Assembly: GCA_963737655.1 (NCBI GenBank)
Contig: CAVTTN010000002.1
Location: forward strand, 4,256,001 to 4,320,000
Source of the DNA: an uncultured Planctomycetota bacterium
GTDB taxonomy: Bacteria; Planctomycetota; Planctomycetia; Isosphaerales; Isosphaeraceae
Reading direction: 5' to 3'
DNA length: 64,000 nucleotides
Shown: piece after piece, positions 1 through 64,000 of the stretch
How the letters are laid out: every line of letters starts with the position of its first letter
Numbering within the stretch: position 1 is the first letter of the stretch
Notes under the pieces: model-generated
Databases searched by the model: none
What the model was told of the DNA's origin: nothing
Seen by the model: only the letters and a program-made list of their open reading frames with translations
Translations under genes and position numbers: made by a program

Positions 1-1944
1 GGTCGGCTGGTCCGGAGGACGGCCGGCGTCGCGGCGGGTCTGATCGCGGCGTTCACGATGGCGATCACGCCGATCTCCGTCGCGATCGACCGCGAGAACA
101 TGCCCGACCCGGCCCTCGTCTTCGTCCTCCTGCTCGCGGCCGAGTGCCTGGCCCGGGCCGTCGAGACCGGCCGAGTCCGGCCCCTCCTGGCGATGGCCGC
201 GCTGGTGGGCCTGGGGTTCAACATCAAGATGCTCGCGGCGTTCGTGGTCTTGCCGACGTTCTATCTCGCGTATCTCCTCCTCGGCAAGGCGCGATTCGGC
301 CGAAAAGTGGCCGAGTTGTCGGCGGCGACGGCCGTCCTGGTGGCGGTCTCGCTGTCGTGGTCGATCGTCGTCGAGCTCACGCCCAAAGATCGACGGCCGT
401 ACATCGGCGGGTCTCAAAAGAATTCGGCTCTGGAGCTGGCCCTGGGATACAACGGGCTCGGGCGGGTTTTTGGAGGGTCCGGAAATCCCGGACAACGGCC
501 CGGAGCGGGCGGACCCGGACCGGGGCGATTCGCCAGGCCCGGGGCCGATGGCAACGCGCCTCCGCCCGCCGGCAACGACGAGGGCGGCCGGGCCTCGCCG
601 TTCGGAGGTCCCCCGGGAGCCGATGAGGACGACGGCCCGCCCGGTGGACCCGGAGGAGGCGGCCCCCCGTTCGGCGCGGGCGGACTTCCTCCGTTCGGCG
701 CGGGCGGGCCCGGCGGGGGCTTCCCACCGTTCGGACCCGGCGGCCGGGGCGGCCCGGGAGGGTTCGGCGGCGGGCCTCCCGGCTTCGGCGGGACGCCCGG
801 CCTCCTGAGGTTCACCAATGCCGGCATCGCCGGCCAGATCACCTGGCTGTTCCCCCTGGCGGTCCTGGGCCTGGTCTCGGCCTCGGGGAGGGCCATTCGC
901 GACCGCTCCCCGGGCGAACAGTTCGCGTTGGTCCTCTGGGCGGGATGGCTGGGGACGCACTGGCTGGTCTTCAGCTTCGCCCGGGGGATCTTTCACGAGT
1001 ATTACACGACGGTCCTCGGCCCCGCCGTCGCGGCCCTGGTCGGGATCGGGACCGTGGCCCTCTGGCGAACGTGGGCCGAGTCGTCCGGCCGCAAGGGGCT
1101 GCTCCCCTCGGCCATCCTGATGACCCTGGCCTGGGAAACGGCGATCATCGTCCCCGATCCGGCGATCCGTCGATGGATGCTCCCCGTCCTGATCGGCGGG
1201 GCGGCGGTCTCGGCGATTGGCTGCCTGGGGATTCGCCGGGGGTCGCCCCGGTGGGCGAACGTCGCCATCGGCCTGGGCCTGGCGACGGCCTTCGTCGGCC
1301 CGGGGGCGTGGTCGCTCTCGTCGGCGATCTCGCCGGGGGTGGGGATGATGCCGTCGGCCAACGCCTCGGGGCTGACCGGCGAACGACCCTCCGGGTTCTT
1401 CGGCGGAGGCCCTCCTCCGGGGATCGAGCCGCGAGACTCCTCGAAACTGATCGGCTTCCTCAAGGCCAATCGCCGGTCCGAGAAGTTCCTGGTCGCGGCG
1501 ACTTCGAGCATGGAAATCGCCCCGATCATCATCGCCAGCGGGGAACCAGCGGTGAGCCTCGGCGGGTTCATGGGGGCCGACCCGGTCATCCCCGCCGAGG
1601 AGTTCGCCCGGATGGTCGAGGCCGGCGAGCTCCGGTTCTTCATGCTCGGCGGAGGGCCGGGCGGAGGCGGGGGGCCTCCGGGCGGAGGACCCGGCGGAGG
1701 CGGCCCCCCTGGGAGCGGGCCGGGGAACGCCGAGCTCCTGAAATGGGTCCGTGACCACGGCGTCCCCGTTCCCAATCGCCTCTGGCAGGCCAGGGAACCG
1801 GCCGAGGCCGCTCCGGCCGAGGCCGGCCCCGGCGCCTTCTTCCGACGGATCAGAGGCCAGGCCCGTCTCTATGACCTCCGCCCCGATCTCGATCGGGTCG
1901 AGCCGACGACTCCCGCCCCGACCGCGACGGAGGACCGTCCATGA
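1..1944 (+). CDS. ArnT/PMT-like glycosyltransferase (GT39/GT83, YkcB-like), 5' partial, with Gly/Pro-rich loops
   Basis: Frame open from position 1; motifs DRENMPDP, GFNIKML, RPYIGGSQKNSALELALGYNGLGR, FHEYYT, SLGGFMGADP; many TM helices. Confidence 0.85.
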   Translation, partial: GRLVRRTAGVAAGLIAAFTMAITPISVAIDRENMPDPALVFVLLLAAECLARAVETGRVRPLLAMAALVGLGFNIKMLAAFVVLPTFYLAYLLLGKARFGRKVAELSAATAVLVAVSLSWSIVVELTPKDRRPYIGGSQKNSALELALGYNGLGRVFGGSGNPGQRPGAGGPGPGRFARPGADGNAPPPAGNDEGGRASPFGGPPGADEDDGPPGGPGGGGPPFGAGGLPPFGAGGPGGGFPPFGPGGRGGPGGFGGGPPGFGGTPGLLRFTNAGIAGQITWLFPLAVLGLVSASGRAIRDRSPGEQFALVLWAGWLGTHWLVFSFARGIFHEYYTTVLGPAVAALVGIGTVALWRTWAESSGRKGLLPSAILMTLAWETAIIVPDPAIRRWMLPVLIGGAAVSAIGCLGIRRGSPRWANVAIGLGLATAFVGPGAWSLSSAISPGVGMMPSANASGLTGERPSGFFGGGPPPGIEPRDSSKLIGFLKANRRSEKFLVAATSSMEIAPIIIASGEPAVSLGGFMGADPVIPAEEFARMVEAGELRFFMLGGGPGGGGGPPGGGPGGGGPPGSGPGNAELLKWVRDHGVPVPNRLWQAREPAEAAPAEAGPGAFFRRIRGQARLYDLRPDLDRVEPTTPAPTATEDRP

Positions 1945-3494
1945 GCACGCCCCTCGGTTCGAGGCGATACCACGCCCTGGATTGCGTCCGGGCCACCGCG
2001 ATGCTTCTGGGCGTGTTCTATCACGCGATCCAGTTCGGCGGGATGTCCGCCGGGCAGTTCGGGCCGGGAAGTCGGGGCGGGGCATCGATCCGGCTCCAGG
2101 ATTGGCTCCACAGCTTCCGGATGCCCCTGTTCTTCCTGATCGCCGGCTTCTTCTGCGCCATGATGCTGGGCAAATATGGGGTGGTGGGCTATCTCGGCCG
2201 GCGATGGTCGCGAATCGGCCTGCCCCTGGTCCTGGGCCTGTTCACGGTCGTCCCGCTCTCCATCGCGATCCGGGACATGGGCGGCGGTCCGATGGGAGGC
2301 GGGCCCCGGGGCGGTGGCCCGCCCGGAATCCGTCCGCAAGGCCCCGAGGGGAACCTCGCGAACCTCCCGCCGCCGCCTCCCGGGTTCGTCCCCCCGCCGT
2401 TCCGTCGATTCGACGTGGATCACGACGGCACCCTGAGCGCCGAGGAGTGGAAAACGGCCCTGGAGCAGCGACCGATGGGCGGAGCTCGGGGATTCGGCCC
2501 CGGAGGGTCCGGCCCTCCCGGCGACGACCGGGCCGACGCCTCGACGCCCTCTCCGTTCGGGCCTCCGGGAGGAGGCGGGATGCCGGCCCCGGGGCCTCCC
2601 GGGTTCGGCCCGGCGGCCGGCGGTCTCGGCGAACGGATCTTCGGGACGTCGTCGCGTTATTTCCGGCTCGATTACCTCTGGTTCCTGTGGTATTTGCTCG
2701 TCTTCGCCACGATCGCGCCGCTGGTGGCGGGCCTTGCCGGGCTCCTTGCGAGCTGGACCCCGGCCGATCGCCTGGGTCGGGTCGCGATCCGGTTCGGATT
2801 CGCCCCCTTGCTGCTCGGGCTGGCGAGCGGCCCCGCCCTCTGGATGGCTCCCGGGTTCTTCGGGTGGTCCCTGGGCCCGGCGTCGGGCATTTTCCGGGGC
2901 GTGCCGGACTTCCTCGTCCACCTCGAACCGGACATGCCGTTCTACCTCGCGTTCTTCCTCGCCGGATGGTGGCTCCATCGTCTCCGGGACGGCCTGCCGG
3001 ACCTCGCCCGGCGCTGGCTGCCCTGCCTGGCGATCGGGATCGCCGCCCATGCCGGGGCCGAGGCGCTGTCGGCGAGATATGCCTCGCAGACGGATTTGCC
3101 GGATTATGCCTGGATTCGGCTCGGCGGGTACCTCCTGTACGCCACGGGTTCGGCCTATTCGGCCTTCGGCCTGCTCGGGTTCTTCCAGAGGTTCGTGAAC
3201 CGGCCGACGAGGGCGGGCCTCTACCTGGCCGACACCGCGTTCTGGGTCTACATGGTCCACCAGCCGATCCTCACGCCGATTTTGAGGCTGGTCTCGCCTC
3301 TGGGCGGGCCGTGGCTGGTCCAGGGACTGGTCGTCTCGGCGCTCACGGCCGGGGTGGCGCTGGTCCTGTATGAGCTCGTCGTGGTCCCGACGCCCCTGAT
3401 TCGCCTCTTCGGCCCGTCCGGAGGGACCCGGCCGGTCGATCCGGGGCCGACCGAGTCGGAGGTCGAACCCGAGGAGGCGGTCCCGGCCTCGTGA
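1941..3494 (+). CDS. Acyltransferase family 3 (OpgC/MdoC-like) membrane protein with inserted EF-hand-like loop
   Basis: RYHALDCVRATAMLLGVFYH, HSFRMPLFFLIAGFF, YLWFLWYL, FWVYMVHQP; ATGA overlap with upstream gene; DVDHDGTLSAEE loop. Confidence 0.85.
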   Translation: MSTPLGSRRYHALDCVRATAMLLGVFYHAIQFGGMSAGQFGPGSRGGASIRLQDWLHSFRMPLFFLIAGFFCAMMLGKYGVVGYLGRRWSRIGLPLVLGLFTVVPLSIAIRDMGGGPMGGGPRGGGPPGIRPQGPEGNLANLPPPPPGFVPPPFRRFDVDHDGTLSAEEWKTALEQRPMGGARGFGPGGSGPPGDDRADASTPSPFGPPGGGGMPAPGPPGFGPAAGGLGERIFGTSSRYFRLDYLWFLWYLLVFATIAPLVAGLAGLLASWTPADRLGRVAIRFGFAPLLLGLASGPALWMAPGFFGWSLGPASGIFRGVPDFLVHLEPDMPFYLAFFLAGWWLHRLRDGLPDLARRWLPCLAIGIAAHAGAEALSARYASQTDLPDYAWIRLGGYLLYATGSAYSAFGLLGFFQRFVNRPTRAGLYLADTAFWVYMVHQPILTPILRLVSPLGGPWLVQGLVVSALTAGVALVLYELVVVPTPLIRLFGPSGGTRPVDPGPTESEVEPEEAVPAS

Positions 3495-3770
3495 TCGGGC
3501 CCGTTCCGGGCTTCTCCTCCTCCGTCGATCCTCCCGAGCGACGACGACGAGGGACCGAGGCGAGATCCGGGCCGAGAATGCCCTCCCCGGCCTTATCGTC
3601 ACGACCCGCCGACCCATGGCGAACGGTCGCAACGACGGAAGGGCACCGCGACCCGGCGAGTCGTCTTGACCGAATCCCTGGTTCCTGGAAAGATGGATAA
3701 TCGTTGAGGCCCCTTCTTGAGACGATCACCCCTCGTCCGCTTCACCCCTCTCGGCGCTGGGGAGAGTTCC

Positions 3771-4568
3771 ATGCGAGTCCTTCCGTTGCGGGCGGCCTGG
3801 GCCGCGACCGCGATCTTGCTCCTTTTGGTGGGTCGAGCGACCGCGCAGGACGCCCCCGGGGCGGACCCGGACAAGATCGACCCCGACGCCCCCGTCCCCA
3901 AGCTCCCCGGGCCCGACCCGTTGCCCAAGGTCGCGCTCGGTCCGATGTTGCCGACCCACGCCGTTCGTCGCTCGGTCCCCGGGCCGAACTGGGTCGCCGC
4001 CGAGGCCACCGTCCTGCCCCTGGACCGCAAGGGCATCTACGTCCTGGAATACGCGTTCAAGCCTCTGCGGATGATCGAGGTCGATATCCCGGGCAAGGGG
4101 CGTCGGCGCATCCATTATCTCTATTACCGAGTGGTGAACCGCACCGGCCAACCCCGGATGTTCGTCCCCCAGTTCTCCCTGGTCACGAACAGCGGCCAGA
4201 GGTTCGAGGACGTGGTGTTGCCCCAGGCCGTCAAGAACATCCAGAGCCGAGAGGCCCCCGAGATCGACCTGCTGAGCGCCGTGAGCGTCGTCGGGATGAT
4301 CCCCCCGAGCACCAAGGAAGGGATCGACGACGCGGTCTATGGCGTGGCGGTGTGGGACAACGTGGATTTCCGGGCCGACGGCTTCAAGATCTTCGTCCGC
4401 GGCCTGTCCGACGGCTACCAGGAGATCACCCCGCCCGACGGCGGCAAGCCGTTCACCCGGTACAAGGCCCTGCGGATCGGCTTCACCCGACCCGGCGACG
4501 AGCGCAACCCGAACGAGAAGGAAATCCGCCTCCTCGACCCGCCGTACGAGTGGACCTATTATCCCTGA
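3771..4568 (+). CDS. Hypothetical secreted protein
   Basis: GGAGAG before ATG 3771; signal peptide ending ATA-QD; coding-like composition. Confidence 0.75.
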   Translation: MRVLPLRAAWAATAILLLLVGRATAQDAPGADPDKIDPDAPVPKLPGPDPLPKVALGPMLPTHAVRRSVPGPNWVAAEATVLPLDRKGIYVLEYAFKPLRMIEVDIPGKGRRRIHYLYYRVVNRTGQPRMFVPQFSLVTNSGQRFEDVVLPQAVKNIQSREAPEIDLLSAVSVVGMIPPSTKEGIDDAVYGVAVWDNVDFRADGFKIFVRGLSDGYQEITPPDGGKPFTRYKALRIGFTRPGDERNPNEKEIRLLDPPYEWTYYP

Positions 4569-4645
4569 GCCGGTCTCGGGGCGCCGAGATCGGGTCGGCC
4601 GGATCGCGTGAAACCGCTCGGAGACGGGCCGGAGGAGGGACTCGC

Positions 4646-5251
4646 GTGTCGTATAGCGACTTCACCCTCCCCGAGATCCGTCAACGCCTCGGCCTGAGCG
4701 TGGCCGAGGGCACCGACCTCTTCGGCTCCACCGCCGAGATCGACCTGCCCGCGACCCTGGCGGAGACGCTGGCTCGGTATCTCCCCCTGGCCCTCAACCT
4801 GAACACCGAGAAGGCCCGCTCCGAGTTGCTGATTGCCCCTCTGCTGGTCGAGCTCAAGCTCCAGCACCCGGACCGGCTGAGCGTCTTCTCGGGGATCGAC
4901 TTCACGGTCGATCCGGCCCTGGGACTGAGCGGGCAGTGTGACTATGTCCTGGCCCGAAGCCCCCAGCAATTGGCCCTGACCGCCCCGGCGTGCGTGCTGG
5001 TGGAGGCCAAGAGCGAGAACATCGTCGGCGGCGTCCCGCAATGCCTGGCGGAAATGGTCGCGGCCCAGCGATTCAACCGCGATTCGGGCGACGAGGGAGT
5101 CGTGTTCGGGGCGGTCACGACCGGGGTCCTCTGGCGGTTCCTGCGATTGGAGGGGGCGCGGGCCCAGGTCGATCGCGTCGAATACCCGATCCAGACCCCT
5201 CGGAAGATTTTTGGAATCCTTCGGGCCATCGCCCTGGGAGACGCCGATTGA
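4646..5251 (+). CDS. Standalone PD-(D/E)XK nuclease-like protein (HsdR N-terminal-like)
   Basis: GGAGGAGG before GTG 4646; EKARSELLIAP, GQCDY, VEAK, QCLAEMVAAQRFN, GAVTTGVLWRF. Confidence 0.7.
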   Translation: MSYSDFTLPEIRQRLGLSVAEGTDLFGSTAEIDLPATLAETLARYLPLALNLNTEKARSELLIAPLLVELKLQHPDRLSVFSGIDFTVDPALGLSGQCDYVLARSPQQLALTAPACVLVEAKSENIVGGVPQCLAEMVAAQRFNRDSGDEGVVFGAVTTGVLWRFLRLEGARAQVDRVEYPIQTPRKIFGILRAIALGDAD

Positions 5252-5302
5252 CCGGGCCCGAAGTGGGACTTGACCCATCGGCGACATCTCCGACAATCCA
5301 CT

Positions 5303-5875
5303 CTACGCCCATCGATTCCGGCGTTCCGCGATCTCGACGCCCAGGGCGAGCGACGCCTTGCGGGCCTCCTGGATCGCCTCGGGAGGCCCGAGGGCGGCGG
5401 CCAGGTCGATGGCGCCCAGGATCGCCTTGGGCATCAGGTGAGGCGGGACGGGCACGTCCTGGACGCCGACCGGCGTGATGCTCCCCCCGCTCCAGAACGC
5501 GGCGACGGCGGCGAGCCCGGCGGGGTGGTCGTAGCCCGAGGCGAGCGAGGCGTCGAACGCCTTCCGGCGGTTGGCGTCCGAGGGCGAGGCCACCCAGGTT
5601 TCCGCGGCCTTCAGGGCGGCGAGCCGCTTCGGCGGAGCGGGCTCGACCAGGACCCCTCGGGCCACCAGGCACGCCCACCAGACCGCCTCCCTCCTCGGCA
5701 TCGCCTGGACGAGGAACGCCAGCGCATCGTCTAGCTGGCCCGACTCGGAGAGGGCCCGGAGGAAGTCTTCCGGTCGATCGCCCGGCGAGTGCTTCTCCAG
5801 GGCCGATTCGGACGGCTCGTACCCCTTGAGCACTTCCTCGGCCGAGGCGCCGGGCAGTTGGAGCAGCATCGCCAC
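5303..5875 (-). CDS. DUF6931-like protein (vgrG-associated)
   Basis: MPRREAVWWACL, AAETWV..PSDANRR, AVAAFWSGGSI; directly downstream of vgrG. Confidence 0.7.
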   Translation of the reverse strand: MAMLLQLPGASAEEVLKGYEPSESALEKHSPGDRPEDFLRALSESGQLDDALAFLVQAMPRREAVWWACLVARGVLVEPAPPKRLAALKAAETWVASPSDANRRKAFDASLASGYDHPAGLAAVAAFWSGGSITPVGVQDVPVPPHLMPKAILGAIDLAAALGPPEAIQEARKASLALGVEIAERRNRWA

Positions 5876-5969
5876 GGGTGTTCTCGCCCTTCTCGTCCCG
5901 GAGTTCCGGACGCGATGGGGGCCGGCTCATCGTCCAAGAGGAGCCGACCCCCATCCGTGTCCGGGATTC

Positions 5970-8162
5970 TCAGTTAATCATCGTGATCGCGCCCTGCATC
6001 TTCAGCATGCCGTCGCCGTTGATCTGCACCATCGTCCCCTGGACCTGCACCTCGATCGACCCCTGGAGCTTGATCATCATCCCCTTGAGGGTGATGCCGC
6101 TCTGGTCGATCGTGATGCTGTTGCCGCCGACCTTCAGGGTGATCGACTGCATGGCCTCCGTGGAGCTGGCCCCGAGGCTCACCTTGGTGGTCTGGTTGCC
6201 CATCTTGACCGTCAGCGAGTCGTTCCCCATCGAGACCTCGACGGTGCGGTTGCCGGTCTTGACGGTGTGGGAATCGTTGCCCGTATCGACGGTCACGGTG
6301 CGGTTGCCGGTCTTGACCTCGTGGGTGTCATTGCCGGTCTTGACCGTGACCGAGCGGTTGCCGGTGTTGATGACCGTGGTGTCGTCGGACTCGACGATGA
6401 TGTCGCGCTTCCCCTTGCTGACCTCGTGCTTGTCGTTGCCTTCCTTGACGGTGACGGTGCGGTTGCCCTTCTCGATCGTGACGGTCTCGTTCCCGGTCTT
6501 GACCGTCTCGGTGCGGTCCTTGTAGACGGTGATCGTCTGGTTGCCATCGACCAGGGAGCTGCTCCCGTCGACGCCAACGACCAGGGTGTCGTTGTTCTCG
6601 ACTTCGCGGAGGAAGTCCTTCTCCGCGTGGAAGAAGATCTGCTCGGAGCCCTTCTTGTCCTCGAACCGGAGCTCATTGAAGTTCTCGGACTCGCCCTTGA
6701 GGCTGGACCGGCTCTTGATTCCGCTCTGGGTGGCATTGTCCGGGAGCGTATACGGGACGGGGATGCTGCCGTTGTAGACCCGCCCGGTGATCAACGGGCG
6801 GTCGGGGTCGCCTTCGAGGAACGAGACGACGACTTCCTGGCCGATCCGGGGGATGTGGATCGATCCCCAGGTCTTGCCGGCCCAGGCCTGGCTCACGCGA
6901 ATCCAGCAGGAGCTGTTCTCGTCGCTCTTGCCCAGGCGGTCCCAGTGGAACTGGACCTTCACCCGGCCCTTGGCGTCGGTGTAGATCTCCTGGCCGCTGG
7001 TGCCCACGACCACCGCCGTCTGGTCGCCCAGGACTCGCGGCCTGGGCGTGAGCCTGGGCGGGTGGTAGGGCATCGCCTTGGCGATGCATCGAAATCGGTT
7101 CAAATATTCGAATGTCGCGTCCTGGGACTCCCCGGAGGTCGCGTCGATCACGTGCTCGACCCGGGTCAAGGCATAGTCGGCGTTGACCGTCGCGTCCGGG
7201 TGGTCGGAGAGCGTGAACGTGTAGCCCGGGACGAACGCCCGGCAATTGCTCGACCCCGAGGAGACGGCCCGACGGACGACCTCCTCCTCGACGCGGACCC
7301 GGGCCGTGGCGGTCATCAGGTCCGACGTCGGCGCCGAGTCGTGCTCGGAGGAGACCACCGAATCGGCGTAATCGTAGACCTCGTAGAGCGCGCTCCCGGC
7401 CGAGGACGACGAATTGCCGGAGATCTTCGTGTCGGGCTTGAGGAAGTCGTACTCGGCCAGGGTGACCTTCTTGGGATGGACCTCGTCGGACGTGGTCCAT
7501 TCCAGGACGCGCTCGTCCTCGCGGGTGCCGCCCAGGTGCATCTCGTAGACCATCGGGTTCGGGGCGCCCGGGACGGCCACGAAGACCGAGTTCACGTCGG
7601 CGATCACCATCGTGTGGGACGTCTTGGCGTGCTCGAAGAAGAAGAAGATCCCCTCGTCTTCCATCAAGCGATTGAGGAAATCCCAGGTCGTCTCCCGATA
7701 CTGGACGCAATAGGTTCGCTTGGTATAGGTCTTCTGGAGGGAGATCTTGAAGTCGGTGCCGGAGGTCAGGCCCATGTCGGTCAGGGCCTGCTGGAGGATG
7801 TCCTTGACGGTGAGGTCCTGGAAGATCCGGCAATCGACCTCCTGGCCGAGGAGCCAGGGCTTGGGGACGATCTCCGCCCGATAGAACGTGGCGTGCTTCT
7901 GGCCGGCGGCCTGCCCTTCGACGTCGCCCCGGGTCAGGCGCTTGACGATCCCGTGGAAGTAGCGGACCGGGGAATCGGCGACCTGGAGCTCGACGGCCAG
8001 GGGCTTGCCGAGGAACTCCGTGGGGGCGATGACGGTATCGGAAGAGAAATCGACGTCGAACAGGAACGGCTCGGAGACCGCTTCGTGGCCCCCGAGGCGG
8101 GCGATCCGCAAATCTTCGGAGGCGTCGCAGAGGATGTAGGCGGGGGATTCGAAGCTCGGCAT
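5970..8162 (-). CDS. vgrG: Type VI secretion spike protein VgrG with Gp5-like C-terminal beta-helix repeats
   Basis: YCVQYRETTWDFLNRLMEDEGIFFFF, GRVKVQFHWDR, SCWIRVSQAWAG, IPRIGQEVVVSFLEGDPDRP, NELRFEDKKGSEQ; ~8-aa VKTGN repeats; start set at MPSFES (8162). Confidence 0.97.
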   Translation of the reverse strand: MPSFESPAYILCDASEDLRIARLGGHEAVSEPFLFDVDFSSDTVIAPTEFLGKPLAVELQVADSPVRYFHGIVKRLTRGDVEGQAAGQKHATFYRAEIVPKPWLLGQEVDCRIFQDLTVKDILQQALTDMGLTSGTDFKISLQKTYTKRTYCVQYRETTWDFLNRLMEDEGIFFFFEHAKTSHTMVIADVNSVFVAVPGAPNPMVYEMHLGGTREDERVLEWTTSDEVHPKKVTLAEYDFLKPDTKISGNSSSSAGSALYEVYDYADSVVSSEHDSAPTSDLMTATARVRVEEEVVRRAVSSGSSNCRAFVPGYTFTLSDHPDATVNADYALTRVEHVIDATSGESQDATFEYLNRFRCIAKAMPYHPPRLTPRPRVLGDQTAVVVGTSGQEIYTDAKGRVKVQFHWDRLGKSDENSSCWIRVSQAWAGKTWGSIHIPRIGQEVVVSFLEGDPDRPLITGRVYNGSIPVPYTLPDNATQSGIKSRSSLKGESENFNELRFEDKKGSEQIFFHAEKDFLREVENNDTLVVGVDGSSSLVDGNQTITVYKDRTETVKTGNETVTIEKGNRTVTVKEGNDKHEVSKGKRDIIVESDDTTVINTGNRSVTVKTGNDTHEVKTGNRTVTVDTGNDSHTVKTGNRTVEVSMGNDSLTVKMGNQTTKVSLGASSTEAMQSITLKVGGNSITIDQSGITLKGMMIKLQGSIEVQVQGTMVQINGDGMLKMQGAITMIN

Positions 8163-8390
8163 GGCACGCCTCGGCGGGGGGGCCCGATCCCGACAGGACG
8201 GAAGGGATAGGCCGGAGGGGGCGATTCTGCCACGGAAGGGCGGGCCGGGGCAAGGCTCGGGGCGGGCCTCCCGGCGAATCCGTGGTATCCTTGCCACGTC
8301 CATCGGCCCTTGCCTGGAAGCGGCCGGTCTGTCAGGTTGGATAGAGAGCCGTCCCGTCACGAAGCGACCCCGCCACAGGAGGGCCCGACG

Positions 8391-11300
8391 ATGCCCCCGA
8401 CGGACCCACCCGCGAGGCCCCGGCCCAGTTGGAAACAGGCGAGCAAGCCCTCGGCCTCCCGGCGCAAGGCGTCGGGCCCGAAGTGGAAGAAGGACGCGGA
8501 AGCCGCGTCCGGAGGGACGGGACGCCGCTCCCGGGCCCTTCGCCTGGTGGGGGCGATCGTCGCGTCCCTGGTCTGTTGCGGCCTGCTGATCTGGATCGCC
8601 CTGTGGCTCCGACCGCTCCGGCCGTCCGGCCTGGTCCTCCTGGGGGCGGGCTATGAGACCGACCTGGCCGTCCCTCCGAACGTCGTGGGCTGGAACGGCC
8701 TGAAGGCCCTGACCGAGCTCGCTCGCCCGTCCCGGACGTCCCGAGGCCGGAGCGAGGCCGCGAGGTTCCAGGCCGCGGGCGACGGCCCCGCCCGGGTCGC
8801 CGAGGGGTCGGCCTGGGATGGCGACCTCGCCCGGGTCGCCGAGAAGACGGTCATCGTCGTCATGGCCATGCACGGCGCGGCCGATCAGCGGGGTCCGTAT
8901 CTGATCCTCGACGACGCCACGGCCGACGGCTCCGAGCGCCATAAGCTGCGGATCGAGGCCGTCCTGAACCGGCTCCGGCCCCTGGCCGAAGGGGGGAAGA
9001 ACGTCGTCCTGGTCCTCGACGCCACCCAGCCCCAGGCGATCTGGCCGATGGGCGTGATCCACAACACCTTCGCCGACGCCCTGAAGGCCATGGAGCCGGA
9101 GATCCTCAAGATCCCCCGGCTGATCGTCCTGAGCGCCAGCGACGTGGACCAGAGGTCGTGGGCCTCCGACGACTGGCGGCAGACGGCGTTCGTTCACTTC
9201 TTGATCGAGGGGTTGAAGGGCGCGAAGAAATCCGACCTGACGGCCTCGCGGAGGACCGACGGCCGGATCGACGCCCTCGAACTCTTCGAATTCGTCGAGG
9301 AGTCGGTGAGGAGCTGGGCGGCCACGAATCGCGAGGCCCTCCAGACGCCCGTCTTGCTGCCGACGGGGGCCGAGGGGCGGCGGAGGGCGTCGCGGATGGA
9401 GCTGGCCCTGGAGCCGTCCTCCTACGTCCCGCCCGACCCCCACCAGACGCCCGACCTGGTCTCCCCCCGGGAGCTCGCCGACGCCTGGGCCCTCCACGAC
9501 TCGTTGAGCAAGGGCGAGCCGAGTCCCGCGACCTACGCCCCTCGCCTCTGGAGGCTGTTCCGGGACAGCCTGCTCCGCTATGACGCGCTGGTCCGGGCCG
9601 GGGAGACCGAGAAATCGCCGAAGCTCAGCGCCGGGCTGAAGCGACTCGCCGAGGAGATCCGCCGGGCGGGGATCGTCGACCTGAAGTCGAGCCGGAATTC
9701 GTTCGCCATGACCGCCGCGACCGGCCGGCCCCGCTCCGGCAACCCCTCGGCCGACGCCCGGTTCCTCGCCCTCTGGAACGACCCGCCCGACGAGGCCGAG
9801 GCCCGCTGGAAAGGGTTCCTCGACGCCGCCAGCAACGAGGAATCGCGCCACGCCTTGAGGCGGATCGTCGCCGAGGCGGCGGTCCGCCGGGCGGCCGACG
9901 ACCCCGGGTCCGACCTGGCCAAGGCCCGGAAGCTCCTCGACCTGGTCTTGCCTCCCGGCGCGCCGGCCCCGGTCGAGGCGCACGACCTGATCCTCCTGGT
10001 CCGCGACCTGCCCGTCGCCCGGCCCCCGGCGGCCCTCCTGGAGACGATCTCCCTGGCGTTGAAGGTCCGGCTCAAGGCCGAGGAGGCGGCGGTGGGGGCG
10101 AGGTCCGAGGAAGTGCGGCCCTGGGTCGCCCCGATCGTCGCGCAGGCCGACCTCCTCCGCCAGACCGGCCGGGACCGGGTGATCTCCGCCGACCCGGCCG
10201 ACTGGGAAGTCGCCAAAAAGGAGCTCTCGGCGGCCGACGCCCTGTACGACAAGGCCCTGGCCTGGGCCTCGACGGTCCGAAACGCCTTCGCCGCGAGGGA
10301 CCAGGCCCTGGCCGACCTGCCGTATTATTCGCGATGGATCGCCTCGGGCCGGGGCTCGACCGGCTCGGCGACGACCCCGACGCCGCCTGGGCCGACCGCC
10401 TGGAGAAGCTCTGGATCGAGGTCCACGGCCTGGTCAGCGACCTGGAAACGCCGGCCGCGGCGCCCGATCGACCGGCCGACGGCGGCCTCGGCCTGGCCGT
10501 TCGGTCGTCGGCCGTGACCGACGGCCTGAAGGACGTGAAGACCCGTTTCGACACGATCTGGAAGGCCAATGAGCCGGTCGCCCAGGGATACTTCTGGGTC
10601 GCCGCCGAGTCGGCCCTGGTCGTCCCGTTCGACGATCCCGCCAGGCGGCTAGACCTGGAAGCCGACGTCCGCCAGGTCGGCCGCAAGCTCCTGATCGGCT
10701 CCGACGGCGGGGGCGGGGCCCGCCAGGGGGTCTCGCCCGAGAAGGCCCGAGATACCGCCCGGTCCCGGGCCCGCCTCCAGGCCCGGATGGCCCTGGCCAT
10801 CCTCGGCAATCGCCTGTTCGAGGAGATGCCCCCGGCCGATGGCCGCGAAGGGCTCGCCCAGGTCCGCGACCATCTCCGGGACGTCCGGTCCGGCGACGAC
10901 TGGTCCAAGCCGATCGACCTGATCGGCCGGCAGATCGGCATGCGATGGCGGGCGATCCCGGCCCTGATCAATCAGAGGGACGCCTCGGCCAGCAAGCCCG
11001 GGACGGCCTCCGCCCGGACCGACCTCCGGGCCGCCGACCGCCTCTCCCGGCAGATCGACGGGGCCCTGGCCGGGGCCGTCGGCGACGACCCCAGCCACTC
11101 CTATCGGGGACTCGTCCTCCGCGACCTCCTGCTGAACCAGGCCGCGAGGACCCTCTCCGACCACTGGTTCAGCGAGGATGAGGCGGCCGACCCGCCGTAT
11201 TATGTCGTCGAGGGCCGCGCCTATCTCGACGAAGCCTCGAAGCTCGACCCGAGGACTTCGCCCACGCCGGACCTCTCCGCGACCCTGGACCTCCGGCTCC

Positions 11301-13449
11301 GGGCCGATGGCAAGGTCCGCGTGACCGGGCCGAAGCGGCTCGTGCTGACCACCGAGAGGGCACTGGGCCTCGCCTACCGCCTGGACGTGCCCGAGGACGG
11401 CGACATCCCGGCCGGCTTCCCGGTCGTCTGGCTCGAGCCCGGCCGCGACCTCTCGGCCGAGGGGCCGTCGTCGGCCCTCCGCGCGGCGGTCCCGTTCGGG
11501 GCCGACGGCTCGCCGCCGATCCGAGGGACCGTGGCCTCGGAGTCGATCCGACGGGCCGAGGAGCACCCGCCGGAGGCCCCCAGGGTCGAGGGATCGGCCA
11601 TCGGTCTCCGGGGCCTCTATCGAGGCCAGGTCATCAAGCTCGACACGGCCGTGTCGGTCCACCCCCTCGCCGAGAATATCCTGGTCCAGGTCCCCCCGCC
11701 GACCCGGGCGAACGTCACCGTCCGGGCCGATCGCGACGTCCTCTCCCGATACGGCAGCAGCGGAGGCTCGCTCGCCATCGTCCTGGATTGCTCCGGGAGC
11801 ATGGGGGCGAAGCAAGGCCCTCCGGCGAAGTTCCAGGAGGCCACCAAGGCCCTCCGAGGGCTCTTGACCAAGGTGTCCCGCGGGACGAAGGTCAGCGTCT
11901 GGATCTTCGGGGAGGCCGTGGGGACCGCCCTGAAGGCCGAGGCCGAGCAGACCATCCGCCAGATGCTCCCGCCGACCGACTGGGACCCCGACGACTCCAC
12001 CGCGATCGACGCCCTGATGACCCGGCTCGAATATCCGGCGATCTATCCCTTCAACGAGTCGCCCATCCTCCGGACGATGATCCTCGCCCGAGAGGACCTC
12101 CGCAACGCGCCCGGCTTCAAGAGCATGATCGTCATCACCGACGGCATGGACAACCGGTTCCAGGACGACCCGGACTACAACCGCCAGAAGAAGGACGTGA
12201 GGACCGCCCTCCGCGACGCCTTCTCCGCCTCGGGGATCGAGGTCAACGTGGTCGGGTACAAGGTCGTCGGGCCGGAGGAAGAGGCCGCGAAGAAGCAGTT
12301 CTCGGTGGTCGAGGACCTGCCCGTCCCCGGGCGGTATTATGACGTGACCGACGCCCGGAAGCTCGCCGTGACCCTCGAACGCGCCCTCCGCCGCCGGCTC
12401 AAGTACCTGGTCGAAGAGCCCAACAACACGATCGTGGAAGGGTTCCCCGAGGGAGGTCTGGACGTGTCGGACCTGGGCGGGGGCGACCGCTGGTTCGCCC
12501 CGGCCTTCGACCCCGGGGGGTTCAAGCTGGTCGTCTCGGCCGACCGGACCCGGGAGAAGCGGATCATCCTCCGCCGAGGCGACCTGCTGCTGGTGGACCT
12601 CCTGGACGACCCCAAGGGCGTCGAGATCCGCCGGGGCCTGTTCACGCAGGATGACGAGCTGTACCGGCTCAAGCCGTCTCGCGAGAACGCGAGGAAGGAG
12701 TGGCGGCTCTCGGCCCTCCAGAACCGCTCGGTCGAGGGCAAGGGCCTCCAGATGATCGCGGCCCTGGAACGGCGGGTCGAGCCCGGGGAGACCGCCCTGG
12801 AGGTCATCCGGCCGAGGATGGCGTGGCTCGAGGCGAAGCCCTCGGAAGACGACGGCTCGGGGTATTCCTCCCGGTGGGGAGTGACCTACGACCAGCCCGC
12901 CCCGACGTGGGGCCTGAATGTGCCGAAGTGGCCGAAGTCGGCCGGGGCGTCGTCGCCGGCCCGGCCGGTCCTGACCGCCTGGTGGAACCCGGATCGCGAG
13001 ACGGCCCCGGCGGGGATCGTCGATCGCCTGGCCGATTACCGCTCGCTTCGCGACCTGACCGACCGGAAAGTCCCCCTGAAGACCGGCGGCGAGGTGATCG
13101 TCGAGTCCGTGGCGATCGAGACGCACCGGGTGGAGGTGGCCCCCGGAGTCCTCGACGATCGCTCGTGCCTGGTCGTCCGGCTCGCCTGCCCCGAGGGCAA
13201 GCCGTTCTGGTCCCGGCCGATGGGCCTGGACGCCGCCGGGTCCGAGCATCGGTTCTTCACCCGGGCGAACAAGTCCACCAGCCTGTTCTGGCCGGTCGAG
13301 CCCGACCAGGCGCTGGCGGGCCTGGCGCTCTACTCGGTCGCCGAGTTCAAGGCGGAGGCCGAGCGGAGGAAGTTCGTCGTGGAGCTCCCCCTCTCGCGCC
13401 GCCCGACCCGTCCGATCGCGGGCCGTTGCCGGTCCGGCTGGGTGAGTAG
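8391..13449 (+). CDS. Giant (~1,685 aa) single-TM protein: pseudo-caspase (C14-like) N-domain, helical middle, vWA domain; frameshifts near 10352 and 13395
   Basis: AGGAGG before ATG 8391; TM LVGAIVASLVCCGLLIWIALWL; MHG / VLDAT / LSAS..DQRS / GRIDALEL / QTP caspase-fold motifs; vWA IVLDCSGSM and VITDG; joins ORFs 8310.., 10334.. and the 3' end of 12700..13449. Confidence 0.75.
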
Positions 13450-13485
13450 CCCCGGAGTCGATCGGTGTCCCCAAGGAATCGGTGA

Positions 13486-16400
13486 GTGCCGCCCATGGAC
13501 GAGCCGACGACGCCCCCGACTCCCCCGCCCCGCCGATGGCGAGGCGAATCCGCGCCGTCTCGGTTCGCGCCCAAGCGGACGAGACGGCGGCGGATGTTCC
13601 CCCTGGCGCTGATGGCCCTGGCGCTGATCGGGGTCCTCGCGGGATTCGTCAGCCTGTTCCGCCGGGCCCCCAATCCCCTGTTCGTCCCCCTGGGAGTGAC
13701 CGAGTACCGATCCCGCCTGATCGCCCATCCCGCGCAGGTGGAGCACGACCTGGAGGCGCTTCGCCTCGGCAAGTACTTCACCCGGGTCGAGGCCGGGGGC
13801 GCCACGGGCGACCGGGCGGGCCTGATCGACGCCCTGGCCGCCCTCCGCGATCGCCCGGCGGGGGAGTCGGTGGTGGTGTACCTGGCGGCCCGGTCGTCGG
13901 TCTCCCCTTCGGGAGAGGTCCAGGTCCTCGCCGCCGACGCCGACCCGGAGGATTCGCGGACCTGGCTGCCCCTCCGCGAGGTCCTCGAATCGTTCCGCGA
14001 CTGCCCGTCGGTCCACAAGCTCCTGGTGCTCGACCTGGCCGACGCCGTGGTCGATCCCGGGCTCGGGCTGATCCTGGACGACGTGGGATCGCGCCTGCCG
14101 GGCGAGCTCCGCGCCGTGGCCGACCCGAATCGGCTGGTCCTGGCGTCGATCGGACCGGGTCAGCGGGCTTATTCGTCGCCCGACCTCGGCCGGACGGCCT
14201 TCGGGTTCTACTTCGAGGACGGCCTCCGAGGCTGGGCCGAGCGCAAGACCGCCGAAGGCCTGCTCGACGGGATCGTGACCGTGGGCGAGCTGGCGGAGTT
14301 CGTCCGCGCCCACGTGGATCGTTGGGCCCGGGCCAATCGCGGGGCCCGGCAGATCCCCACCCTCTACGGGACGGGCCGGGACTTCCCCCTGATCGCCCTG
14401 GAACGGGCCCGGCCTCGGCCCCACATCGAGCCTCCCGGCGACCTCCCGGCGTATCCCAAGATCCTCCACGACGCCTGGGCCAACCGCGACCAATGGAAGG
14501 CCGAAGGGCGGGACCGCGACGCCCCTCGCGCCTTCCGGATGATCGAGGCGCTCCTGCTCGAGGCCGAGCAGGAATGGAAGGCCGGCGCCGACGAGACGAA
14601 GATCAAGGCGAGCCACCTCAACCTGATCCTGGCCTTGAAGGAACGCTTGCTCGGGGCCCGAGAGATCCCCCACCCCCGCCCTCGGTCGATCGCCCTGGCC
14701 GAATCGCTCGGGGCGAAGCCCGACCGGGCGACGGCGGCGGCGCTCAAGGCGCTGACCGTCCGGTGGGACGCGCTGCCCCCGGCCAAGCCGGGCGATCCCC
14801 TGCCCGACCCGGCGAAGTTCGCCTCGGACCTGCTCGCCAGGCAGAAAGGCCGGCCGGAGATCGACCTGGCGTCCGCCGCGTTCGGGGCCGCCGCCGATCT
14901 GGACTCCCCCCGGCCCGAGGCGATCCGGTTCCTCGACGCGGTCCTCGCCCAGGCCCAGCCCCAGCCGATGTTCGTGGAAACGCTGGCCCTCCGCCGGCTC
15001 GCCGAGACCTCGCTCCTGCCCGGCTGGTCGCCCGAGTCGGCCCGGAGGCTCCTGGAGCTGGTCCGCGAGGGGGAAAAGGCCGAGGCGAACCTCGCCAGCT
15101 TCTCCTGGTCGAGCGCCCTGCTCCAGGTCGCTGCGGCCAAACGGACCGACGCCGAGGCGCTGTTCTTCTCCCCGGGATTCGCCCCTCGCGACCGCGCCGA
15201 TCGGCTCGTCCGGCAGGCCCTGGACGGATATCAGCGGGCCCTGGCCCGGGAATCCGCCGTGGACGAAGGCCGCAAGGCCCTGGACGACGCCATCTCCATC
15301 CTGCCTCCCCTGTCGGGGCTGCTCGACGACCAGCCCGACCTCCGACCCTCCTGGGACCGCGCGGTGATCGAGGCCCGGGCCGTGTTCTCGACCGTCGGGG
15401 GCGCGCCCGGGCCGACGTGGATGCCCAGTTGGACGACGTCCGTCCCCGGGTCGCCGAGCTCGCCCGATTCGTCGAGGACCTCCGCAGGCCGACCTCTCCC
15501 CGGGGAGTGGCCGAGGCGATCGAGCGATCGAAGGCGCCCACGGCCGGGGCGTCGTCCTACAACGAGCTGGAAGGCATCCTGAGCAGCCCCCTGCCCCGGG
15601 CCGACGACCGCCTCGCCGTCTGGAACGCGCAGAGGGCGCTCGGCGGCCGCCTCCTGATCGAGAGCCTCTCGGCCGATCGGGTGACGGGCCAGGTCGCGCC
15701 GAGGGTCCGCGAGCCGGATCTCACGATCGCGTCGCTCGAACGAACCGACCGCGAGCGGGCCCTGAGACGCGCCCGGGAATCGATCGACCTCCTGGCCCTG
15801 GGCGGCCTGGACGAGCCGACCCTGGCCGGCCTCCGCGAGGCGGCCCAGGCCGTCCAGCCCGACCTGCCGAACCCGAAACCGCTGGGCGACCTGGCGACGG
15901 CCCTCCTCGTGGCGTGGAAGACCGACGTGCCCGAGAAGCTCGCCCGGCTCCCGGCCGGTCGCGAGAGGCTGGGCTGGATCCTGCCGGGCCTCCGGCTCTA
16001 TCCGGCCATCGATGCCCTGCCCCAGGGCCCGCGGATGCTCCGGCGGATCGACCAGGCCCGGCCGTTGTGGACCTGGCTGGCCTCGAGGTACGAGGCCCGC
16101 GCCTCGGACCTCGACGGCTCCGCCTTCTTCGCCTCCGCCGCGAGGGACTACCGCCCGTTCGGCGAGCCGGCCCGGGTGGCGGCCGTCGAGATCGAAGGGC
16201 CCTCCGGGCCGATCGCCGTCTCGCCCTCGAGGCCGGCGGTCACGACGACCTTCCGGTTCCGGCTGACCTCGGCGGAGGCCCGGGACGCGACGGCGACCCT
16301 GGATCTGCTGACCCCCGACGACGAATGGTTGAGCGTCCGCCCCGAAGGCTCCGCCCCGGGCGATTCGGCCTCGCCGGGCCTGGCGATGGACCTCTCGGCC

Positions 16401-18212
16401 GGGGCCGCCGTGGAGGTGCCCGTCCGCGTCGAGCTCCGGCCCGACGCCGACGCCGCCCGGACCGCCCCGCCCCGCGGCTTCCTCGTCCGCGTCCGCATGG
16501 GGGACCGGACGTTCCATCGAGCCGTTCGGGTCTCGCTCGTCTCACCCCGGGAGCAGGTCCAGATCCTCCTGAGCGCCGACCCCAAGGAGCCGTCGGCCCC
16601 CCGGAATGACCTCCGGGTCCGGCCCACGGCCGAGAGGCTGCCCGTGTTCCTCTACGTGAGGAACCCGTCGGAGAAGGCCCGGACGGTGGTCGTCGAGATC
16701 GCGACCGACGGGGCCGTCCGGGGCGAGACGAAGCTCACCCTGGGCCCGGGGGACACGGTCCCGGCGAAGTTCGGCGACCCGGCGGCGAAGCTCGACCCGA
16801 TCTTGCCCGAGGTCCGCGAGGCGGTGGAGGTCCGGGTCCTGGACGGCGAGAACCGCGCCAACGTCCTCCAGACCCGCCGGTTCCCCGTGGCGATCGCGGC
16901 CCCCCTGGAATACCTGGGAGTCCAGGCGGCCCAGTACGAGCCTCCGTCGTCCGACAACGGCGGGAAGACCCGCCTGAGCATGACGCTTCGCGCCGTCGCC
17001 CCCCTGGGCAAGATCCCCTGCCCGGTCGAGATCGTCCTGCCTTCCGAAAGGATTCCCGGCCTCCTCGCGCCCGGATTGGGCACCTTCCGGGGGATCGTCC
17101 CGGCCGACGGCTCCCCCCTGATCCTCTTCGCCGAGGGTATTCGCCTGGCCGAGGGGGAGGACGAGACGGGTTTCGTCGAGCTCAACGTGGACAGCGTCCA
17201 TCGCGCCGTCGTGTTCCGAACGACCTTCGCCCGGCGGGGCGATCCCACCCTCCTGAAGGCCGAGACCGCGCCGGCCTTGAGGCTCCGGGCGGCCGATCAC
17301 GTCCTCTCCAGCGCGAAGTTCCCGGTGGTGGCCGAGGTGGACAACCCGCCGGCCGGCTCGAAGCTGGAGATCAGCCTCGGCCGATACACCCCGAGGGGAT
17401 TCCGGGCCGACCTGATCGAGGAATTGCCCGAGGCCCGCCGCAAGCACATCGGCTTCCTGCCCAACGGTCCCGGAGGGGCCTTGCTCCTGGAGGCATCCGA
17501 GGGCGATTGGGCGATCGAGCTCGACCCGAAGCGGATCATCGGCGGGCGAGACCTCCGGGCCAGGCTCCTCCGCGCCGATGACTCGGAGATCCTCTCGGTT
17601 TCGAAGCCCGTGGAGCTGGACGACCGGCCCCCTCAGGGCGTCCATCTCTCCGACCTCCCCGCCCGCGCGAAGAAGGGGGCGCCCCTGGCCGTCCGGGCGC
17701 TCACGGGGGCCTCCGAGGGGGAGATCGCCGAGGTCAAGTTCTTCCTCGGCCGACCGGCCGACGGCAAGCCCCCCGCGGGACCTCCGCCCACGCCCGGCAA
17801 GCCCGAGGACGCCGCGCGGACCGTCTGGAGCGCCACTTTGCCCCTGCCGTCCGACAAGGCCGGGCCGACCGAGATCAGCGTCCAGGTCACCAACGCCGTC
17901 GGCCTCAGCGGCTTCGATACCGCCGTGGTGGACCTCGTCGACAACCTGCCCGCGACCCCCGCATCGATCCGAGGGGTGGTCAACGAGGGGACGCGGACCC
18001 AGTCCAACCTCGCCGTGGTCCTGACCGACCCGAAGAACACCGAGGTCCGCCGGACCAAGACGGACAAATCCGGCAAGTTCGCCTTCGAGGACCTGCCTCC
18101 CGGCGCCTACACCGTGACGGCCTCGAAGGAGACGACCCGCACCAAGGGGAGCCAGAAAGTCGAGCTGACCCCGGGGGCGAGGCGAACGGTGGTCCTGGAC
18201 CTGTATCGGTAG
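13486..18212 (+). CDS. Giant (~1,575 aa) single-TM protein: pseudo-caspase N-domain, beta-rich region, C-terminal carboxypeptidase-regulatory-like domain; frameshift near 15400
   Basis: TM FPLALMALALIGVLAGFVSLF; KLLVLDLA, LVLAS..PGQRA, DGIVTVGELAEFV, QIP; C-term TKTDKSGKFAFEDLPPGAYTVTAS; joins ORF 13486..15582 to the 3' part of 13482..18212. Confidence 0.75.
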
Positions 18213-18305
18213 TCGTCCGCCCGCATCCCCGTGGGCCGGGTCGGAGGCGTCGCGGACCCGGAAGGCAGTCCCGGCGGCCCGTCCTCCGGGAGGCGCGGGC
18301 CCGGC

Positions 18306-19925
18306 TCACTTCGGCGAGAGCAGGATGCCCACGCCGATCGAGACGATGATCGTGACGACCAGCCCGGCATATCCAAACGTGGTCCATTTGGAGTAGTCGG
18401 TATCCTCGGCCAGGGCCGAGCGGGTCCAGGAGATGTAGTCCTGGCTCTCCGTGAGCCGGCGGAAGACGCCGGGGACGAAGGCTTGCTGGCGGGCCGGGTC
18501 GGGGCCGGTCCCGACGAGGTAGCAGCCTCCGAGCATCGGCGGGGCGCCCTCGACGAGAGTCCCCCGGATCAAGATCCGGCTGAGCCTCTTCTGGCGGTCG
18601 CGGACGTTCCTCAGGAGCTGATAGAGCTGGACATTCCCCTCGACCGTCTCGGTGAGGTCGGCCCCTCCGGCGGCCTCCACCCTCCAGAGCTTGTCGATCA
18701 TGTCGGGGAAGAGCTTGTTGCCGATCCACTGCACGCCGCTCTCGATCATCGAGGGGACGGCCGAGGGCTCCAGGTCGGGGACGAGCGGGAACCTCTGGCC
18801 CATCCGCCGTTCCTTCTGGCCTTCGGGCAGGCGCTCGATCAGTTGTCGGAAGCCGGGGAGGGCTTCGAGCTCGGTCACGACGACGAAGACGGGGCAGACC
18901 AGGCGGAAGACGTCCCGGGCCGAGGCGAGGTCCCTCTGGAGGATCGTCCCGGCCTGGCTCGCGTCGTCGTCGGAGTCGCACGAGGCCATCGGCAGGAGGA
19001 CGAGGATGCCGTTGATCGGGCAGAACGGCCGGCGGTCGCGGACGATCAGGCGGCAGAGGTGATGGAGGCGGGCCGAGAGCAGGTCGGCCTCCCCCTTGTT
19101 CTTGAAGATCGAGGGCCGGGCTCGGCCGGAGGAGGTCTCCTCGCTGGCCACGAGCAGGCCGATGGCCCTCTTCTCCTCGTCGAGGAGCTGGCCCATGCCT
19201 CGGCCCTGCTCCCGGGCCCGGGAGAGGATCGCCTCGACCGACTTGACCCCCTCGCCCTTGTTGCCGGCGGCGATGGTGGCGAAGGTTTCCTCGGGCGCCT
19301 CGACGGGGGTGGCCGTCTCGATCGAGCCGGGGCCGCCGGTCTCGGCGTAGAGGGCCGCCTGGCGGCCCAGGAGCGAGGCCCCGGAGCAGGTCACGTACAC
19401 GCCGTCGCGGTTGGCGAAGACCCGGACCGGGGCGTCCGACCGCCTCGGCACGCCCGCCACGTCCAGGGGCATCCCGGCGGCCTGGAACAGCGTCTCCTCG
19501 GCCGTCGCCGGCCGGCCCAGGACGAGGAACAGGGGCGTCTCGGTCAGGTCGATCCCGGCGGAGTCCAGCGAGCGGCAGGCCTCGGCCCAGGCGGCGTCCA
19601 CGTCGGGGAAGTCGGAGGATTCCTGCTCGGGCCCCAGCAGCTTCCAGAGGCTCCAGCTCAGCCAGCAGAGGACGTAGAACAGCGCGAAAAGCAGGGGGAG
19701 CCAGACGCTCCGCAGCGCCACCAGCCGGGTCGAGAGGTATTTCTCCAGCCCGAGGGCGTAATTCAGGACGCCCAGGCCGATCAGGATCAGGAGGACCAGG
19801 ACGAGGTGGAGCCCCCAGCGGACGGCCGGGCTCATCCCCCGGCCTTGCCGGGCCTTGGAGAACATTGGCAGGACCAGGCCCACCAGCCCCTTCAGGCCGG
19901 CGGCGATTCGTCGGAGGAACGTCAT
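18306..19925 (-). CDS. tssM: TssM/IcmF, N-terminal cytoplasmic portion only (539 aa)
   Basis: Two N-terminal TMs, PLFLVLG (degenerate Walker A), PINGILVLLP, PVFVVVTELEALPGF, LGGCYLVGTG, terminal TM then stop; follows tssL. Confidence 0.8.
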   Translation of the reverse strand: MTFLRRIAAGLKGLVGLVLPMFSKARQGRGMSPAVRWGLHLVLVLLILIGLGVLNYALGLEKYLSTRLVALRSVWLPLLFALFYVLCWLSWSLWKLLGPEQESSDFPDVDAAWAEACRSLDSAGIDLTETPLFLVLGRPATAEETLFQAAGMPLDVAGVPRRSDAPVRVFANRDGVYVTCSGASLLGRQAALYAETGGPGSIETATPVEAPEETFATIAAGNKGEGVKSVEAILSRAREQGRGMGQLLDEEKRAIGLLVASEETSSGRARPSIFKNKGEADLLSARLHHLCRLIVRDRRPFCPINGILVLLPMASCDSDDDASQAGTILQRDLASARDVFRLVCPVFVVVTELEALPGFRQLIERLPEGQKERRMGQRFPLVPDLEPSAVPSMIESGVQWIGNKLFPDMIDKLWRVEAAGGADLTETVEGNVQLYQLLRNVRDRQKRLSRILIRGTLVEGAPPMLGGCYLVGTGPDPARQQAFVPGVFRRLTESQDYISWTRSALAEDTDYSKWTTFGYAGLVVTIIVSIGVGILLSPK

Positions 19926-19971
19926 CGAGGGCTCTCGCGGTCGGGTCGGGTCGGGTCGGGCGGGCAGGCGG

Positions 19972-20664
19972 TCAGCCGAGTTGCTGGACGGCGAGGAAGG
20001 CGGCCAGGGGGATCAACATCAGGAGGACGACCCCGACGACCATCACCATCGTCCCGAATCGGTCCCGGCCGTGGAGGGGCGGGACGCTGCTCGGCGGCTC
20101 GAGCTCGGGCGGGTAGGGCCACTCCTGGGCCTGGTTCCGGGCCATCTGCGCCCGGGTCGCGGCGACCCACGCCTGGAGCTGGTCGGGCCTCTCGCGGAGC
20201 TCGCCCCGGAAGCCCAGCATCACGCAGAGGAAGAACACCTCGACGGCGTCCTTGCCCGACCTCGCCTCGGCCCGGCGGGCCTGCTCCCAGAACTTCCAGG
20301 CGCGGTCGTTCGTGCCGTAGAGGGCGACCTCCATCTTCTTCTCATTCCACTTCTCGCCCCAGGACGAGTCGAGGATGAAGACCTCGTCGATCCAGCAGAC
20401 CAGGGCGTAGCGGATGCCCAGGAATTGCTGGGCCCCTCTCCCTCGGACGTCCTCGCCCCGGTGGGCCGAGGCCGCCATCGTCTCGGCGCCGCCCTCGCCG
20501 CCGAAATCGCCCCAACGGCGGGCCTCCATCTCCGACAGGAGCAGCCCCTTGAGGGCCGCCTGCTCGATTTCGAATGCCGGCGCCTCGCCGCGCTCCAGCT
20601 TGGCCTTGAGCTGGAGCGCGTAGGAGATCACCGGGTGGACGAGGTTGACGATCGCGTCTTGCAT
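19972..20664 (-). CDS. tssL: TssL/DotU family T6SS membrane protein (no OmpA domain)
   Basis: YALVCWIDEV, W..KKME..LYGT, EVFFLCVMLGFRG, C-terminal TM; between tssK and tssM. Confidence 0.9.
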   Translation of the reverse strand: MQDAIVNLVHPVISYALQLKAKLERGEAPAFEIEQAALKGLLLSEMEARRWGDFGGEGGAETMAASAHRGEDVRGRGAQQFLGIRYALVCWIDEVFILDSSWGEKWNEKKMEVALYGTNDRAWKFWEQARRAEARSGKDAVEVFFLCVMLGFRGELRERPDQLQAWVAATRAQMARNQAQEWPYPPELEPPSSVPPLHGRDRFGTMVMVVGVVLLMLIPLAAFLAVQQLG

Positions 20665-20704
20665 GACGAGGGGTTTCCTCCCGGTCTCGCTGCCCGAGGC
20701 GAGA

Positions 20705-22159
20705 TCACGGGGCCGAGTCGGCCGGTCCGGTCCCGGCCAGGTCCTTCGGGACAACGTAGAGGGTGAACTGGAGGGTCGTGGTCTGGCCGCCGGTCTTGAT
20801 CGTCAAAACCCGCTGGCCCTGGATATTACCGGCGATCAGGTTCTCGTTCAACCGGATCGCCAGGGTCAGCGACTTTTGGACGTTCTGCCACTCCCCCTCC
20901 TGCGAGTCGCGGCCGACCTGGAAATAGATCAGCCCCGGCTGGGTGGGCAGGGCCCGAGGAGGCCGGGGAGTGTACCCGAACCGCAGCCCGGCCAGGCCCA
21001 TCCGGAAGATCGCGTCCACCCGCTCGCTCGAACCGATCTTCATGTCGAGCTGGCCGGCCTTGGTCAGCAGGCGGATCGTCTCCTCGATGTCCAGGGGCTC
21101 TGAACCCCCACGTACATCTGCCAGACCGACTCCAGCCACGCCGGCTCCAGCGCCACCTGCATCCGCAAGCCCGCCCCGATGAACGGCCGTTCCTTGTACT
21201 CGGGCTCGATCAGGATGTTCAGCAGGGAGTCGATGTGCTGCTTGACCCGGTAGAAACAGCCGCCGAGGTCGTCGTGGTCGTACCGGGGGAGCTCCGGCGG
21301 CCTCCGGGTGGCGCCGAAGATCGAGAGCTGGCCGACCAGACGGCACATCTCCACGTAGGCGCCGAACGGATGCACCCCTTCGGCGAACGCGAGGATCCCG
21401 AGGGTCGGGTACGCCGAGTTCAGCTCCCGCAACTGCTCGAAGATCAACGGGTCGCCCTGGGCCTGGCTGTCGAAGGTGATCCCCCGGGAGACGACCTGGT
21501 TGGCCAGGGAGCTCGATCTTCTTGCCCACCCGGTCATAAACCGCCTGGAGGATGCCGGCCGACAGCGGCGACCACGCCTCGCACGCCAGGACCGGCGGGA
21601 CGTAGGTCTCGTCGAGCTCCGGGGTGGCCTCGGCCCGGGGGGACTTCACCACCCGGGCGATCGGCAGGACTTCGTAGCCGGTATGGTCCTGGTTGGAGAG
21701 CAGGAGCTTGAGGTTGGGCAGGCGGACCTTGATCGGCTGGGGGTTCACCCCGGTGTTCTCGTCCTCGATCTGGAGGGTGGTCATCCGGTAGCGGACGCCG
21801 TCGGCGGCCCCCTCGCTCGCCACGTTCGGCTTGCCCGGCGAGACCACCGGCAGGGCGAGATACGCCGTGACCGAGTTGCCCTTCTCGAAGGCCGGCTTGA
21901 GGTCCAGGGGGGCGAGGACGCCATCCTCGGGCACCCGGACCAGCGTGCCGTCCCGGAACCGGGCCTCCAGCGAGCGGACCACCAGCCGGAAATTGCCCAG
22001 GGCGTCGCGATCGACCGAGACGGCCCGGAGGCCCCAGTTGTAATGGACGTCCCACTTCGACCCCAGGGCCGCCTGCTGCTCCCAGTGGCGGGTCGAGGCG
22101 TTGAAATGGTGGGGGCGGAGGAACATCCCTTCGTGCCAGTGGACCTCTCGGCTCGTCAT
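20705..22159 (-). CDS. tssK: TssK baseplate subunit; two compensating frameshifts (~21508, ~21095)
   Basis: VHWHEGMFLRPHHF, YVPPVLAC, middle section in ORF 21064..21537 (HPFGAYVEMCRLVGQL, PRYDHDDLGGCF), PPRALP....IYFQV. Confidence 0.92.
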   Translation of the reverse strand: MTSREVHWHEGMFLRPHHFNASTRHWEQQAALGSKWDVHYNWGLRAVSVDRDALGNFRLVVRSLEARFRDGTLVRVPEDGVLAPLDLKPAFEKGNSVTAYLALPVVSPGKPNVASEGAADGVRYRMTTLQIEDENTGVNPQPIKVRLPNLKLLLSNQDHTGYEVLPIARVVKSPRAEATPELDETYVPPVLACEAWSPLSAGILQAVYDRVGKKIELPGQPGRLPGDHLRQPGPGRPVDLRAVAGAELGVPDPRDPRVRRRGASVRRLRGDVPSGRPALDLRRHPEAAGAPPVRPRRPRRLFLPGQAAHRLPAEHPDRARVQGTAVHRGGLADAGGAGAGVAGVGLADVRGGSEPLDIEETIRLLTKAGQLDMKIGSSERVDAIFRMGLAGLRFGYTPRPPRALPTQPGLIYFQVGRDSQEGEWQNVQKSLTLAIRLNENLIAGNIQGQRVLTIKTGGQTTTLQFTLYVVPKDLAGTGPADSAP

Positions 22160-22398
22160 GGCGGCGGAATCTCCCTCGGTCACCCGGACGGGCGCGGACC
22201 GGGCCCGTCGGCCCCTCTGGGAGAGACTATGCGGCCTGAATCGGGCCAGGGCAAGGGGTTTCTCCATTCCGGGCCGACTCGTCGCCGAGGGCGGCCCACC
22301 AGCGGATTGCGCGAACGGGTCCCGCAGGGCCGGCCCTGGCCCTCGGGGACCGGCGGAGACGGCCCGCCCCTCGGGGCGCAAGCCGACCGAGGTCCGCC

Positions 22399-23694
22399 CT
22401 AGACCAGCAGAGACCGCTTGTCCTCGGGGACTTTCTCGAACGACGAGATCTTGCCCTCGAGCTCGTCGATCTCTTCCTTCATCCGTGCGATGCATTTGTT
22501 CAAGTAGTAGAAATTCTTGGCGTCGTCGGTCATGAGGTCCATCCGGTAGCCCCGGGCCAGGGTCGGCAGGTAGACGAGGGTCCGGAATTGCCGGGCCCCG
22601 GCGAGGTACAGGTCGCTGAAGCCGATCGAGACCGAGGCGTCGGTGCTCACGCCGATGCCGACGGCCAGGGTCGTGCCGAACTGGAAGACGGTCGGGCCGA
22701 AGATCGGCGCCTTGACCGACGCCGAGAGCGAGGCCCCCACGCCGATCGCGATCCCCGCGGTCGCCTCCAGGCCGAGGAGCGTCTTGCCGTCCAGGGCGAA
22801 GGAGCAGGAGCCGGTGGCCTCGGCGCGGAACCCGACGAACGCCTCGGCCGCCAGGGCCGCCTCGATCCCCTTCAGGGCGCTCACGCTGAGCTTCGCCTGG
22901 CCCGAGGCCCTCGCCCCGGCGAAGCATTCGCCGCTGCCGGCGAGCTTCAGGGACGCCGAACCCTTCTCCCACTGGAAATTCCCGTTGACTTCGAGCAGGG
23001 CGCCGACGGCCACCGCCGCCTGGAGGCTGGCGTTGAAGCCCAGCTTCGTCATCTTCGCCGACGCCTCCCCGCTGGCCCAGGCGCCGGCCTTGAACGATTC
23101 CTCCAACGCCCCGCTGACCTTCCCCCAGTTCGCGCTGTAACCCTCGAACTTGAACGAGGCGTCCTGCTTCAGGCCGATCATCCCGTCGAACGCCGCCTTG
23201 GCCGATTTCGCGTCCCTCTGGCTCGACGCCGTGAGCTCCCGGACGCACTTGGCCTGGTATTCCGCCTGGTAGCTCAACGGGTCGCAAAGCGAGGCGTCGT
23301 GCTCCTCCATCGCCGTCTGGAGCCGGAGGAAGAACGAGGCCCCTTCCTGGTAGTCGCCCCCCTGGAGCCACATCTCCAGCCTCTCGACCATCCCCTGGGC
23401 CGAGGCCAGCTCCTCCTGCCATCCGGCCAGCCTCAGAGACGACTCGACCTTGCCCGGCTTCGTCGGTTCCTGGGGCCAGTCGCTCGGCTGGGGGAACGGC
23501 TGCTTGAAGATCAGGAAGTACTGGGCCTCGACGATCTTCCGGTTCGTCTCGCTCCCGGCCGCCTGGTAATAGGCGACGCACTTCTTGACCCGCTCCTTCT
23601 TCGAAAAGAAGAACCCGTTGTAGCCGTTGAACTTCTTGCGAACGTAGGTCTTGACGGTCTCGGGGTTCGAACTCTGGAGCTTGGTGAGGTCCAT
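22399..23694 (-). CDS. Hypothetical 431-aa protein, candidate T6SS effector, Gly/Ala beta-hairpin-rich C-half
   Basis: Clean ORF, Lys-rich, no signal peptide, upstream of tssK on the same strand; ECFAGARASG / EAFVGFRAEATG repeats. Confidence 0.7.
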   Translation of the reverse strand: MDLTKLQSSNPETVKTYVRKKFNGYNGFFFSKKERVKKCVAYYQAAGSETNRKIVEAQYFLIFKQPFPQPSDWPQEPTKPGKVESSLRLAGWQEELASAQGMVERLEMWLQGGDYQEGASFFLRLQTAMEEHDASLCDPLSYQAEYQAKCVRELTASSQRDAKSAKAAFDGMIGLKQDASFKFEGYSANWGKVSGALEESFKAGAWASGEASAKMTKLGFNASLQAAVAVGALLEVNGNFQWEKGSASLKLAGSGECFAGARASGQAKLSVSALKGIEAALAAEAFVGFRAEATGSCSFALDGKTLLGLEATAGIAIGVGASLSASVKAPIFGPTVFQFGTTLAVGIGVSTDASVSIGFSDLYLAGARQFRTLVYLPTLARGYRMDLMTDDAKNFYYLNKCIARMKEEIDELEGKISSFEKVPEDKRSLLV

Positions 23695-23864
23695 GACACC
23701 GCCTTCCCAGGCAAGAGGACGTCCGCGTCTCCGCCGCGCGACCGTCGCGCGAACCCAGCCCGCCGACCCCCGTCGGCCGGGACGTTGCGATCCCGCGAGG
23801 TCCGGCGCGTACCCCGGGCGCGGTCAAGGATCTCGGTCGGAACCCGGGATTCGCGGCCGGGCCC

Positions 23865-24494
23865 TCAGGGCGAGATCAGCGGGCAAGGCAAGCCTAGCAT
23901 CGCTTTCCAGGCAGCCCGCTGTTCCTCGGTCAGGTTCGCCAGCTCGCGTTCCAGCAATTCCCGGCGAACCGCCTTGATGAGCTGCGTCCTCGCGGGTCCC
24001 CTGGCCGCCTCCTGGATCTCCCGGGACTTCAGGGCCGTGTCCCGGACGATCTCCGCGGCCTGGGTCCGTTGCCCGGGGGTCATGTGCAGGGCGTCCTGGA
24101 CCTCCTCCGAGTTCAGGGCCATCCCGCCGAAGCTCTGGAGCGAGATCTCGCGGAGCCGGGTCATCTGCTCGGGACGGAGGACGGCCCTGAGGTCCGCCTC
24201 GTACCGGGCGGCGGCCTTCTTCCGGGACGCCGCCAGGGCCTTCCCCCTCTCGGCGGCGGGAAGTTCCTTCGCCTCCCGGCTTCCCGCGTCGATCGCCTCG
24301 CGGGCCTTCCGGGTCGCCTCCTGGGCGGCGGCCTTCTGCTCGGGAGTCAGGGCGAATTCCGGGGCGAACCTCGGGTCCTCCGCCATCCCCGTGACGAGCA
24401 TCCCCAGCTGATACTGGGCCTGAGCGGCGGGAATGAAGGCCGCTAGGAGAGACCCCACGATGCCCGATCGAAGCAGATGGATTCGGAATCGCAT
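23865..24494 (-). CDS. Hypothetical secreted helical protein (LTxxQ, Spy/CpxP-like repeats)
   Basis: AGGAG before ATG 24494; signal peptide ..PAAQA; LTPEQ, LRPEQ, MTPGQ, LTEEQ. Confidence 0.7.
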   Translation of the reverse strand: MRFRIHLLRSGIVGSLLAAFIPAAQAQYQLGMLVTGMAEDPRFAPEFALTPEQKAAAQEATRKAREAIDAGSREAKELPAAERGKALAASRKKAAARYEADLRAVLRPEQMTRLREISLQSFGGMALNSEEVQDALHMTPGQRTQAAEIVRDTALKSREIQEAARGPARTQLIKAVRRELLERELANLTEEQRAAWKAMLGLPCPLISP

Positions 24495-24603
24495 CGCTCT
24501 CCTGATCGACATCACTCGAACCCCCGACTCGAAGTTGAAACGACCGATTCGAACGTCTGCTTGGCTGGCCTCACCCGCTCGAGAAGCCCTTGATCGGCCA
24601 GGA

Positions 24604-25002
24604 TTATGCGACGAATTCGACGGCGATCCCCGGAAAGCGAATGAGTTCGCGATCGTTCGTCAGGAAGACGTCGCAGCGTGAACAGACGGCGGCCGCCAGA
24701 TGGATCGCGTCGGGAGTCTTGAAGGCGTACCGTGCCCGGATGTCGGTCGCCAGGTCCAGGACGTCGGCTCCCAGGGCGACGATCTCCGAAATCACACCCG
24801 CGAAGAAATCGTCGTACTCCCGTAACCTGCGCTCGTCCCCGACGCGAATGGGCCCGACCCGGCACTCCAGCCGAGTGAGGTCGCTGACTACCGCCGAAAC
24901 CGCATCGGTCGAGAGCCGCGAATCGACCAGGGCGGCGAGAATCGGGACTTGCTCGATCAGATAGATGACAGGCGCGGCGTCCAGGTAGAGCCGAACCGTC
25001 AT
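24604..25002 (-). CDS. vapC: VapC-type PIN domain toxin
   Basis: YLDAAPVIY, LTRLEC, KTPDAIHLAAA, FLTND; overlaps upstream antitoxin gene. Confidence 0.9.
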   Translation of the reverse strand: MTVRLYLDAAPVIYLIEQVPILAALVDSRLSTDAVSAVVSDLTRLECRVGPIRVGDERRLREYDDFFAGVISEIVALGADVLDLATDIRARYAFKTPDAIHLAAAVCSRCDVFLTNDRELIRFPGIAVEFVA

Positions 25003-25250
25003 CGCTCCCAGGCCTCTCTCTCCGCCCGAATCGAGGCATCCACGTCCTCGCGACTCGGAGGTTGATGGCCTCGAAGTCTTTGACGATCGCGGATCGCCTC
25101 CATGACGTTTCGGTAGGTGCTCGGACCCGGCGGGGTCGTCAGCGGCTCGACCACCACGCGGACCCGGCCCGGGATCATCGGCAAGGGTTCATCGAGGTTC
25201 ACGGTCTTCGAGTCGGTCAAGGTTCCCGTGACCGAGTAGGATTCTCTCAC
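24999..25250 (-). CDS. Putative antitoxin
   Basis: 83 aa, 4-bp overlap with PIN gene; GTL..SKTVNLDEPLP..PGRVRVVV, C-term IRAEREAW. Confidence 0.75.
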   Translation of the reverse strand: MRESYSVTGTLTDSKTVNLDEPLPMIPGRVRVVVEPLTTPPGPSTYRNVMEAIRDRQRLRGHQPPSREDVDASIRAEREAWER

Positions 25251-25486
25251 GACCAGTCTCCTCCCGTGCGGGGTCCGCCCGATTCCAGGGTAATCGCCCG
25301 GCCCGCCACCCTCAAGGACGGACTTGCCGGGACTTCGATCGAGCGGCCCGACGCCGCTCGCCGCCCAATCTTCTTCGGGATCCGGCGAACATCCGGTCGG
25401 AGAGCGAATCCGCCCCCTTGCGGAACCCGGCGTCGGGTGAGACCGTGGAGGGCGAGGGCCGATCGGCCCGGGAGCTTCTGGATCTC

Positions 25487-26146
25487 ATGATCGCCGACCC
25501 TCCGCCCGTCCTCCGGTCCCCTTCGGACTCCTGGAAGAAGACCGAGCCCTTCGGCCTGCCGCCGGGAAGCGTCCGCGCCGTGCTCGCCCTGATCGTCTCG
25601 GCCACGATCTGGGCGTTGCTGGCGTTTCGGCCGGCGGTCGAGGTCCCGGACTCGCTCCGGGACCTCCTGTTCATCATCCTGGGGCACTACTTCGCGTCGC
25701 GGAAGCGGTCGTCGGGCGACGTGGCCTCGGGCCCTCCCCCTCTCTGGCTGCCGAAGGGGACGATCCGCCTGCTCCTGTTCGCCGGGTTCGGCGGGGTGGC
25801 CGTGCTCCTGGCCCGCCAGGGACGGCTCTCGACACCCTCGGTGAATCCGGGCGTCGTGACCCTGATGCTGGTGGCCGGGTTCTTCCTCGGAGTGGTCGCC
25901 GCGAGGCTGGGCGAGTGGTTGAAGGAGAAGGGCCACCGCGTCCCCCGGCCGATCGAGGACCTCCGCGCCTTCGTGGCCGTCGCGGCGGCGGTCGGCCTGA
26001 TGCTCCTGGTGTTCAACCGCGAGTTCGGATGGCTGATCCCGAGGCACCCGGAGCTCTTCGACGGCTCCCGGTGGACCCTCGGCCGGTACGGGCCCGAGCA
26101 TCTGTGCTCGGCGATCATCGGGTTTTACTTCGGGTCGCGGTCCTGA
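25487..26146 (+). CDS. Hypothetical multi-pass membrane protein with internal duplication
   Basis: PFGLPPGSVRAVL / PLWLPKGTIRLLL; ILGHYFASR / IIGFYFGSR; start uncertain. Confidence 0.75.
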   Translation: MIADPPPVLRSPSDSWKKTEPFGLPPGSVRAVLALIVSATIWALLAFRPAVEVPDSLRDLLFIILGHYFASRKRSSGDVASGPPPLWLPKGTIRLLLFAGFGGVAVLLARQGRLSTPSVNPGVVTLMLVAGFFLGVVAARLGEWLKEKGHRVPRPIEDLRAFVAVAAAVGLMLLVFNREFGWLIPRHPELFDGSRWTLGRYGPEHLCSAIIGFYFGSRS

Positions 26147-26174
26147 CCGTCGGCCCCCGGGGAGATCGGGTGGA

Positions 26175-28118
26175 ATGGTCGCCTTCGCCTCGCTGTTGAT
26201 CGCCCAGACCGCCGCCGCTCCCGCCCTCGCCTCTCCTCCCCGGCCGTTCGTGGTCCGCGTCCTCGACGACGAGACGGCCCGGGGCATCCCCATGGTCGAG
26301 CTCCGGACGATCCACCACGACCTGTTCGTGACCGACAGCGCCGGGGTCGCGGTGATCAACGAGCCCGGGCTGTTCGGCCAGGAGGTCTATTTCGGGGTCG
26401 AGGCGTTCGGCTACGTGATCCCCCCGGACAAGCAGAGGCATCGGGGGCGGACGCTCAAGGTCGTCTCGGGGGGCGAGGCGGTCCTGGCCCTCCGCCGATT
26501 CAACGTGGCCGAGAGGATCTATCGGGTCACCGGCGAGGGGATCTATCGCGATTCGGTCCTCGCCGGCATGCCGACCCCCCTCTCGCGGCCGGTCCTCGAC
26601 GCCGGGGTCCTCGGCCAGGACAAGGTCATCTCGACCCCGTTCCGGGGCAAGATCTACTGGTTCTGGGGCCACACGAACAAGCCGGGGTTCGCCGAGACCA
26701 ATCCCCACGTCACCGGCGCCACGTCCCTGCCCTTCAATCGCGGAGGGCTCGACCCCGAGGCGGGCGTGGACCTCGATTATTTCGTGGACAAGGAGGGCAC
26801 CGCCCGGCCCACCTGCCAGATGCCCGGCGAGGGGCCGACCCGGATCACCGGCCTGGCCGTCCTGCCCGACCCCTCCGCCCCCGGTCGCGAGCGCATGTTC
26901 GCCCTCTACGAGAAGAGCCGCCTGCTCTCGGGCTTCGGCAGGACGTTCTTCCAGACCTACCAGCAAGGGTTCGTCGAGTTCGACGACTCGGCCCGGGAGT
27001 TCCGCAAGGTCAAGACCCTGCCCAACGACATCCCGATCCGCCCGACCGGCCACACCTTCCACCACACGATCGCCGGCGTCGATCACGTGTACTTCGGCTC
27101 GCCGTTCCCGGTGGTCCGGGTCCGGGCGGTGCCCGAGGCCTATCTCGACCCGACGAAATACGAGGCGTTCACGCCCCTGGTCCGCGGCAGCGAGGCGGGC
27201 TCGACCAACGTGGAACGCGACCCGGCCGGCAAGGTCGTCTGGGGCTGGAAGACCGGGACCGCCCCCGCCGGCCAGGAGGTCCAGACCAAGCTCCTCGCCG
27301 CCAAGAAGCTCCGCCGCGAGGAGGTCGTGATGATGACCCGGGACGTGACCACCGGCGCCCCGGTCCAGGCCCATTCCGGCTCCATCGCCTGGAACCCCTA
27401 CCGCAAGCGATGGCTGATGGTCTTCGTCGAGGACTTCGGCGCGTCGCCGGTGGGCGAGGTCTGGTTCGCCGAGGCCGACGGCCCCCTCGGCCCCTGGGCG
27501 TTCGCCCGGAAGATCGTCAGCCACGCCGACCCCAACCGCTCTTACAGCTTCTACCACCCCGAGCACCACCCGTTCTTCGACAAGGACGGCGGCCGGTCCA
27601 TCTTCTTCGAGGCGACCTATTCCACGGCCGAATCGTCGAACAACGTGCCGACCCCTCGCTACGACTACAACCAGATCATGTACAAGCTCGACCTCGGCCG
27701 CCCCGAGGCCTCGCTCCCCGTCCCGGTCTACGAGCTGAGCGACCTGGGGACCGCCGGGCCCCTGGGGACGGCCGGGGGCGACCATCCCGAGCGCCGGGGG
27801 CGGCCCATCGCCTTCTTCGCCTTCGACGGCCCCGAGCCCGGGACTCTGCCGATCCTCCAGGAGCCCGGACCCAAAGGAGGGCAGGTCCTCCGCGTCGCCC
27901 GGCCCGACGAGAAGACGAAGGTGATCTTCCACATCCTGTCCAACGGCTCCCCCTCGCTCCCCCTGACCAGCATGCCCCTCCTGGAGTTCCTCAAGGAAGA
28001 CGGCTCGGGCGCCTACGCGGGCAACCCGCTCTGGGACGCCCCCGGATACCGCCGGACCGGCAAGGTCCTCGGCCACGTCTGGAAGAACCCGATGGGACGG
28101 ACCATCCCGGCCGATTGA
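26175..28118 (+). CDS. Hypothetical secreted protein, probably beta-propeller-rich
   Basis: 647 aa; signal-like N-terminus; GKIYWFWG, GSIAWNPYRKRWLMVF, YSFYHP. Confidence 0.75.
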   Translation: MVAFASLLIAQTAAAPALASPPRPFVVRVLDDETARGIPMVELRTIHHDLFVTDSAGVAVINEPGLFGQEVYFGVEAFGYVIPPDKQRHRGRTLKVVSGGEAVLALRRFNVAERIYRVTGEGIYRDSVLAGMPTPLSRPVLDAGVLGQDKVISTPFRGKIYWFWGHTNKPGFAETNPHVTGATSLPFNRGGLDPEAGVDLDYFVDKEGTARPTCQMPGEGPTRITGLAVLPDPSAPGRERMFALYEKSRLLSGFGRTFFQTYQQGFVEFDDSAREFRKVKTLPNDIPIRPTGHTFHHTIAGVDHVYFGSPFPVVRVRAVPEAYLDPTKYEAFTPLVRGSEAGSTNVERDPAGKVVWGWKTGTAPAGQEVQTKLLAAKKLRREEVVMMTRDVTTGAPVQAHSGSIAWNPYRKRWLMVFVEDFGASPVGEVWFAEADGPLGPWAFARKIVSHADPNRSYSFYHPEHHPFFDKDGGRSIFFEATYSTAESSNNVPTPRYDYNQIMYKLDLGRPEASLPVPVYELSDLGTAGPLGTAGGDHPERRGRPIAFFAFDGPEPGTLPILQEPGPKGGQVLRVARPDEKTKVIFHILSNGSPSLPLTSMPLLEFLKEDGSGAYAGNPLWDAPGYRRTGKVLGHVWKNPMGRTIPAD

Positions 28119-28214
28119 TGGATCGCCCCCCTCTCAATTTTTTTCCCCCGCGGTGAGACGGCCCATCAACGATTGACGCCATGAGGGGAAACCCCCGCAT
28201 CGGAGGAAATCCGA

Positions 28215-31200
28215 ATGGCGATCGATCCGGCCCGAGTGAAGCGTTTGTTCCAGTCCGCCCTGGACCGGCCCGACCCCGCCGCCCGCCGGGCGTTCCTCGA
28301 CGCCGAGATCGGCGACGATCCCGAGCTCCGTCGCCGCCTCGACGCCCTCCTGGACGCCCACGATCGCCCTCCCGAGGCGCTCGATCGCCCCCTGGGCGGG
28401 GGCGGGGCCGATCCCGCCACCCTCGACACCGATCCCCAGGAGACCCGCGACTTCGAGTCGCCCTCGTCCGGCCGGACCGATCCCGACGGCCCCACCATCC
28501 GCCAGGAACCGACCCGGAGGCGAGGCCCGATCGATTCGGTCATCGCCGACCGCTACAAGGTCCGCCAAATCCTCGGCGAGGGCGGGATGGGGACCGTGTA
28601 CCTCGCCGACCAGCTCCGGCCGGTCCGCCGCCAGGTGGCGTTGAAGCTGATCAAGCCGGGGATGGACTCCCGCCAGGTTTTGGCCCGGTTCGAGGGCGAG
28701 CGTCAGGCCCTCGCGCTGATGGACCACCCCAACATCGCCCGGGTCCTGGACGCCGGGACCACGGCCGAGGGCCTCCCGTTCTTCGTGATGGAGCTGGTCA
28801 AGGGCGTCCCCCTGACCCAGTATTGCGACTCCCACCGCCTGGACCTCCCGGCCCGGCTCGCCCTCTTCGGCCAGATCTGCTCGGCCGTGCAGCACGCCCA
28901 TCAGAAGGGGATCATCCACCGCGATTTGAAGCCGACGAACATCCTCGTGGAGAGCCACGACGGCAAGCCGGTGCCCAAGGTCATCGACTTCGGCCTGGCC
29001 AAGGCCACCGACGGCCTCCGGCTGACCGACCACAGCCTCTTCACCGCGTTCGGCAGCGTGGCCGGCACCCCCCTGTACATGGCGCCCGAGCAGGCCACCT
29101 TCAACGCCCTGGACATCGACACCCGGGCCGACATCTACTCCCTCGGCGTGGTCCTCTACGAGCTCCTGACCGGCAGCACGCCGATCCCCAAGGAGAGGCT
29201 GAGAAAGGCGGCCCTGGACGAGATCCTCCGCGTGATCCGCGAGGACGAGCCGGCCACGCCCAGCAGCCGGATCAGCGACTCGGCCACCCTGCCCAGCCTC
29301 GCGGCGTCCCGCCAGTCCGAGCCCGGCCGCCTGAGCCGGTTCGTCCGGGGCGACATGGACTGGATCGTCATGAAGGCCCTGGCCAAAGAACGCGGGAGGA
29401 GGTACGAGTCGGCCATCGCCCTGGCCCAGGACATCGAGCGGTTCACCAACCACGAGCCCGTGCTGGCCGGGCCGCCGACGGCCTCCTATCGGGTCCGCAA
29501 GTTCGTCCGCAGGAACCGGGGCAAGGTCGTCGCGGCCTCGGTCGTCCTGCTCGCCCTGCTCGTCGGGATCGCCGGGACGACGATCGGCCTGGTCGAGGCC
29601 CGGAGGCAACGCGGGCTGGCGATCAAAGCGGCCGACCGCGAGAAGGACGCCCGGAAGGACGAGACCCTCCAGCGCCAGGCGGCCGAGAAGCGGCTGGTGG
29701 AGGTCGAGAAGTCCAACGAGATCCTCGGCTCGATGTTCAAGGACCTGGACGCCACCGGCATGGAGGGGGACCCCCGCCCCCTGGGCGTGGTCCTGGGCGA
29801 TCGGCTCGACCAGGCCGCGGCGCGGATCCACAAGGGCTCGATCGGCGATTCCCGGGCCGTCGCCCGCCTCCTGAAGACGCTGGCCGAATCGCAGCTCGGC
29901 CTGGGCCACTCGGAGAAGGGGATCGCCCTGCTGACCAAGATCCGCGACGACCTCGCCTCGGAATTCGGACCCGAATCCCCCGAGGCCCTCCGCGCCTCGG
30001 CCGACCTGGGCAACGCCGAGTTCGTCCACGGGAGCCGCGAACGGGGCCTCCCCCTCCTGGAGCAGACGTTCAAGACGATGGAAGCGAAGCTCGGGCCCGA
30101 CGACCCGGACACCCTCCGGACCATGAGCAAGCTCGCCCTGGCCTTCACCAACGTGAGCCGCCGGGACCTCTCGGGCCCCCTGTTCGATCGGGCGGCCCGG
30201 AGGATGGAGGCCATCCTCGGGCCCGGCGACCCGGACACCCTGGAAGCCCTGATGTTCCACGGCCTCCAGGCCCCGGCCGACCAATCTCAGGCCATCCTCG
30301 AACGGGCCCTGGACCTCATGAAGGCCCATCTGGGCGACGACCACGCCCTGACCCTGGCCACCATGCGATGGCTCGCCCCCCTTTACTTCGCGACCGATCG
30401 CGCGAAGGCCGTCGCCCTGTGTGAACAGGCCCTGGAGCGTTCCACGGCGAAGCTCGGCGCGACCATTACAACACCCTGGTCTGCCTGCGCGATCTCGCCA
30501 TCGTCTACCAGCAGATCGGCCAGCCCGAGAAGGCATTCCGGCTGGATGAGGAGCGTTATCGGCTCTTCGTGGGCCGGTTCGGGGCCGATCGCCTGGACCC
30601 GATGGGGGTCGGCTCGAACGGGGCCCTGATCGCCCGCTACGAATCGACGGGCCATCCCGAGAAGGCGCTCGCCCTCCGCGAGGACCATCTCGCCCGGATG
30701 TCCGCGAAGCTGGGGGTTCAGGACCCGAAGCTCCTGGTCAACGTCAAGGACCTGATCAAGGCGTATATCGCCCAGGGGAAGCCCGAGAAGGCCGAGGCGC
30801 TGGCCGATCAGCACGCCGGGTTCGACCCGCAGAAGGACGCTCCGGACTCGCCCCGCCAGGCCCAGGCGATGCTCTGGCTGGCCGAGGCCCGTCGCGACGT
30901 CGGCAAGCCCTCGGAGGCCGAACCGCTCCTCCGCCGGGCCGTGGCCATCCTGGAGGCGAAGGAGCCCGGCTCGAGGACGACCTTCGACGCCCAATCCCTC
31001 CTGGGCGAGTCCCTCCTCCACCAGGGCAAGTACGCCGAGGCCGAACCCCTGCTCTGGGCCGGCTACGAGGGGTTCCGCAAGGCCGGGGACGAATACGAGT
31101 GGAACCGGATGGACGTCTTCCACCGGGCCCTGGACAGGCTCCTGCTCCTGGCCGACTGGACGAACAAGCCGCCGGGGCCGGCCGGGCGCTCGCTCCCCCT

Positions 31201-31782
31201 TCTTGAGCATTACCTCGAGAGGACCAGGCTCGCGATGGGGCCTTATCGCCCCGAACATCCCTACGTCCTCGGCGCCCTGAGGAGGCTGGCGGGCGCCTAC
31301 GTCGCCTTCGGCCAGGACGACAAGGCGAAGGCCCTGGTCCGCGACCAGGCGTCGCGGTATCCGGGAGGGGCCGCGCCGGGTCCCTCCCGGCCGCCCACGC
31401 CTCCGCCTGGCTGGGCGAGGCGTACCTGGCGAGTGGTCGATGGAAGGAGGCCGAGACCTCTCTGCGAGACGCCCTGAATACCCTCCAGGCCCGGGAGCCC
31501 GACCTCTGGACCACCTTCGACGTCCGATCCATGCTCGGCTGGGCCGTTCTCTATCAAGGCAATTACGCCGACGCCGAACCCCTCCTCCGCGACGGTTTCG
31601 AGGGACTCAGGACGCGCGCCGCGAACATCCCCGAACGCGAGCGAGGCCGGGTCGGCAAGGCCGTCGATCGCCTGATCGTGCTGGCCGAGGCCAAGAAGCA
31701 ACCCGAGGAGGTCGCCCGCTGGAAGGCCGAGAAGGCGAAGCCGCTCGACACCAACCCCAAACCCGCCGCCGCCGGGAAATAG
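28215..31782 (+). CDS. Ser/Thr protein kinase with TM and TPR repeats (~1,190 aa); frameshifts near 30460 and 31378
   Basis: LGEGGMGTVY, VALK, HRDLKPTN, DFG, YMAPEQ; TPRs LGPDDPDTL, YAEAEPLL; joins ORFs 28215.., 30569.. and 31531..31782. Confidence 0.9.
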
Positions 31783-31842
31783 GCCCTCGCGAACCGACCG
31801 ACGGCCGGTCCCGTCCACCGAGCCGTGGAGCCGACGAGCGAC

Positions 31843-31893
31843 GGGGGTATGACTCTCGAACCTGGATCGTCCCCAGGGTCAATCGGTTGTTCA
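31843..31893 (+). repeat. Left copy of ~50 bp imperfect inverted repeat (partner 53031-53085)
   Basis: Core CTCTCGAACCTGGATCGTCCCCAG (31853-31876) is the exact reverse complement of 53054-53077. Confidence 0.85.
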
Positions 31894-31916
31894 AGTTGGA
31901 GCCTTTGACGCCCTTT

Positions 31917-32033
31917 CCCCCGCCTCGGGGGAGGGGGTCGGGGTGAGGGGGCCGGTTCGCCCGAAGGACCGGTGACTCAGGGGCTTCGACCTGGCCGAGC
32001 CCCCTCACCCGGGCCTCTCCCCCGAGGCGGGGG
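31917..32033. repeat. Inverted pair of REP-like CCCCTCACCC..CTCTCCCCCGAGGCGGGG palindromic units
   Basis: 31917-31951 is a near reverse complement of 32000-32033. Confidence 0.7.
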
Positions 32034-32123
32034 GTACGTGTTTAGCGCCTCGAATCGCGGTTTTTGTAGGGTCCGCTATTGCGGACCCTACAAAAACCGC
32101 CTTCTCACCCGCTAAACACGTAC
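32034..32123. mobile_element. 90-bp MITE-like element with IS66-like ends enclosing a GTAG-type REP hairpin
   Basis: 14-bp perfect IR GTACGTGTTTAGCG / CGCTAAACACGTAC; internal 20-bp perfect stem GCGGTTTTTGTAGGGTCCGC with TATT loop; right end 16/17 identical to 52556-52572. Confidence 0.65.
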
Positions 32124-32252
32124 ATGAGAGTGGGGACGGGTAGTGCGGGGTTATCACCGATCCCGACTTCGTTGCGATTCGCCGTGAACGAATACGAGGC
32201 CCGAACCTGTCTGGGTTATGGCCAAGCCTCCGGATCGAAGGGAGGGAGATGG

Positions 32253-33407
32253 GTGGCAACTGATTCCATCGACTGCGGCAGGATCGCCGAGGCGGCCGAC
32301 CTGCCCGCGATCCTGGCGGCCGAGGGGATCGACCTCCGCAACGGGGTGGGATTTTGTCCGTGGCACGATAACACGAGGACCCCGGCCCGAAGCGTCTACC
32401 TCCGGGACGGCCGATGGCGGTTCCAGTGCCACAACCCGGCGTGCGGGGTCTCCGGGACGGCGATCGACTGGATCATGCTTCGCGATAACGTGACGGCCCC
32501 CGAGGCGGCCCGGAAGCTCGACCCGGCCCTGGCGCCGGCCAAGACGCCCCGGCCATCGAAAAGGACCGCCCCTCCGTCCTCGCCGATGGCGCCGAAAGAG
32601 GAGCCCGCCCGCAAGCCGGGCGTGGCGGAGACGTCGGATGAGTGGGAGCTCGAGGCGGCCCGGCTCATCGAACGGGCGGGGGAGGCGCTCTGGCGGCCGG
32701 AGGGCCAGGACGCCCTGGGCTGGCTCCGCTGGCGCGGCCTGGACGACGCAACCATCAGGCGGTTCCGGCTCGGATACGTCGCCGACTGGACCCAGACGCG
32801 ACCGCTGGCCTGCCTCGACGACGGGAAGGGTCCCGAGCCGATCCGGGCGCCTCGCGGGGTGAGCTTTCCCTGGCTCGGCCTTGCCTCTCACTACGGCCGA
32901 CGCGATCCCGAGGACCCGGGGGACGGCGACGCGGTCTTCGTCGGCTGCAACGTCCGGCGCCTGATGCCCGATGTCCGCGAGGCCCTCCCCAAGAAGGTCG
33001 GCAAGTGCATGGCCTTCGCGGGATCGACGCGGGGTTACGCCTACCCTTGCCCGGACCTCGTCCCGTCGCAATCCGTCCTGCCGGCCCTGATCCTGGAAGG
33101 CGAGATCGACCGCCTGCTCGCGGTCCAGGAGGCCAACTGGCTCGTCCACGCCCTGACGCTCGGCGGGTCGAAACAGGCCCCGCATCCCTCGGCCCTCGCG
33201 GTGCTCGACGCTTGCGATCACCGGCTGATCGCCACCGATCACGATGCCCCGGTCCAGGAGGCCGCGAAGCGTCTCGCGGCGATGGCCCCGGCCAAGGCCC
33301 GTCGCCTCTACCTCCCCCACGGCAAGGACGTCGGCGAGTTCGTCCAGGCCGGCGGCGACCTGGCCGGATGGCTGGAATCCGAGCTCGCCCGCCTCGGCCT
33401 GTCCTGA
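32253..33407 (+). CDS. DnaG-like primase (CHC2 zinc finger + TOPRIM), mobile-element type
   Basis: GGAGG before GTG 32253; CPWHD...CHNPACG; WLRWRGL..TIRRFRLGY; ILEGEID; TDHD; GKDVGE. Confidence 0.85.
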   Translation: MATDSIDCGRIAEAADLPAILAAEGIDLRNGVGFCPWHDNTRTPARSVYLRDGRWRFQCHNPACGVSGTAIDWIMLRDNVTAPEAARKLDPALAPAKTPRPSKRTAPPSSPMAPKEEPARKPGVAETSDEWELEAARLIERAGEALWRPEGQDALGWLRWRGLDDATIRRFRLGYVADWTQTRPLACLDDGKGPEPIRAPRGVSFPWLGLASHYGRRDPEDPGDGDAVFVGCNVRRLMPDVREALPKKVGKCMAFAGSTRGYAYPCPDLVPSQSVLPALILEGEIDRLLAVQEANWLVHALTLGGSKQAPHPSALAVLDACDHRLIATDHDAPVQEAAKRLAAMAPAKARRLYLPHGKDVGEFVQAGGDLAGWLESELARLGLS

Positions 33408-33502
33408 TCGATCGATCGATCGCGGGGCCGAAAACCCGACGTCGCCGGCCCGGACCTCCCGGCGCCGATGTTCGACCGTTCCTTATTCTCGTACATTCAT
33501 CA

Positions 33503-34273
33503 ATGGATATCGCAATGAGATTGCGCGAACAGGTCGCCGCGCTCACGGCGTCGGTGGACAAGCTCTCGCGGGCGGTGAAGCCGGGCCCGGGCGGCGGGTC
33601 GTCGGCCCCCGGGCCGTCCGGCGGCCCGCCCGGGTCGTCGCCGTCCTGGCGGTCGGCCCTGGCCCCGGTCCTCAAGGCGGTCCAGGCTCAGTCGCCGGGG
33701 TTGACCGCGTCGTTCTCGGGGCTGGCGGCCTCCCTCAAGGCGGCCCGGGCGACCGGTCCGGCGATCCGAGCGTCGGCGGGTTCCTCGTCGCTGGCGAGCC
33801 TGCCTCGGTCCTCGTCGTCCGCCCGTTCGCCGGACCTCACGACGCTTTTCCGACCGTCGCGGGACCGCTCCCGGGATGCCTCGGTCGCGTCGCCGTTCAC
33901 GCCCCCGCCCCCGCCCCCGGCCGACGCGCCGCCCCCCCGGGTCCATCCCTCGGCCCCCCCGTCCTCGCTCGATGCGGTCCGCCGCTCGGCGATGGCCTGG
34001 CGAGCGTCTCCGTCGATGGCGGCAGGCTCGCCGGGCGGGCCGCGATGGCCCGGGACTCGGGCCGGATCGAGTTCGGCCCCCGGGATGAACCCCGGCGACT
34101 CGGGCGGGATGGCCTCGCGGTTCGCCCGGTCGCTCAAGACTCGGCCAGGCGTTCGAGGCGTTCCAGGCAGCGGATGCGGGCCTCCCCGGGGAGTCCGTCG
34201 AGCCAGGCGACGATCGGGGGCCGCTCCTCGCCGCTCTCCTGGTAGAGGACGACATCGACTTGGGGCATGGTGA
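33503..34273 (+). CDS. Possible low-complexity hypothetical protein or remnant
   Basis: MRLREQVAALTASVDKLSRAV then Ser/Pro-rich; 3' end overlaps the opposing toxin remnant. Confidence 0.3.
   Translation: MDIAMRLREQVAALTASVDKLSRAVKPGPGGGSSAPGPSGGPPGSSPSWRSALAPVLKAVQAQSPGLTASFSGLAASLKAARATGPAIRASAGSSSLASLPRSSSSARSPDLTTLFRPSRDRSRDASVASPFTPPPPPPADAPPPRVHPSAPPSSLDAVRRSAMAWRASPSMAAGSPGGPRWPGTRAGSSSAPGMNPGDSGGMASRFARSLKTRPGVRGVPGSGCGPPRGVRRARRRSGAAPRRSPGRGRHRLGAW
34134..34268 (-). pseudogene. N-terminal fragment of RelE/HigB (Gp49-like) toxin
   Basis: MPQVDVVLYQE..ERPPIVAWLDGLPGEARIRCLERLERLAE then stop; no antitoxin downstream. Confidence 0.65.
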
Positions 34274-34332
34274 TGACCGGTCCATCCTCGGTGCGGACCG
34301 ACGGCCCGTCTCGCCGACCCGGTCCCGATTGT

Positions 34333-34348
34333 ATCGCAATATTGCGAT
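34333..34348. promoter_or_regulatory. Perfect 16-bp palindrome, likely operator of the toxin remnant
   Basis: ATCGCAATATTGCGAT about 65 bp upstream of the toxin start. Confidence 0.55.
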
Positions 34349-34734
34349 CAGGCAAGGAGAGTTCTTGCACCTCCCCTGCCCCGTGCTCGGCGTGACGCGG
34401 GCCGCTGGCGGTACACGCCCCACGACCTGCCCCCCCGGGACACGGTCCACTTCTTTTCCCGCCGGTGACGGCTCGGTCAGGACCTGCTGACCACGCCCAA
34501 CGGCCGGGCGAGCCGACGGATGCTGCTGGAGAAGGTTCCGCCGCAGGGATTACACTGGGCGACCGTCGAGAATTTGCAAGGGCTGTCGGATCGTCGGGTC
34601 CATGGCCTATTTCATCGTTTATGGTTATAGTTTCTGCTGGTCCGTGCGAACGCCGACCGAACGGGATGTCGAAGGACGGCTTCGCACAACGGCGTTGAGA
34701 CACCACCGATCATCCTTACGAGAGGAATACACGG

Positions 34735-36087
34735 GTGTCAGACGAGGTGGAGCGCCAACTCGCCCTGCTGAAGCCTGGCGATCACATCTGCCCTATTTAC
34801 AGCAGCATCGTGGAGCAGATGGCCGTCGCGGTGCCCTTCGTGAGAGACGGGTTGAGCCGAGGAGATCGTTGTATCTACGTTTCGGACGGCGCCGTCAAGG
34901 GATTCGTCGAAGCCCTCGATGCCGCCGGGATCGATGTCGCTCGCGAGTGCGATCGGGGGCGGTTGCTGCTCCTGACCAAGAGCGATTCGTACCTCCTCGG
35001 GGGTACCTTCGCTCCCGAGGCGATGATCGGCTTTCTGTGCCAGGCGGAGGCCCAGGCGCTCGCGGACGGATTGTCGGGCTTGCGGTTCGCCGGCGAGATG
35101 ACCTGGGCCCTTGGTCCGGAGCCCGGTTACGCCCGGTTGATCGAGTACGAGGCACTGCTCAACCGCTTCGTGGCAGGAGGCCGGTCGGTGATCCTCTGCC
35201 AGTACGACCGCTCTCGCTTCGACCCGTCCTGCATTCATGACGTCCTGCTGACCCACCCGCTGGTCGTTCTTGGCACCCTGGTCTGCCCGAACCCCTACTA
35301 CGAGCCGCCGGAATTGGTCTTATCCCCCGACCCCGAGGCTTCCGCCGAGTTCAAGGCGAAGCGGGTCGACTGGTGGATTGCGCAACTCAAGCGGGCGCGG
35401 GACGATTCCCAAGAACGCGAGAACATGTTCATGAATTTGCAGGCTCTTTCCCGACAGTTGATCGGAGTCCAGGAGTCCGAGCGTCGCCACCTGGCTCGCG
35501 AGCTTCATGATGAGATCGGCCAGGCGTTGACGGGCGTCAGATTGCTCGTGCAATCCAGGGAGGAGCTGCCGACGGGCGAGGTCAAGGCGAGGTTCGAGCA
35601 GGTGCGAGGCATCGTCGACGAGCTCCTGGAGCGGATCCGGCGGCTCTCGTTCGACCTGCGACCCTCCGCCCTCGACCAACTCGGGCTCTTACCCGCGCTG
35701 CTGGCGCTCTTCGAGCGGTTCACGAGCCAGACCGGGATTCTGGTCCATTTCAAGCACGAAGGGATCGAGGGGCGATTCGCGCCTGAAGTGGAGACGACCG
35801 CCTACCGGATCGCGCAAGAATCGTTGACGAACGTTGCCCGCCATGCCGGGGTGCGCGACGCGACGGTCCGGGTCTGGGCGACCGCGGATACGCTGAACGT
35901 CCAGATCGAGGATCGGGGATGCGGATTCGATCCGGAGGTCGCCCTGGCGGCGCCAACATCCATCGGCCTCGCCGGCATGCGGGAACGCGTCACGCTGCTG
36001 GGCGGCCACCTGAGCATCGAATCCGGCCGGGGATCCGGGACACAATTGACGGCCCACTTACCACTGATCGGCATAAATGTTGAGTAG
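34735..36087 (+). CDS. MEDS-domain cytoplasmic histidine kinase (HisKA_3 + HATPase_c)
   Basis: GDHICPIY, GLRFAGEMTW, LCQYDR, THP (MEDS); ERRHLARELHDEIGQ; QESLTNVARHA; EDRGCGF; GLAGMRER. Confidence 0.93.
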   Translation: MSDEVERQLALLKPGDHICPIYSSIVEQMAVAVPFVRDGLSRGDRCIYVSDGAVKGFVEALDAAGIDVARECDRGRLLLLTKSDSYLLGGTFAPEAMIGFLCQAEAQALADGLSGLRFAGEMTWALGPEPGYARLIEYEALLNRFVAGGRSVILCQYDRSRFDPSCIHDVLLTHPLVVLGTLVCPNPYYEPPELVLSPDPEASAEFKAKRVDWWIAQLKRARDDSQERENMFMNLQALSRQLIGVQESERRHLARELHDEIGQALTGVRLLVQSREELPTGEVKARFEQVRGIVDELLERIRRLSFDLRPSALDQLGLLPALLALFERFTSQTGILVHFKHEGIEGRFAPEVETTAYRIAQESLTNVARHAGVRDATVRVWATADTLNVQIEDRGCGFDPEVALAAPTSIGLAGMRERVTLLGGHLSIESGRGSGTQLTAHLPLIGINVE

Positions 36088-36091
36088 ATAA

Positions 36092-36745
36092 ATGGCAATA
36101 CAAATTGTCTTGGTCGACGATCATCCCGTCGTGCGCCGCGGGATGCAGGCCCTCCTGGAGGCCGAGCCGGACTTCTCCATCGTGGGCGAGGCGGGCGACG
36201 GGCTGGAGGCGGTCCGACTCGTCGAACGCTTGCACCCCGACGTGCTGGTCCTCGACCTGATGTTGCCGAGCCTGAGCGGCCTGGAAGCCATCCGGACCAT
36301 TCGCCAACGCTCGCCGCAGACTCGCGTCGTGGTCCTCTCGATGCACAACATCAGCGCGTTCGTGGCGTCGGCGCTCAAGGACGGTGCCCTGGGATACGTC
36401 CTCAAGGGGAGCGAGGAGGAGAACCTCGTCCACGCGGTCCGAGAGGCCGCCGCCGGGAGGCGCTTCCTGAGCCCGCCGGTTACGGAGCGCGCCATCGACG
36501 CCTACATCGAGCAATCCAGGGCGGTCCGGATCGACCTTCACGAGACGCTCACGGATCGAGAGCGCGAAGTGCTGCAACTGTCGGCCGAGGGGAAGGCCGG
36601 GTCGGAAGTCGCCTCGAAGCTCCACATCAGCCATCGCACGGTCGAAAACCACCGCGCAAGCCTGATGCGGAAGCTCGGGCTCAAGAATCAGACCGACTTG
36701 GTCCTCTATGCCCTGCGACGCGGGATCATCCCCCTGGAGGAGTAA
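36092..36745 (+). CDS. NarL/LuxR-family response regulator
   Basis: LVDDH, VLDLMLP, GYVLK, LTDREREVL, HISHRTVENHRASLMRKL. Confidence 0.95.
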   Translation: MAIQIVLVDDHPVVRRGMQALLEAEPDFSIVGEAGDGLEAVRLVERLHPDVLVLDLMLPSLSGLEAIRTIRQRSPQTRVVVLSMHNISAFVASALKDGALGYVLKGSEEENLVHAVREAAAGRRFLSPPVTERAIDAYIEQSRAVRIDLHETLTDREREVLQLSAEGKAGSEVASKLHISHRTVENHRASLMRKLGLKNQTDLVLYALRRGIIPLEE

Positions 36746-37139
36746 GGGCCGCGGGAGGGACTCGCCGACCGGAGGTGACGGGCCCCGAACGTCCCGGTCG
36801 CCGCCGAGAGTCGTGAGGATTTGGCCCGGAATCCAGGTATTTGCCCGGATGGTCGATCCCGAGAACGCCCCTACCATAGAACGAGCCTGAGCCGTTGGGC
36901 GCGAGCCACGGTGGCGAGGGCTCAAAGGTCGACGCCCGATTCGGTCGAGCCCGGCGCGTCCCTCGCGTCGCGGCGAGACCGGCGAGCGACGGGCGGCGAG
37001 CCGAGCGACGATGAGGTCGCGAGGCCAAGGCACGATGACCATGCCCGCCGTCCGTAGCTCGGGGATCTCACCTCGGTGAGTGTCGGCCCAGGAGACCTGG
37101 ACACCGCACCGCGACAGACAACTCTCGGAATCCCTCACG

Positions 37140-37415
37140 ATGAATTCGCCCCCGACCGACCAGCCGGCCCCACGTCCCCTCGACGGGATTCGCGACGAAG
37201 GAGATCGACCGTTGCTCGGCCTGCTCCTCGCATTGTACGCCACCCTCGACCGCCATCGGGATGGCAATCCGCCAGCCAACCCGGACGTCTACCAGCCCGA
37301 GCAGTGGGAGGACCACGAGAACATCTACCTCGAGTTTGTCATCCCCGATCTGTTCGATCGGGATGTCGATATCTCCACCCAAAACGGCAGGACCCTGATC
37401 CGCTCCGGGAGATGA
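37140..37415 (+). CDS. Small hypothetical protein, weak Hsp20/alpha-crystallin-like segment
   Basis: WEDHENIYLEFVIPDLFDRDVDISTQNGRTLIR. Confidence 0.5.
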   Translation: MNSPPTDQPAPRPLDGIRDEGDRPLLGLLLALYATLDRHRDGNPPANPDVYQPEQWEDHENIYLEFVIPDLFDRDVDISTQNGRTLIRSGR

Positions 37416-37449
37416 GCGATCCCGGCCGAGGAGTACACGAGGACGAGCA

Positions 37450-39752
37450 ATGTCCCAGTCAGCCGACAGAGGCCACGACGGAGAAAGGCCAAACTCCGAA
37501 GCCGTGCTCGACTCCCTTGCCGACCACATCGCGATCCTCGATGATTCCGGCGTGATCGTCTCCGTGAATCGACCCTGGCGCGAGTTCGCCGCGGCCAACG
37601 CGCCGGTTGGGGCCGATGTTTGCGAGGGCACCGGGTACCTCCGCGTCTGTGACAACGCCCGAGGCAACGGCGCCGAGACCGCGAGGGCGGTCGCCCAGGG
37701 TATCCGCGACGCGCTCGCCGGCCGCCGCGCCGAGTTCTCCTGCGAGTACCCTTGCCATGCCCCGGGCCGTCGACGATGGTTCCTGGTCCGGGTGACGCGC
37801 CTCGGCGCGACGGTCGCTCCGGGGTCGTCGTCTCCCACCAGGACATCACCGAGCGGAAACTCGCGGAGCAGGTCCTCGTCCGGAGCGAGTCGCGGCTCCG
37901 GGTCGTGCTGGATCACGTCCAGGCGGCCATCTTCCTCAAGGACCTCGAGGGCCGCTATCTGATGGTCAACCGGCGGTTCGCCGAACTCTTCGGCGTGTCC
38001 GAGGAGCAGATGGTCGGCAAGACCGACGACGACTTCCTCCCGGCGGATCTCGCCGACACGTACCGGCGGAACGATCGGAGGGCCCTGGATACGAAGGTGC
38101 CGATCGAAGTCGAGGAAGTCGCCCCATCCGCCGACGGCCCTCGTACGTCGATTGTCATCAAGGCTCCCCTGCTCGACGCCGACGGCGCGCCCTGGGCCGT
38201 CTGCGGAATCGCCACCGACATCACGGAACGGAAGCGGTCCGAGGAGGCATTACGCCGAAGCGATGGGCGGCTGCGCGTGGCCCTGGAAGCAGCGAAGATG
38301 GGGGCGTGGGACTGGGACATCCCCGCGAACAAGTTGATCTGGTCGGACAACAGTGAGGCGGTCCTCGGTCTCGCCCCCGGCAACTTCGACGGCACGTTCG
38401 AGGGCTTTCAACGGCTCATCCACCCAGATGACCGGCAGGCCGTGGGGCATGCGATCGGCCGTGCGATCGAGGCACGATCGAACTACGAGGCCCAATTCCG
38501 ACTCGCCCGGCCAGACGGCTCGATCCGCTGGATCGAAGGTAAGGGGCGGATTCACTACGACGACCGTGGGCACCCGGCACGCTTGCTTGGGGTCGGCATG
38601 GACATCACCGGGCGCAAGCGCGTGGAGCAAGAAATCTTCGTCCTGAACGCCGAACTGGAAGCCAAACTGGAACGGATCAACGCCTTGCGTGCGATCGACC
38701 TGGCCATCACCAGCAGCCTCGACCTGCCGCTGACGCTGGGGATCGTCGTCGACCAGGTGCTCTCCCAGCTGGAGGTCGATGCCGCCGGCATTCTCCTCTG
38801 TAGCCCGCAGATGCCGGCCCTTGAGTATGTTGTCCGCAAGGGCTATCGGGACGTGGGGGCACCCGGCTACTTGCAGAGGCTCAACGAGGGGCCGGCCGGC
38901 CGCGCGGTCCTGGTCCGACGGACCCAGTATGTCTCCAAGCCGCGCGTCGTCTCGGCGATGCCGGAAGAGCCTTCTCTGCCGGAGGGGTTCGTCACCTACT
39001 GGGCGGTGCCGCTGACGGCCAAGGGCCGGGTCAAGGGTGTCCTGGAGGTTGGAAATCGTTCTCCACTCACCCCCGAGCCCGACTGGCTGGAGTTCCTGGA
39101 GGCCCTGGCCAGGCAAGCGGCCATCGCCATCGACAACGCCGAGTTGTTCGGCGACCTGCATCGCTCCAACTTGGAATTGTCCCTCGCCTACGACGCCACC
39201 ATTGAGGGATGGTCGCGGGCGGTAGACCTGCGCGACCATGAGACCGAAGGACATTGTCGGCGGGTCATGGAGATGACACTCCGCCTGGCCCGGGCGATGA
39301 ACGTCGCCACGGCGGAGATGGTCCATCTTCGCCGAGGGGCCCTGCTGCACGACATCGGCAAGATCGGCATCCCCGATCGCATTCTCCTCAAGCCGGGTCC
39401 GCTGACCGACGAAGAGTTCGCCCTCATGCGTCGCCATCCCCAATACGCCCTGGAGATGCTCGCGCCGATCGCCTTCCTCCGCCCGGCGTTGGACATCCCC
39501 TACTGTCACCACGAGAAGTGGGACGGGACCGGGTATCCCCGCGGCCTGAAAGGCGAACAGATCCCACCGGCGGCGAGGATGTTTGCCGCCGTCGACATCT
39601 GGGACGCCCTGATCTCCGACCGCCCTTACCGCCGGGGATGGCGACCCGAGGCGGTCTTCGAGCATCTGCGTTCCTTGGCGGATACCCACCTGGATCCAAA
39701 CGTGGTTGAGATCTTCCTGAGGCTCCTCGCCGGAGAATGGCCCGACTCATAA
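37450..39752 (+). CDS. PAS-PAS-PAS-GAF-HD-GYP phosphodiesterase; frameshift near 37806
   Basis: PAS/PAC DITERK repeats; GAF (AVPL..KGRVKGVL, QAAIAIDNAEL); LHDIGKI, HHEKWDGTGYP. Confidence 0.92.
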
Positions 39753-39833
39753 CGATCGACAGGGGCCGATTTCGGAGAGCGGGCTAAACCGGATGCACCC
39801 TTGGGGCCGGCCCGCAGCACGAGGACGCCAACC

Positions 39834-40086
39834 GGGGTCACGCCTCGGAATGGACGAAATCGCACGTTAAGGGACTCCGAGGGGGGTGGCGGAGAACCCC
39901 TCCGCAAGAATCCCTTGAAACCCGGCGATTCCGGGCGTTTCCGCCCCATCTCAAGGCGTGGCGGGAATCTTTAATTTCCCGCCACGCCCACTCGTCGGGC
40001 GAAGACGCAAAGCCGGTTTCCTGTTCGGGTTCAATCCCGGCAAAGCGGCTTGGCGTACGATTTTTTCCGTTCCGAGGCGTGACCCC
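39834..40086. mobile_element. 253-bp Tn3-family miniature element (TIME-like)
   Basis: 38-bp IRs GGGGTCACGCCTCGGAATGGACGAAATCGCACGTTAAG (39834-39871) and 40049-40086, 32/38 identical; no transposase; no 5-bp TSD. Confidence 0.88.
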
Positions 40087-40139
40087 AGCTTGCCAGGACG
40101 CGGAGTTGCGAGACGGAGATTCCGCGACCGTGGGCGGAC

Positions 40140-40697
40140 TCATTTCACGCTGCTGGGATGCTTCGCGTCCCCGGTCGGGGCCGAGCCGCCCGCCGGGGTG
40201 TCGATGATGCGTGCCGTCGGGGGGACGGCCAGGTGGTCGATGACCCGCTCGACGCCCCGGGTGTCGCGGACCAAGCCCACGGCCGTGTCCTTCTGGGCGG
40301 GGCTGGAGACGAGCCCTCGCAGGACGGCCGTGCCGTCCTCCTCGACCTCGACGACGATGCCCGTGGCGTCGAGCCGCTTGTCCTGGCAGAGGCGGGTCTC
40401 GATCTGCTGGCCCAGCCCCAGATTCCGCACCGAGGATGAGCCCTGCGAGGAGGAGTCGCGGACCGAAGCCGCCGTGTAGCGGAACCCTTTGAGGAGCGTG
40501 CGATAGGCCCCACGCACGCTGCCGAAGAACCCCGGAGCCTCTCCATATCGCTCGGTCCCGCCCGCGGCCCAGCCCGCCAGGAGCAAACCGACGATCAGTC
40601 CGGCGAAGGAGCATCGCGTCCGGGCGAAGGGCCACTTCCTGGGCCGGTCGGGGTTCGCCTGTCCCGCATCCCGACCGTCCCGCTGGGGGGTGCTCAT
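40140..40697 (-). CDS. BON domain-containing protein
   Basis: Hydrophobic N-terminal segment; IETRL..DKRLDATGIVVEV..GTAVLRGLV....KDTAV.LVRDTRGVERVIDHL. Confidence 0.85.
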   Translation of the reverse strand: MSTPQRDGRDAGQANPDRPRKWPFARTRCSFAGLIVGLLLAGWAAGGTERYGEAPGFFGSVRGAYRTLLKGFRYTAASVRDSSSQGSSSVRNLGLGQQIETRLCQDKRLDATGIVVEVEEDGTAVLRGLVSSPAQKDTAVGLVRDTRGVERVIDHLAVPPTARIIDTPAGGSAPTGDAKHPSSVK

Positions 40698-40959
40698 CGA
40701 CTCGCCTCGTTCGAAGGGGTGCGTGGGGTCCGCCGTGTTTCGGTGAGCTCGCCCCGCGACGTCGCGACTACATCGACGAGGCGATGTGGAGTCCATCCCG
40801 GGGGCCGGGGAACGAGCGGCGGGACAATAGGCGGAGACCGTGTGCCCGTCAATACGAGCCATGGGGTCAGCTGGCCGGAATCCGGGATCGACCCTCCGAC
40901 GTCCAAAGGGCCAGCCCGGTCTGGCCCTGCCCCCGGCCACGATCGCCGGCGACGGACCG

Positions 40960-41080
40960 CCACCGCCGACCCTTGCCCAGGTCGTCCGCGTGGTCGACGG
41001 CGATCCGGTCGTCTTGGCGATCGATGGCCGCCAGGAGAAGGCCCGGCTCATCTCCCTGGCGATGACGCAGCATCGCCCGA
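40960..41080 (+). pseudogene. Thermonuclease (SNase-like) N-terminal fragment
   Basis: AQVVRVVDGDPVVLAIDGRQEKARLISLAMT resembles the VxRVVDGDT...VRLIGxDT motif with catalytic positions degenerate. Confidence 0.55.
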
Positions 41081-41084
41081 TCCA

Positions 41085-41261
41085 GCCTCCGGTTCGGGAC
41101 AGGTCTTCGTCCTCGTAAAACATTGACCCGCCGAAGGACCGATGCAGCATCCTCAAGTGATGCGCCCGCGCTTTAACCCAGGCGAAGCCGAGAGCGACGG
41201 CCGCGATGAGAAGCATCGCGTGCGCGAGCGAAGCCCTCGGATGTTGACGAAGAGTCGGCAT
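41085..41261 (-). pseudogene. Truncated cassette gene with hydrophobic leader
   Basis: MPTLRQHPRASLAHAMLLIAAVALGFAW starts 30 bp after the R' box of attC 41291-41387. Confidence 0.5.
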
Positions 41262-41290
41262 GGCGCCTCGAAGGATCGACAGGCCCCGCC

Positions 41291-41387
41291 GCCTAACGAC
41301 CAAGCTCACCTGCCCGGCGGGCGCGGGGAGCTATGAACTCCAGAAAGCCTACATGGCCGCCGGGTCAGGTGCAGCGCCTGGTTCGGC
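41291..41387 (-). mobile_element. Integron attC site 1
   Basis: Minus strand GCCGAAC caggc GCTGCACC ... GGTGAGC ttggtc GTTAGGC (R'', L'', L', R'); 97-bp hairpin. Confidence 0.85.
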
Positions 41388-41897
41388 TGTCGTCATCTCT
41401 CTCGGGTCGAGGGCATAAAGGGTGATCCGCAGCAACCCTCCGGCCGCCACCAGCCGAGCCAGCGTCCCGGGCGACAGGTCGTGGCGGACCGAGAACGGCT
41501 TTGTCCCGCAGTAATACCCGAGGTCGAAGACCCGCTGCGAGCAGCCATCCCAGGCCGCCCTGGCGGGCGGGTCGAGCGCCTCGACGGCCGCCAGCAGGGT
41601 CGCGACCTCGGGCTCGGGGTGGTCGTAGAATTCCCCACAGTCAGCGTTGAACATCCAGAGCCACTGCGGCTCGGCGATCCGGTGCCACTCCGTCTCGTCG
41701 ATCCGGAGTGCGCGATAGCGAGCGATCAACCCCCGAGCCTCCAGGGCTGCCGCAAGCGCCGTCAGATCCTCGGTCGAGTAAAGGCCGAGTTCCGTGGTGG
41801 AGTAGCTCGTGATCTCGTCCCAGGGCGACCCCTGCTCAGGCTGGCAGGACACATCGTCAGCCGACCGAACGACTTCTGGGTTATCGGCGTCTGCCAT
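41349..41897 (-). CDS. Gene-cassette hypothetical protein (182 aa)
   Basis: ATG 41897 after GGAGG, just inside attC2; C-terminus AEPGAAPDPAA reads into attC1. Confidence 0.75.
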   Translation of the reverse strand: MADADNPEVVRSADDVSCQPEQGSPWDEITSYSTTELGLYSTEDLTALAAALEARGLIARYRALRIDETEWHRIAEPQWLWMFNADCGEFYDHPEPEVATLLAAVEALDPPARAAWDGCSQRVFDLGYYCGTKPFSVRHDLSPGTLARLVAAGGLLRITLYALDPREMTTAEPGAAPDPAAM

Positions 41898-41914
41898 TCC
41901 CGAAGCCCTCCGGG

Positions 41915-42013
41915 GCCGAACGCCGAAGCTCAGCGGACCCACCCGCACGAGCGACCTTGAATAGCACGAAAACCGCCGCGGCGGGCGGGGTCCGCTGCAG
42001 CGCCAGGTTAACC
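41915..42013 (-). mobile_element. Integron attC site 2
   Basis: Minus strand GGTTAAC ctggc GCTGCAGC ... GCTGAGC ttcggc GTTCGGC; 99 bp. Confidence 0.85.
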
Positions 42014-42505
42014 ATCCTGCGGCCTTCGTCCGCTCCCGACGGGGCGTGAACGGGGGCCGGGGACGACTTGCCCGCCGGCCCGGCGCGGCGTAGCCTGAGT
42101 GTGGCGCGGGCCTCCCGGCCGTCTCCACCTTGGTGCTCCCTGCCCGTAGGTTAGCCTGGCCCGAGAGGTCGTGATCCGGTCATTGGCGACGCCCCGCGAG
42201 CCGACTCGCGGGGATGTTCCCGTCGAAGAGACTGCAAGCGTAACCGACTCCCCTCTCGGCCCGCGCCTCGTCCGCCGCTCTTGAATCCGTCGGATCGCCA
42301 CCCGGACCTCGCCGCTGCCCAGCCACAAAGCCTGGGGTTGGGGTAGTGTCGCGCGTCGATGGCCGTTCCAAGCCAAAGAGTTCACGAAGAGGCGGCGTTC
42401 AGAGGCTGTCGGTAAGCTCTGTTCTGAAAATGGGACCGACCGGATTGCCAGATCGCCGACACCCTGCCCATTGTCATGGTCTCAGGGTGCCGCTCGCGGC
42501 ATGGC

Positions 42506-42604
42506 GACTAACACAGAAGCCCAGCGGGCCGGGCCGCCGACTTGTCGATGATAACACGAGAAGCGCCGCCGCAGTGCGGGTTCCGCCGCGGCGCGAGGTT
42601 AACC
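42506..42604 (-). mobile_element. Integron attC site 3 (degenerate)
   Basis: Minus strand GGTTAAC ctcgc GCCGCGGC ... GCTGGGC ttctgt GTTAGTC; 99 bp, similar to attC2. Confidence 0.65.
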
Positions 42605-42726
42605 ATTCCGTCCGCTGCGCGGACCCCCCGGGGTGGGGAACTGGCGGCCGGGGACGCGGAGCATCTCGCAAAGGGGACTCGCGGTGGACCGACCGGCCCC
42701 GGCGCGGAAACCGGGGCCGAAGGCAC

Positions 42727-44375
42727 CTACCTCCCGGCGAGGTTCATCGCCTTCCTCACCAACTCGGCGAACTCGCGACGGTAGCCCCTGGGGTCGTCGG
42801 CCTCGCTGGTCTCGGCGAGTTCCAGCGCGGACGCGAACGTCGCCTTCCCCGGGTGCGGGGATTTGCGGAGGAGCATCCCGAATTCGGCCACGGCCGCGGC
42901 GAACCGGAAGTCGGACGAGGCGGAGGAGGCATCCTTGCCCTCGTCGATCACGCCCTTCTCGACCTCGCGGCTGTCGTCGGCGTCGGGGGCCTTGAACCGG
43001 AGTTTCACGGTCATCAACTCGTTGCTGGTCCCGGCGGCCGGCGGGGCGGCGGGCGCCTCGGAGGGCTTCTGCTGATATTTCAGAGGGCCCGGGTCGATGC
43101 CGGGGACGACCTCCTGACCCGGCGGCACGATCTCGTAGAGGGCCGTGACCGAATGCCCCGCGCCGATCTCCCCGGCGTCCTTCGTGTCGTCGCGGAAGTC
43201 CTCGTTCTTCAGGGCGCGATTCTCGTAGCCGATCAGCCGGTAGGCGGCGACGCGGGCCGGGTTGAACTCGACCTGGATCTTGACGTCCTTGGCCACCGTG
43301 ACCAGCGTCCCGCCGACCTGTTCGACGAGGACCTTCCGGGCCTCCTGCAGCGAATCCAGATAGGCATAATTGCCGTTCCCCTTGTCGGCCAGCGCCTCCA
43401 TCTTCCCGTCCTGGAGGTTCCCCTGCCCCACCCCGAGGACGCTCAGGAAGACGCCCGTCTTGCGCTTCTCCTCGATCAGGCGCACGAGCTCCGCTTCGCT
43501 CGTCACGCCGACGTTGAAGTCGCCGTCGGTGGCGAGGATCACGCGGTTGACCCCGCCGGGGATGAAGTTCCGGATGGCCACGTCGTAGGCGAGCCGGATG
43601 CCCGCGCCGCCGTTGGTGGAGCCGCCGGGCTGGAGGCCGTCGAGGGCCGAGAGGATTTCCCCCTTGTTCTCGGCCGAGGTCGAGGGTAGGGCCAGCCCGT
43701 CGGCCCCGGCGTAGACGACGATCGCCACCCGGTCGTTCTCGACGAGGTTCTCGACGAGCATCCTCATGGCGGGCTTGAGCAGCCCCAGCTTGTTCGGCGC
43801 GGCCATCGACCCGGAGACGTCCAGCAGGAACACGAGGTTCGACGCGGGCCGCTTCGTCGCGTCGACCTCGCGGGCCTTCAGGTTGATCCGGGCCAAGCGA
43901 TGCCCGGGGCTCCAGGGGCACCCGGCGACCTCCACGTTCACGCCGAAGGAGCCGCCGGCGGGCGGCGCGGGGTCATGATAGGGGAAGTAATTGATCATTT
44001 CCTCGACGCGGACGGCATCGGGCGGCGGCAGGGCGTTCTGGGTCAGGAACCGCCGGACGTTCGCATAGGAAGCGGTGTCCACGTCGATCGAGAACGTGGA
44101 GAGCGGGTCCTTCGCCACGGTGCGGAAGGCGTGATCGGCGACCTTCGCATACGACTCGCCGGACGGCTGCTCGGCGACACTCCCGGAGAACTTCTCGTAA
44201 GCCTCCTTGGACGATTTGGGGGCGGAGGCCGTGGCCATCCCGCCTTCGGGGGCCGGGCCCGCCCCGGGAGTGCCCTTCATCATCGCCTTGTCGTTGAGAC
44301 CCTCGCCGCACCCCCCAGGATCGACGCGAGGCCGATCAGGGCCGCGACAGCCATCGGCCGGGCGCTTGCGTGCAT
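42727..44375 (-). CDS. YfbK-like vWA-domain lipoprotein; frameshift in the signal peptide near 44313
   Basis: [73 protein letters not shown]+C lipobox restored by adding one base to the C6 run. Confidence 0.88.
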
Positions 44376-44555
44376 GGACGTTTCCCCCGGGTCCGAATTC
44401 GAGATGAGATGATGACGCCTCCGACGGCCGGACAGGCCGAAAGGGTTCGGAGGCCAACCTCAGGGTACGGAGTCGATCGGCCGGCCCGCGAATGATTTCC
44501 CTCGAATTTCGGGGGCGACTCCGCCCGAGGTCCAGATCAGCCGCTCGGCCCGTCA

Positions 44556-44834
44556 TCATCGCCGAGACGGCTTCTCGGGCGCCCGGTCCTTGAGCAGGGC
44601 CAGCACGACCAGGCCGATGAGCGACAGCAGGCCCATGAGTCCCCAGGCCGGACTCCGGCCCTTCGCCTTGGCGTACATCGCCAGGCCGGAGATGAGCAGC
44701 ACCGTCCCGACCAGGAGCACCACGACCCCGAGGGTCTCCTGGTCGGGATTGGCCCGCATCAGGTTGCCGGCGATCTGGAGGATCAGGCCCGGGATGCCCA
44801 GGGCGAGGCTGATGTTGTTGTAGCGAGCGATCAC
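44556..44834 (-). CDS. Small membrane protein (92 aa)
   Basis: Three hydrophobic segments, [18 protein letters not shown] before GTG. Confidence 0.75.
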
Positions 44835-45033
44835 GCGACCCGTCCTCCCGAGGCCCTCGGCCCCACGGCCGCCGGACGGGTCAACGCCGTCGCATTCGCC
44901 GGACCGGGGGGGAAAGGCGGGGCTTATCCTGATGCGAGAGGGCCGACGGGTCAATGGCCCTGTGCCCATACCCCCCGTGCCCGGCCTCCGGCCTCGACCG
45001 ACGATGGCATCGGCGATGGAGTCGAAGCGGAGG

Positions 45034-46478
45034 CTTAGTGCTACTCCGTTAGCTGCTTTGGAGGGTCTGCGGACCGGCAGTATGGGCAATCATGCCGGCA
45101 GATCGGCACCAGCAGCCTCTGGAGCCCGCGACGGATCGCCGGCACCGTGATCACCGGCTCGGGATCCCCTTTTTTCCCGGCCGGGCCGGGGCACGCTTCG
45201 CTCGCAGCCGCTCCAACGCCAGGAAGCCGTAGGCCGGCATCACCGGGCAGGCGTGGTGGTGGAACCCCCGCCACGAGCGGCCCTCGAAGTGGTCCAGCCC
45301 GAGTCCCTCCTTCATCTGCTGGTCGCCCTGCTCGACCGGCCAGCGGCTCCGCCACAGGCGGACCGCCGCGATCCGGGACGTGCCCGCCGGCAGGTTGCTG
45401 AAGGCGTATTTGATCTGGCCGTCGGCCTGCTCCTCGATCAGGAGCCAGATCGGCCCGGCCCCGGCGCACTCCCCCGTGGCCCAGCCCCCGGCAGGCCGGA
45501 CCCGCAGCCAGGAGAAGCGGCCTGACATCGGGCCCTTGGTCCCCTCGCGCCACGTCACCTTGGGCCGGGGCGTCTGCCCGGCCAACTCCTTGAGGCTGAC
45601 CGGCCGCGGCGACTCGTCGGTGAGCCGGCGTCGCTTCTGCGGGCGGCCGCCGGCGGCGGCCTTCGGCTCGACCCAGCGCGGCTCCTCGGCGAAGACGACC
45701 ATCTCGTCGGTGACGCCGACGACGTCGTGCAGGCCCCGCTCGGCCAGGCCATCGCGGAACGGCCCCGAGACCCCGTAGCCGGAGTCCGCCACGACGACCT
45801 GCCCCGGCAGGCCCTCGGCGCGGGCCTGGTCGAGCAACTCCAACGCGATCTGCCCCTTGCTCCGGGGGCGGCGGGCCTCCTCCGGGACGCCGGCCCGGTC
45901 GAGGCGATCCGGCTCGGCGAGCCACGACTCGGGCAGGTAGAGCCGCATGTTCAGCGGGTAGTGCCCCTCCGGGGCGACGTCGTGCACCGAGACGGCGCAC
46001 TGGCAGTTGGCCGTCTCGCCCAGGGCGCCGCAGTACTGCCGCTGAACGCCGACGGAGTGCTTGCCCTGCTTGGGGAAGGTCGTGTCGTCGATGACGAAGA
46101 TCCCCGCCGGGTCGGCGAATGCCTCGGCCATCCGCGCGCGGTAGCGTCGCCACACGGCCCGGTCGTCCCAGGTGCTCTGGCTGACGAACTGCTGGAGGGC
46201 CTGGTCGGGGTCGGCGACGGTGAGGCCGGCGGGCAGCGGGACGGCGCGGGCCATCGGCTCGATGCTCTTGCGGTCGGCGTCCTGGAGCAGGCCGCGGAGG
46301 TAGACGCCGCACCACTGGCCCTGGCGGGGCCGGTTGAAGTCGTCGCGGAATCCGGCGGCGTAGTCGCCGAGCCGGTCGAGCACGTCGGGGTCGAGTTCGG
46401 GGGTGTAGGTCCGGTTCGTACTATCGGTACGAACCGGACCGGCGAACCGTTCGTAGGATCTAACGGAGTAGCACTAAG
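45034..46478 (-). mobile_element. IS701-family insertion sequence
   Basis: 19-bp perfect IR CTTAGTGCTACTCCGTTAG (45034-45052 / 46460-46478; may include target bases) enclosing the transposase. Confidence 0.9.
45151..46383 (-). CDS. IS701-family DDE transposase (native start looks degenerate)
   Basis: RKSIEPMA, IDDTTFPKQGKHSVGVQRQYCG, VVADSGYG, RWPVEQ..QQMK.GLGLDHFEGRSWRGFHHH. Confidence 0.92.
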   Translation of the reverse strand: MLDRLGDYAAGFRDDFNRPRQGQWCGVYLRGLLQDADRKSIEPMARAVPLPAGLTVADPDQALQQFVSQSTWDDRAVWRRYRARMAEAFADPAGIFVIDDTTFPKQGKHSVGVQRQYCGALGETANCQCAVSVHDVAPEGHYPLNMRLYLPESWLAEPDRLDRAGVPEEARRPRSKGQIALELLDQARAEGLPGQVVVADSGYGVSGPFRDGLAERGLHDVVGVTDEMVVFAEEPRWVEPKAAAGGRPQKRRRLTDESPRPVSLKELAGQTPRPKVTWREGTKGPMSGRFSWLRVRPAGGWATGECAGAGPIWLLIEEQADGQIKYAFSNLPAGTSRIAAVRLWRSRWPVEQGDQQMKEGLGLDHFEGRSWRGFHHHACPVMPAYGFLALERLRAKRAPARPGKKGIPSR

Positions 46479-46715
46479 AAACGGGTCCGTGGTCCCGTTG
46501 TAGAGCTTCAAGCTCAACTGGACCGTGTCGGCGACGGCCGCCCGACCGTCGTTCTGCGGGTCCGCGTTCGGCTTGGTCTTGTCCTGCCGATTCTTCGCCG
46601 GGGCTGCCGCGTCTTGGGCCTTCACGCTCCCGGGCGTCAGCCTGACCAAGGCAAGAACGCCGAAGGCGGTCGCAAGGAGCACCGCCGCCAACCACGGGAA
46701 ACAACGACTGCTCAT
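46479..46715 (-). pseudogene. 5' fragment of a secreted-protein gene cut by IS701
   Basis: GGAGGA before MSSRCFPWLAAVLLATAFGVLAL..VKAQD; frame runs directly into the IS end. Confidence 0.6.
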
Positions 46716-47144
46716 TGGGTCCTCCCGGAACGTCGCTCGAACTCGGACGAACCCGCCCCGGCCCCGAATCCGGGTACAGGCCAAGGCCCGCCCCGTCTGC
46801 CCGAGCGGCCGACGAGCGTTCCCGGAATTCCTTTGGATCTGCTCGACGCAGTAGGTGCCCGGCAGCCTCGAGGCGGGATCGCGAGGTCGGGACTCGCTCC
46901 CGGCCCATCGCCGGGAGCGAGTCACCGGCGATCCCCAACTGATACGGTCGGAGATGCGACGGGTCCGGCCTCCGATCGGGGGGCGCTTGGCCGGGGGTCG
47001 AACGTTGCTCGAGGAGGGGGCGGGGCACGACCATCTCGAAATCTCGCGGGTCCGCGCGGATTTCTTTTGCATCGGGGAAACACCCGTGCGATCGTGTGAA
47101 TACTTGAACACATTATTTTATAACAATATGTCACATAGACAGAT

Positions 47145-48214
47145 ATAAAGTCCGCTTCCCTCTGGGCCGCGCTCGCCGTCTCGGCCCTTGCCGCGCCGGC
47201 CTCGGCCGACTACGTCTTCACCCGCATCGCCGACACGAGCGGGGCCCTGGTCGACACGTCCTATGCCCCGAGCCTCAACAACTCCGGCACCGCCGCCTTC
47301 TACGCGGTCAGGAACGACGCCAACTACAGCCAGGCCATCTACACCGGCAGCGGCGGGGCACTGACGACCATCGCCCAGACCGGGGGCGCCTTCAGCCGCT
47401 TGCTCCGGGATCCCATGATCAGCGACTCCGGGACCGTGGCCTTCAATGCCACCCCGACAGCCGGGGGCGACGGCATCTACACCGGCAGCGGCGGGGGCCT
47501 GACGACCATCGCGACGACCAGCCCGACGATCCGGAGGTTCGGCGACCCGTCGATCAACGCCTCCGATACCGGCGCCTACACCGTGCTGCCTAAAGACTTG
47601 CGGTTCCAGTCGATCGTCACCAGCGACGGCAAGACCATCGCCGGCCCGACCGACTTCGGCGGCGGCTTCGAAGACCGCACCAGCATCAACGCCTCGGGCA
47701 CCGTCTCGTCGATCGGCAGCTACACCGACGCCCACGGCGTCTTCGTCTCGGCGGTCTTCACCGGCAGCGGCGGGGCGTTGACCACGATCGCCAGCAGCAG
47801 CCCCGGCCCGATCAGCTACTCGGGCCTGGGGCAGACCGCCATCAACGATTCGGGCGTCGTCGCCTTCACGGCCAAACTCACCGACGACTCGACCGCGCTC
47901 TACACCGGCAGCGGTGGGGCGCTGACCACGATCGCCACGACCGGGGCGACCGTCAACGGGATCTTCGGCGCGATGGGCAATCGGCTCATCGGCGCCGGGG
48001 ATGCGCTGGACGGCTCGACCGTCACGGGCCTCCAGTTCGGCAACAAAGGGCTGAACGACTCCGGGTCGTTCGCCTTCTCCGCCTTCCTGGACGACGGGCG
48101 GGTCGGGATCTATCGCGGGGCTTCCGGGCGGTCCCGGAGCCGACCAGCCTCGCCCTGCTCGCCGCCGGCGGCCTGGCCCGCCTCGCGCGTCGGCTCCGGC
48201 GGCCGAGGTCGTGA
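47145..48214 (+). pseudogene. PEP-CTERM protein with NxxGxxAF tandem repeats; ATA at the expected start, frameshift near 48120
   Basis: (I)KSASLWAALAVSALAAPASA signal; NNSGTAAF, NDSGVVAF, NDSGSFAF; repeated TGSGG.LTTIA; shifted tail VPEPTSLALLAAGGLARLARRLRRPRS*. Confidence 0.8.
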
Positions 48215-48229
48215 AGCGGCCGCGATCCC

Positions 48230-48560
48230 GTCCCGCCAAAGCGTCCTCGATCCCCTCCCGGATCGCGTCCACCCTCGCGCCGTCGCCGGCCTCCCGGGTC
48301 GCGTCCTCGACCCCCGCCTCCGCCAGGATCGCGGCGACGATCGGCGCCTCCCTCGGCGAGAGCGACCCCGAATCGCGGAGCATGACCAGGGCGCCGACGA
48401 GGGCCGGGTCGGGGGCGACCCATCCCGCCTTGATCGCGCGGAGGGTCGATCGGAGGCCCGACCCCCGGTTCCCGGGGTGGCGGAGCCAGTCGAGGGCCGG
48501 CGGCAGTCCGACGGAGGGGCCGAGGCCGAGGGCCCGGGCCGGGGGGCGGGTCGCGAGCAT
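48230..48560 (-). CDS. Hypothetical protein (3' end uncertain)
   Basis: MLATRPP..LDWLRHPG..LRAIKAGW; frame reads on into the antisense of the PEP-CTERM gene. Confidence 0.35.
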
Positions 48561-48693
48561 GGTGAGGGGAGTCCGGAGGGTGGGAGGGGACCTGGCGGGG
48601 GCGCGGTGAGGGCGCGGAAAACGGGCCGATCGGGGATTTTTCGCGGGCCCGGGGTTTCCCTGAACGTCCAGGGAATCGCCCGGAGGAAGGCGG

Positions 48694-49017
48694 TCACTCC
48701 GGCTCGGGCGGGTCCGGCCCGACGGGGAGCCAGGGATGGCGAGCGGCCCGCTCGTATTTGGACCGCATGCCGACGCACCACTCGGCCCTCCGGCGAACCC
48801 GCTCAGCCTCCGGCCCGGTCGGGCGAGATTCGAGGCCGAGGGCCTGGGACCGGGCCCGCGCGACGGCCGCCACGACCTGTTCGCAGGCGTCGAACGACTC
48901 CGCCTTTTCGCGGAAGCGGGCGGCCCGGAGCTTCATGGCCGTGCCCCAGGCGACCAGCCCCGAGGCCGCCACCGCGACCATCAGCGACCGCACGGTGAGC
49001 CGGAATCGGGGCTTCAT
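48694..49017 (-). CDS. Small membrane-anchored protein, KYERAARxPWLPVxPDPP family
   Basis: MKPRFRLTVRSLMVAVA...KYERAARHPWLPVGPDPPEPE. Confidence 0.8.
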   Translation of the reverse strand: MKPRFRLTVRSLMVAVAASGLVAWGTAMKLRAARFREKAESFDACEQVVAAVARARSQALGLESRPTGPEAERVRRRAEWCVGMRSKYERAARHPWLPVGPDPPEPE

Positions 49018-49021
49018 GGCG

Positions 49022-49354
49022 TCACTCCGGGAAGGGCGCCGGCAAGGGAGGGTCGGGCGCCACCGGGAGCCAGGGACGGCGGGCCGCCCGCTCGTACTTC
49101 CGCCGCATCGCGTCGAAATAGTCCCGCCGCCGCTCCATCTCCCCCCGGATGGCCCTGTCGATCATGGCCAGTTCCTCCGCCGTCTCCGCCACCGGCCCCG
49201 CCCTGACGACGATCGGAACCCGGGCGGCCCACCGCGAGGCCGTGGCCCGATGGCCCAGGGAGGTCCGACACATCCGCTCCCCCCAGAGGCCGACGGCCGC
49301 GACCGCCACGGCGACCATCAACCATCGGATCGTGAACCGAATTCGGAACTTCAT
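49022..49354 (-). CDS. Small membrane-anchored protein, paralog of 48694-49017
   Basis: MKFRIRFTIRWLMVAVAV...KYERAARRPWLPVAPDPP. Confidence 0.8.
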   Translation of the reverse strand: MKFRIRFTIRWLMVAVAVAAVGLWGERMCRTSLGHRATASRWAARVPIVVRAGPVAETAEELAMIDRAIRGEMERRRDYFDAMRRKYERAARRPWLPVAPDPPLPAPFPE

Positions 49355-49394
49355 CGCCTCGCTTCGGCTCGGTAGGGTCCGGCTCGACCGGCGG

Positions 49395-49727
49395 TCAGGG
49401 GCGGCCGGGGAGATCCCCGCACACATGCCTCCTGGCGTACCGGGCCGTCGGGGACTCGCGGAGCGGTGGCGGCACGAGCCAGGACCTCCGGGCCAGGGCC
49501 TCCCAGTGGCCTCGCTCCTCCTCCAGGAGCGAGCGGACGGCCGGCCCGTCGCGGCCGTCGCCACGCCGCTCCATCTCGGACAGGACCGCAAGGCGTCGCA
49601 TCGTCGACTCCAGCCGGGGGCGGGCTTCCCTGGCCTGCACCTCCCAGCGAGACCAGGCCAGGGCGAGGGCCTGGATCGCGGCCAGCGCCATCCACGAGCG
49701 GACGGTGAACCGGAAACCGGGCATCAT
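49395..49727 (-). CDS. Small membrane-anchored protein, diverged paralog
   Basis: MMPGFRFTVRSWMALAAI...WEALARRSWLVPPP. Confidence 0.65.
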   Translation of the reverse strand: MMPGFRFTVRSWMALAAIQALALAWSRWEVQAREARPRLESTMRRLAVLSEMERRGDGRDGPAVRSLLEEERGHWEALARRSWLVPPPLRESPTARYARRHVCGDLPGRP

Positions 49728-50084
49728 GGCCTCGCTCCGAGGGGCCGCGTCGACACGCCGGGGCGAGGATCGCCGATCGGCGGCATCGGGTCATCGGCGA
49801 TCCATCCCTCACGAAGATGCCCCCCTCGGCCGGACGCCCCGATCGGCCAGCCACTGGCGGAGCGAGCCCAGGCGATCGTGAGGGATGGCGGGCCGAGGCG
49901 GGGCCGCGAGGCTGGGCGGGGGTGACGGCATCGGACCCCGATCCTTGATCGCATCGCCCGAGCCTCTCTGCTCCCGACAATCCCGGCCCACGATGTTGAG
50001 GATCGCCCCTGACGCCCGTCCGATCCGCCCATCCCCCGAGCATGCGCCCGGATCTGAACTGGCGTCGACGCTACTGGCCGGGGG

Positions 50085-50459
50085 TCAGGGGCCGAAGATC
50101 CCGGCGGCGGCCTGCTTCGCGAGGTGGCCCAGGACCGCCTTGAGGACCTCGATCGTCAGAGGCACGCCCTTGTCCCGGATCGCGCCCTTGGCCTTCTCCC
50201 ACAGCCCCTTGTCCCTCGCCTCGTCGAGGAACTTGTGGCCCTCCCAGGTCAACGCCGTGGCCCTCCAATCGAATCCGCCGCTGGTCGTGCAGTCGGTGGC
50301 CCCGATCAGCCCAGCGCCCGCCAGGAGCTTGATGTGATACGAGACATCCCGGAACTCGCGTCCCGGGATCTCGACCCGCGCGAACCCTGTCCCGTCGGCC
50401 TCGGGGTCGGCCTCGACGACGAGCAGGATGTCCCGGACCAGGTCCATATCGAGCTTCAT
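50085..50459 (-). CDS. DUF2513 family protein
   Basis: MKLDMDLVRDILL..E, YHIKLL..AGLI, LTWEGHKFLD..RD..LWEK.K. Confidence 0.88.
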   Translation of the reverse strand: MKLDMDLVRDILLVVEADPEADGTGFARVEIPGREFRDVSYHIKLLAGAGLIGATDCTTSGGFDWRATALTWEGHKFLDEARDKGLWEKAKGAIRDKGVPLTIEVLKAVLGHLAKQAAAGIFGP

Positions 50460-50639
50460 CGGTGGCATCTCCCGGGGGCCTCGGTCGGATCGACGGATGC
50501 GGCCGGGGAGAATGCCAGACCGACGCGCCCGGGACAATCCCAATACGCCCGCCCACGGTTCACGCGAGGGAAGAGCCGGGAGGGGGCCTGAGCCGCGTCG
50601 CCCCCGGGTCCGATAATGGGGATTATGCTGATGTTGCCG

Positions 50640-50973
50640 GGGTGTGGCCGCGGATTCATGTTGTAACCGTCGCGATCGTCACGCCGCGATCGGGAATCCC
50701 GAGCGGTCGATCCGCGACCAGAACTGGTCCCACCTCCCCGCCGTGTACGTCAGGCAACGCAGCGACAGCACCGCCGCCGCCCCCCGCTCCTTCCACCGCA
50801 TGCCCGGCCCGCACAGCCGCTGCTTGACCAGCACCTGGCACGCCGCCTCGGTCACCCCCGAGCGGATGATCGCGGCGGGCATGGCGGGGGCTCCGGCGTC
50901 GGCGTGGGGGCGGCACAGCCCGCACGAAAACCGGCGGAACCGGCAAACTCTACATGATTCCGCGGCCACACCC
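50640..50973 (-). mobile_element. Internally deleted ISKra4-like element (334 bp) with intact ends
   Basis: 22-bp IR GGGTGTGGCCGCGGAWTCATGT (21/22); 6-bp TSD TTGCCG at 50634-50639 and 50974-50979; transposase C-terminus SGVTEAAC..LVKQRLC..GMRW. Confidence 0.88.
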
Positions 50974-51074
50974 TTGCCGAATCGACCAGGTGGCCGATCT
51001 GGCCGGCGGGGTGGATCATGACTGCCTCTCAGAGGCTATCCGGGAAGGAGATTTCCGACCGCGACGAGGGGTAA

Positions 51075-51145
51075 AGTAGGTCCGACTTCAGTCGGGCCTA
51101 CCCAAAGAACTCCGGGATGTAGGCCCGACTGAAGTCGGACCTACT
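51075..51145. repeat. GTAG-type REP doublet (inverted pair)
   Basis: GTAGGTCCGACTTCAGTCGGGCCTAC (51076-51101) and its exact reverse complement (51119-51144). Confidence 0.85.
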
Positions 51146-51154
51146 CATCCTTCG

Positions 51155-52564
51155 ATGTTGGAAGCCCCTTTCCGGATAGCCTCTCAGCGGGCGATCCTCG
51201 AGCAGCTCCGGCAAGAGAACCAGGTGCTCCGCGCCCGAGTCGTCGAGTTGGAGCAGACGGTCCGCGAGGCCCTCGACCGGAACCGGCAGCCCCAGGAGAA
51301 GCTCGATGAGCAGGCGCGTGCGGCGGCCCGCCAGGCCGCCCCGTCCCGCCGCCGCGAGTCCAGGAAGGTCCCTGACGGGTCCAAGAAGCGGCCCGGGCGA
51401 CCCGAGGGCCATCTCGGGGTTCACCGCCCCGTCCCTGACCACGTCGACGACGATGCCGAGGTGCCGCTGGCCGGCTGCCCCGCCTGCGGCGGCCCGGTGG
51501 CCGCCGTGGAGCCGATCGAGCAGTTCATCGAAGAGATCCCCCCGATCCGGCCCCGGGTCACGCGCCTGGTCACCTACCGGGGCGTCTGCCCGGCCTGCGG
51601 CGAGGTCCACAGCTCCCACCCCTTGCAGACCTCGACGGCCACCGGCGCCGCCAGGGCCCAGCTCGGCCCCCGCGCCCATGCCCTGGCGGCCGCCCTGAAC
51701 AAGCAGTTCGGGCTGACCATGCGCAAGGCCTGCCGCGTGCTCCGGCTCCTCGCGGGCCTGAGGCTCAGCCCCGGGGGCCTGGCCCAGGCCGTCCGGCGCA
51801 CCGCCGCGAAGGTCCTCCCGGCCTTCGACGGCCTGGTCGCCGAGGTCCGCGCCGCCGCCGCCGTGTTCGCCGACGAGACGAGCTGGTACGTCGGGGCCCC
51901 GGGGTACTGGCTGTGGACCTTCACGACCGCCGACGCCACGGTCTACCACGTGGACCGGAGCCGCGGCCGGCGGGTAGTGCTGGACATGCTCGGCGAGGAG
52001 TTCGCCGGCGTCCTGGTCAGCGACTGCCTGGCCAGCTACGAGAACCTGCCGTACCGGACGCACAAGTGCCTCGCCCACCACCAGCGGGCGATCGCCGAGG
52101 CGCGGCGCGGCCGGACACGAGCGACCCGGGGCTCCCTGGACGAGTGGAAGCTGCTGTTCACGATGGTCAACGCGCCGTGGAAGCACCGCGAGGCATTGGG
52201 CGAAGGGGAGTTCGCGCGGCAGCGGGGGGCGCTGGAGTCGTGGCTGGACCGGCTGCTGGCCGAGCCGGGGGACGAATCGATCCGGAAGCGGATCGGCAAG
52301 CGTCGCGGGGTGGTGCTGGGCTGCCTGGACGACCCCGCGGCGGAGCCGACGAACAATCGCGCGGAGCGGTCGCTGCGCGACCCCGGGGTGATCGCGCGGA
52401 AGGTCTCGTGCGGGAACAAGACCGAGGCGGGGAAGATCGCGTGGGAGCGACTCGTCAGCCTGGCGATGACCTGCCAGAAGCGAGGTCATGACTTCGTCTC
52501 CTGGCTGGCCGGTTGCTTGCCCCTGGACGCCTCAGCGGTCCCCGTCCCCGCCCCTACCCGCTAA
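51155..52564 (+). CDS. IS66-family (single-ORF type) transposase; left end missing
   Basis: Coiled coil, KRPGRPEGH.G, CPACG x2, ADETSW, GVLVSD, KCLAH, PTNNRAERSLR; right end CCCGCTAAACACGAAC 52557-52572. Confidence 0.9.
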   Translation: MLEAPFRIASQRAILEQLRQENQVLRARVVELEQTVREALDRNRQPQEKLDEQARAAARQAAPSRRRESRKVPDGSKKRPGRPEGHLGVHRPVPDHVDDDAEVPLAGCPACGGPVAAVEPIEQFIEEIPPIRPRVTRLVTYRGVCPACGEVHSSHPLQTSTATGAARAQLGPRAHALAAALNKQFGLTMRKACRVLRLLAGLRLSPGGLAQAVRRTAAKVLPAFDGLVAEVRAAAAVFADETSWYVGAPGYWLWTFTTADATVYHVDRSRGRRVVLDMLGEEFAGVLVSDCLASYENLPYRTHKCLAHHQRAIAEARRGRTRATRGSLDEWKLLFTMVNAPWKHREALGEGEFARQRGALESWLDRLLAEPGDESIRKRIGKRRGVVLGCLDDPAAEPTNNRAERSLRDPGVIARKVSCGNKTEAGKIAWERLVSLAMTCQKRGHDFVSWLAGCLPLDASAVPVPAPTR

Positions 52565-52572
52565 ACACGAAC

Positions 52573-52798
52573 TCAGGGCCGCCGCCGGCAGGGCCTCCAG
52601 GCCGCCGGTGGCCGCCATCACGACCAGGGTCGGGGCGGCGGCCGCGAGCCGGCGGACCAGCCCGGCGACGGCCTGGTCGGTCCGCGCGACGGCGAAGGGC
52701 GGCTCGCCGTCGAGGGCGACGTCGAGCCGATCCTTGGAGACGTCGATGCCGACGAAGCGCTCGGCCGGGGCCGGGGTGGGGGTGGGGGTGGTGTCCAC
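52573..52798 (-). pseudogene. IS110-family recombinase, N-terminal fragment
   Basis: FVGIDVSKDRLDVA, LVVMAATGGLE (E of the usual EATG replaced by A); cut at the IS66 right end. Confidence 0.88.
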
Positions 52799-52821
52799 GG
52801 CCTGCTCCGGGGTGGGGGTCG

Positions 52822-52970
52822 GGCCGACCTGCCCTGCCTTGCGTTCCGGCCTCGGGGGCCGAGCGACTATCCGGGCTTGGGTCGGGCGCCTGGGACGGGG
52901 CGGCGACCCGGGCTCTCCCGCGGCCTCCGACGACCTGAGGGCAGACGGCCTGCCGCCCCGTGTGCTCTTG
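52822..52970 (-). ncRNA. Putative IS110 bridge RNA in the left non-coding end
   Basis: Left end starts CTTGTAT at 53011; two stem-flanked loops with guide pairs GTCTGCCCT / GCGGGAG and ATAGTCGCT / ACGCAAG, each pair ending in CT / AG; RNA ends approximate. Confidence 0.7.
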
Positions 52971-53030
52971 CCTAGTTTGTCCACCACGACCCCCTTGTCT
53001 CAAGATACAAGGGTAAGCTCCGCCTCAGAA

Positions 53031-53085
53031 TGAAGAAGCGATCGACCCTGACGCTGGGGACGATCCAGGTTCGAGAGCAACCCCC
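53031..53085 (-). repeat. Right copy of ~50 bp imperfect inverted repeat (partner 31843-31893)
   Basis: 24-bp exact core, flanking similarity, 6-bp indel. Confidence 0.85.
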
Positions 53086-53174
53086 ACGGAGCCCGATTCG
53101 CCTTGGTGAATCGCCCCCCCGTCGGTACGATCCCCATCCCCCCGACGACCCCGGCCAGGGAGGGCCGCCGCCCG

Positions 53175-54229
53175 ATGGTCCCCGATCCGATCTGCCCGGC
53201 CTGCGCCTCGACGTTGCGACCGGGCCTCTCAGTCTGGTCGTGCCCCGGTTGCGACTCGCGGTTCCCGGCCCTCCGGGGCATCCCCGACCTCCGCACGGCC
53301 GACGACCTCTTCCGATCCAATCGCGACGACTGGGCGTTCGCCCGAGAGCTCGATTCGGCCTTCGACCGGCTGGACTTCCGGGGCCTGCTCGACCTGTATT
53401 TCGACCTGGAACCCGAAGTCCCGCCGGGGCTTCGCGATCGGCAGATCGGCCACATCCTCACGGCGCCCGGCCGGGCCGGTCAGTGGGTCGAGGCCCTGGG
53501 CGAATCCGGGCGAATCGGCCCGATCCTGGACCTCGGCTGCGGCTCGGGATCGTTCCTGGCGGCCCCGGCCGCCCGGAGCCTGCCGGCCGTCGGCGTCGAT
53601 ATCGCGCTGAGATGGCTCGTCGTGGCCCGGAAACGCCTGGACGAGGACGGCCTGGAGGCGGTCCGGCTCGTCTGCGCCTGCGCCGAACGCCTGCCGTTCC
53701 GCGACGCGGGCTTCTCCGGGATCGTCGCCGGGGACTCGATCGAGCACGTGGAGTCGGCCGAACGGACGATCGCCGAATCGCACCGGGTCCTCCGACCGGG
53801 AGGCCTCCTGGTGATGGCCACGCCGAACCGATTCAGCCTGGCGCCCAGCCCCACGTCGGCGCGTGGGGGGTCGGCTTCTTGCCAAGGCGTTTGATGGCCC
53901 CTTACGTTCGTTTTACGCGAAGAATGAACTTCCAGGCGATCCACACGCGGGGCCAGGACGAATGGAAACGTCTGCTGGAGCGGAGCCCGTTCGGAGGAGG
54001 CACGATCACCCCTCCGCCGATCCCCTCCGAGGACGTCCGCCGATTCGGCCCCGTGAAGCGTCGGCTCGCCGGCCTCTATCATGAGGCGATCGGCTGGAAG
54101 CCGGGACGGGCGCTGGCCCTGCGGTTCGGCCCTCTGTTCCACATGGCCTGCGAACGTCCGACCGGGCCGGTCCCGCGACCCACCCGAGCCACTCGCCGAC
54201 GGTCCACGCCGTCAGGAGCGCCCCGGTAA
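53175..54229 (+). CDS. Class I SAM-dependent methyltransferase with N-terminal CxxC knuckle; frameshift near 53846
   Basis: CPAC...CPGC..FP..RGIPDL, ILDLGCGSG, GVDI, AERLPF, RVLRPGG, TPNRFS then PHVG.WGVGFLPR in the next frame. Confidence 0.88.
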
Positions 54230-55004
54230 GCGCCCCGGCATCGAAGAAGGCCCCTCCGCACCGTCGCTTTCGGAAAAGCGTCGCGATCAATCGAACGACC
54301 TGGGAGGCGAGCATCGCGGCCCCCAGGACGACCCGAATCCACCCGGAAATCCGCGAAGATCGGCCTGCCGAGAGCCTCCCGAAGCCGAACCCGAGCCGCA
54401 ACCGGTCATCGATCGCCTGTCGGAGAGGAATCTCTCGACGATGGATCACTCGGGCGCCCGGGAGCTCGCGGCACCCGCCTCGGAGGCCGGCGGCGACCTC
54501 CGATTCGTGAACGTCTCCGGGGCCGAGACGTCCCCGGCGGACCGCGAAGTTGTTCCCGGCCAACCGCGACGCGTCGCCTGGCCCGGTGGAATCCGCCAGG
54601 AACGGGGCATATTCGCAGAAGAACACGGCCCAATCGACGATCCCCGCTTCTTCTCGATGCCCGACCGGCCCCGAGGCGGCGAGGGTCGTCGGGTCCCGGA
54701 ACGCCTCGACCCAGGAATCGGCCCAGCCCGGCCCGACGTCGCAGGAATCCTCGGTGAACGCCACGACGTCGGCCGTCGCGAGTTCCAGCCCGAGGCGGCG
54801 AAGGCGGTGGGCGTCGTCGCGAGCCCCGCCGACGACGGCCCGGGCCCCCGGGATCGCTCGGCCGTCGGCCAGGCCGCCGCGGATCGCGACGATCACTTCC
54901 ACTCTCGGCGAGGGTCGTCCAATCGACTCGACGGATCGCCGGGCGGCGTCGGCCGATTCGGTCGCGGCGACGATCACGGACAACGCGGCCGTTCCCCCGG
55001 TCAT
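54006..55004 (-). CDS. Glycosyltransferase family 2
   Basis: LSVIVA, VVAFTED, WAVFFCEY, LAGNN; paralog of 55001-55909; ATGA coupling. Confidence 0.82.
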   Translation of the reverse strand: MTGGTAALSVIVAATESADAARRSVESIGRPSPRVEVIVAIRGGLADGRAIPGARAVVGGARDDAHRLRRLGLELATADVVAFTEDSCDVGPGWADSWVEAFRDPTTLAASGPVGHREEAGIVDWAVFFCEYAPFLADSTGPGDASRLAGNNFAVRRGRLGPGDVHESEVAAGLRGGCRELPGARVIHRREIPLRQAIDDRLRLGFGFGRLSAGRSSRISGWIRVVLGAAMLASQVVRLIATLFRKRRCGGAFFDAGALTGALLTAWTVGEWLGWVAGPARSDVRRPCGTEGRTAGPAPVPASSRSPHDRGRRADASRGRIGGRPRRGSAEG

Positions 55005-55909
55005 TCCACCTTCGCCAGGCTCGAACCCGGGCCGATCAGGTAGCCGACCATCTCGCCGACCGCGCCGACGGTCAGGAACAGGGCGATCAGGGGTGAACAG
55101 ACGGCAAATTTGCCGAGATGTCTCCGTTTCGCCAGGGCGTTCCGGGTGACCCGGGCCATCAGCAAGCCGGGCAAGGCCGCCGAGCCGAAGCCGTAGACCA
55201 GCCGCTTCGCCCACGATTGATCCGGCCGCCTCATCCCGGCGTAAGACCGGGCGAAATGGAACCTCTGGGCGAGGAAATAGCCGAGGCGAAACGGCTTGAT
55301 GTGCCTCACGGCCGCGGCATTGGTCGAGGCGATCGGGACGCCGTCGGCGCGGAGGCGATCGTTGATCCAGGACTCCCATTTCCCCTCGTCCAGGACCTGC
55401 GCGTGCCTGAGCAAATGAGGGCGCTTGTACGCGATGTTGTTCCCCGGGAGGTCGGCGGCGGCGCCCTCGACGACGGGCCTCATGTAGGGGGTGTATTCGC
55501 AGAAGAAGACGGCCCAGTTGACCAGGCCGTCCCGGCCGTTCTCGACCGCCCCGCCGACGGCGCCCCAGGGGCCGTCGTGGGCCCGGATCATCGCGGAGGC
55601 CCATCCGGGCTCGACCTCGGCATGGTCCTCGATGATCGCCACGAGCGGGCCCGAGGCCCGTTTCACGCCGAGATACCGCAATCGGGGGATCGGCAAGCGG
55701 GTCGGCTGCTCGACCACCAGGACCGGGGGGTCCCGATCCGCCAGGCGATCGCCCAGGGTCCCTCCCGAGGCATCCACGACCACGACCTCGATCTGGTCCC
55801 GCTGGGCCAGGGCGTCGAGCGAGTCGAGCGTCGGGCCGAGGACGTCCCAGCCGTTCACGGCGGCGATCACGACGGATAGCGAGGGCTCGGCGATCGGCAT
55901 GGGTTCCAT
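55001..55909 (-). CDS. Glycosyltransferase family 2
   Basis: LSVVIAAVN, EVVVVD, VAIIEDH, GAVGG, LPGNNIAY; C-terminal TMs. Confidence 0.88.
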   Translation of the reverse strand: MEPMPIAEPSLSVVIAAVNGWDVLGPTLDSLDALAQRDQIEVVVVDASGGTLGDRLADRDPPVLVVEQPTRLPIPRLRYLGVKRASGPLVAIIEDHAEVEPGWASAMIRAHDGPWGAVGGAVENGRDGLVNWAVFFCEYTPYMRPVVEGAAADLPGNNIAYKRPHLLRHAQVLDEGKWESWINDRLRADGVPIASTNAAAVRHIKPFRLGYFLAQRFHFARSYAGMRRPDQSWAKRLVYGFGSAALPGLLMARVTRNALAKRRHLGKFAVCSPLIALFLTVGAVGEMVGYLIGPGSSLAKVE

Positions 55910-55998
55910 CCCGGGGGGCGAGGGATCAATCCTGGCGGACGGGCATCCTACCGACCGGCTCGATCCTCGGCAACGCGAGCTGGGGATGGCCGAGGGCC

Positions 55999-58797
55999 TC
56001 AGGCCTTGGCCACGGCCTCGGCGGTGAACCTGGCGGCGGAGGCCCTGGGCCGCGTCAGCGGCTTCAGCGGGAGGTGGACCCGGAACGTGGTCCCCTGGCC
56101 GGGCGTCGAATCGACCTCGATCGTCCCCCCGTGGTCCTGGACGATCCCGTAGCTGATCGACAGGCCCAGGCCCGTGCCCACGCCCACCGGCTTGGTGGTG
56201 AAGAAGGGGTCAAATATCCGCTCGCGGACCGCCGGCTCGATCCCGGTCCCCCGGTCCTCGACCTCGATCAGCACCCCTCCGGACTCGACGTTGGTGCGGA
56301 TCGTGACCACCCCGGCCTCGTGGCTGGCGTCGATCGCATTCGACAGCAGGTTCATGATGACCTGGTTGATTTTCGCCGGATAGCACGTGACCAGGGGGAG
56401 GGGGTTGAGCGCCTGCTCGATGGTGACCTGCTTCTTCTTGGCGTGCCCCAGGACGATATTGATCGTCGAGCCCATCCCGGCGTTGAGGTCCACCTCGTTG
56501 AGGTCCGACTCGTCGAGCCGGGCGAAGACGCGGAGGTCCTTGACGATCTGCTGGATCCGGTTGAGGCCCTCTCGGGTCCGGGAGAGGAGGCCGGGGAGGT
56601 TGTGGAGCGTGTAGTCCAGGTCCACGCGGTCCCAGAGCTCGCGGACCCGGGCGAGGACCTCCGGGTTGCAGGCGGCGAGGCTGTCGTCGGCCTGGCGATA
56701 GAGGGCGATGACCTCCTCGACGTCGGCCAGGTCGCGCTGGAGGACGCAGACGTTGTTGCTGACGAAGGCCAGGGGATTGTTGATCTCGTGGGCCACCCCG
56801 GCGACCATCTCGCCCAGCCCGGCGAGCTTGGCGGTCTGGACCATCCGGCTCTGCGCCTGCTTGAGCTCCTGGTGGGCCCTCCGTTCGGATCGGGCCATCT
56901 CCTGGAGCTGGAGGTTCTGCTCGCGGAGCTTCTCCTCGGAGTCCTTCCTCAGGGTGATGTCCGACAGCGAGCCGGCCATCCTCGTGGCCCGGCCCGAGGG
57001 GTTCCAGACCGCCTGCCCTCGGGCCTGGTACCAGAGGTATTCGCCCGATCGGGTCTTCGCCCGGTATTCCACGTCGAACGGGGCGTGGAGCCTCAGGTGG
57101 GCCCGGATCCTCTGATCGAACCGCTCTCGGTCGTCGGGGTGGATCCGGCCGTGGTGGGCCTCGACGGTGTTGGGGAACTCCTTGTCGGGGAAGCCCAGGA
57201 GCTCCTTGAATCGGGGGGAGTAATAGATCTCGTCGGTCTCCACGTTCCAGTCCCAGAGGCCGTCGTTGGAGCCCCGGACGGCCATCGCGAACCGCTCCTC
57301 GCTCCGGGCGAGCTCCTCCTCGGCCCGTTTCTTGCCGGTGACGTCCCAGAAGATCCCCTGGATCCCGGCCACTTCGCCGTGGGAATCGACCACCGGGGCC
57401 TTGATGACCTGGACGTAGTGGGTCTTGCCGTCCGGGGTCACGTGGCGTTCCATCGCCTCCAGGGGCAGGCCGCTCTCGATGACTTTCAGGTCGTCGCCCC
57501 GGTACTTCTCGGCGAGCTCGGGCGGGAAGAAGTCGAAGTCGGTCCGGCCGATGACCTCGTCTCGGGTCCGGCCGATCGTGGCGCAGAACCGGCCGTTGAC
57601 GAAAGTGAACCGCTCGTCGCATCCCTTGCGGAAGATGTTCTGGGGGAGGGTCTCGACCAGCGAATGATAGAGGGCCTCGGAGTCCTTCCGGGCCGTCTCG
57701 ACCCTCTCCCTCTCCTCGAACTGGGACTGCAGGCCGGTCTGGAGCCGGGACAGGCGTCGATTCAGGCGGACCACGTAGGCCGTGGCCCCGGCCAGCCCCA
57801 GGATCAGGACCAGGGCCGAGAGCACCCACCAGCGATGAGACCGGACGGCCTCGGCCAGGGTGATCTGGCCCACGGTGTCGTAGGGCGGCAGCTTGAGCTC
57901 GCGGAGGGCCTCGTGGACCGGCCGGTAATTCTGGGGGATCGTCCAGCCCGCCGACTCGGCGGCCTTCGACGCCGGGTCGGCCGGCGAGAGCTTGAGCAGG
58001 GCGATGGTGACCTTCTGCGCCAGGTCGTCGGGCGTCCCCCGGACCGCCGCCAGGGGCCACTCGGGGTAGAGCTCGGTGGACCGGGGCAGCGGATAGCTCG
58101 CGTCCGGCGGCTGCCGGTTCAGGATGCGGAACTTGCTCGCGTCGATCCGTTCCAGCTCGTCGGACCGGACCGTCCCGGCGTCGGCCTTCCCATCGAGGAT
58201 CGCCTGCGTCACCCCCCCGTGGGTCCCTTCCCAGAGGAGCTCGCGGAAATCCCGCTTCGGGTCGATCCCCGCCCGGGCGATCTCGCGATACGCCAGCAGC
58301 CAGCCGCCGAACGACCCGGGATCGACGGCCGCGAACCGCTGGCCCTTGAGGTCGGAGAGGCGGACCAGGTCGGTCCGGTCGGCCCGGGCCAGGATCACCG
58401 CCCCTTCCAGCTTGCAGGCGATGCCCGCGTGGAAGGTCTGGAGGGTCAGGATCCTCATCGCCTGGTGCCGGGTCTCGTAGATGATGTACTCCCACGGGTT
58501 GGTCAGGACGAAATCGACCCGGCGCTCGGCCACGGCCGAATCGACCTCCTCGAACCGCAAGGGGACGACCTCGAACCTCTCGGTGGGGATCTCCGATTCG
58601 AGGTAGCGGGCCGTCGGCTCCCACATCTGCCTGGCCTTGTCGACGCCGAGGTGGGCGAGGAACCCGAGGCGGACGGGGCGGCGGGGCGGCCCGTCCTGGC
58701 CGAAGGCGGCCGGGCGGATCGCGGCGAAGGCCAGGAGCAGGAGAAGGGCGGTCCTCATGAATGCAAGCGCTCGGGGACCCGGAGCCGGGCCGGTCAT
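55999..58797 (-). CDS. Sensor histidine kinase: PhnD-like periplasmic binding domain, 2 PAS, HisKA, HATPase_c
   Basis: DLKGQRFAAVDPGSFGG, YPEWP, TM, PAS, AGVAHEINNP, NLLSNAIDA, FDPFFTTK..GVGTGLGL. Confidence 0.93.
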   Translation of the reverse strand: MTGPAPGPRALAFMRTALLLLLAFAAIRPAAFGQDGPPRRPVRLGFLAHLGVDKARQMWEPTARYLESEIPTERFEVVPLRFEEVDSAVAERRVDFVLTNPWEYIIYETRHQAMRILTLQTFHAGIACKLEGAVILARADRTDLVRLSDLKGQRFAAVDPGSFGGWLLAYREIARAGIDPKRDFRELLWEGTHGGVTQAILDGKADAGTVRSDELERIDASKFRILNRQPPDASYPLPRSTELYPEWPLAAVRGTPDDLAQKVTIALLKLSPADPASKAAESAGWTIPQNYRPVHEALRELKLPPYDTVGQITLAEAVRSHRWWVLSALVLILGLAGATAYVVRLNRRLSRLQTGLQSQFEERERVETARKDSEALYHSLVETLPQNIFRKGCDERFTFVNGRFCATIGRTRDEVIGRTDFDFFPPELAEKYRGDDLKVIESGLPLEAMERHVTPDGKTHYVQVIKAPVVDSHGEVAGIQGIFWDVTGKKRAEEELARSEERFAMAVRGSNDGLWDWNVETDEIYYSPRFKELLGFPDKEFPNTVEAHHGRIHPDDRERFDQRIRAHLRLHAPFDVEYRAKTRSGEYLWYQARGQAVWNPSGRATRMAGSLSDITLRKDSEEKLREQNLQLQEMARSERRAHQELKQAQSRMVQTAKLAGLGEMVAGVAHEINNPLAFVSNNVCVLQRDLADVEEVIALYRQADDSLAACNPEVLARVRELWDRVDLDYTLHNLPGLLSRTREGLNRIQQIVKDLRVFARLDESDLNEVDLNAGMGSTINIVLGHAKKKQVTIEQALNPLPLVTCYPAKINQVIMNLLSNAIDASHEAGVVTIRTNVESGGVLIEVEDRGTGIEPAVRERIFDPFFTTKPVGVGTGLGLSISYGIVQDHGGTIEVDSTPGQGTTFRVHLPLKPLTRPRASAARFTAEAVAKA

Positions 58798-59581
58798 CGG
58801 CCGTCGGCCTCGGGGTCCGGGGAATAGTAGCGGATGTCCTCGCCGGAAAGGACGCGATCCACGGCTTCCTGGACGGTCCTCAGGAGATCCACCGTCGCCG
58901 GGTCGGCGGCGAGGAGGGCGGGCCCGTCGGTCAGGAGCACCTGTCCCTCGAATGCCAGCCGGTGGAGGGCGTAGGCGAGCCCGCGATCGAGCCGATCGGC
59001 CTCGCGGAGCTGCCCTTCCAGCCCGGCCAGGGCCCGGAGCAACTCGGCCGCCTCCTCGGGAGCGACCCTCTCGCCCCGGCGAAGGCTGGGCAGCAGGGCC
59101 GACGGGTCCGAATCCCCCGAGGCCGCGTGGCGGAGGATGATCTCCTGAGCGGTCTCCGGGCCGTCGGACGAGCCCGGAGCCCCGGCGCCACGAACTTCGG
59201 GGCCTCGTCGTCGGCCTTCCGGGCCGAGGCGGACCATTCGGCGAGGTAATCCGGGTCGCTGGCCAGGGCGTCCAGGCTCCGGAGAGGGCCTCGACGGACC
59301 TCCTCTTCCTCGGCCTTGACCTGCCCCTCCTCGGCCTCGATCGCCCTTCGGAGCAGGTCTTCGCAGAACGATTGGACCGTCCGATGCCCGCCCCTCATCG
59401 CCAGGGCCTCCGCCGCGTCGAGGGTGCGCCCCGGGAGGTACAGCGAGAGCAATTGCGGCTCGGCGTGGGGGTCGGGCGGCCTCTTCTCCCCGGTCCGGTA
59501 GATGCCGGGGAGCCTGCGGAACCGGGAGAATCGCGGGCGATTGGGCGGCACGGGTCGCTCCGAAGGAATCGGATCGGACAA
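58794..59581 (-). CDS. Hypothetical protein; frameshift near 59180
   Basis: Coherent segments in ORFs 58931..59695 and 58794..59237; GGAG before TTG 59581; ATGA overlap with the kinase gene. Confidence 0.6.
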
Positions 59582-59609
59582 CCGACGCTCCGAACGATCC
59601 GGGCGGGGC

Positions 59610-61073
59610 TCAGGCCGACGCGCGATGGCCGGGCGTCTTCTTCTCCAGGCAGGCCGAGCCCGAAGGCAGCATCTTCTCCGGGCTGCACCGCCCATCCGGG
59701 TTGAACACCGACCGCAGGGCGGCCATCGCCGCCAGGTCGTCGGGGGAGAACAGTCGGGTCATCAGGCTGATCTTCTCCACGCCGATGCCGTGCTCGCCGG
59801 TCACGCTGCCCCCGCAGGCGATGCATTCCTCCAGGATCTCGTGGCTGGCCTCCAGGACCCGCCGGACCTGCTCGGGGTCTCGCTCATCGAAGAGTAAGAT
59901 AGGATGGATATTCCCATCCCCGGCGTGAAAAACGTTGGCGATCCGCAGGTTGTGGAACTCGCCGATCCGGGTGATCTGGCGGAGGATATGCGGCAGCTTC
60001 GTCCGCGGGACCACGCCGTCCTGGGTGCAGAACGTCGGGCTCAGGCGGCCGATGGCGCCGAAGGCCGATTTGCGGCTCTTCCAGATCGCCACGTATTCCG
60101 GCTCCTTCCGGGTCCTCCAGGGGATCGATTTCTGGACGGACCCGCCGTTCTGGCGGACGATCTCGGCGATGGCGTGGGCCTCGCGGTCCAGGCCCGCCTC
60201 CAGGCCGTCGGTCTCGATGATCAGGACCGCGCCGGCCTCGGTCGGGAAGCCGAACCCGAACGCCTGCTCGATGGCCCGGATCATGAGGTTGTCGAGCATC
60301 TCCAGGGCCGCCGGGACGATCCCCGAGCCGATGATCCCGCTGACGGTGGCCGTGGCGTCGTCCACCGAGTCGAACACGCCGAGGAACGTCCGGCCCGCCT
60401 CGGGGTCCCTCGTGAGGTTCACGATCACCTTCGTCGCGATCCCGAACGTCCCCTCGTTGCCCACGACCAGGCCGGTCAGGTCGTACCCCGGAGGATCTTG
60501 CCCAAGCCCCCCCACCTCCAGGATCGAGCCGTCGGGCAGGACGAGCTCGACCCCCAGGACGTGGTTGACCGTCACCCCATACTTCAACGTGTGAGGGCCG
60601 CCCGAATTCGTCGCCACGTTCCCGCCGATCGTGCAGGCCGACTGGCTCGACGGATCGGGCGCATAGTGGAACCCCGAGCCGCCCAGGGCCCGGGTCAGCC
60701 ACACGTTCACCACGCCCGGCTCGACGATGGCGTAGCGGTCCCGGGTGTTGACTTCCAGGATCCGCTTCATCCGGGTCAGGCAGATCATCACGCCGCCGCC
60801 GACGGCCAGGGTCCCGCCCGCCAGGCTCGTCCCGGCGCCTCGGGGGACGAACGGAACGTCATACCGATTACAGAGTTTCACCACCTCGACGACGTGATCC
60901 CGGCAGGTGGGGAAGACCACCACGTCGGGCACGTTCTTCTCGATCACGAAGCCGTCGCACTCATACACGACGAGCTCGTCGTGGTCGTGAAGCAGATTCT
61001 CCGCGCCGACGATCGCCTCGAGGTCGGCCAGGAGGGATCGGCTCAGGGTCGACGGAGGAGGAGCGACGGACAT
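59610..61073 (-). CDS. glcD: FAD-linked oxidase, glycolate oxidase subunit GlcD-like
   Basis: PRGAGTSLAGG, PDPSSQ..CTIGGNVATNSGGPH.LKYG, FHAGDGNIHP, GEHGIG. Confidence 0.9.
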   Translation of the reverse strand: MSVAPPPSTLSRSLLADLEAIVGAENLLHDHDELVVYECDGFVIEKNVPDVVVFPTCRDHVVEVVKLCNRYDVPFVPRGAGTSLAGGTLAVGGGVMICLTRMKRILEVNTRDRYAIVEPGVVNVWLTRALGGSGFHYAPDPSSQSACTIGGNVATNSGGPHTLKYGVTVNHVLGVELVLPDGSILEVGGLGQDPPGYDLTGLVVGNEGTFGIATKVIVNLTRDPEAGRTFLGVFDSVDDATATVSGIIGSGIVPAALEMLDNLMIRAIEQAFGFGFPTEAGAVLIIETDGLEAGLDREAHAIAEIVRQNGGSVQKSIPWRTRKEPEYVAIWKSRKSAFGAIGRLSPTFCTQDGVVPRTKLPHILRQITRIGEFHNLRIANVFHAGDGNIHPILLFDERDPEQVRRVLEASHEILEECIACGGSVTGEHGIGVEKISLMTRLFSPDDLAAMAALRSVFNPDGRCSPEKMLPSGSACLEKKTPGHRASA

Positions 61074-62059
61074 GAGTGGCGGCTCGCATCGGGAAAAGGG
61101 CCCGGACCTTCCCAGCGTATCACCGGGCCGGTCGACTTGCCAGGGGGAGACAATCGCGGGAAGGGTCGATCCATTGTTGGCGTCCGCAGGCACGCGGAGC
61201 GTGCAAGACGGCATTCCCACGCCGAGCGTGGGGACGAGGGAGTTCCGACGTCACCACCAATCCGGACTCATGAGCCAGGCGGACCCTGCGAAATTCATGG
61301 GCTTTTCTACCGAGCAATCCGACACCATTCCCCCCAGACCCGGGACCGCGAGGCGCCCGCGACGCTTCGCGTTACTCACGGATCATCGCGAGCGAGGCCC
61401 TCGACGATCACCAAATCCGTCGGCATCGCGCCTCCCATGATTCGAGTCATCATGTCAAGAAACTAAAGCTCGGTAATTCCTGGATGAATCGCGAGTCGCA
61501 GGGGCATGCGCGCTTTTTCGCGAAATCGGGGCCGATCGGGCCGCGGATCGATCCGCCGCATCTTGTTTCGGAGACAGAAATTGCGAATTTCAAAAACAAA
61601 TATGAAAACACGAGCGCTCATGCTCGCGCACGAGTCGATGCGCACGCGAATCCGGCCTGATTCCCGCCCTTTTCGCGATTTCCGGACGAAATGTGTAGTC
61701 AACTTCCCGGCGTCGAGGAATTGCGAATCTCTGATGAGCTTAAAAGTTGATCGCAAGAACACATTTTCCGAGCATTTCGCCTGTCGAGAATCCGGCCGGG
61801 TCCGCATGAATCAAGAAATTGCGCCTACCTAAAATTTCCTTGTTTCCTTGCACGTCCCTTCATTCGTCAGGCCAGACCTTGCCTGCCCCGCACGGACGTT
61901 CAACGGACTCTCCTCGATCGGTCCCCGTCCACGAAGCGTTCGACGGATGTGCCTGCGTCTCCTTGCAAGGTCAAGGTCGATGCAGGCTGCCCCATCCCCC
62001 GATCGTCCCGCCGCGAGGGCCGGACCCTGGGGCGAGGGGGAGACGCCGTCGTCGCTCCG

Positions 62060-63526
62060 TCAACTTTCGGACTCGCGGCAGCGGTCGCATCGGCCGCATC
62101 GGGCGAAGGAGCGCTCGTCGTCGAAGTAGTCGAGCAGGGTGGCCCATCGGCAGGCGGAGGTCTCGGCGAACTCGACCATCCGCCTCTGCTTGAGCTTGTC
62201 CATCTCGTCTCGCTCGCGATACGAGCCGGCGAGTCGCTCCAGCTCCGGGGGCGAGAGCCCGGGCTGGAGGAGCTTCAGGCGGCCGTCCTCGGTCTCCTCG
62301 ACGATGTCCCGGCCCTTGAACAGGGCGAGGGCGACCTTCATCCGGGTCTTCGCCAGGGGGGAGATGGCCTGGAGTTCGGCCGGAGAGGGCGGCTCGGGGC
62401 GGTCGGCCAGGCGTTTCAGGGCGTGGTGGGCGTTCACCAGGTCGTCGCCGGAGGGATACCGGCCGCCCTGGAAGAACTTCTGGAGCTTCGAATCCGCCGG
62501 GTCGAACAGGAGGGTGGCCCACGAGGGCAGGCCGTCGCGACCGGCCCGGCCGATCTCCTGATAATACGCCTCGATCGTCCCCGGCAGATTGTAGTGGATC
62601 ACGAACCGGATGTCGGGCTTGTCGATCCCCAGGCCGAAGGCGTTGGTGGCGACCATCGCCTTGACCTCCCCTCTCATGAAGCGGTCCTGGCTGGCCGTGC
62701 GTTCGGCGGGCCTGAGCTTGCCGTGGTAGGTGGCGACCTCCAGGCCGTTGCGGGCGAGGAACTCGGCGACCTCGGCCACGGCCTTGACCGTCGCGGCGTA
62801 GATGATGCCCGTGCCCTCGGACTTCGCCAGGGTCTTCAGGAGGATCGACTTGCGGTCCGGCCCGTCGGCGACGGGGATCACGGCCAGGTCGAGGTTCTCG
62901 CGATCGAACCCGGTGTGGACGACCTCCGCCTCGGGGATGTGGAGGCTCCGGCGGATGTCGGCGATCACGTCGCTGGTGGCCGTGGCCGTCAGGGCGAGGA
63001 CCGGGGGCCGCCCGAGCTCGCCGATGTACGAGCCGAGCGAGAGGTATTCGGGCCGGAAGTCGTGGCCCCACTGGCTCAGGCAATGGGCCTCGTCGACGAC
63101 GAACAGGTCGATCGTGTTGGTCTTCAACAAGGCCCGGAACTGGGGGTCGGCCATCCGTTCGGGCGTGGTGTAGACGAACTCGGCGCGGGCCTCGGCGATC
63201 ATGGCCTCGGCCTCTCGCCTCTCGGCCGCGCTCAAGGTGCTGTTGACCGTGGCGACGTCGACGCCCCGTTCGCGGAGGGCGTCGGCCTGGTCCTTCATCA
63301 GGGCGATCAGAGGGCTGACGACGACGGTCGTCCCGGGCAGATGCAGGGCCGGCAACTGGAAGCACAGGCTCTTCCCCGAGCCGGTGGGCATGATCACGAT
63401 CGTGTCGCGCCCCTCGATGGCGGCCTGGACGGCCCTCCTCTGCCCGGGACGGAACCGGCGGAACCCGAAATGGTCGCGCAGGATGTCCCGGACGTCCGTC
63501 CCCACCAACGCCGTCGCCTCGCTCAT
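62060..63526 (-). CDS. recQ: RecQ-family ATP-dependent DNA helicase (short form)
   Basis: [34 protein letters not shown]-terminal CR...CGRCDRC. Confidence 0.93.
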
Positions 63527-63649
63527 GATATCGCCCCGTCGCCGGATCGCGTCGTCCCGGGACGCATGGACGCAACTCCGGGGCCGGCCGGGCCGATTTT
63601 CGAGTTCGCACATCCTTTCTTGCTTTCCGGATCGATCCTTCCGGATCGA

Positions 63650-64000
63650 TCAGGAGAACCGCTCCTGGATCCACGGGTCGCCGTGGGTGTGGTAGCCGTT
63701 CTCCTCCCAGAAACCGAGGGCGTCCTTGTCGAGGAACTCGACGCCCCGGACCCACTTGGCGCTCTTCCACGCATAAAGGCGGGGGACGACCAATCGCAGG
63801 GGCCAGCCGTGGTCGGCGGGCAGGGGCTGGCCGTTGCGCGACCAGGCGAACAGGCAGTCTTCGCCGAGGAAATCCGCCAGGGGGAGGTTGGTCGTGAACC
63901 CGTGCTCGGCGTGGACGAGGACGAATCGAACGTCGTCTCGGATTTTCACGTGTTTCATGACTTCCGAGACGAGGACGCCCTCCCAGGTGTTGTCCAGGAG
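63650..64000 (-). CDS. Sulfite-oxidase-like molybdopterin oxidoreductase, 5' partial
   Basis: DNTWEGV, HGWPLRLVVP.LYAWKSAKWV, GFWE.NGYH. Confidence 0.9.
   Translation of the reverse strand, partial: LLDNTWEGVLVSEVMKHVKIRDDVRFVLVHAEHGFTTNLPLADFLGEDCLFAWSRNGQPLPADHGWPLRLVVPRLYAWKSAKWVRGVEFLDKDALGFWEENGYHTHGDPWIQERFS

Follow-up and report, generated by a model that had tools for sequence, protein, structure and literature searches.

A type VI secretion locus of Planctomycetia with a truncated TssM and two giant pseudo-caspase proteins as candidate periplasmic components

The locus and its short TssM

The window, a stretch of 64,000 nucleotides from an uncultured Planctomycetota bacterium, carries the following genes at and around a type VI secretion system (T6SS) locus:

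5303-5875, minus strand: DUF6931 protein (PF22011, E 2e-45)
5970-8162, minus strand (start 8162): vgrG, about 730 aa (PF05954, PF04717, PF22178)
8391-13449, plus strand: G1, about 1686 aa
about 13486-18212, plus strand: G2, about 1573 aa
18306-19925, minus strand: tssM, 539 aa (PF14331, E 1.3e-14; no other Pfam match)
19972-20754, minus strand: tssL, start likely near 20664 (PF09850, E 1.2e-21; TIGR03349)
20705-22159, minus strand: tssK (PF05936; tblastn with an intact orthologue; ATG position)
22399-23694, minus strand: 431-aa orphan upstream of tssK

An earlier note, made from the DNA alone, had described tssK-tssL-tssM in canonical order and a gap between vgrG and tssM filled by two giant genes with a single transmembrane (TM) helix each. 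Both descriptions hold. The three tss genes all lie on the minus strand. G1 and G2 are both read from the plus strand, so that they run towards tssM and away from vgrG. The VgrG spike bears a gp5 C-terminal trimerisation domain, and the DUF6931 gene adjoins vgrG in many related loci. The genome itself (completeness 87.7%) encodes tssA, B, C, D, E, F, G, H, I and K (baseplate, tube, sheath and ClpV), distributed over several clusters.

TssM does end, as had been claimed, three residues past its last TM helix (...GILL-SPK). Its three hydrophobic helices correspond to two N-terminal TM segments, followed by a cytoplasmic IcmF-N domain, and a third TM with the 3-residue tail; periplasmic domain and Walker A motif are both lacking. 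TIGR03348 gives it 23 bits against a cut-off of 388. The best 120 homologues measure 467-595 aa, with tails past the last TM of mostly 1-12 aa, and the GxxxxGK[TS] motif occurs in one of these 120 short proteins versus nine of nine long TssMs. Sequence comparison thus confirms the short TssM as a conserved, class-wide family. It also counters, indirectly, a sequencing error at the tssM stop, which the earlier note had raised against itself, because homologues that are equally short share that stop.

In the assembly, frameshifts interrupt G1 (near 10352-10400 and 13390), G2 (near 15306-15429) and tssK (near 21508 and 21097); genes of a second T6SS locus in the same genome are frameshifted too. 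Many genomes hold unbroken orthologues of G1, G2 and TssK; the stop-to-stop frames of G1 and G2 are 1702 and 1629 aa in genome G024, 1701 and 1775 aa in G029. That the locus is decayed or mis-assembled and its TssM a pseudogene, as these breaks might invite one to think, is barely conceivable: TssM is unbroken and of the same length class as its homologues, so that for its stop decay is already refuted by sequence conservation, and frameshifts scattered over unlinked loci, with intact orthologues elsewhere, resemble long-read assembly errors.

TssL consists of a DotU domain, its sole match, and a C-terminal TM helix, and lacks an OmpA domain, as had been noted. Because TssL proteins that do not carry a peptidoglycan-binding domain are already known (PMC13584744, in part), this is ordinary and was discarded as a special feature of the locus. 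No tssJ-like lipoprotein gene precedes tssK, again in agreement with the earlier reading: no ORF with a lipobox lies between tssK and position 25100. The 431-aa orphan has no Pfam or NCBIfam match and 15 full-length homologues. It was considered as a TssJ substitute and rejected, having neither a lipobox nor a match in any fetched T6SS locus; on sequence grounds it is outside the conserved parts of this T6SS variant.

Missing TssM half and distribution of the G proteins

A full-length tssM, or a separate IcmF_C gene together with tssJ, elsewhere in the genome would have spoken against the earlier note. In the 87.7%-complete genome, none was matched by the Pfam profiles IcmF_C, PF06761 and TssJ, by a custom profile of long planctomycete TssM C-termini, or by one of planctomycete TssJ-like lipoproteins. 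Among genomes of the class, the TssJ profile PF12790 matched 0 of 251 and PF06761 0 of 81, and IcmF_C matched one of 251, through a canonical long TssM. These negatives are weak because the models miss members in sister classes: PF06744 overlooked five of five long TssMs, PF12790 five of seven TssJ-like lipoproteins, and the custom C-terminal profile four of nine in a leave-one-out trial.

Such insensitivity leaves some room for a TssM that is merely split, its periplasmic half and TssJ being encoded elsewhere by genes too diverged to be noticed. We regard this as highly improbable. No conserved ORF that could be such a half lies beside tssM, tssK or tssL in 79 loci, nor in about 100 further stretches, PF06761 is absent as stated, and the structural matches listed for the G models (see below) are to caspase, helical, VWA and Ig folds and include no TssM chain. 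Clustering of the neighbours in the 79 loci returned no further conserved large periplasmic candidate besides the G proteins.

The distribution of the G proteins was followed in 251 genomes of the window's class, presumably Planctomycetia, strong carriers being defined by a match to the shared G domain at E<=1e-30; kin genomes are included, so the counts are not independent. TssF is found in 111 genomes and a TssM match in 111, with 107 of each set having both. Strong carriers number 96, of which 95 are TssF-positive and 92 TssM-positive, and none lacks both; the giants are thus tied to T6SS, whereas mostly unlinked homologues would have spoken against the earlier note. It must be noted that this clean table depends on the threshold, since at E<=1e-6 the domain matches 110 of the 111 TssM-positive genomes but also 70 TssM-negative ones. 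By sequence, many weaker relatives of the G domain have nothing to do with T6SS. Nineteen TssM-positive genomes gave weak G scores; in 10 of the 15 whose loci were fetched, a divergent G-domain gene lies among the T6SS genes, and one of the remaining five (G201) has a canonical TssM of 1382 aa. Outside the class, 8 of 90 genomes of the phylum have long TssM frames (1182-1583 aa). Seven of these eight have a lipoprotein-like ORF before tssK, and none matches the G domain at E<=1e-30. The loci L069, L072, L084 and L132 bear the titles Alcaligenaceae or Alphaproteobacteria; all four genomes also have strong G matches, and they may be mislabelled bins or cases of transfer.

Gene linkage is frequent without being strict. 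Of 31 near-complete genomes, 18 have a G gene no further than 30 kb from tssM (rough chance 0.016). In eight genomes (G098, G071, G171, G218, G137, G253, G056 and G226) tssM is located, co-directional, between two giants and away from tssK and tssL; in G071, G137 and G218 the partner upstream of tssM was recognised solely by its size and TM. Among 42 tssM loci with full flanks, 19 have a G1 or G2 gene within 10 kb and two further ones a gene with the G domain only. The pair often resides in another sub-cluster than tssKLM, frequently adjoining vgrG, and in G087 and G142 the 20 kb fetched with it contain no T6SS gene. Thus the co-occurrence of short TssMs with the giants, for which the earlier note had proposed a neighbourhood survey, stands at the level of genome content, but adjacency is not obligatory.

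Two other envelope candidates, missed by the earlier note, appear to track with this T6SS variant. One is an exported HEAT-repeat protein rich in Cys, in many cases bearing a lipobox, that is encoded in the T6SS sub-clusters; 91 of its 96 carriers are TssF-positive, and 20 of the 111 TssF-positive genomes have no match to it. The other is a COG4313-like protein, probably an outer-membrane beta-barrel to judge from its sequence. At E<=1e-30, 74 of its 78 carriers are TssF-positive and 37 of the 111 TssF-positive genomes lack a match; a subfamily defined at E<=1e-80 has 54 carriers, all TssF-positive. The two genes are no more than 5 kb apart in 20 of 24 near-complete genomes with the barrel. 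The barrel candidate ends in a C-terminal aromatic residue, matches PF13557 weakly in 3 of 12 sequences (best E 3.2e-5 and 3.6e-4), falls in Atlas clusters with 12-21% PF13557 members and has no sequence match in the PDB. By its dimensions an Hcp tube should not fit through a small single barrel, so this protein could only be an anchor. A second subtype in the same genome, overlooked earlier, has a single giant, the 1300-aa G3; with the present queries neither HEAT protein nor barrel was found for it.

Domains and fold of G1 and G2

Both proteins begin with a basic N-terminal tail, a single TM helix, a pseudo-caspase domain and a helical stalk. In G1 these are followed by a beta-sandwich, a VWA domain and C-terminal beta domains, in G2 by a chain of beta-sandwiches ending in CarboxypepD_reg. 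In a quick tree of the G domain, G3 is monophyletic (99) and G1 and G2 cluster, not cleanly resolved.

The label 'pseudo-caspase', already used in the earlier note, is upheld by fold match and by the absent catalytic Cys. A model of a G2 orthologue (G2 modelling reached residue 1259) matches caspase-6 over residues 1-250 with Z 20.2 and rmsd 2.7 (208 residues aligned), the caspase-domain model matches MALT1 with Z 19.3, and Foldseek ranks Raptor chains at the top. The caspase fold comes entirely from modelling, since a sequence search of the G domain against the PDB gave nothing significant; PF00656 and NF047832 match weakly. An Atlas search with G1 gave no usable match, and Pfam and NCBIfam scans of G1 and G2 returned no TssN, Q, O, P or R family. 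The alignment rows lack the His-Cys dyad in both proteins, at positions which we take from the H-G and D-x-C motifs to be the catalytic ones. In G1, the Cys site is Thr212 in 48 of 48 rows (Cys in none) and His161 is kept, as His-Gly, in 46 of 48. In G2, the site is Met in 36 and Ala in 12 of 62 rows, Cys not being among the six commonest residues, and the consensus has no conserved His. The retained His-Gly and invariant Thr of G1 may have a ligand-binding or catalytic role beyond scaffolding. The VWA model of G1 matches 8s05_B with Z 20.0 and rmsd 2.2 (174 aligned), and its MIDAS, DxSxS...T...D, is conserved in 46, 45, 46, 44 and 45 of 47 rows, respectively. The G-model matches listed include no TssM or TssJ chain; because caspase and VWA domains filled these lists, they hardly probe the stalk and beta domains.

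Many cytoplasmic proteins have caspase-like or VWA folds (ArnB is among the matches to the VWA model), planctomycetes have an extended periplasm (PMC12673574, in part), and the profile searches of class genomes found neither TssM periplasmic domain nor TssJ. A T6SS anchored only in the inner membrane might discharge into the enlarged periplasm, or once the cell has lysed, G1 and G2 being inner-membrane anchors or having their large domains in the cytoplasm. This seems improbable, given that 96 of 99 G proteins have more Lys and Arg before the TM than after it, a positive-inside pattern, that an exported HEAT protein and an aromatic-ended, barrel-like protein co-occur with the system, and that the TssA-H, VgrG and ClpV sets are retained complete. 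Domains of the CarboxypepD_reg and Ig-like types, as at the C-terminus of the giants, are usually found in proteins outside the cytoplasm.

A proposed membrane complex and its relation to known systems

We think it likely that G1 and G2, together with the HEAT and barrel proteins, form a lineage-specific periplasmic module of a presumably secreting Planctomycetia T6SS, the locus being the membrane-complex half of a variant typical of that class. TssL and the truncated, NTPase-dead TssM would be reduced to an inner-membrane base with a cytoplasmic docking site for the TssK baseplate. What the TssM C-terminal domain and TssJ build in the periplasm of other bacteria would be supplied by the paralogous single-pass proteins G1 and G2, anchored N-in next to the TssM helices. 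In each, the dead caspase domain would be a scaffold at the membrane surface and the stalk, of about 600 residues, would cross the periplasm. The heads would differ, a metal-binding VWA in G1 and a chain of Ig-like sandwiches in G2, and the outer membrane would probably be contacted through the HEAT-repeat protein and the COG4313-like barrel.

It is also possible, if unlikely, that G1 and G2 are not the structural channel but accessory factors, such as a contact sensor, a positioning device or an assembly trigger, for which TslA and the TagQRST pathway are models. The VWA head and the His/Thr pocket would sense a ligand, and the guide would be made by other proteins or be dispensable. The near-invariant MIDAS, His161 and Thr212 and the frequent location of the pair by vgrG, apart from tssKLM, are in keeping with this. 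The nearly one-to-one occurrence of G with the short TssM, its absence from the long-TssM systems of the phylum, the G-tssM-G gene order and the dearth of any other conserved large periplasmic candidate among the neighbours in 79 loci suggest instead that G1 and G2 would physically replace the TssM periplasmic module.

More tentatively, and at somewhat less than even odds, the whole may be an undescribed envelope with a TssL/half-TssM base, a heterodimeric G1-G2 bridge across the enlarged periplasm, with a metal-dependent VWA head on G1, and an outer-membrane landing site of Cys-rich HEAT lipoprotein and dedicated barrel, the G1 pocket being perhaps active. We know of no other T6SS that has an integral outer-membrane barrel among its permanent parts. 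No description of such an envelope was found in searches of the openly available full-text literature. A 2026 review of T6SS accessory factors does not mention 'Planctomyc', 'caspase' or 'barrel', nor does a 2025 review of Planctomycetota mention 'secretion system'.

Within the machine, it is the membrane complex that is specific to the T6SS, and wherever a TssM-containing system was found described, the core of that complex is the TssM periplasmic domain. Judging from the TssF-positive genomes (111 of 251 sampled), an entire class seems to run a T6SS without this domain, which offers a natural test of whether a base for TssK and any rigid periplasmic guide are the minimum. The complex would be a hybrid of a proteobacterial TssL/TssM base and Bacteroidota-style single-pass VWA/Ig proteins. 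It bears on how the enlarged planctomycete periplasm is crossed, would add a bacterial example of a caspase fold turned to scaffolding, and offers four testable genes (G1, G2, HEAT and barrel) for cultured planctomycetes. These T6SSs are likely undercounted, because the annotation models TIGR03348, PF06744 and PF12790 score them as incomplete.

Like the canonical T6SS(i) with TssJ-TssL-TssM (EAEC; PMC6517824, in part), the planctomycete system has the tssK-tssL-tssM order, a full TssA-H/Hcp/VgrG set, a TssL with DotU and C-terminal TM, and the N-terminal helices and IcmF-N domain of TssM. Unlike it, the planctomycete TssM lacks the periplasmic domain and Walker A, TssJ was not found, and two unrelated proteins of 1.6-1.7k aa are the candidates for the periplasmic part.

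With respect to clan CD caspases and metacaspases (Peptidase_C14) and the caspase-like scaffold domain of Raptor, the modelled G fold is similar, but the catalytic Cys is missing, the His is present in G1 only, and the domain is membrane-anchored, predicted to be periplasmic and continued by a stalk with a VWA or Ig head. Compared with COG4313/PF13557 (Phenol_MetA_deg) barrels, the barrel candidate adds a Cys-rich N-terminal extension.

The Acinetobacter complex with TsmK, TslA and TagX likewise lacks TssJ, and its TsmK, a pseudo-ketoacyl synthase, is a co-opted pseudo-enzyme that stabilises the membrane complex; there, the TssM periplasmic domain is kept and even extended, whereas the planctomycete one is gone (PMC10564176 and PMC13584744, both in part). 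In the planctomycete proteins, the pseudo-enzyme has a caspase fold and is joined to a membrane anchor and a stalk.

By domain types alone, as taken from descriptions, G1 and G2 resemble TssNQOPR of the Bacteroidota T6SS(iii), a set of single-TM periplasmic PKD-domain proteins and a VWA lipoprotein (PMC10781749, in part). Common to both are single N-terminal TM helices, Ig/PKD-like domains (TssP), helical rods (TssQ and TssO), a VWA domain (the TssR lipoprotein) and homologues limited to T6SS carriers. No caspase-fold domain is described there for the Bacteroidota complex; Bacteroidota have neither TssL nor TssM, whereas the planctomycete system keeps both as its base.

A truncated TssM beside two giant genes

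The TssM encoded in the window has a single domain match, PF14331, and ends in a tail of 3 residues behind its third hydrophobic helix. As the earlier note had described, the space between its gene and vgrG is occupied by G1 and G2, two giant genes for pseudo-caspase proteins with a single transmembrane helix. The locus is composed as follows (window positions).

start 8162: vgrG
8391-13449, plus strand: G1, between vgrG and tssM
13486-18212, plus strand: G2, between vgrG and tssM
19925-18306, minus strand: tssM, 539 aa
tssL, minus strand: DotU is its sole domain match
22159-20705, minus strand: tssK
22399-23694, minus strand: orphan of 431 aa whose C-terminal half is rich in Gly and Ala

The assembly is that of the window's own genome, G000 (7.63 Mb, 3 contigs, 87.7% complete), in which the window spans C2:4256001-4320000. 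Frameshifts interrupt G1, G2 and tssK in it; intact orthologues were used for modelling throughout. The orphan has 15 full-length, unnamed homologues (38-47% identity). A DUF6931 gene (window 5303-5875; G000:C2:1886057-1886596) follows each of the two vgrG copies of the genome, as it does vgrG in many relatives; the protein probably acts as a spike adaptor or as a chaperone.

The short TssM is a conserved family. In the best 120 of 559 homologues, from a search that spanned 296-944 aa only, lengths are 467-595 aa and the tail past the last helix is at most 12 residues in 115; a Walker A pattern is present in just one of the 120, versus 9/9 long TssMs (the canonical form with a periplasmic C-terminal part). 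Nearly all of 79 short-tssM loci (L065-L143), drawn from the 80 best among 203 confirmed ones, bear titles of Isosphaeraceae, Gemmataceae, Pirellulales, Planctomycetaceae or Planctomycetota, which suggests that the window's class is Planctomycetia. At 21 of these loci there are Ser/Thr kinase genes within 10 kb of the short tssM, and at 7 there are ECF sigma genes; each family has many members in these genomes, so the proximity may be chance.

A census covered 251 genomes of the window's class: G000 and 250 others with a completeness of 90% or more. TssM and TssF profiles each matched 111, with 107 in common, and open frames reach at most 822 aa in the 150 TssM matches listed. IcmF_C exceeded its cut-off in one genome, G201, where contig C97 (L161) encodes a canonical 1382-aa TssM with IcmF_C, lacking a TssF match and a strong match to the G domain (the N-terminal domain common to the giant proteins); this TssM was possibly acquired or mis-binned. 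TssJ was matched in 0/251 genomes by PF12790, a model that missed 5 of 7 TssJ-like lipoproteins of sister classes, and PF06761 in 0/81 class genomes; PF06744 missed 5/5 tested long TssMs of sister classes. A custom TssM C-terminal profile, which missed 4/9 in leave-one-out, had no match in G000. A full-length tssM, or an IcmF_C gene plus tssJ, elsewhere in the genome would have counted against the earlier note; these weak profiles matched neither in G000. A stronger argument for the absence of the TssM C-terminus and TssJ is positional: no conserved candidate ORF adjoins tssK, tssL or tssM across the 79 loci.

The comparison extended to 90 genomes from the phylum's other classes. TssM frames in 8 of them measure 1182-1583 aa, and in 7 of these 8 a lipoprotein-like ORF precedes tssK. 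No match to the G domain there reaches E<=1e-30; the strongest, at 5.5e-25, is to a protein of 708 aa that has a full match to Peptidase_C14.

Anatomy and distribution of the giant proteins

G1 and G2 are paralogous over ~1050 residues, with 985 columns aligned by hhalign at probability 100. The model of a G2 orthologue (residues 60-1259, pLDDT 84.9) shows a caspase fold that matches caspase-6 at Z 20.2, ~590 residues of helices and then beta-sandwiches. In that of a G1 orthologue (residues 503-1702, pLDDT 89.0), helices and a beta-sandwich are followed by a VWA domain (Z 20.0) with intact MIDAS and by further beta domains. Both proteins lack the catalytic Cys. G1 retains the His-Gly (residues 161-162, window 8871-8876), and Thr invariably occupies its nucleophile position (48/48; residues 210-212, window 9018-9026), whereas G2 has neither. 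The His is lost in more divergent VWA-type members, e.g. at L052. Topology was scorable in 99 of 116 long family members, the other 17 being truncated or devoid of an N-terminal helix. Lys and Arg are more numerous before this helix than after it in 96/99, and it is the single helix in 97/99, suggesting that the ectodomain is periplasmic.

The counts that follow carry no P values because related genomes are not independent. At E<=1e-6 the G domain is found in 180/251 genomes, many matches being unrelated caspase-like proteins. At E<=1e-30, a cut-off picked after the scores were seen, it is found in 96, of which 92 are TssM-positive, 95 TssF-positive and none lacks both; the giants are thus tied to T6SS rather than mostly unlinked, in line with the earlier note. 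At 1e-20, G and TssM occur together in 100 genomes, TssM only in 11, G only in 11 and neither in 129. Loci were fetched from 15 of 19 TssM-positive genomes with weak G matches: those of 10 include a divergent G-domain gene among the T6SS genes, those of 5 none.

Linkage of tssM to giant genes is frequent, not obligatory. A G1/G2 gene lies within 10 kb of tssM at 19/42 full-flank loci and a G gene within 30 kb in 18/31 near-complete genomes; in 8 genomes tssM is flanked by two giant genes on the same strand, away from tssKL. Most pairs combine a VWA-type with a CarboxypepD_reg-type member.

Further T6SS loci and two candidate envelope proteins

Clustering of genes neighbouring T6SS loci yielded two further candidates. 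One is a Cys-rich, exported HEAT-repeat protein, with a lipobox in several homologues. The other is probably a COG4313-like outer-membrane barrel; it is weakly similar to PF13557 and ends in an aromatic residue.

G000:C2:4000040-4025225 (L009, L010): second T6SS subtype, with short TssM, giant gene G3 and an FHA gene
G000:C2:7535146-7536429 (L011:17146-18429), minus strand: HEAT gene, directly upstream of tssA
G000:C2:7536820-7538439 (L012:820-2439), plus strand: barrel gene, with a Cys-rich N-terminal extension

The barrel and HEAT genes diverge from each other at the start of a further tssA-B-C-hcp-tagJ-tssE-F cluster at 7.53 Mb. The HEAT protein occurs in 96/251 genomes, 91 of them TssF-positive; the barrel occurs in 78 (74 TssF-positive) at E<=1e-30 and in 54, all TssF-positive, at E<=1e-80. 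Among near-complete genomes, HEAT lies within 30 kb of tssM, tssF or G in 18/28 and the barrel in 17/24, and the two genes are adjacent in 20/24. In G043, G147 and G135 the HEAT gene sits between two G genes. A frameshifted barrel paralogue (C2:3253774-3255204) has no T6SS gene within ~14 kb.

The second subtype has its tssM at C2:4.006 Mb, with G3 and tssA-H. Its TssM is still shorter (about 490-510 aa in relatives), and G3 has 1300 aa and no detected VWA motif. This one-giant subtype was seen only in the window's family. Twenty TssF-positive genomes of the census have no HEAT match and 37 no barrel match; the HEAT-negative ones are mostly of the window's family, all 8 fetched being of the G3/FHA subtype, and most genomes with only this subtype match neither protein.

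Elsewhere, G000 carries a TssB-TssC fusion ORF (C2:6768634-6776362, L013) remote from the rest of its T6SS genes; upstream of it lie GrpE-like and Hsp70-like genes and an unknown ORF of 991 aa. Tandem tssC pairs occur in several Planctomycetia T6SS loci (L049, L056, L059, L221).

A candidate membrane complex and its relation to known systems

TssM truncation, domain content and co-occurrence are observed here. We infer the topology, contacts and function of the G1/G2 system, and favour, with some reserve, the following arrangement. TssL and half-TssM would form an inner-membrane base that docks TssK and against which the G1 and G2 helices would pack. The dead caspase domain would act as a membrane-proximal scaffold, the helical stalk would cross the periplasm, and the G1/G2 heads, together with the HEAT protein and the barrel, would make the contact with the outer membrane. 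That the giants are instead an accessory sensor is a less probable reading. Anchoring in the inner membrane only is unlikely, the giants' ectodomain appearing periplasmic, and a split TssM gene whose other half was missed is more unlikely still, the flanks of tssK, tssL and tssM holding no conserved candidate in the 79 loci. Decay of the locus is the least likely reading, the length of TssM being conserved in the 120 homologues.

No published description of this architecture was found in the openly accessible full-text literature, and the complex is apparently unpublished. PMC9113992 names planctomycetes among T6SS carriers, with no detail, and nothing on these genes was found in PMC3482391. 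In other systems, the periplasmic pillars of EAEC are made of TssM and TssJ (PMC6517824), Bacteroidota have TssNQOPR with PKD and VWA domains (PMC10781749), and Acinetobacter, without TssJ, keeps a long TssM and has co-opted the pseudo-enzyme TsmK (PMC10564176; PMC13584744). With both TssL and TssM, the system described here falls outside T6SS(iii). Genes for all contractile parts are present, and it presumably works like a T6SS, but it departs from the TssJLM system in the periplasmic domain of TssM. It is a real, conserved variant of the T6SS membrane complex that, among the genomes sampled, is specific to a single class.
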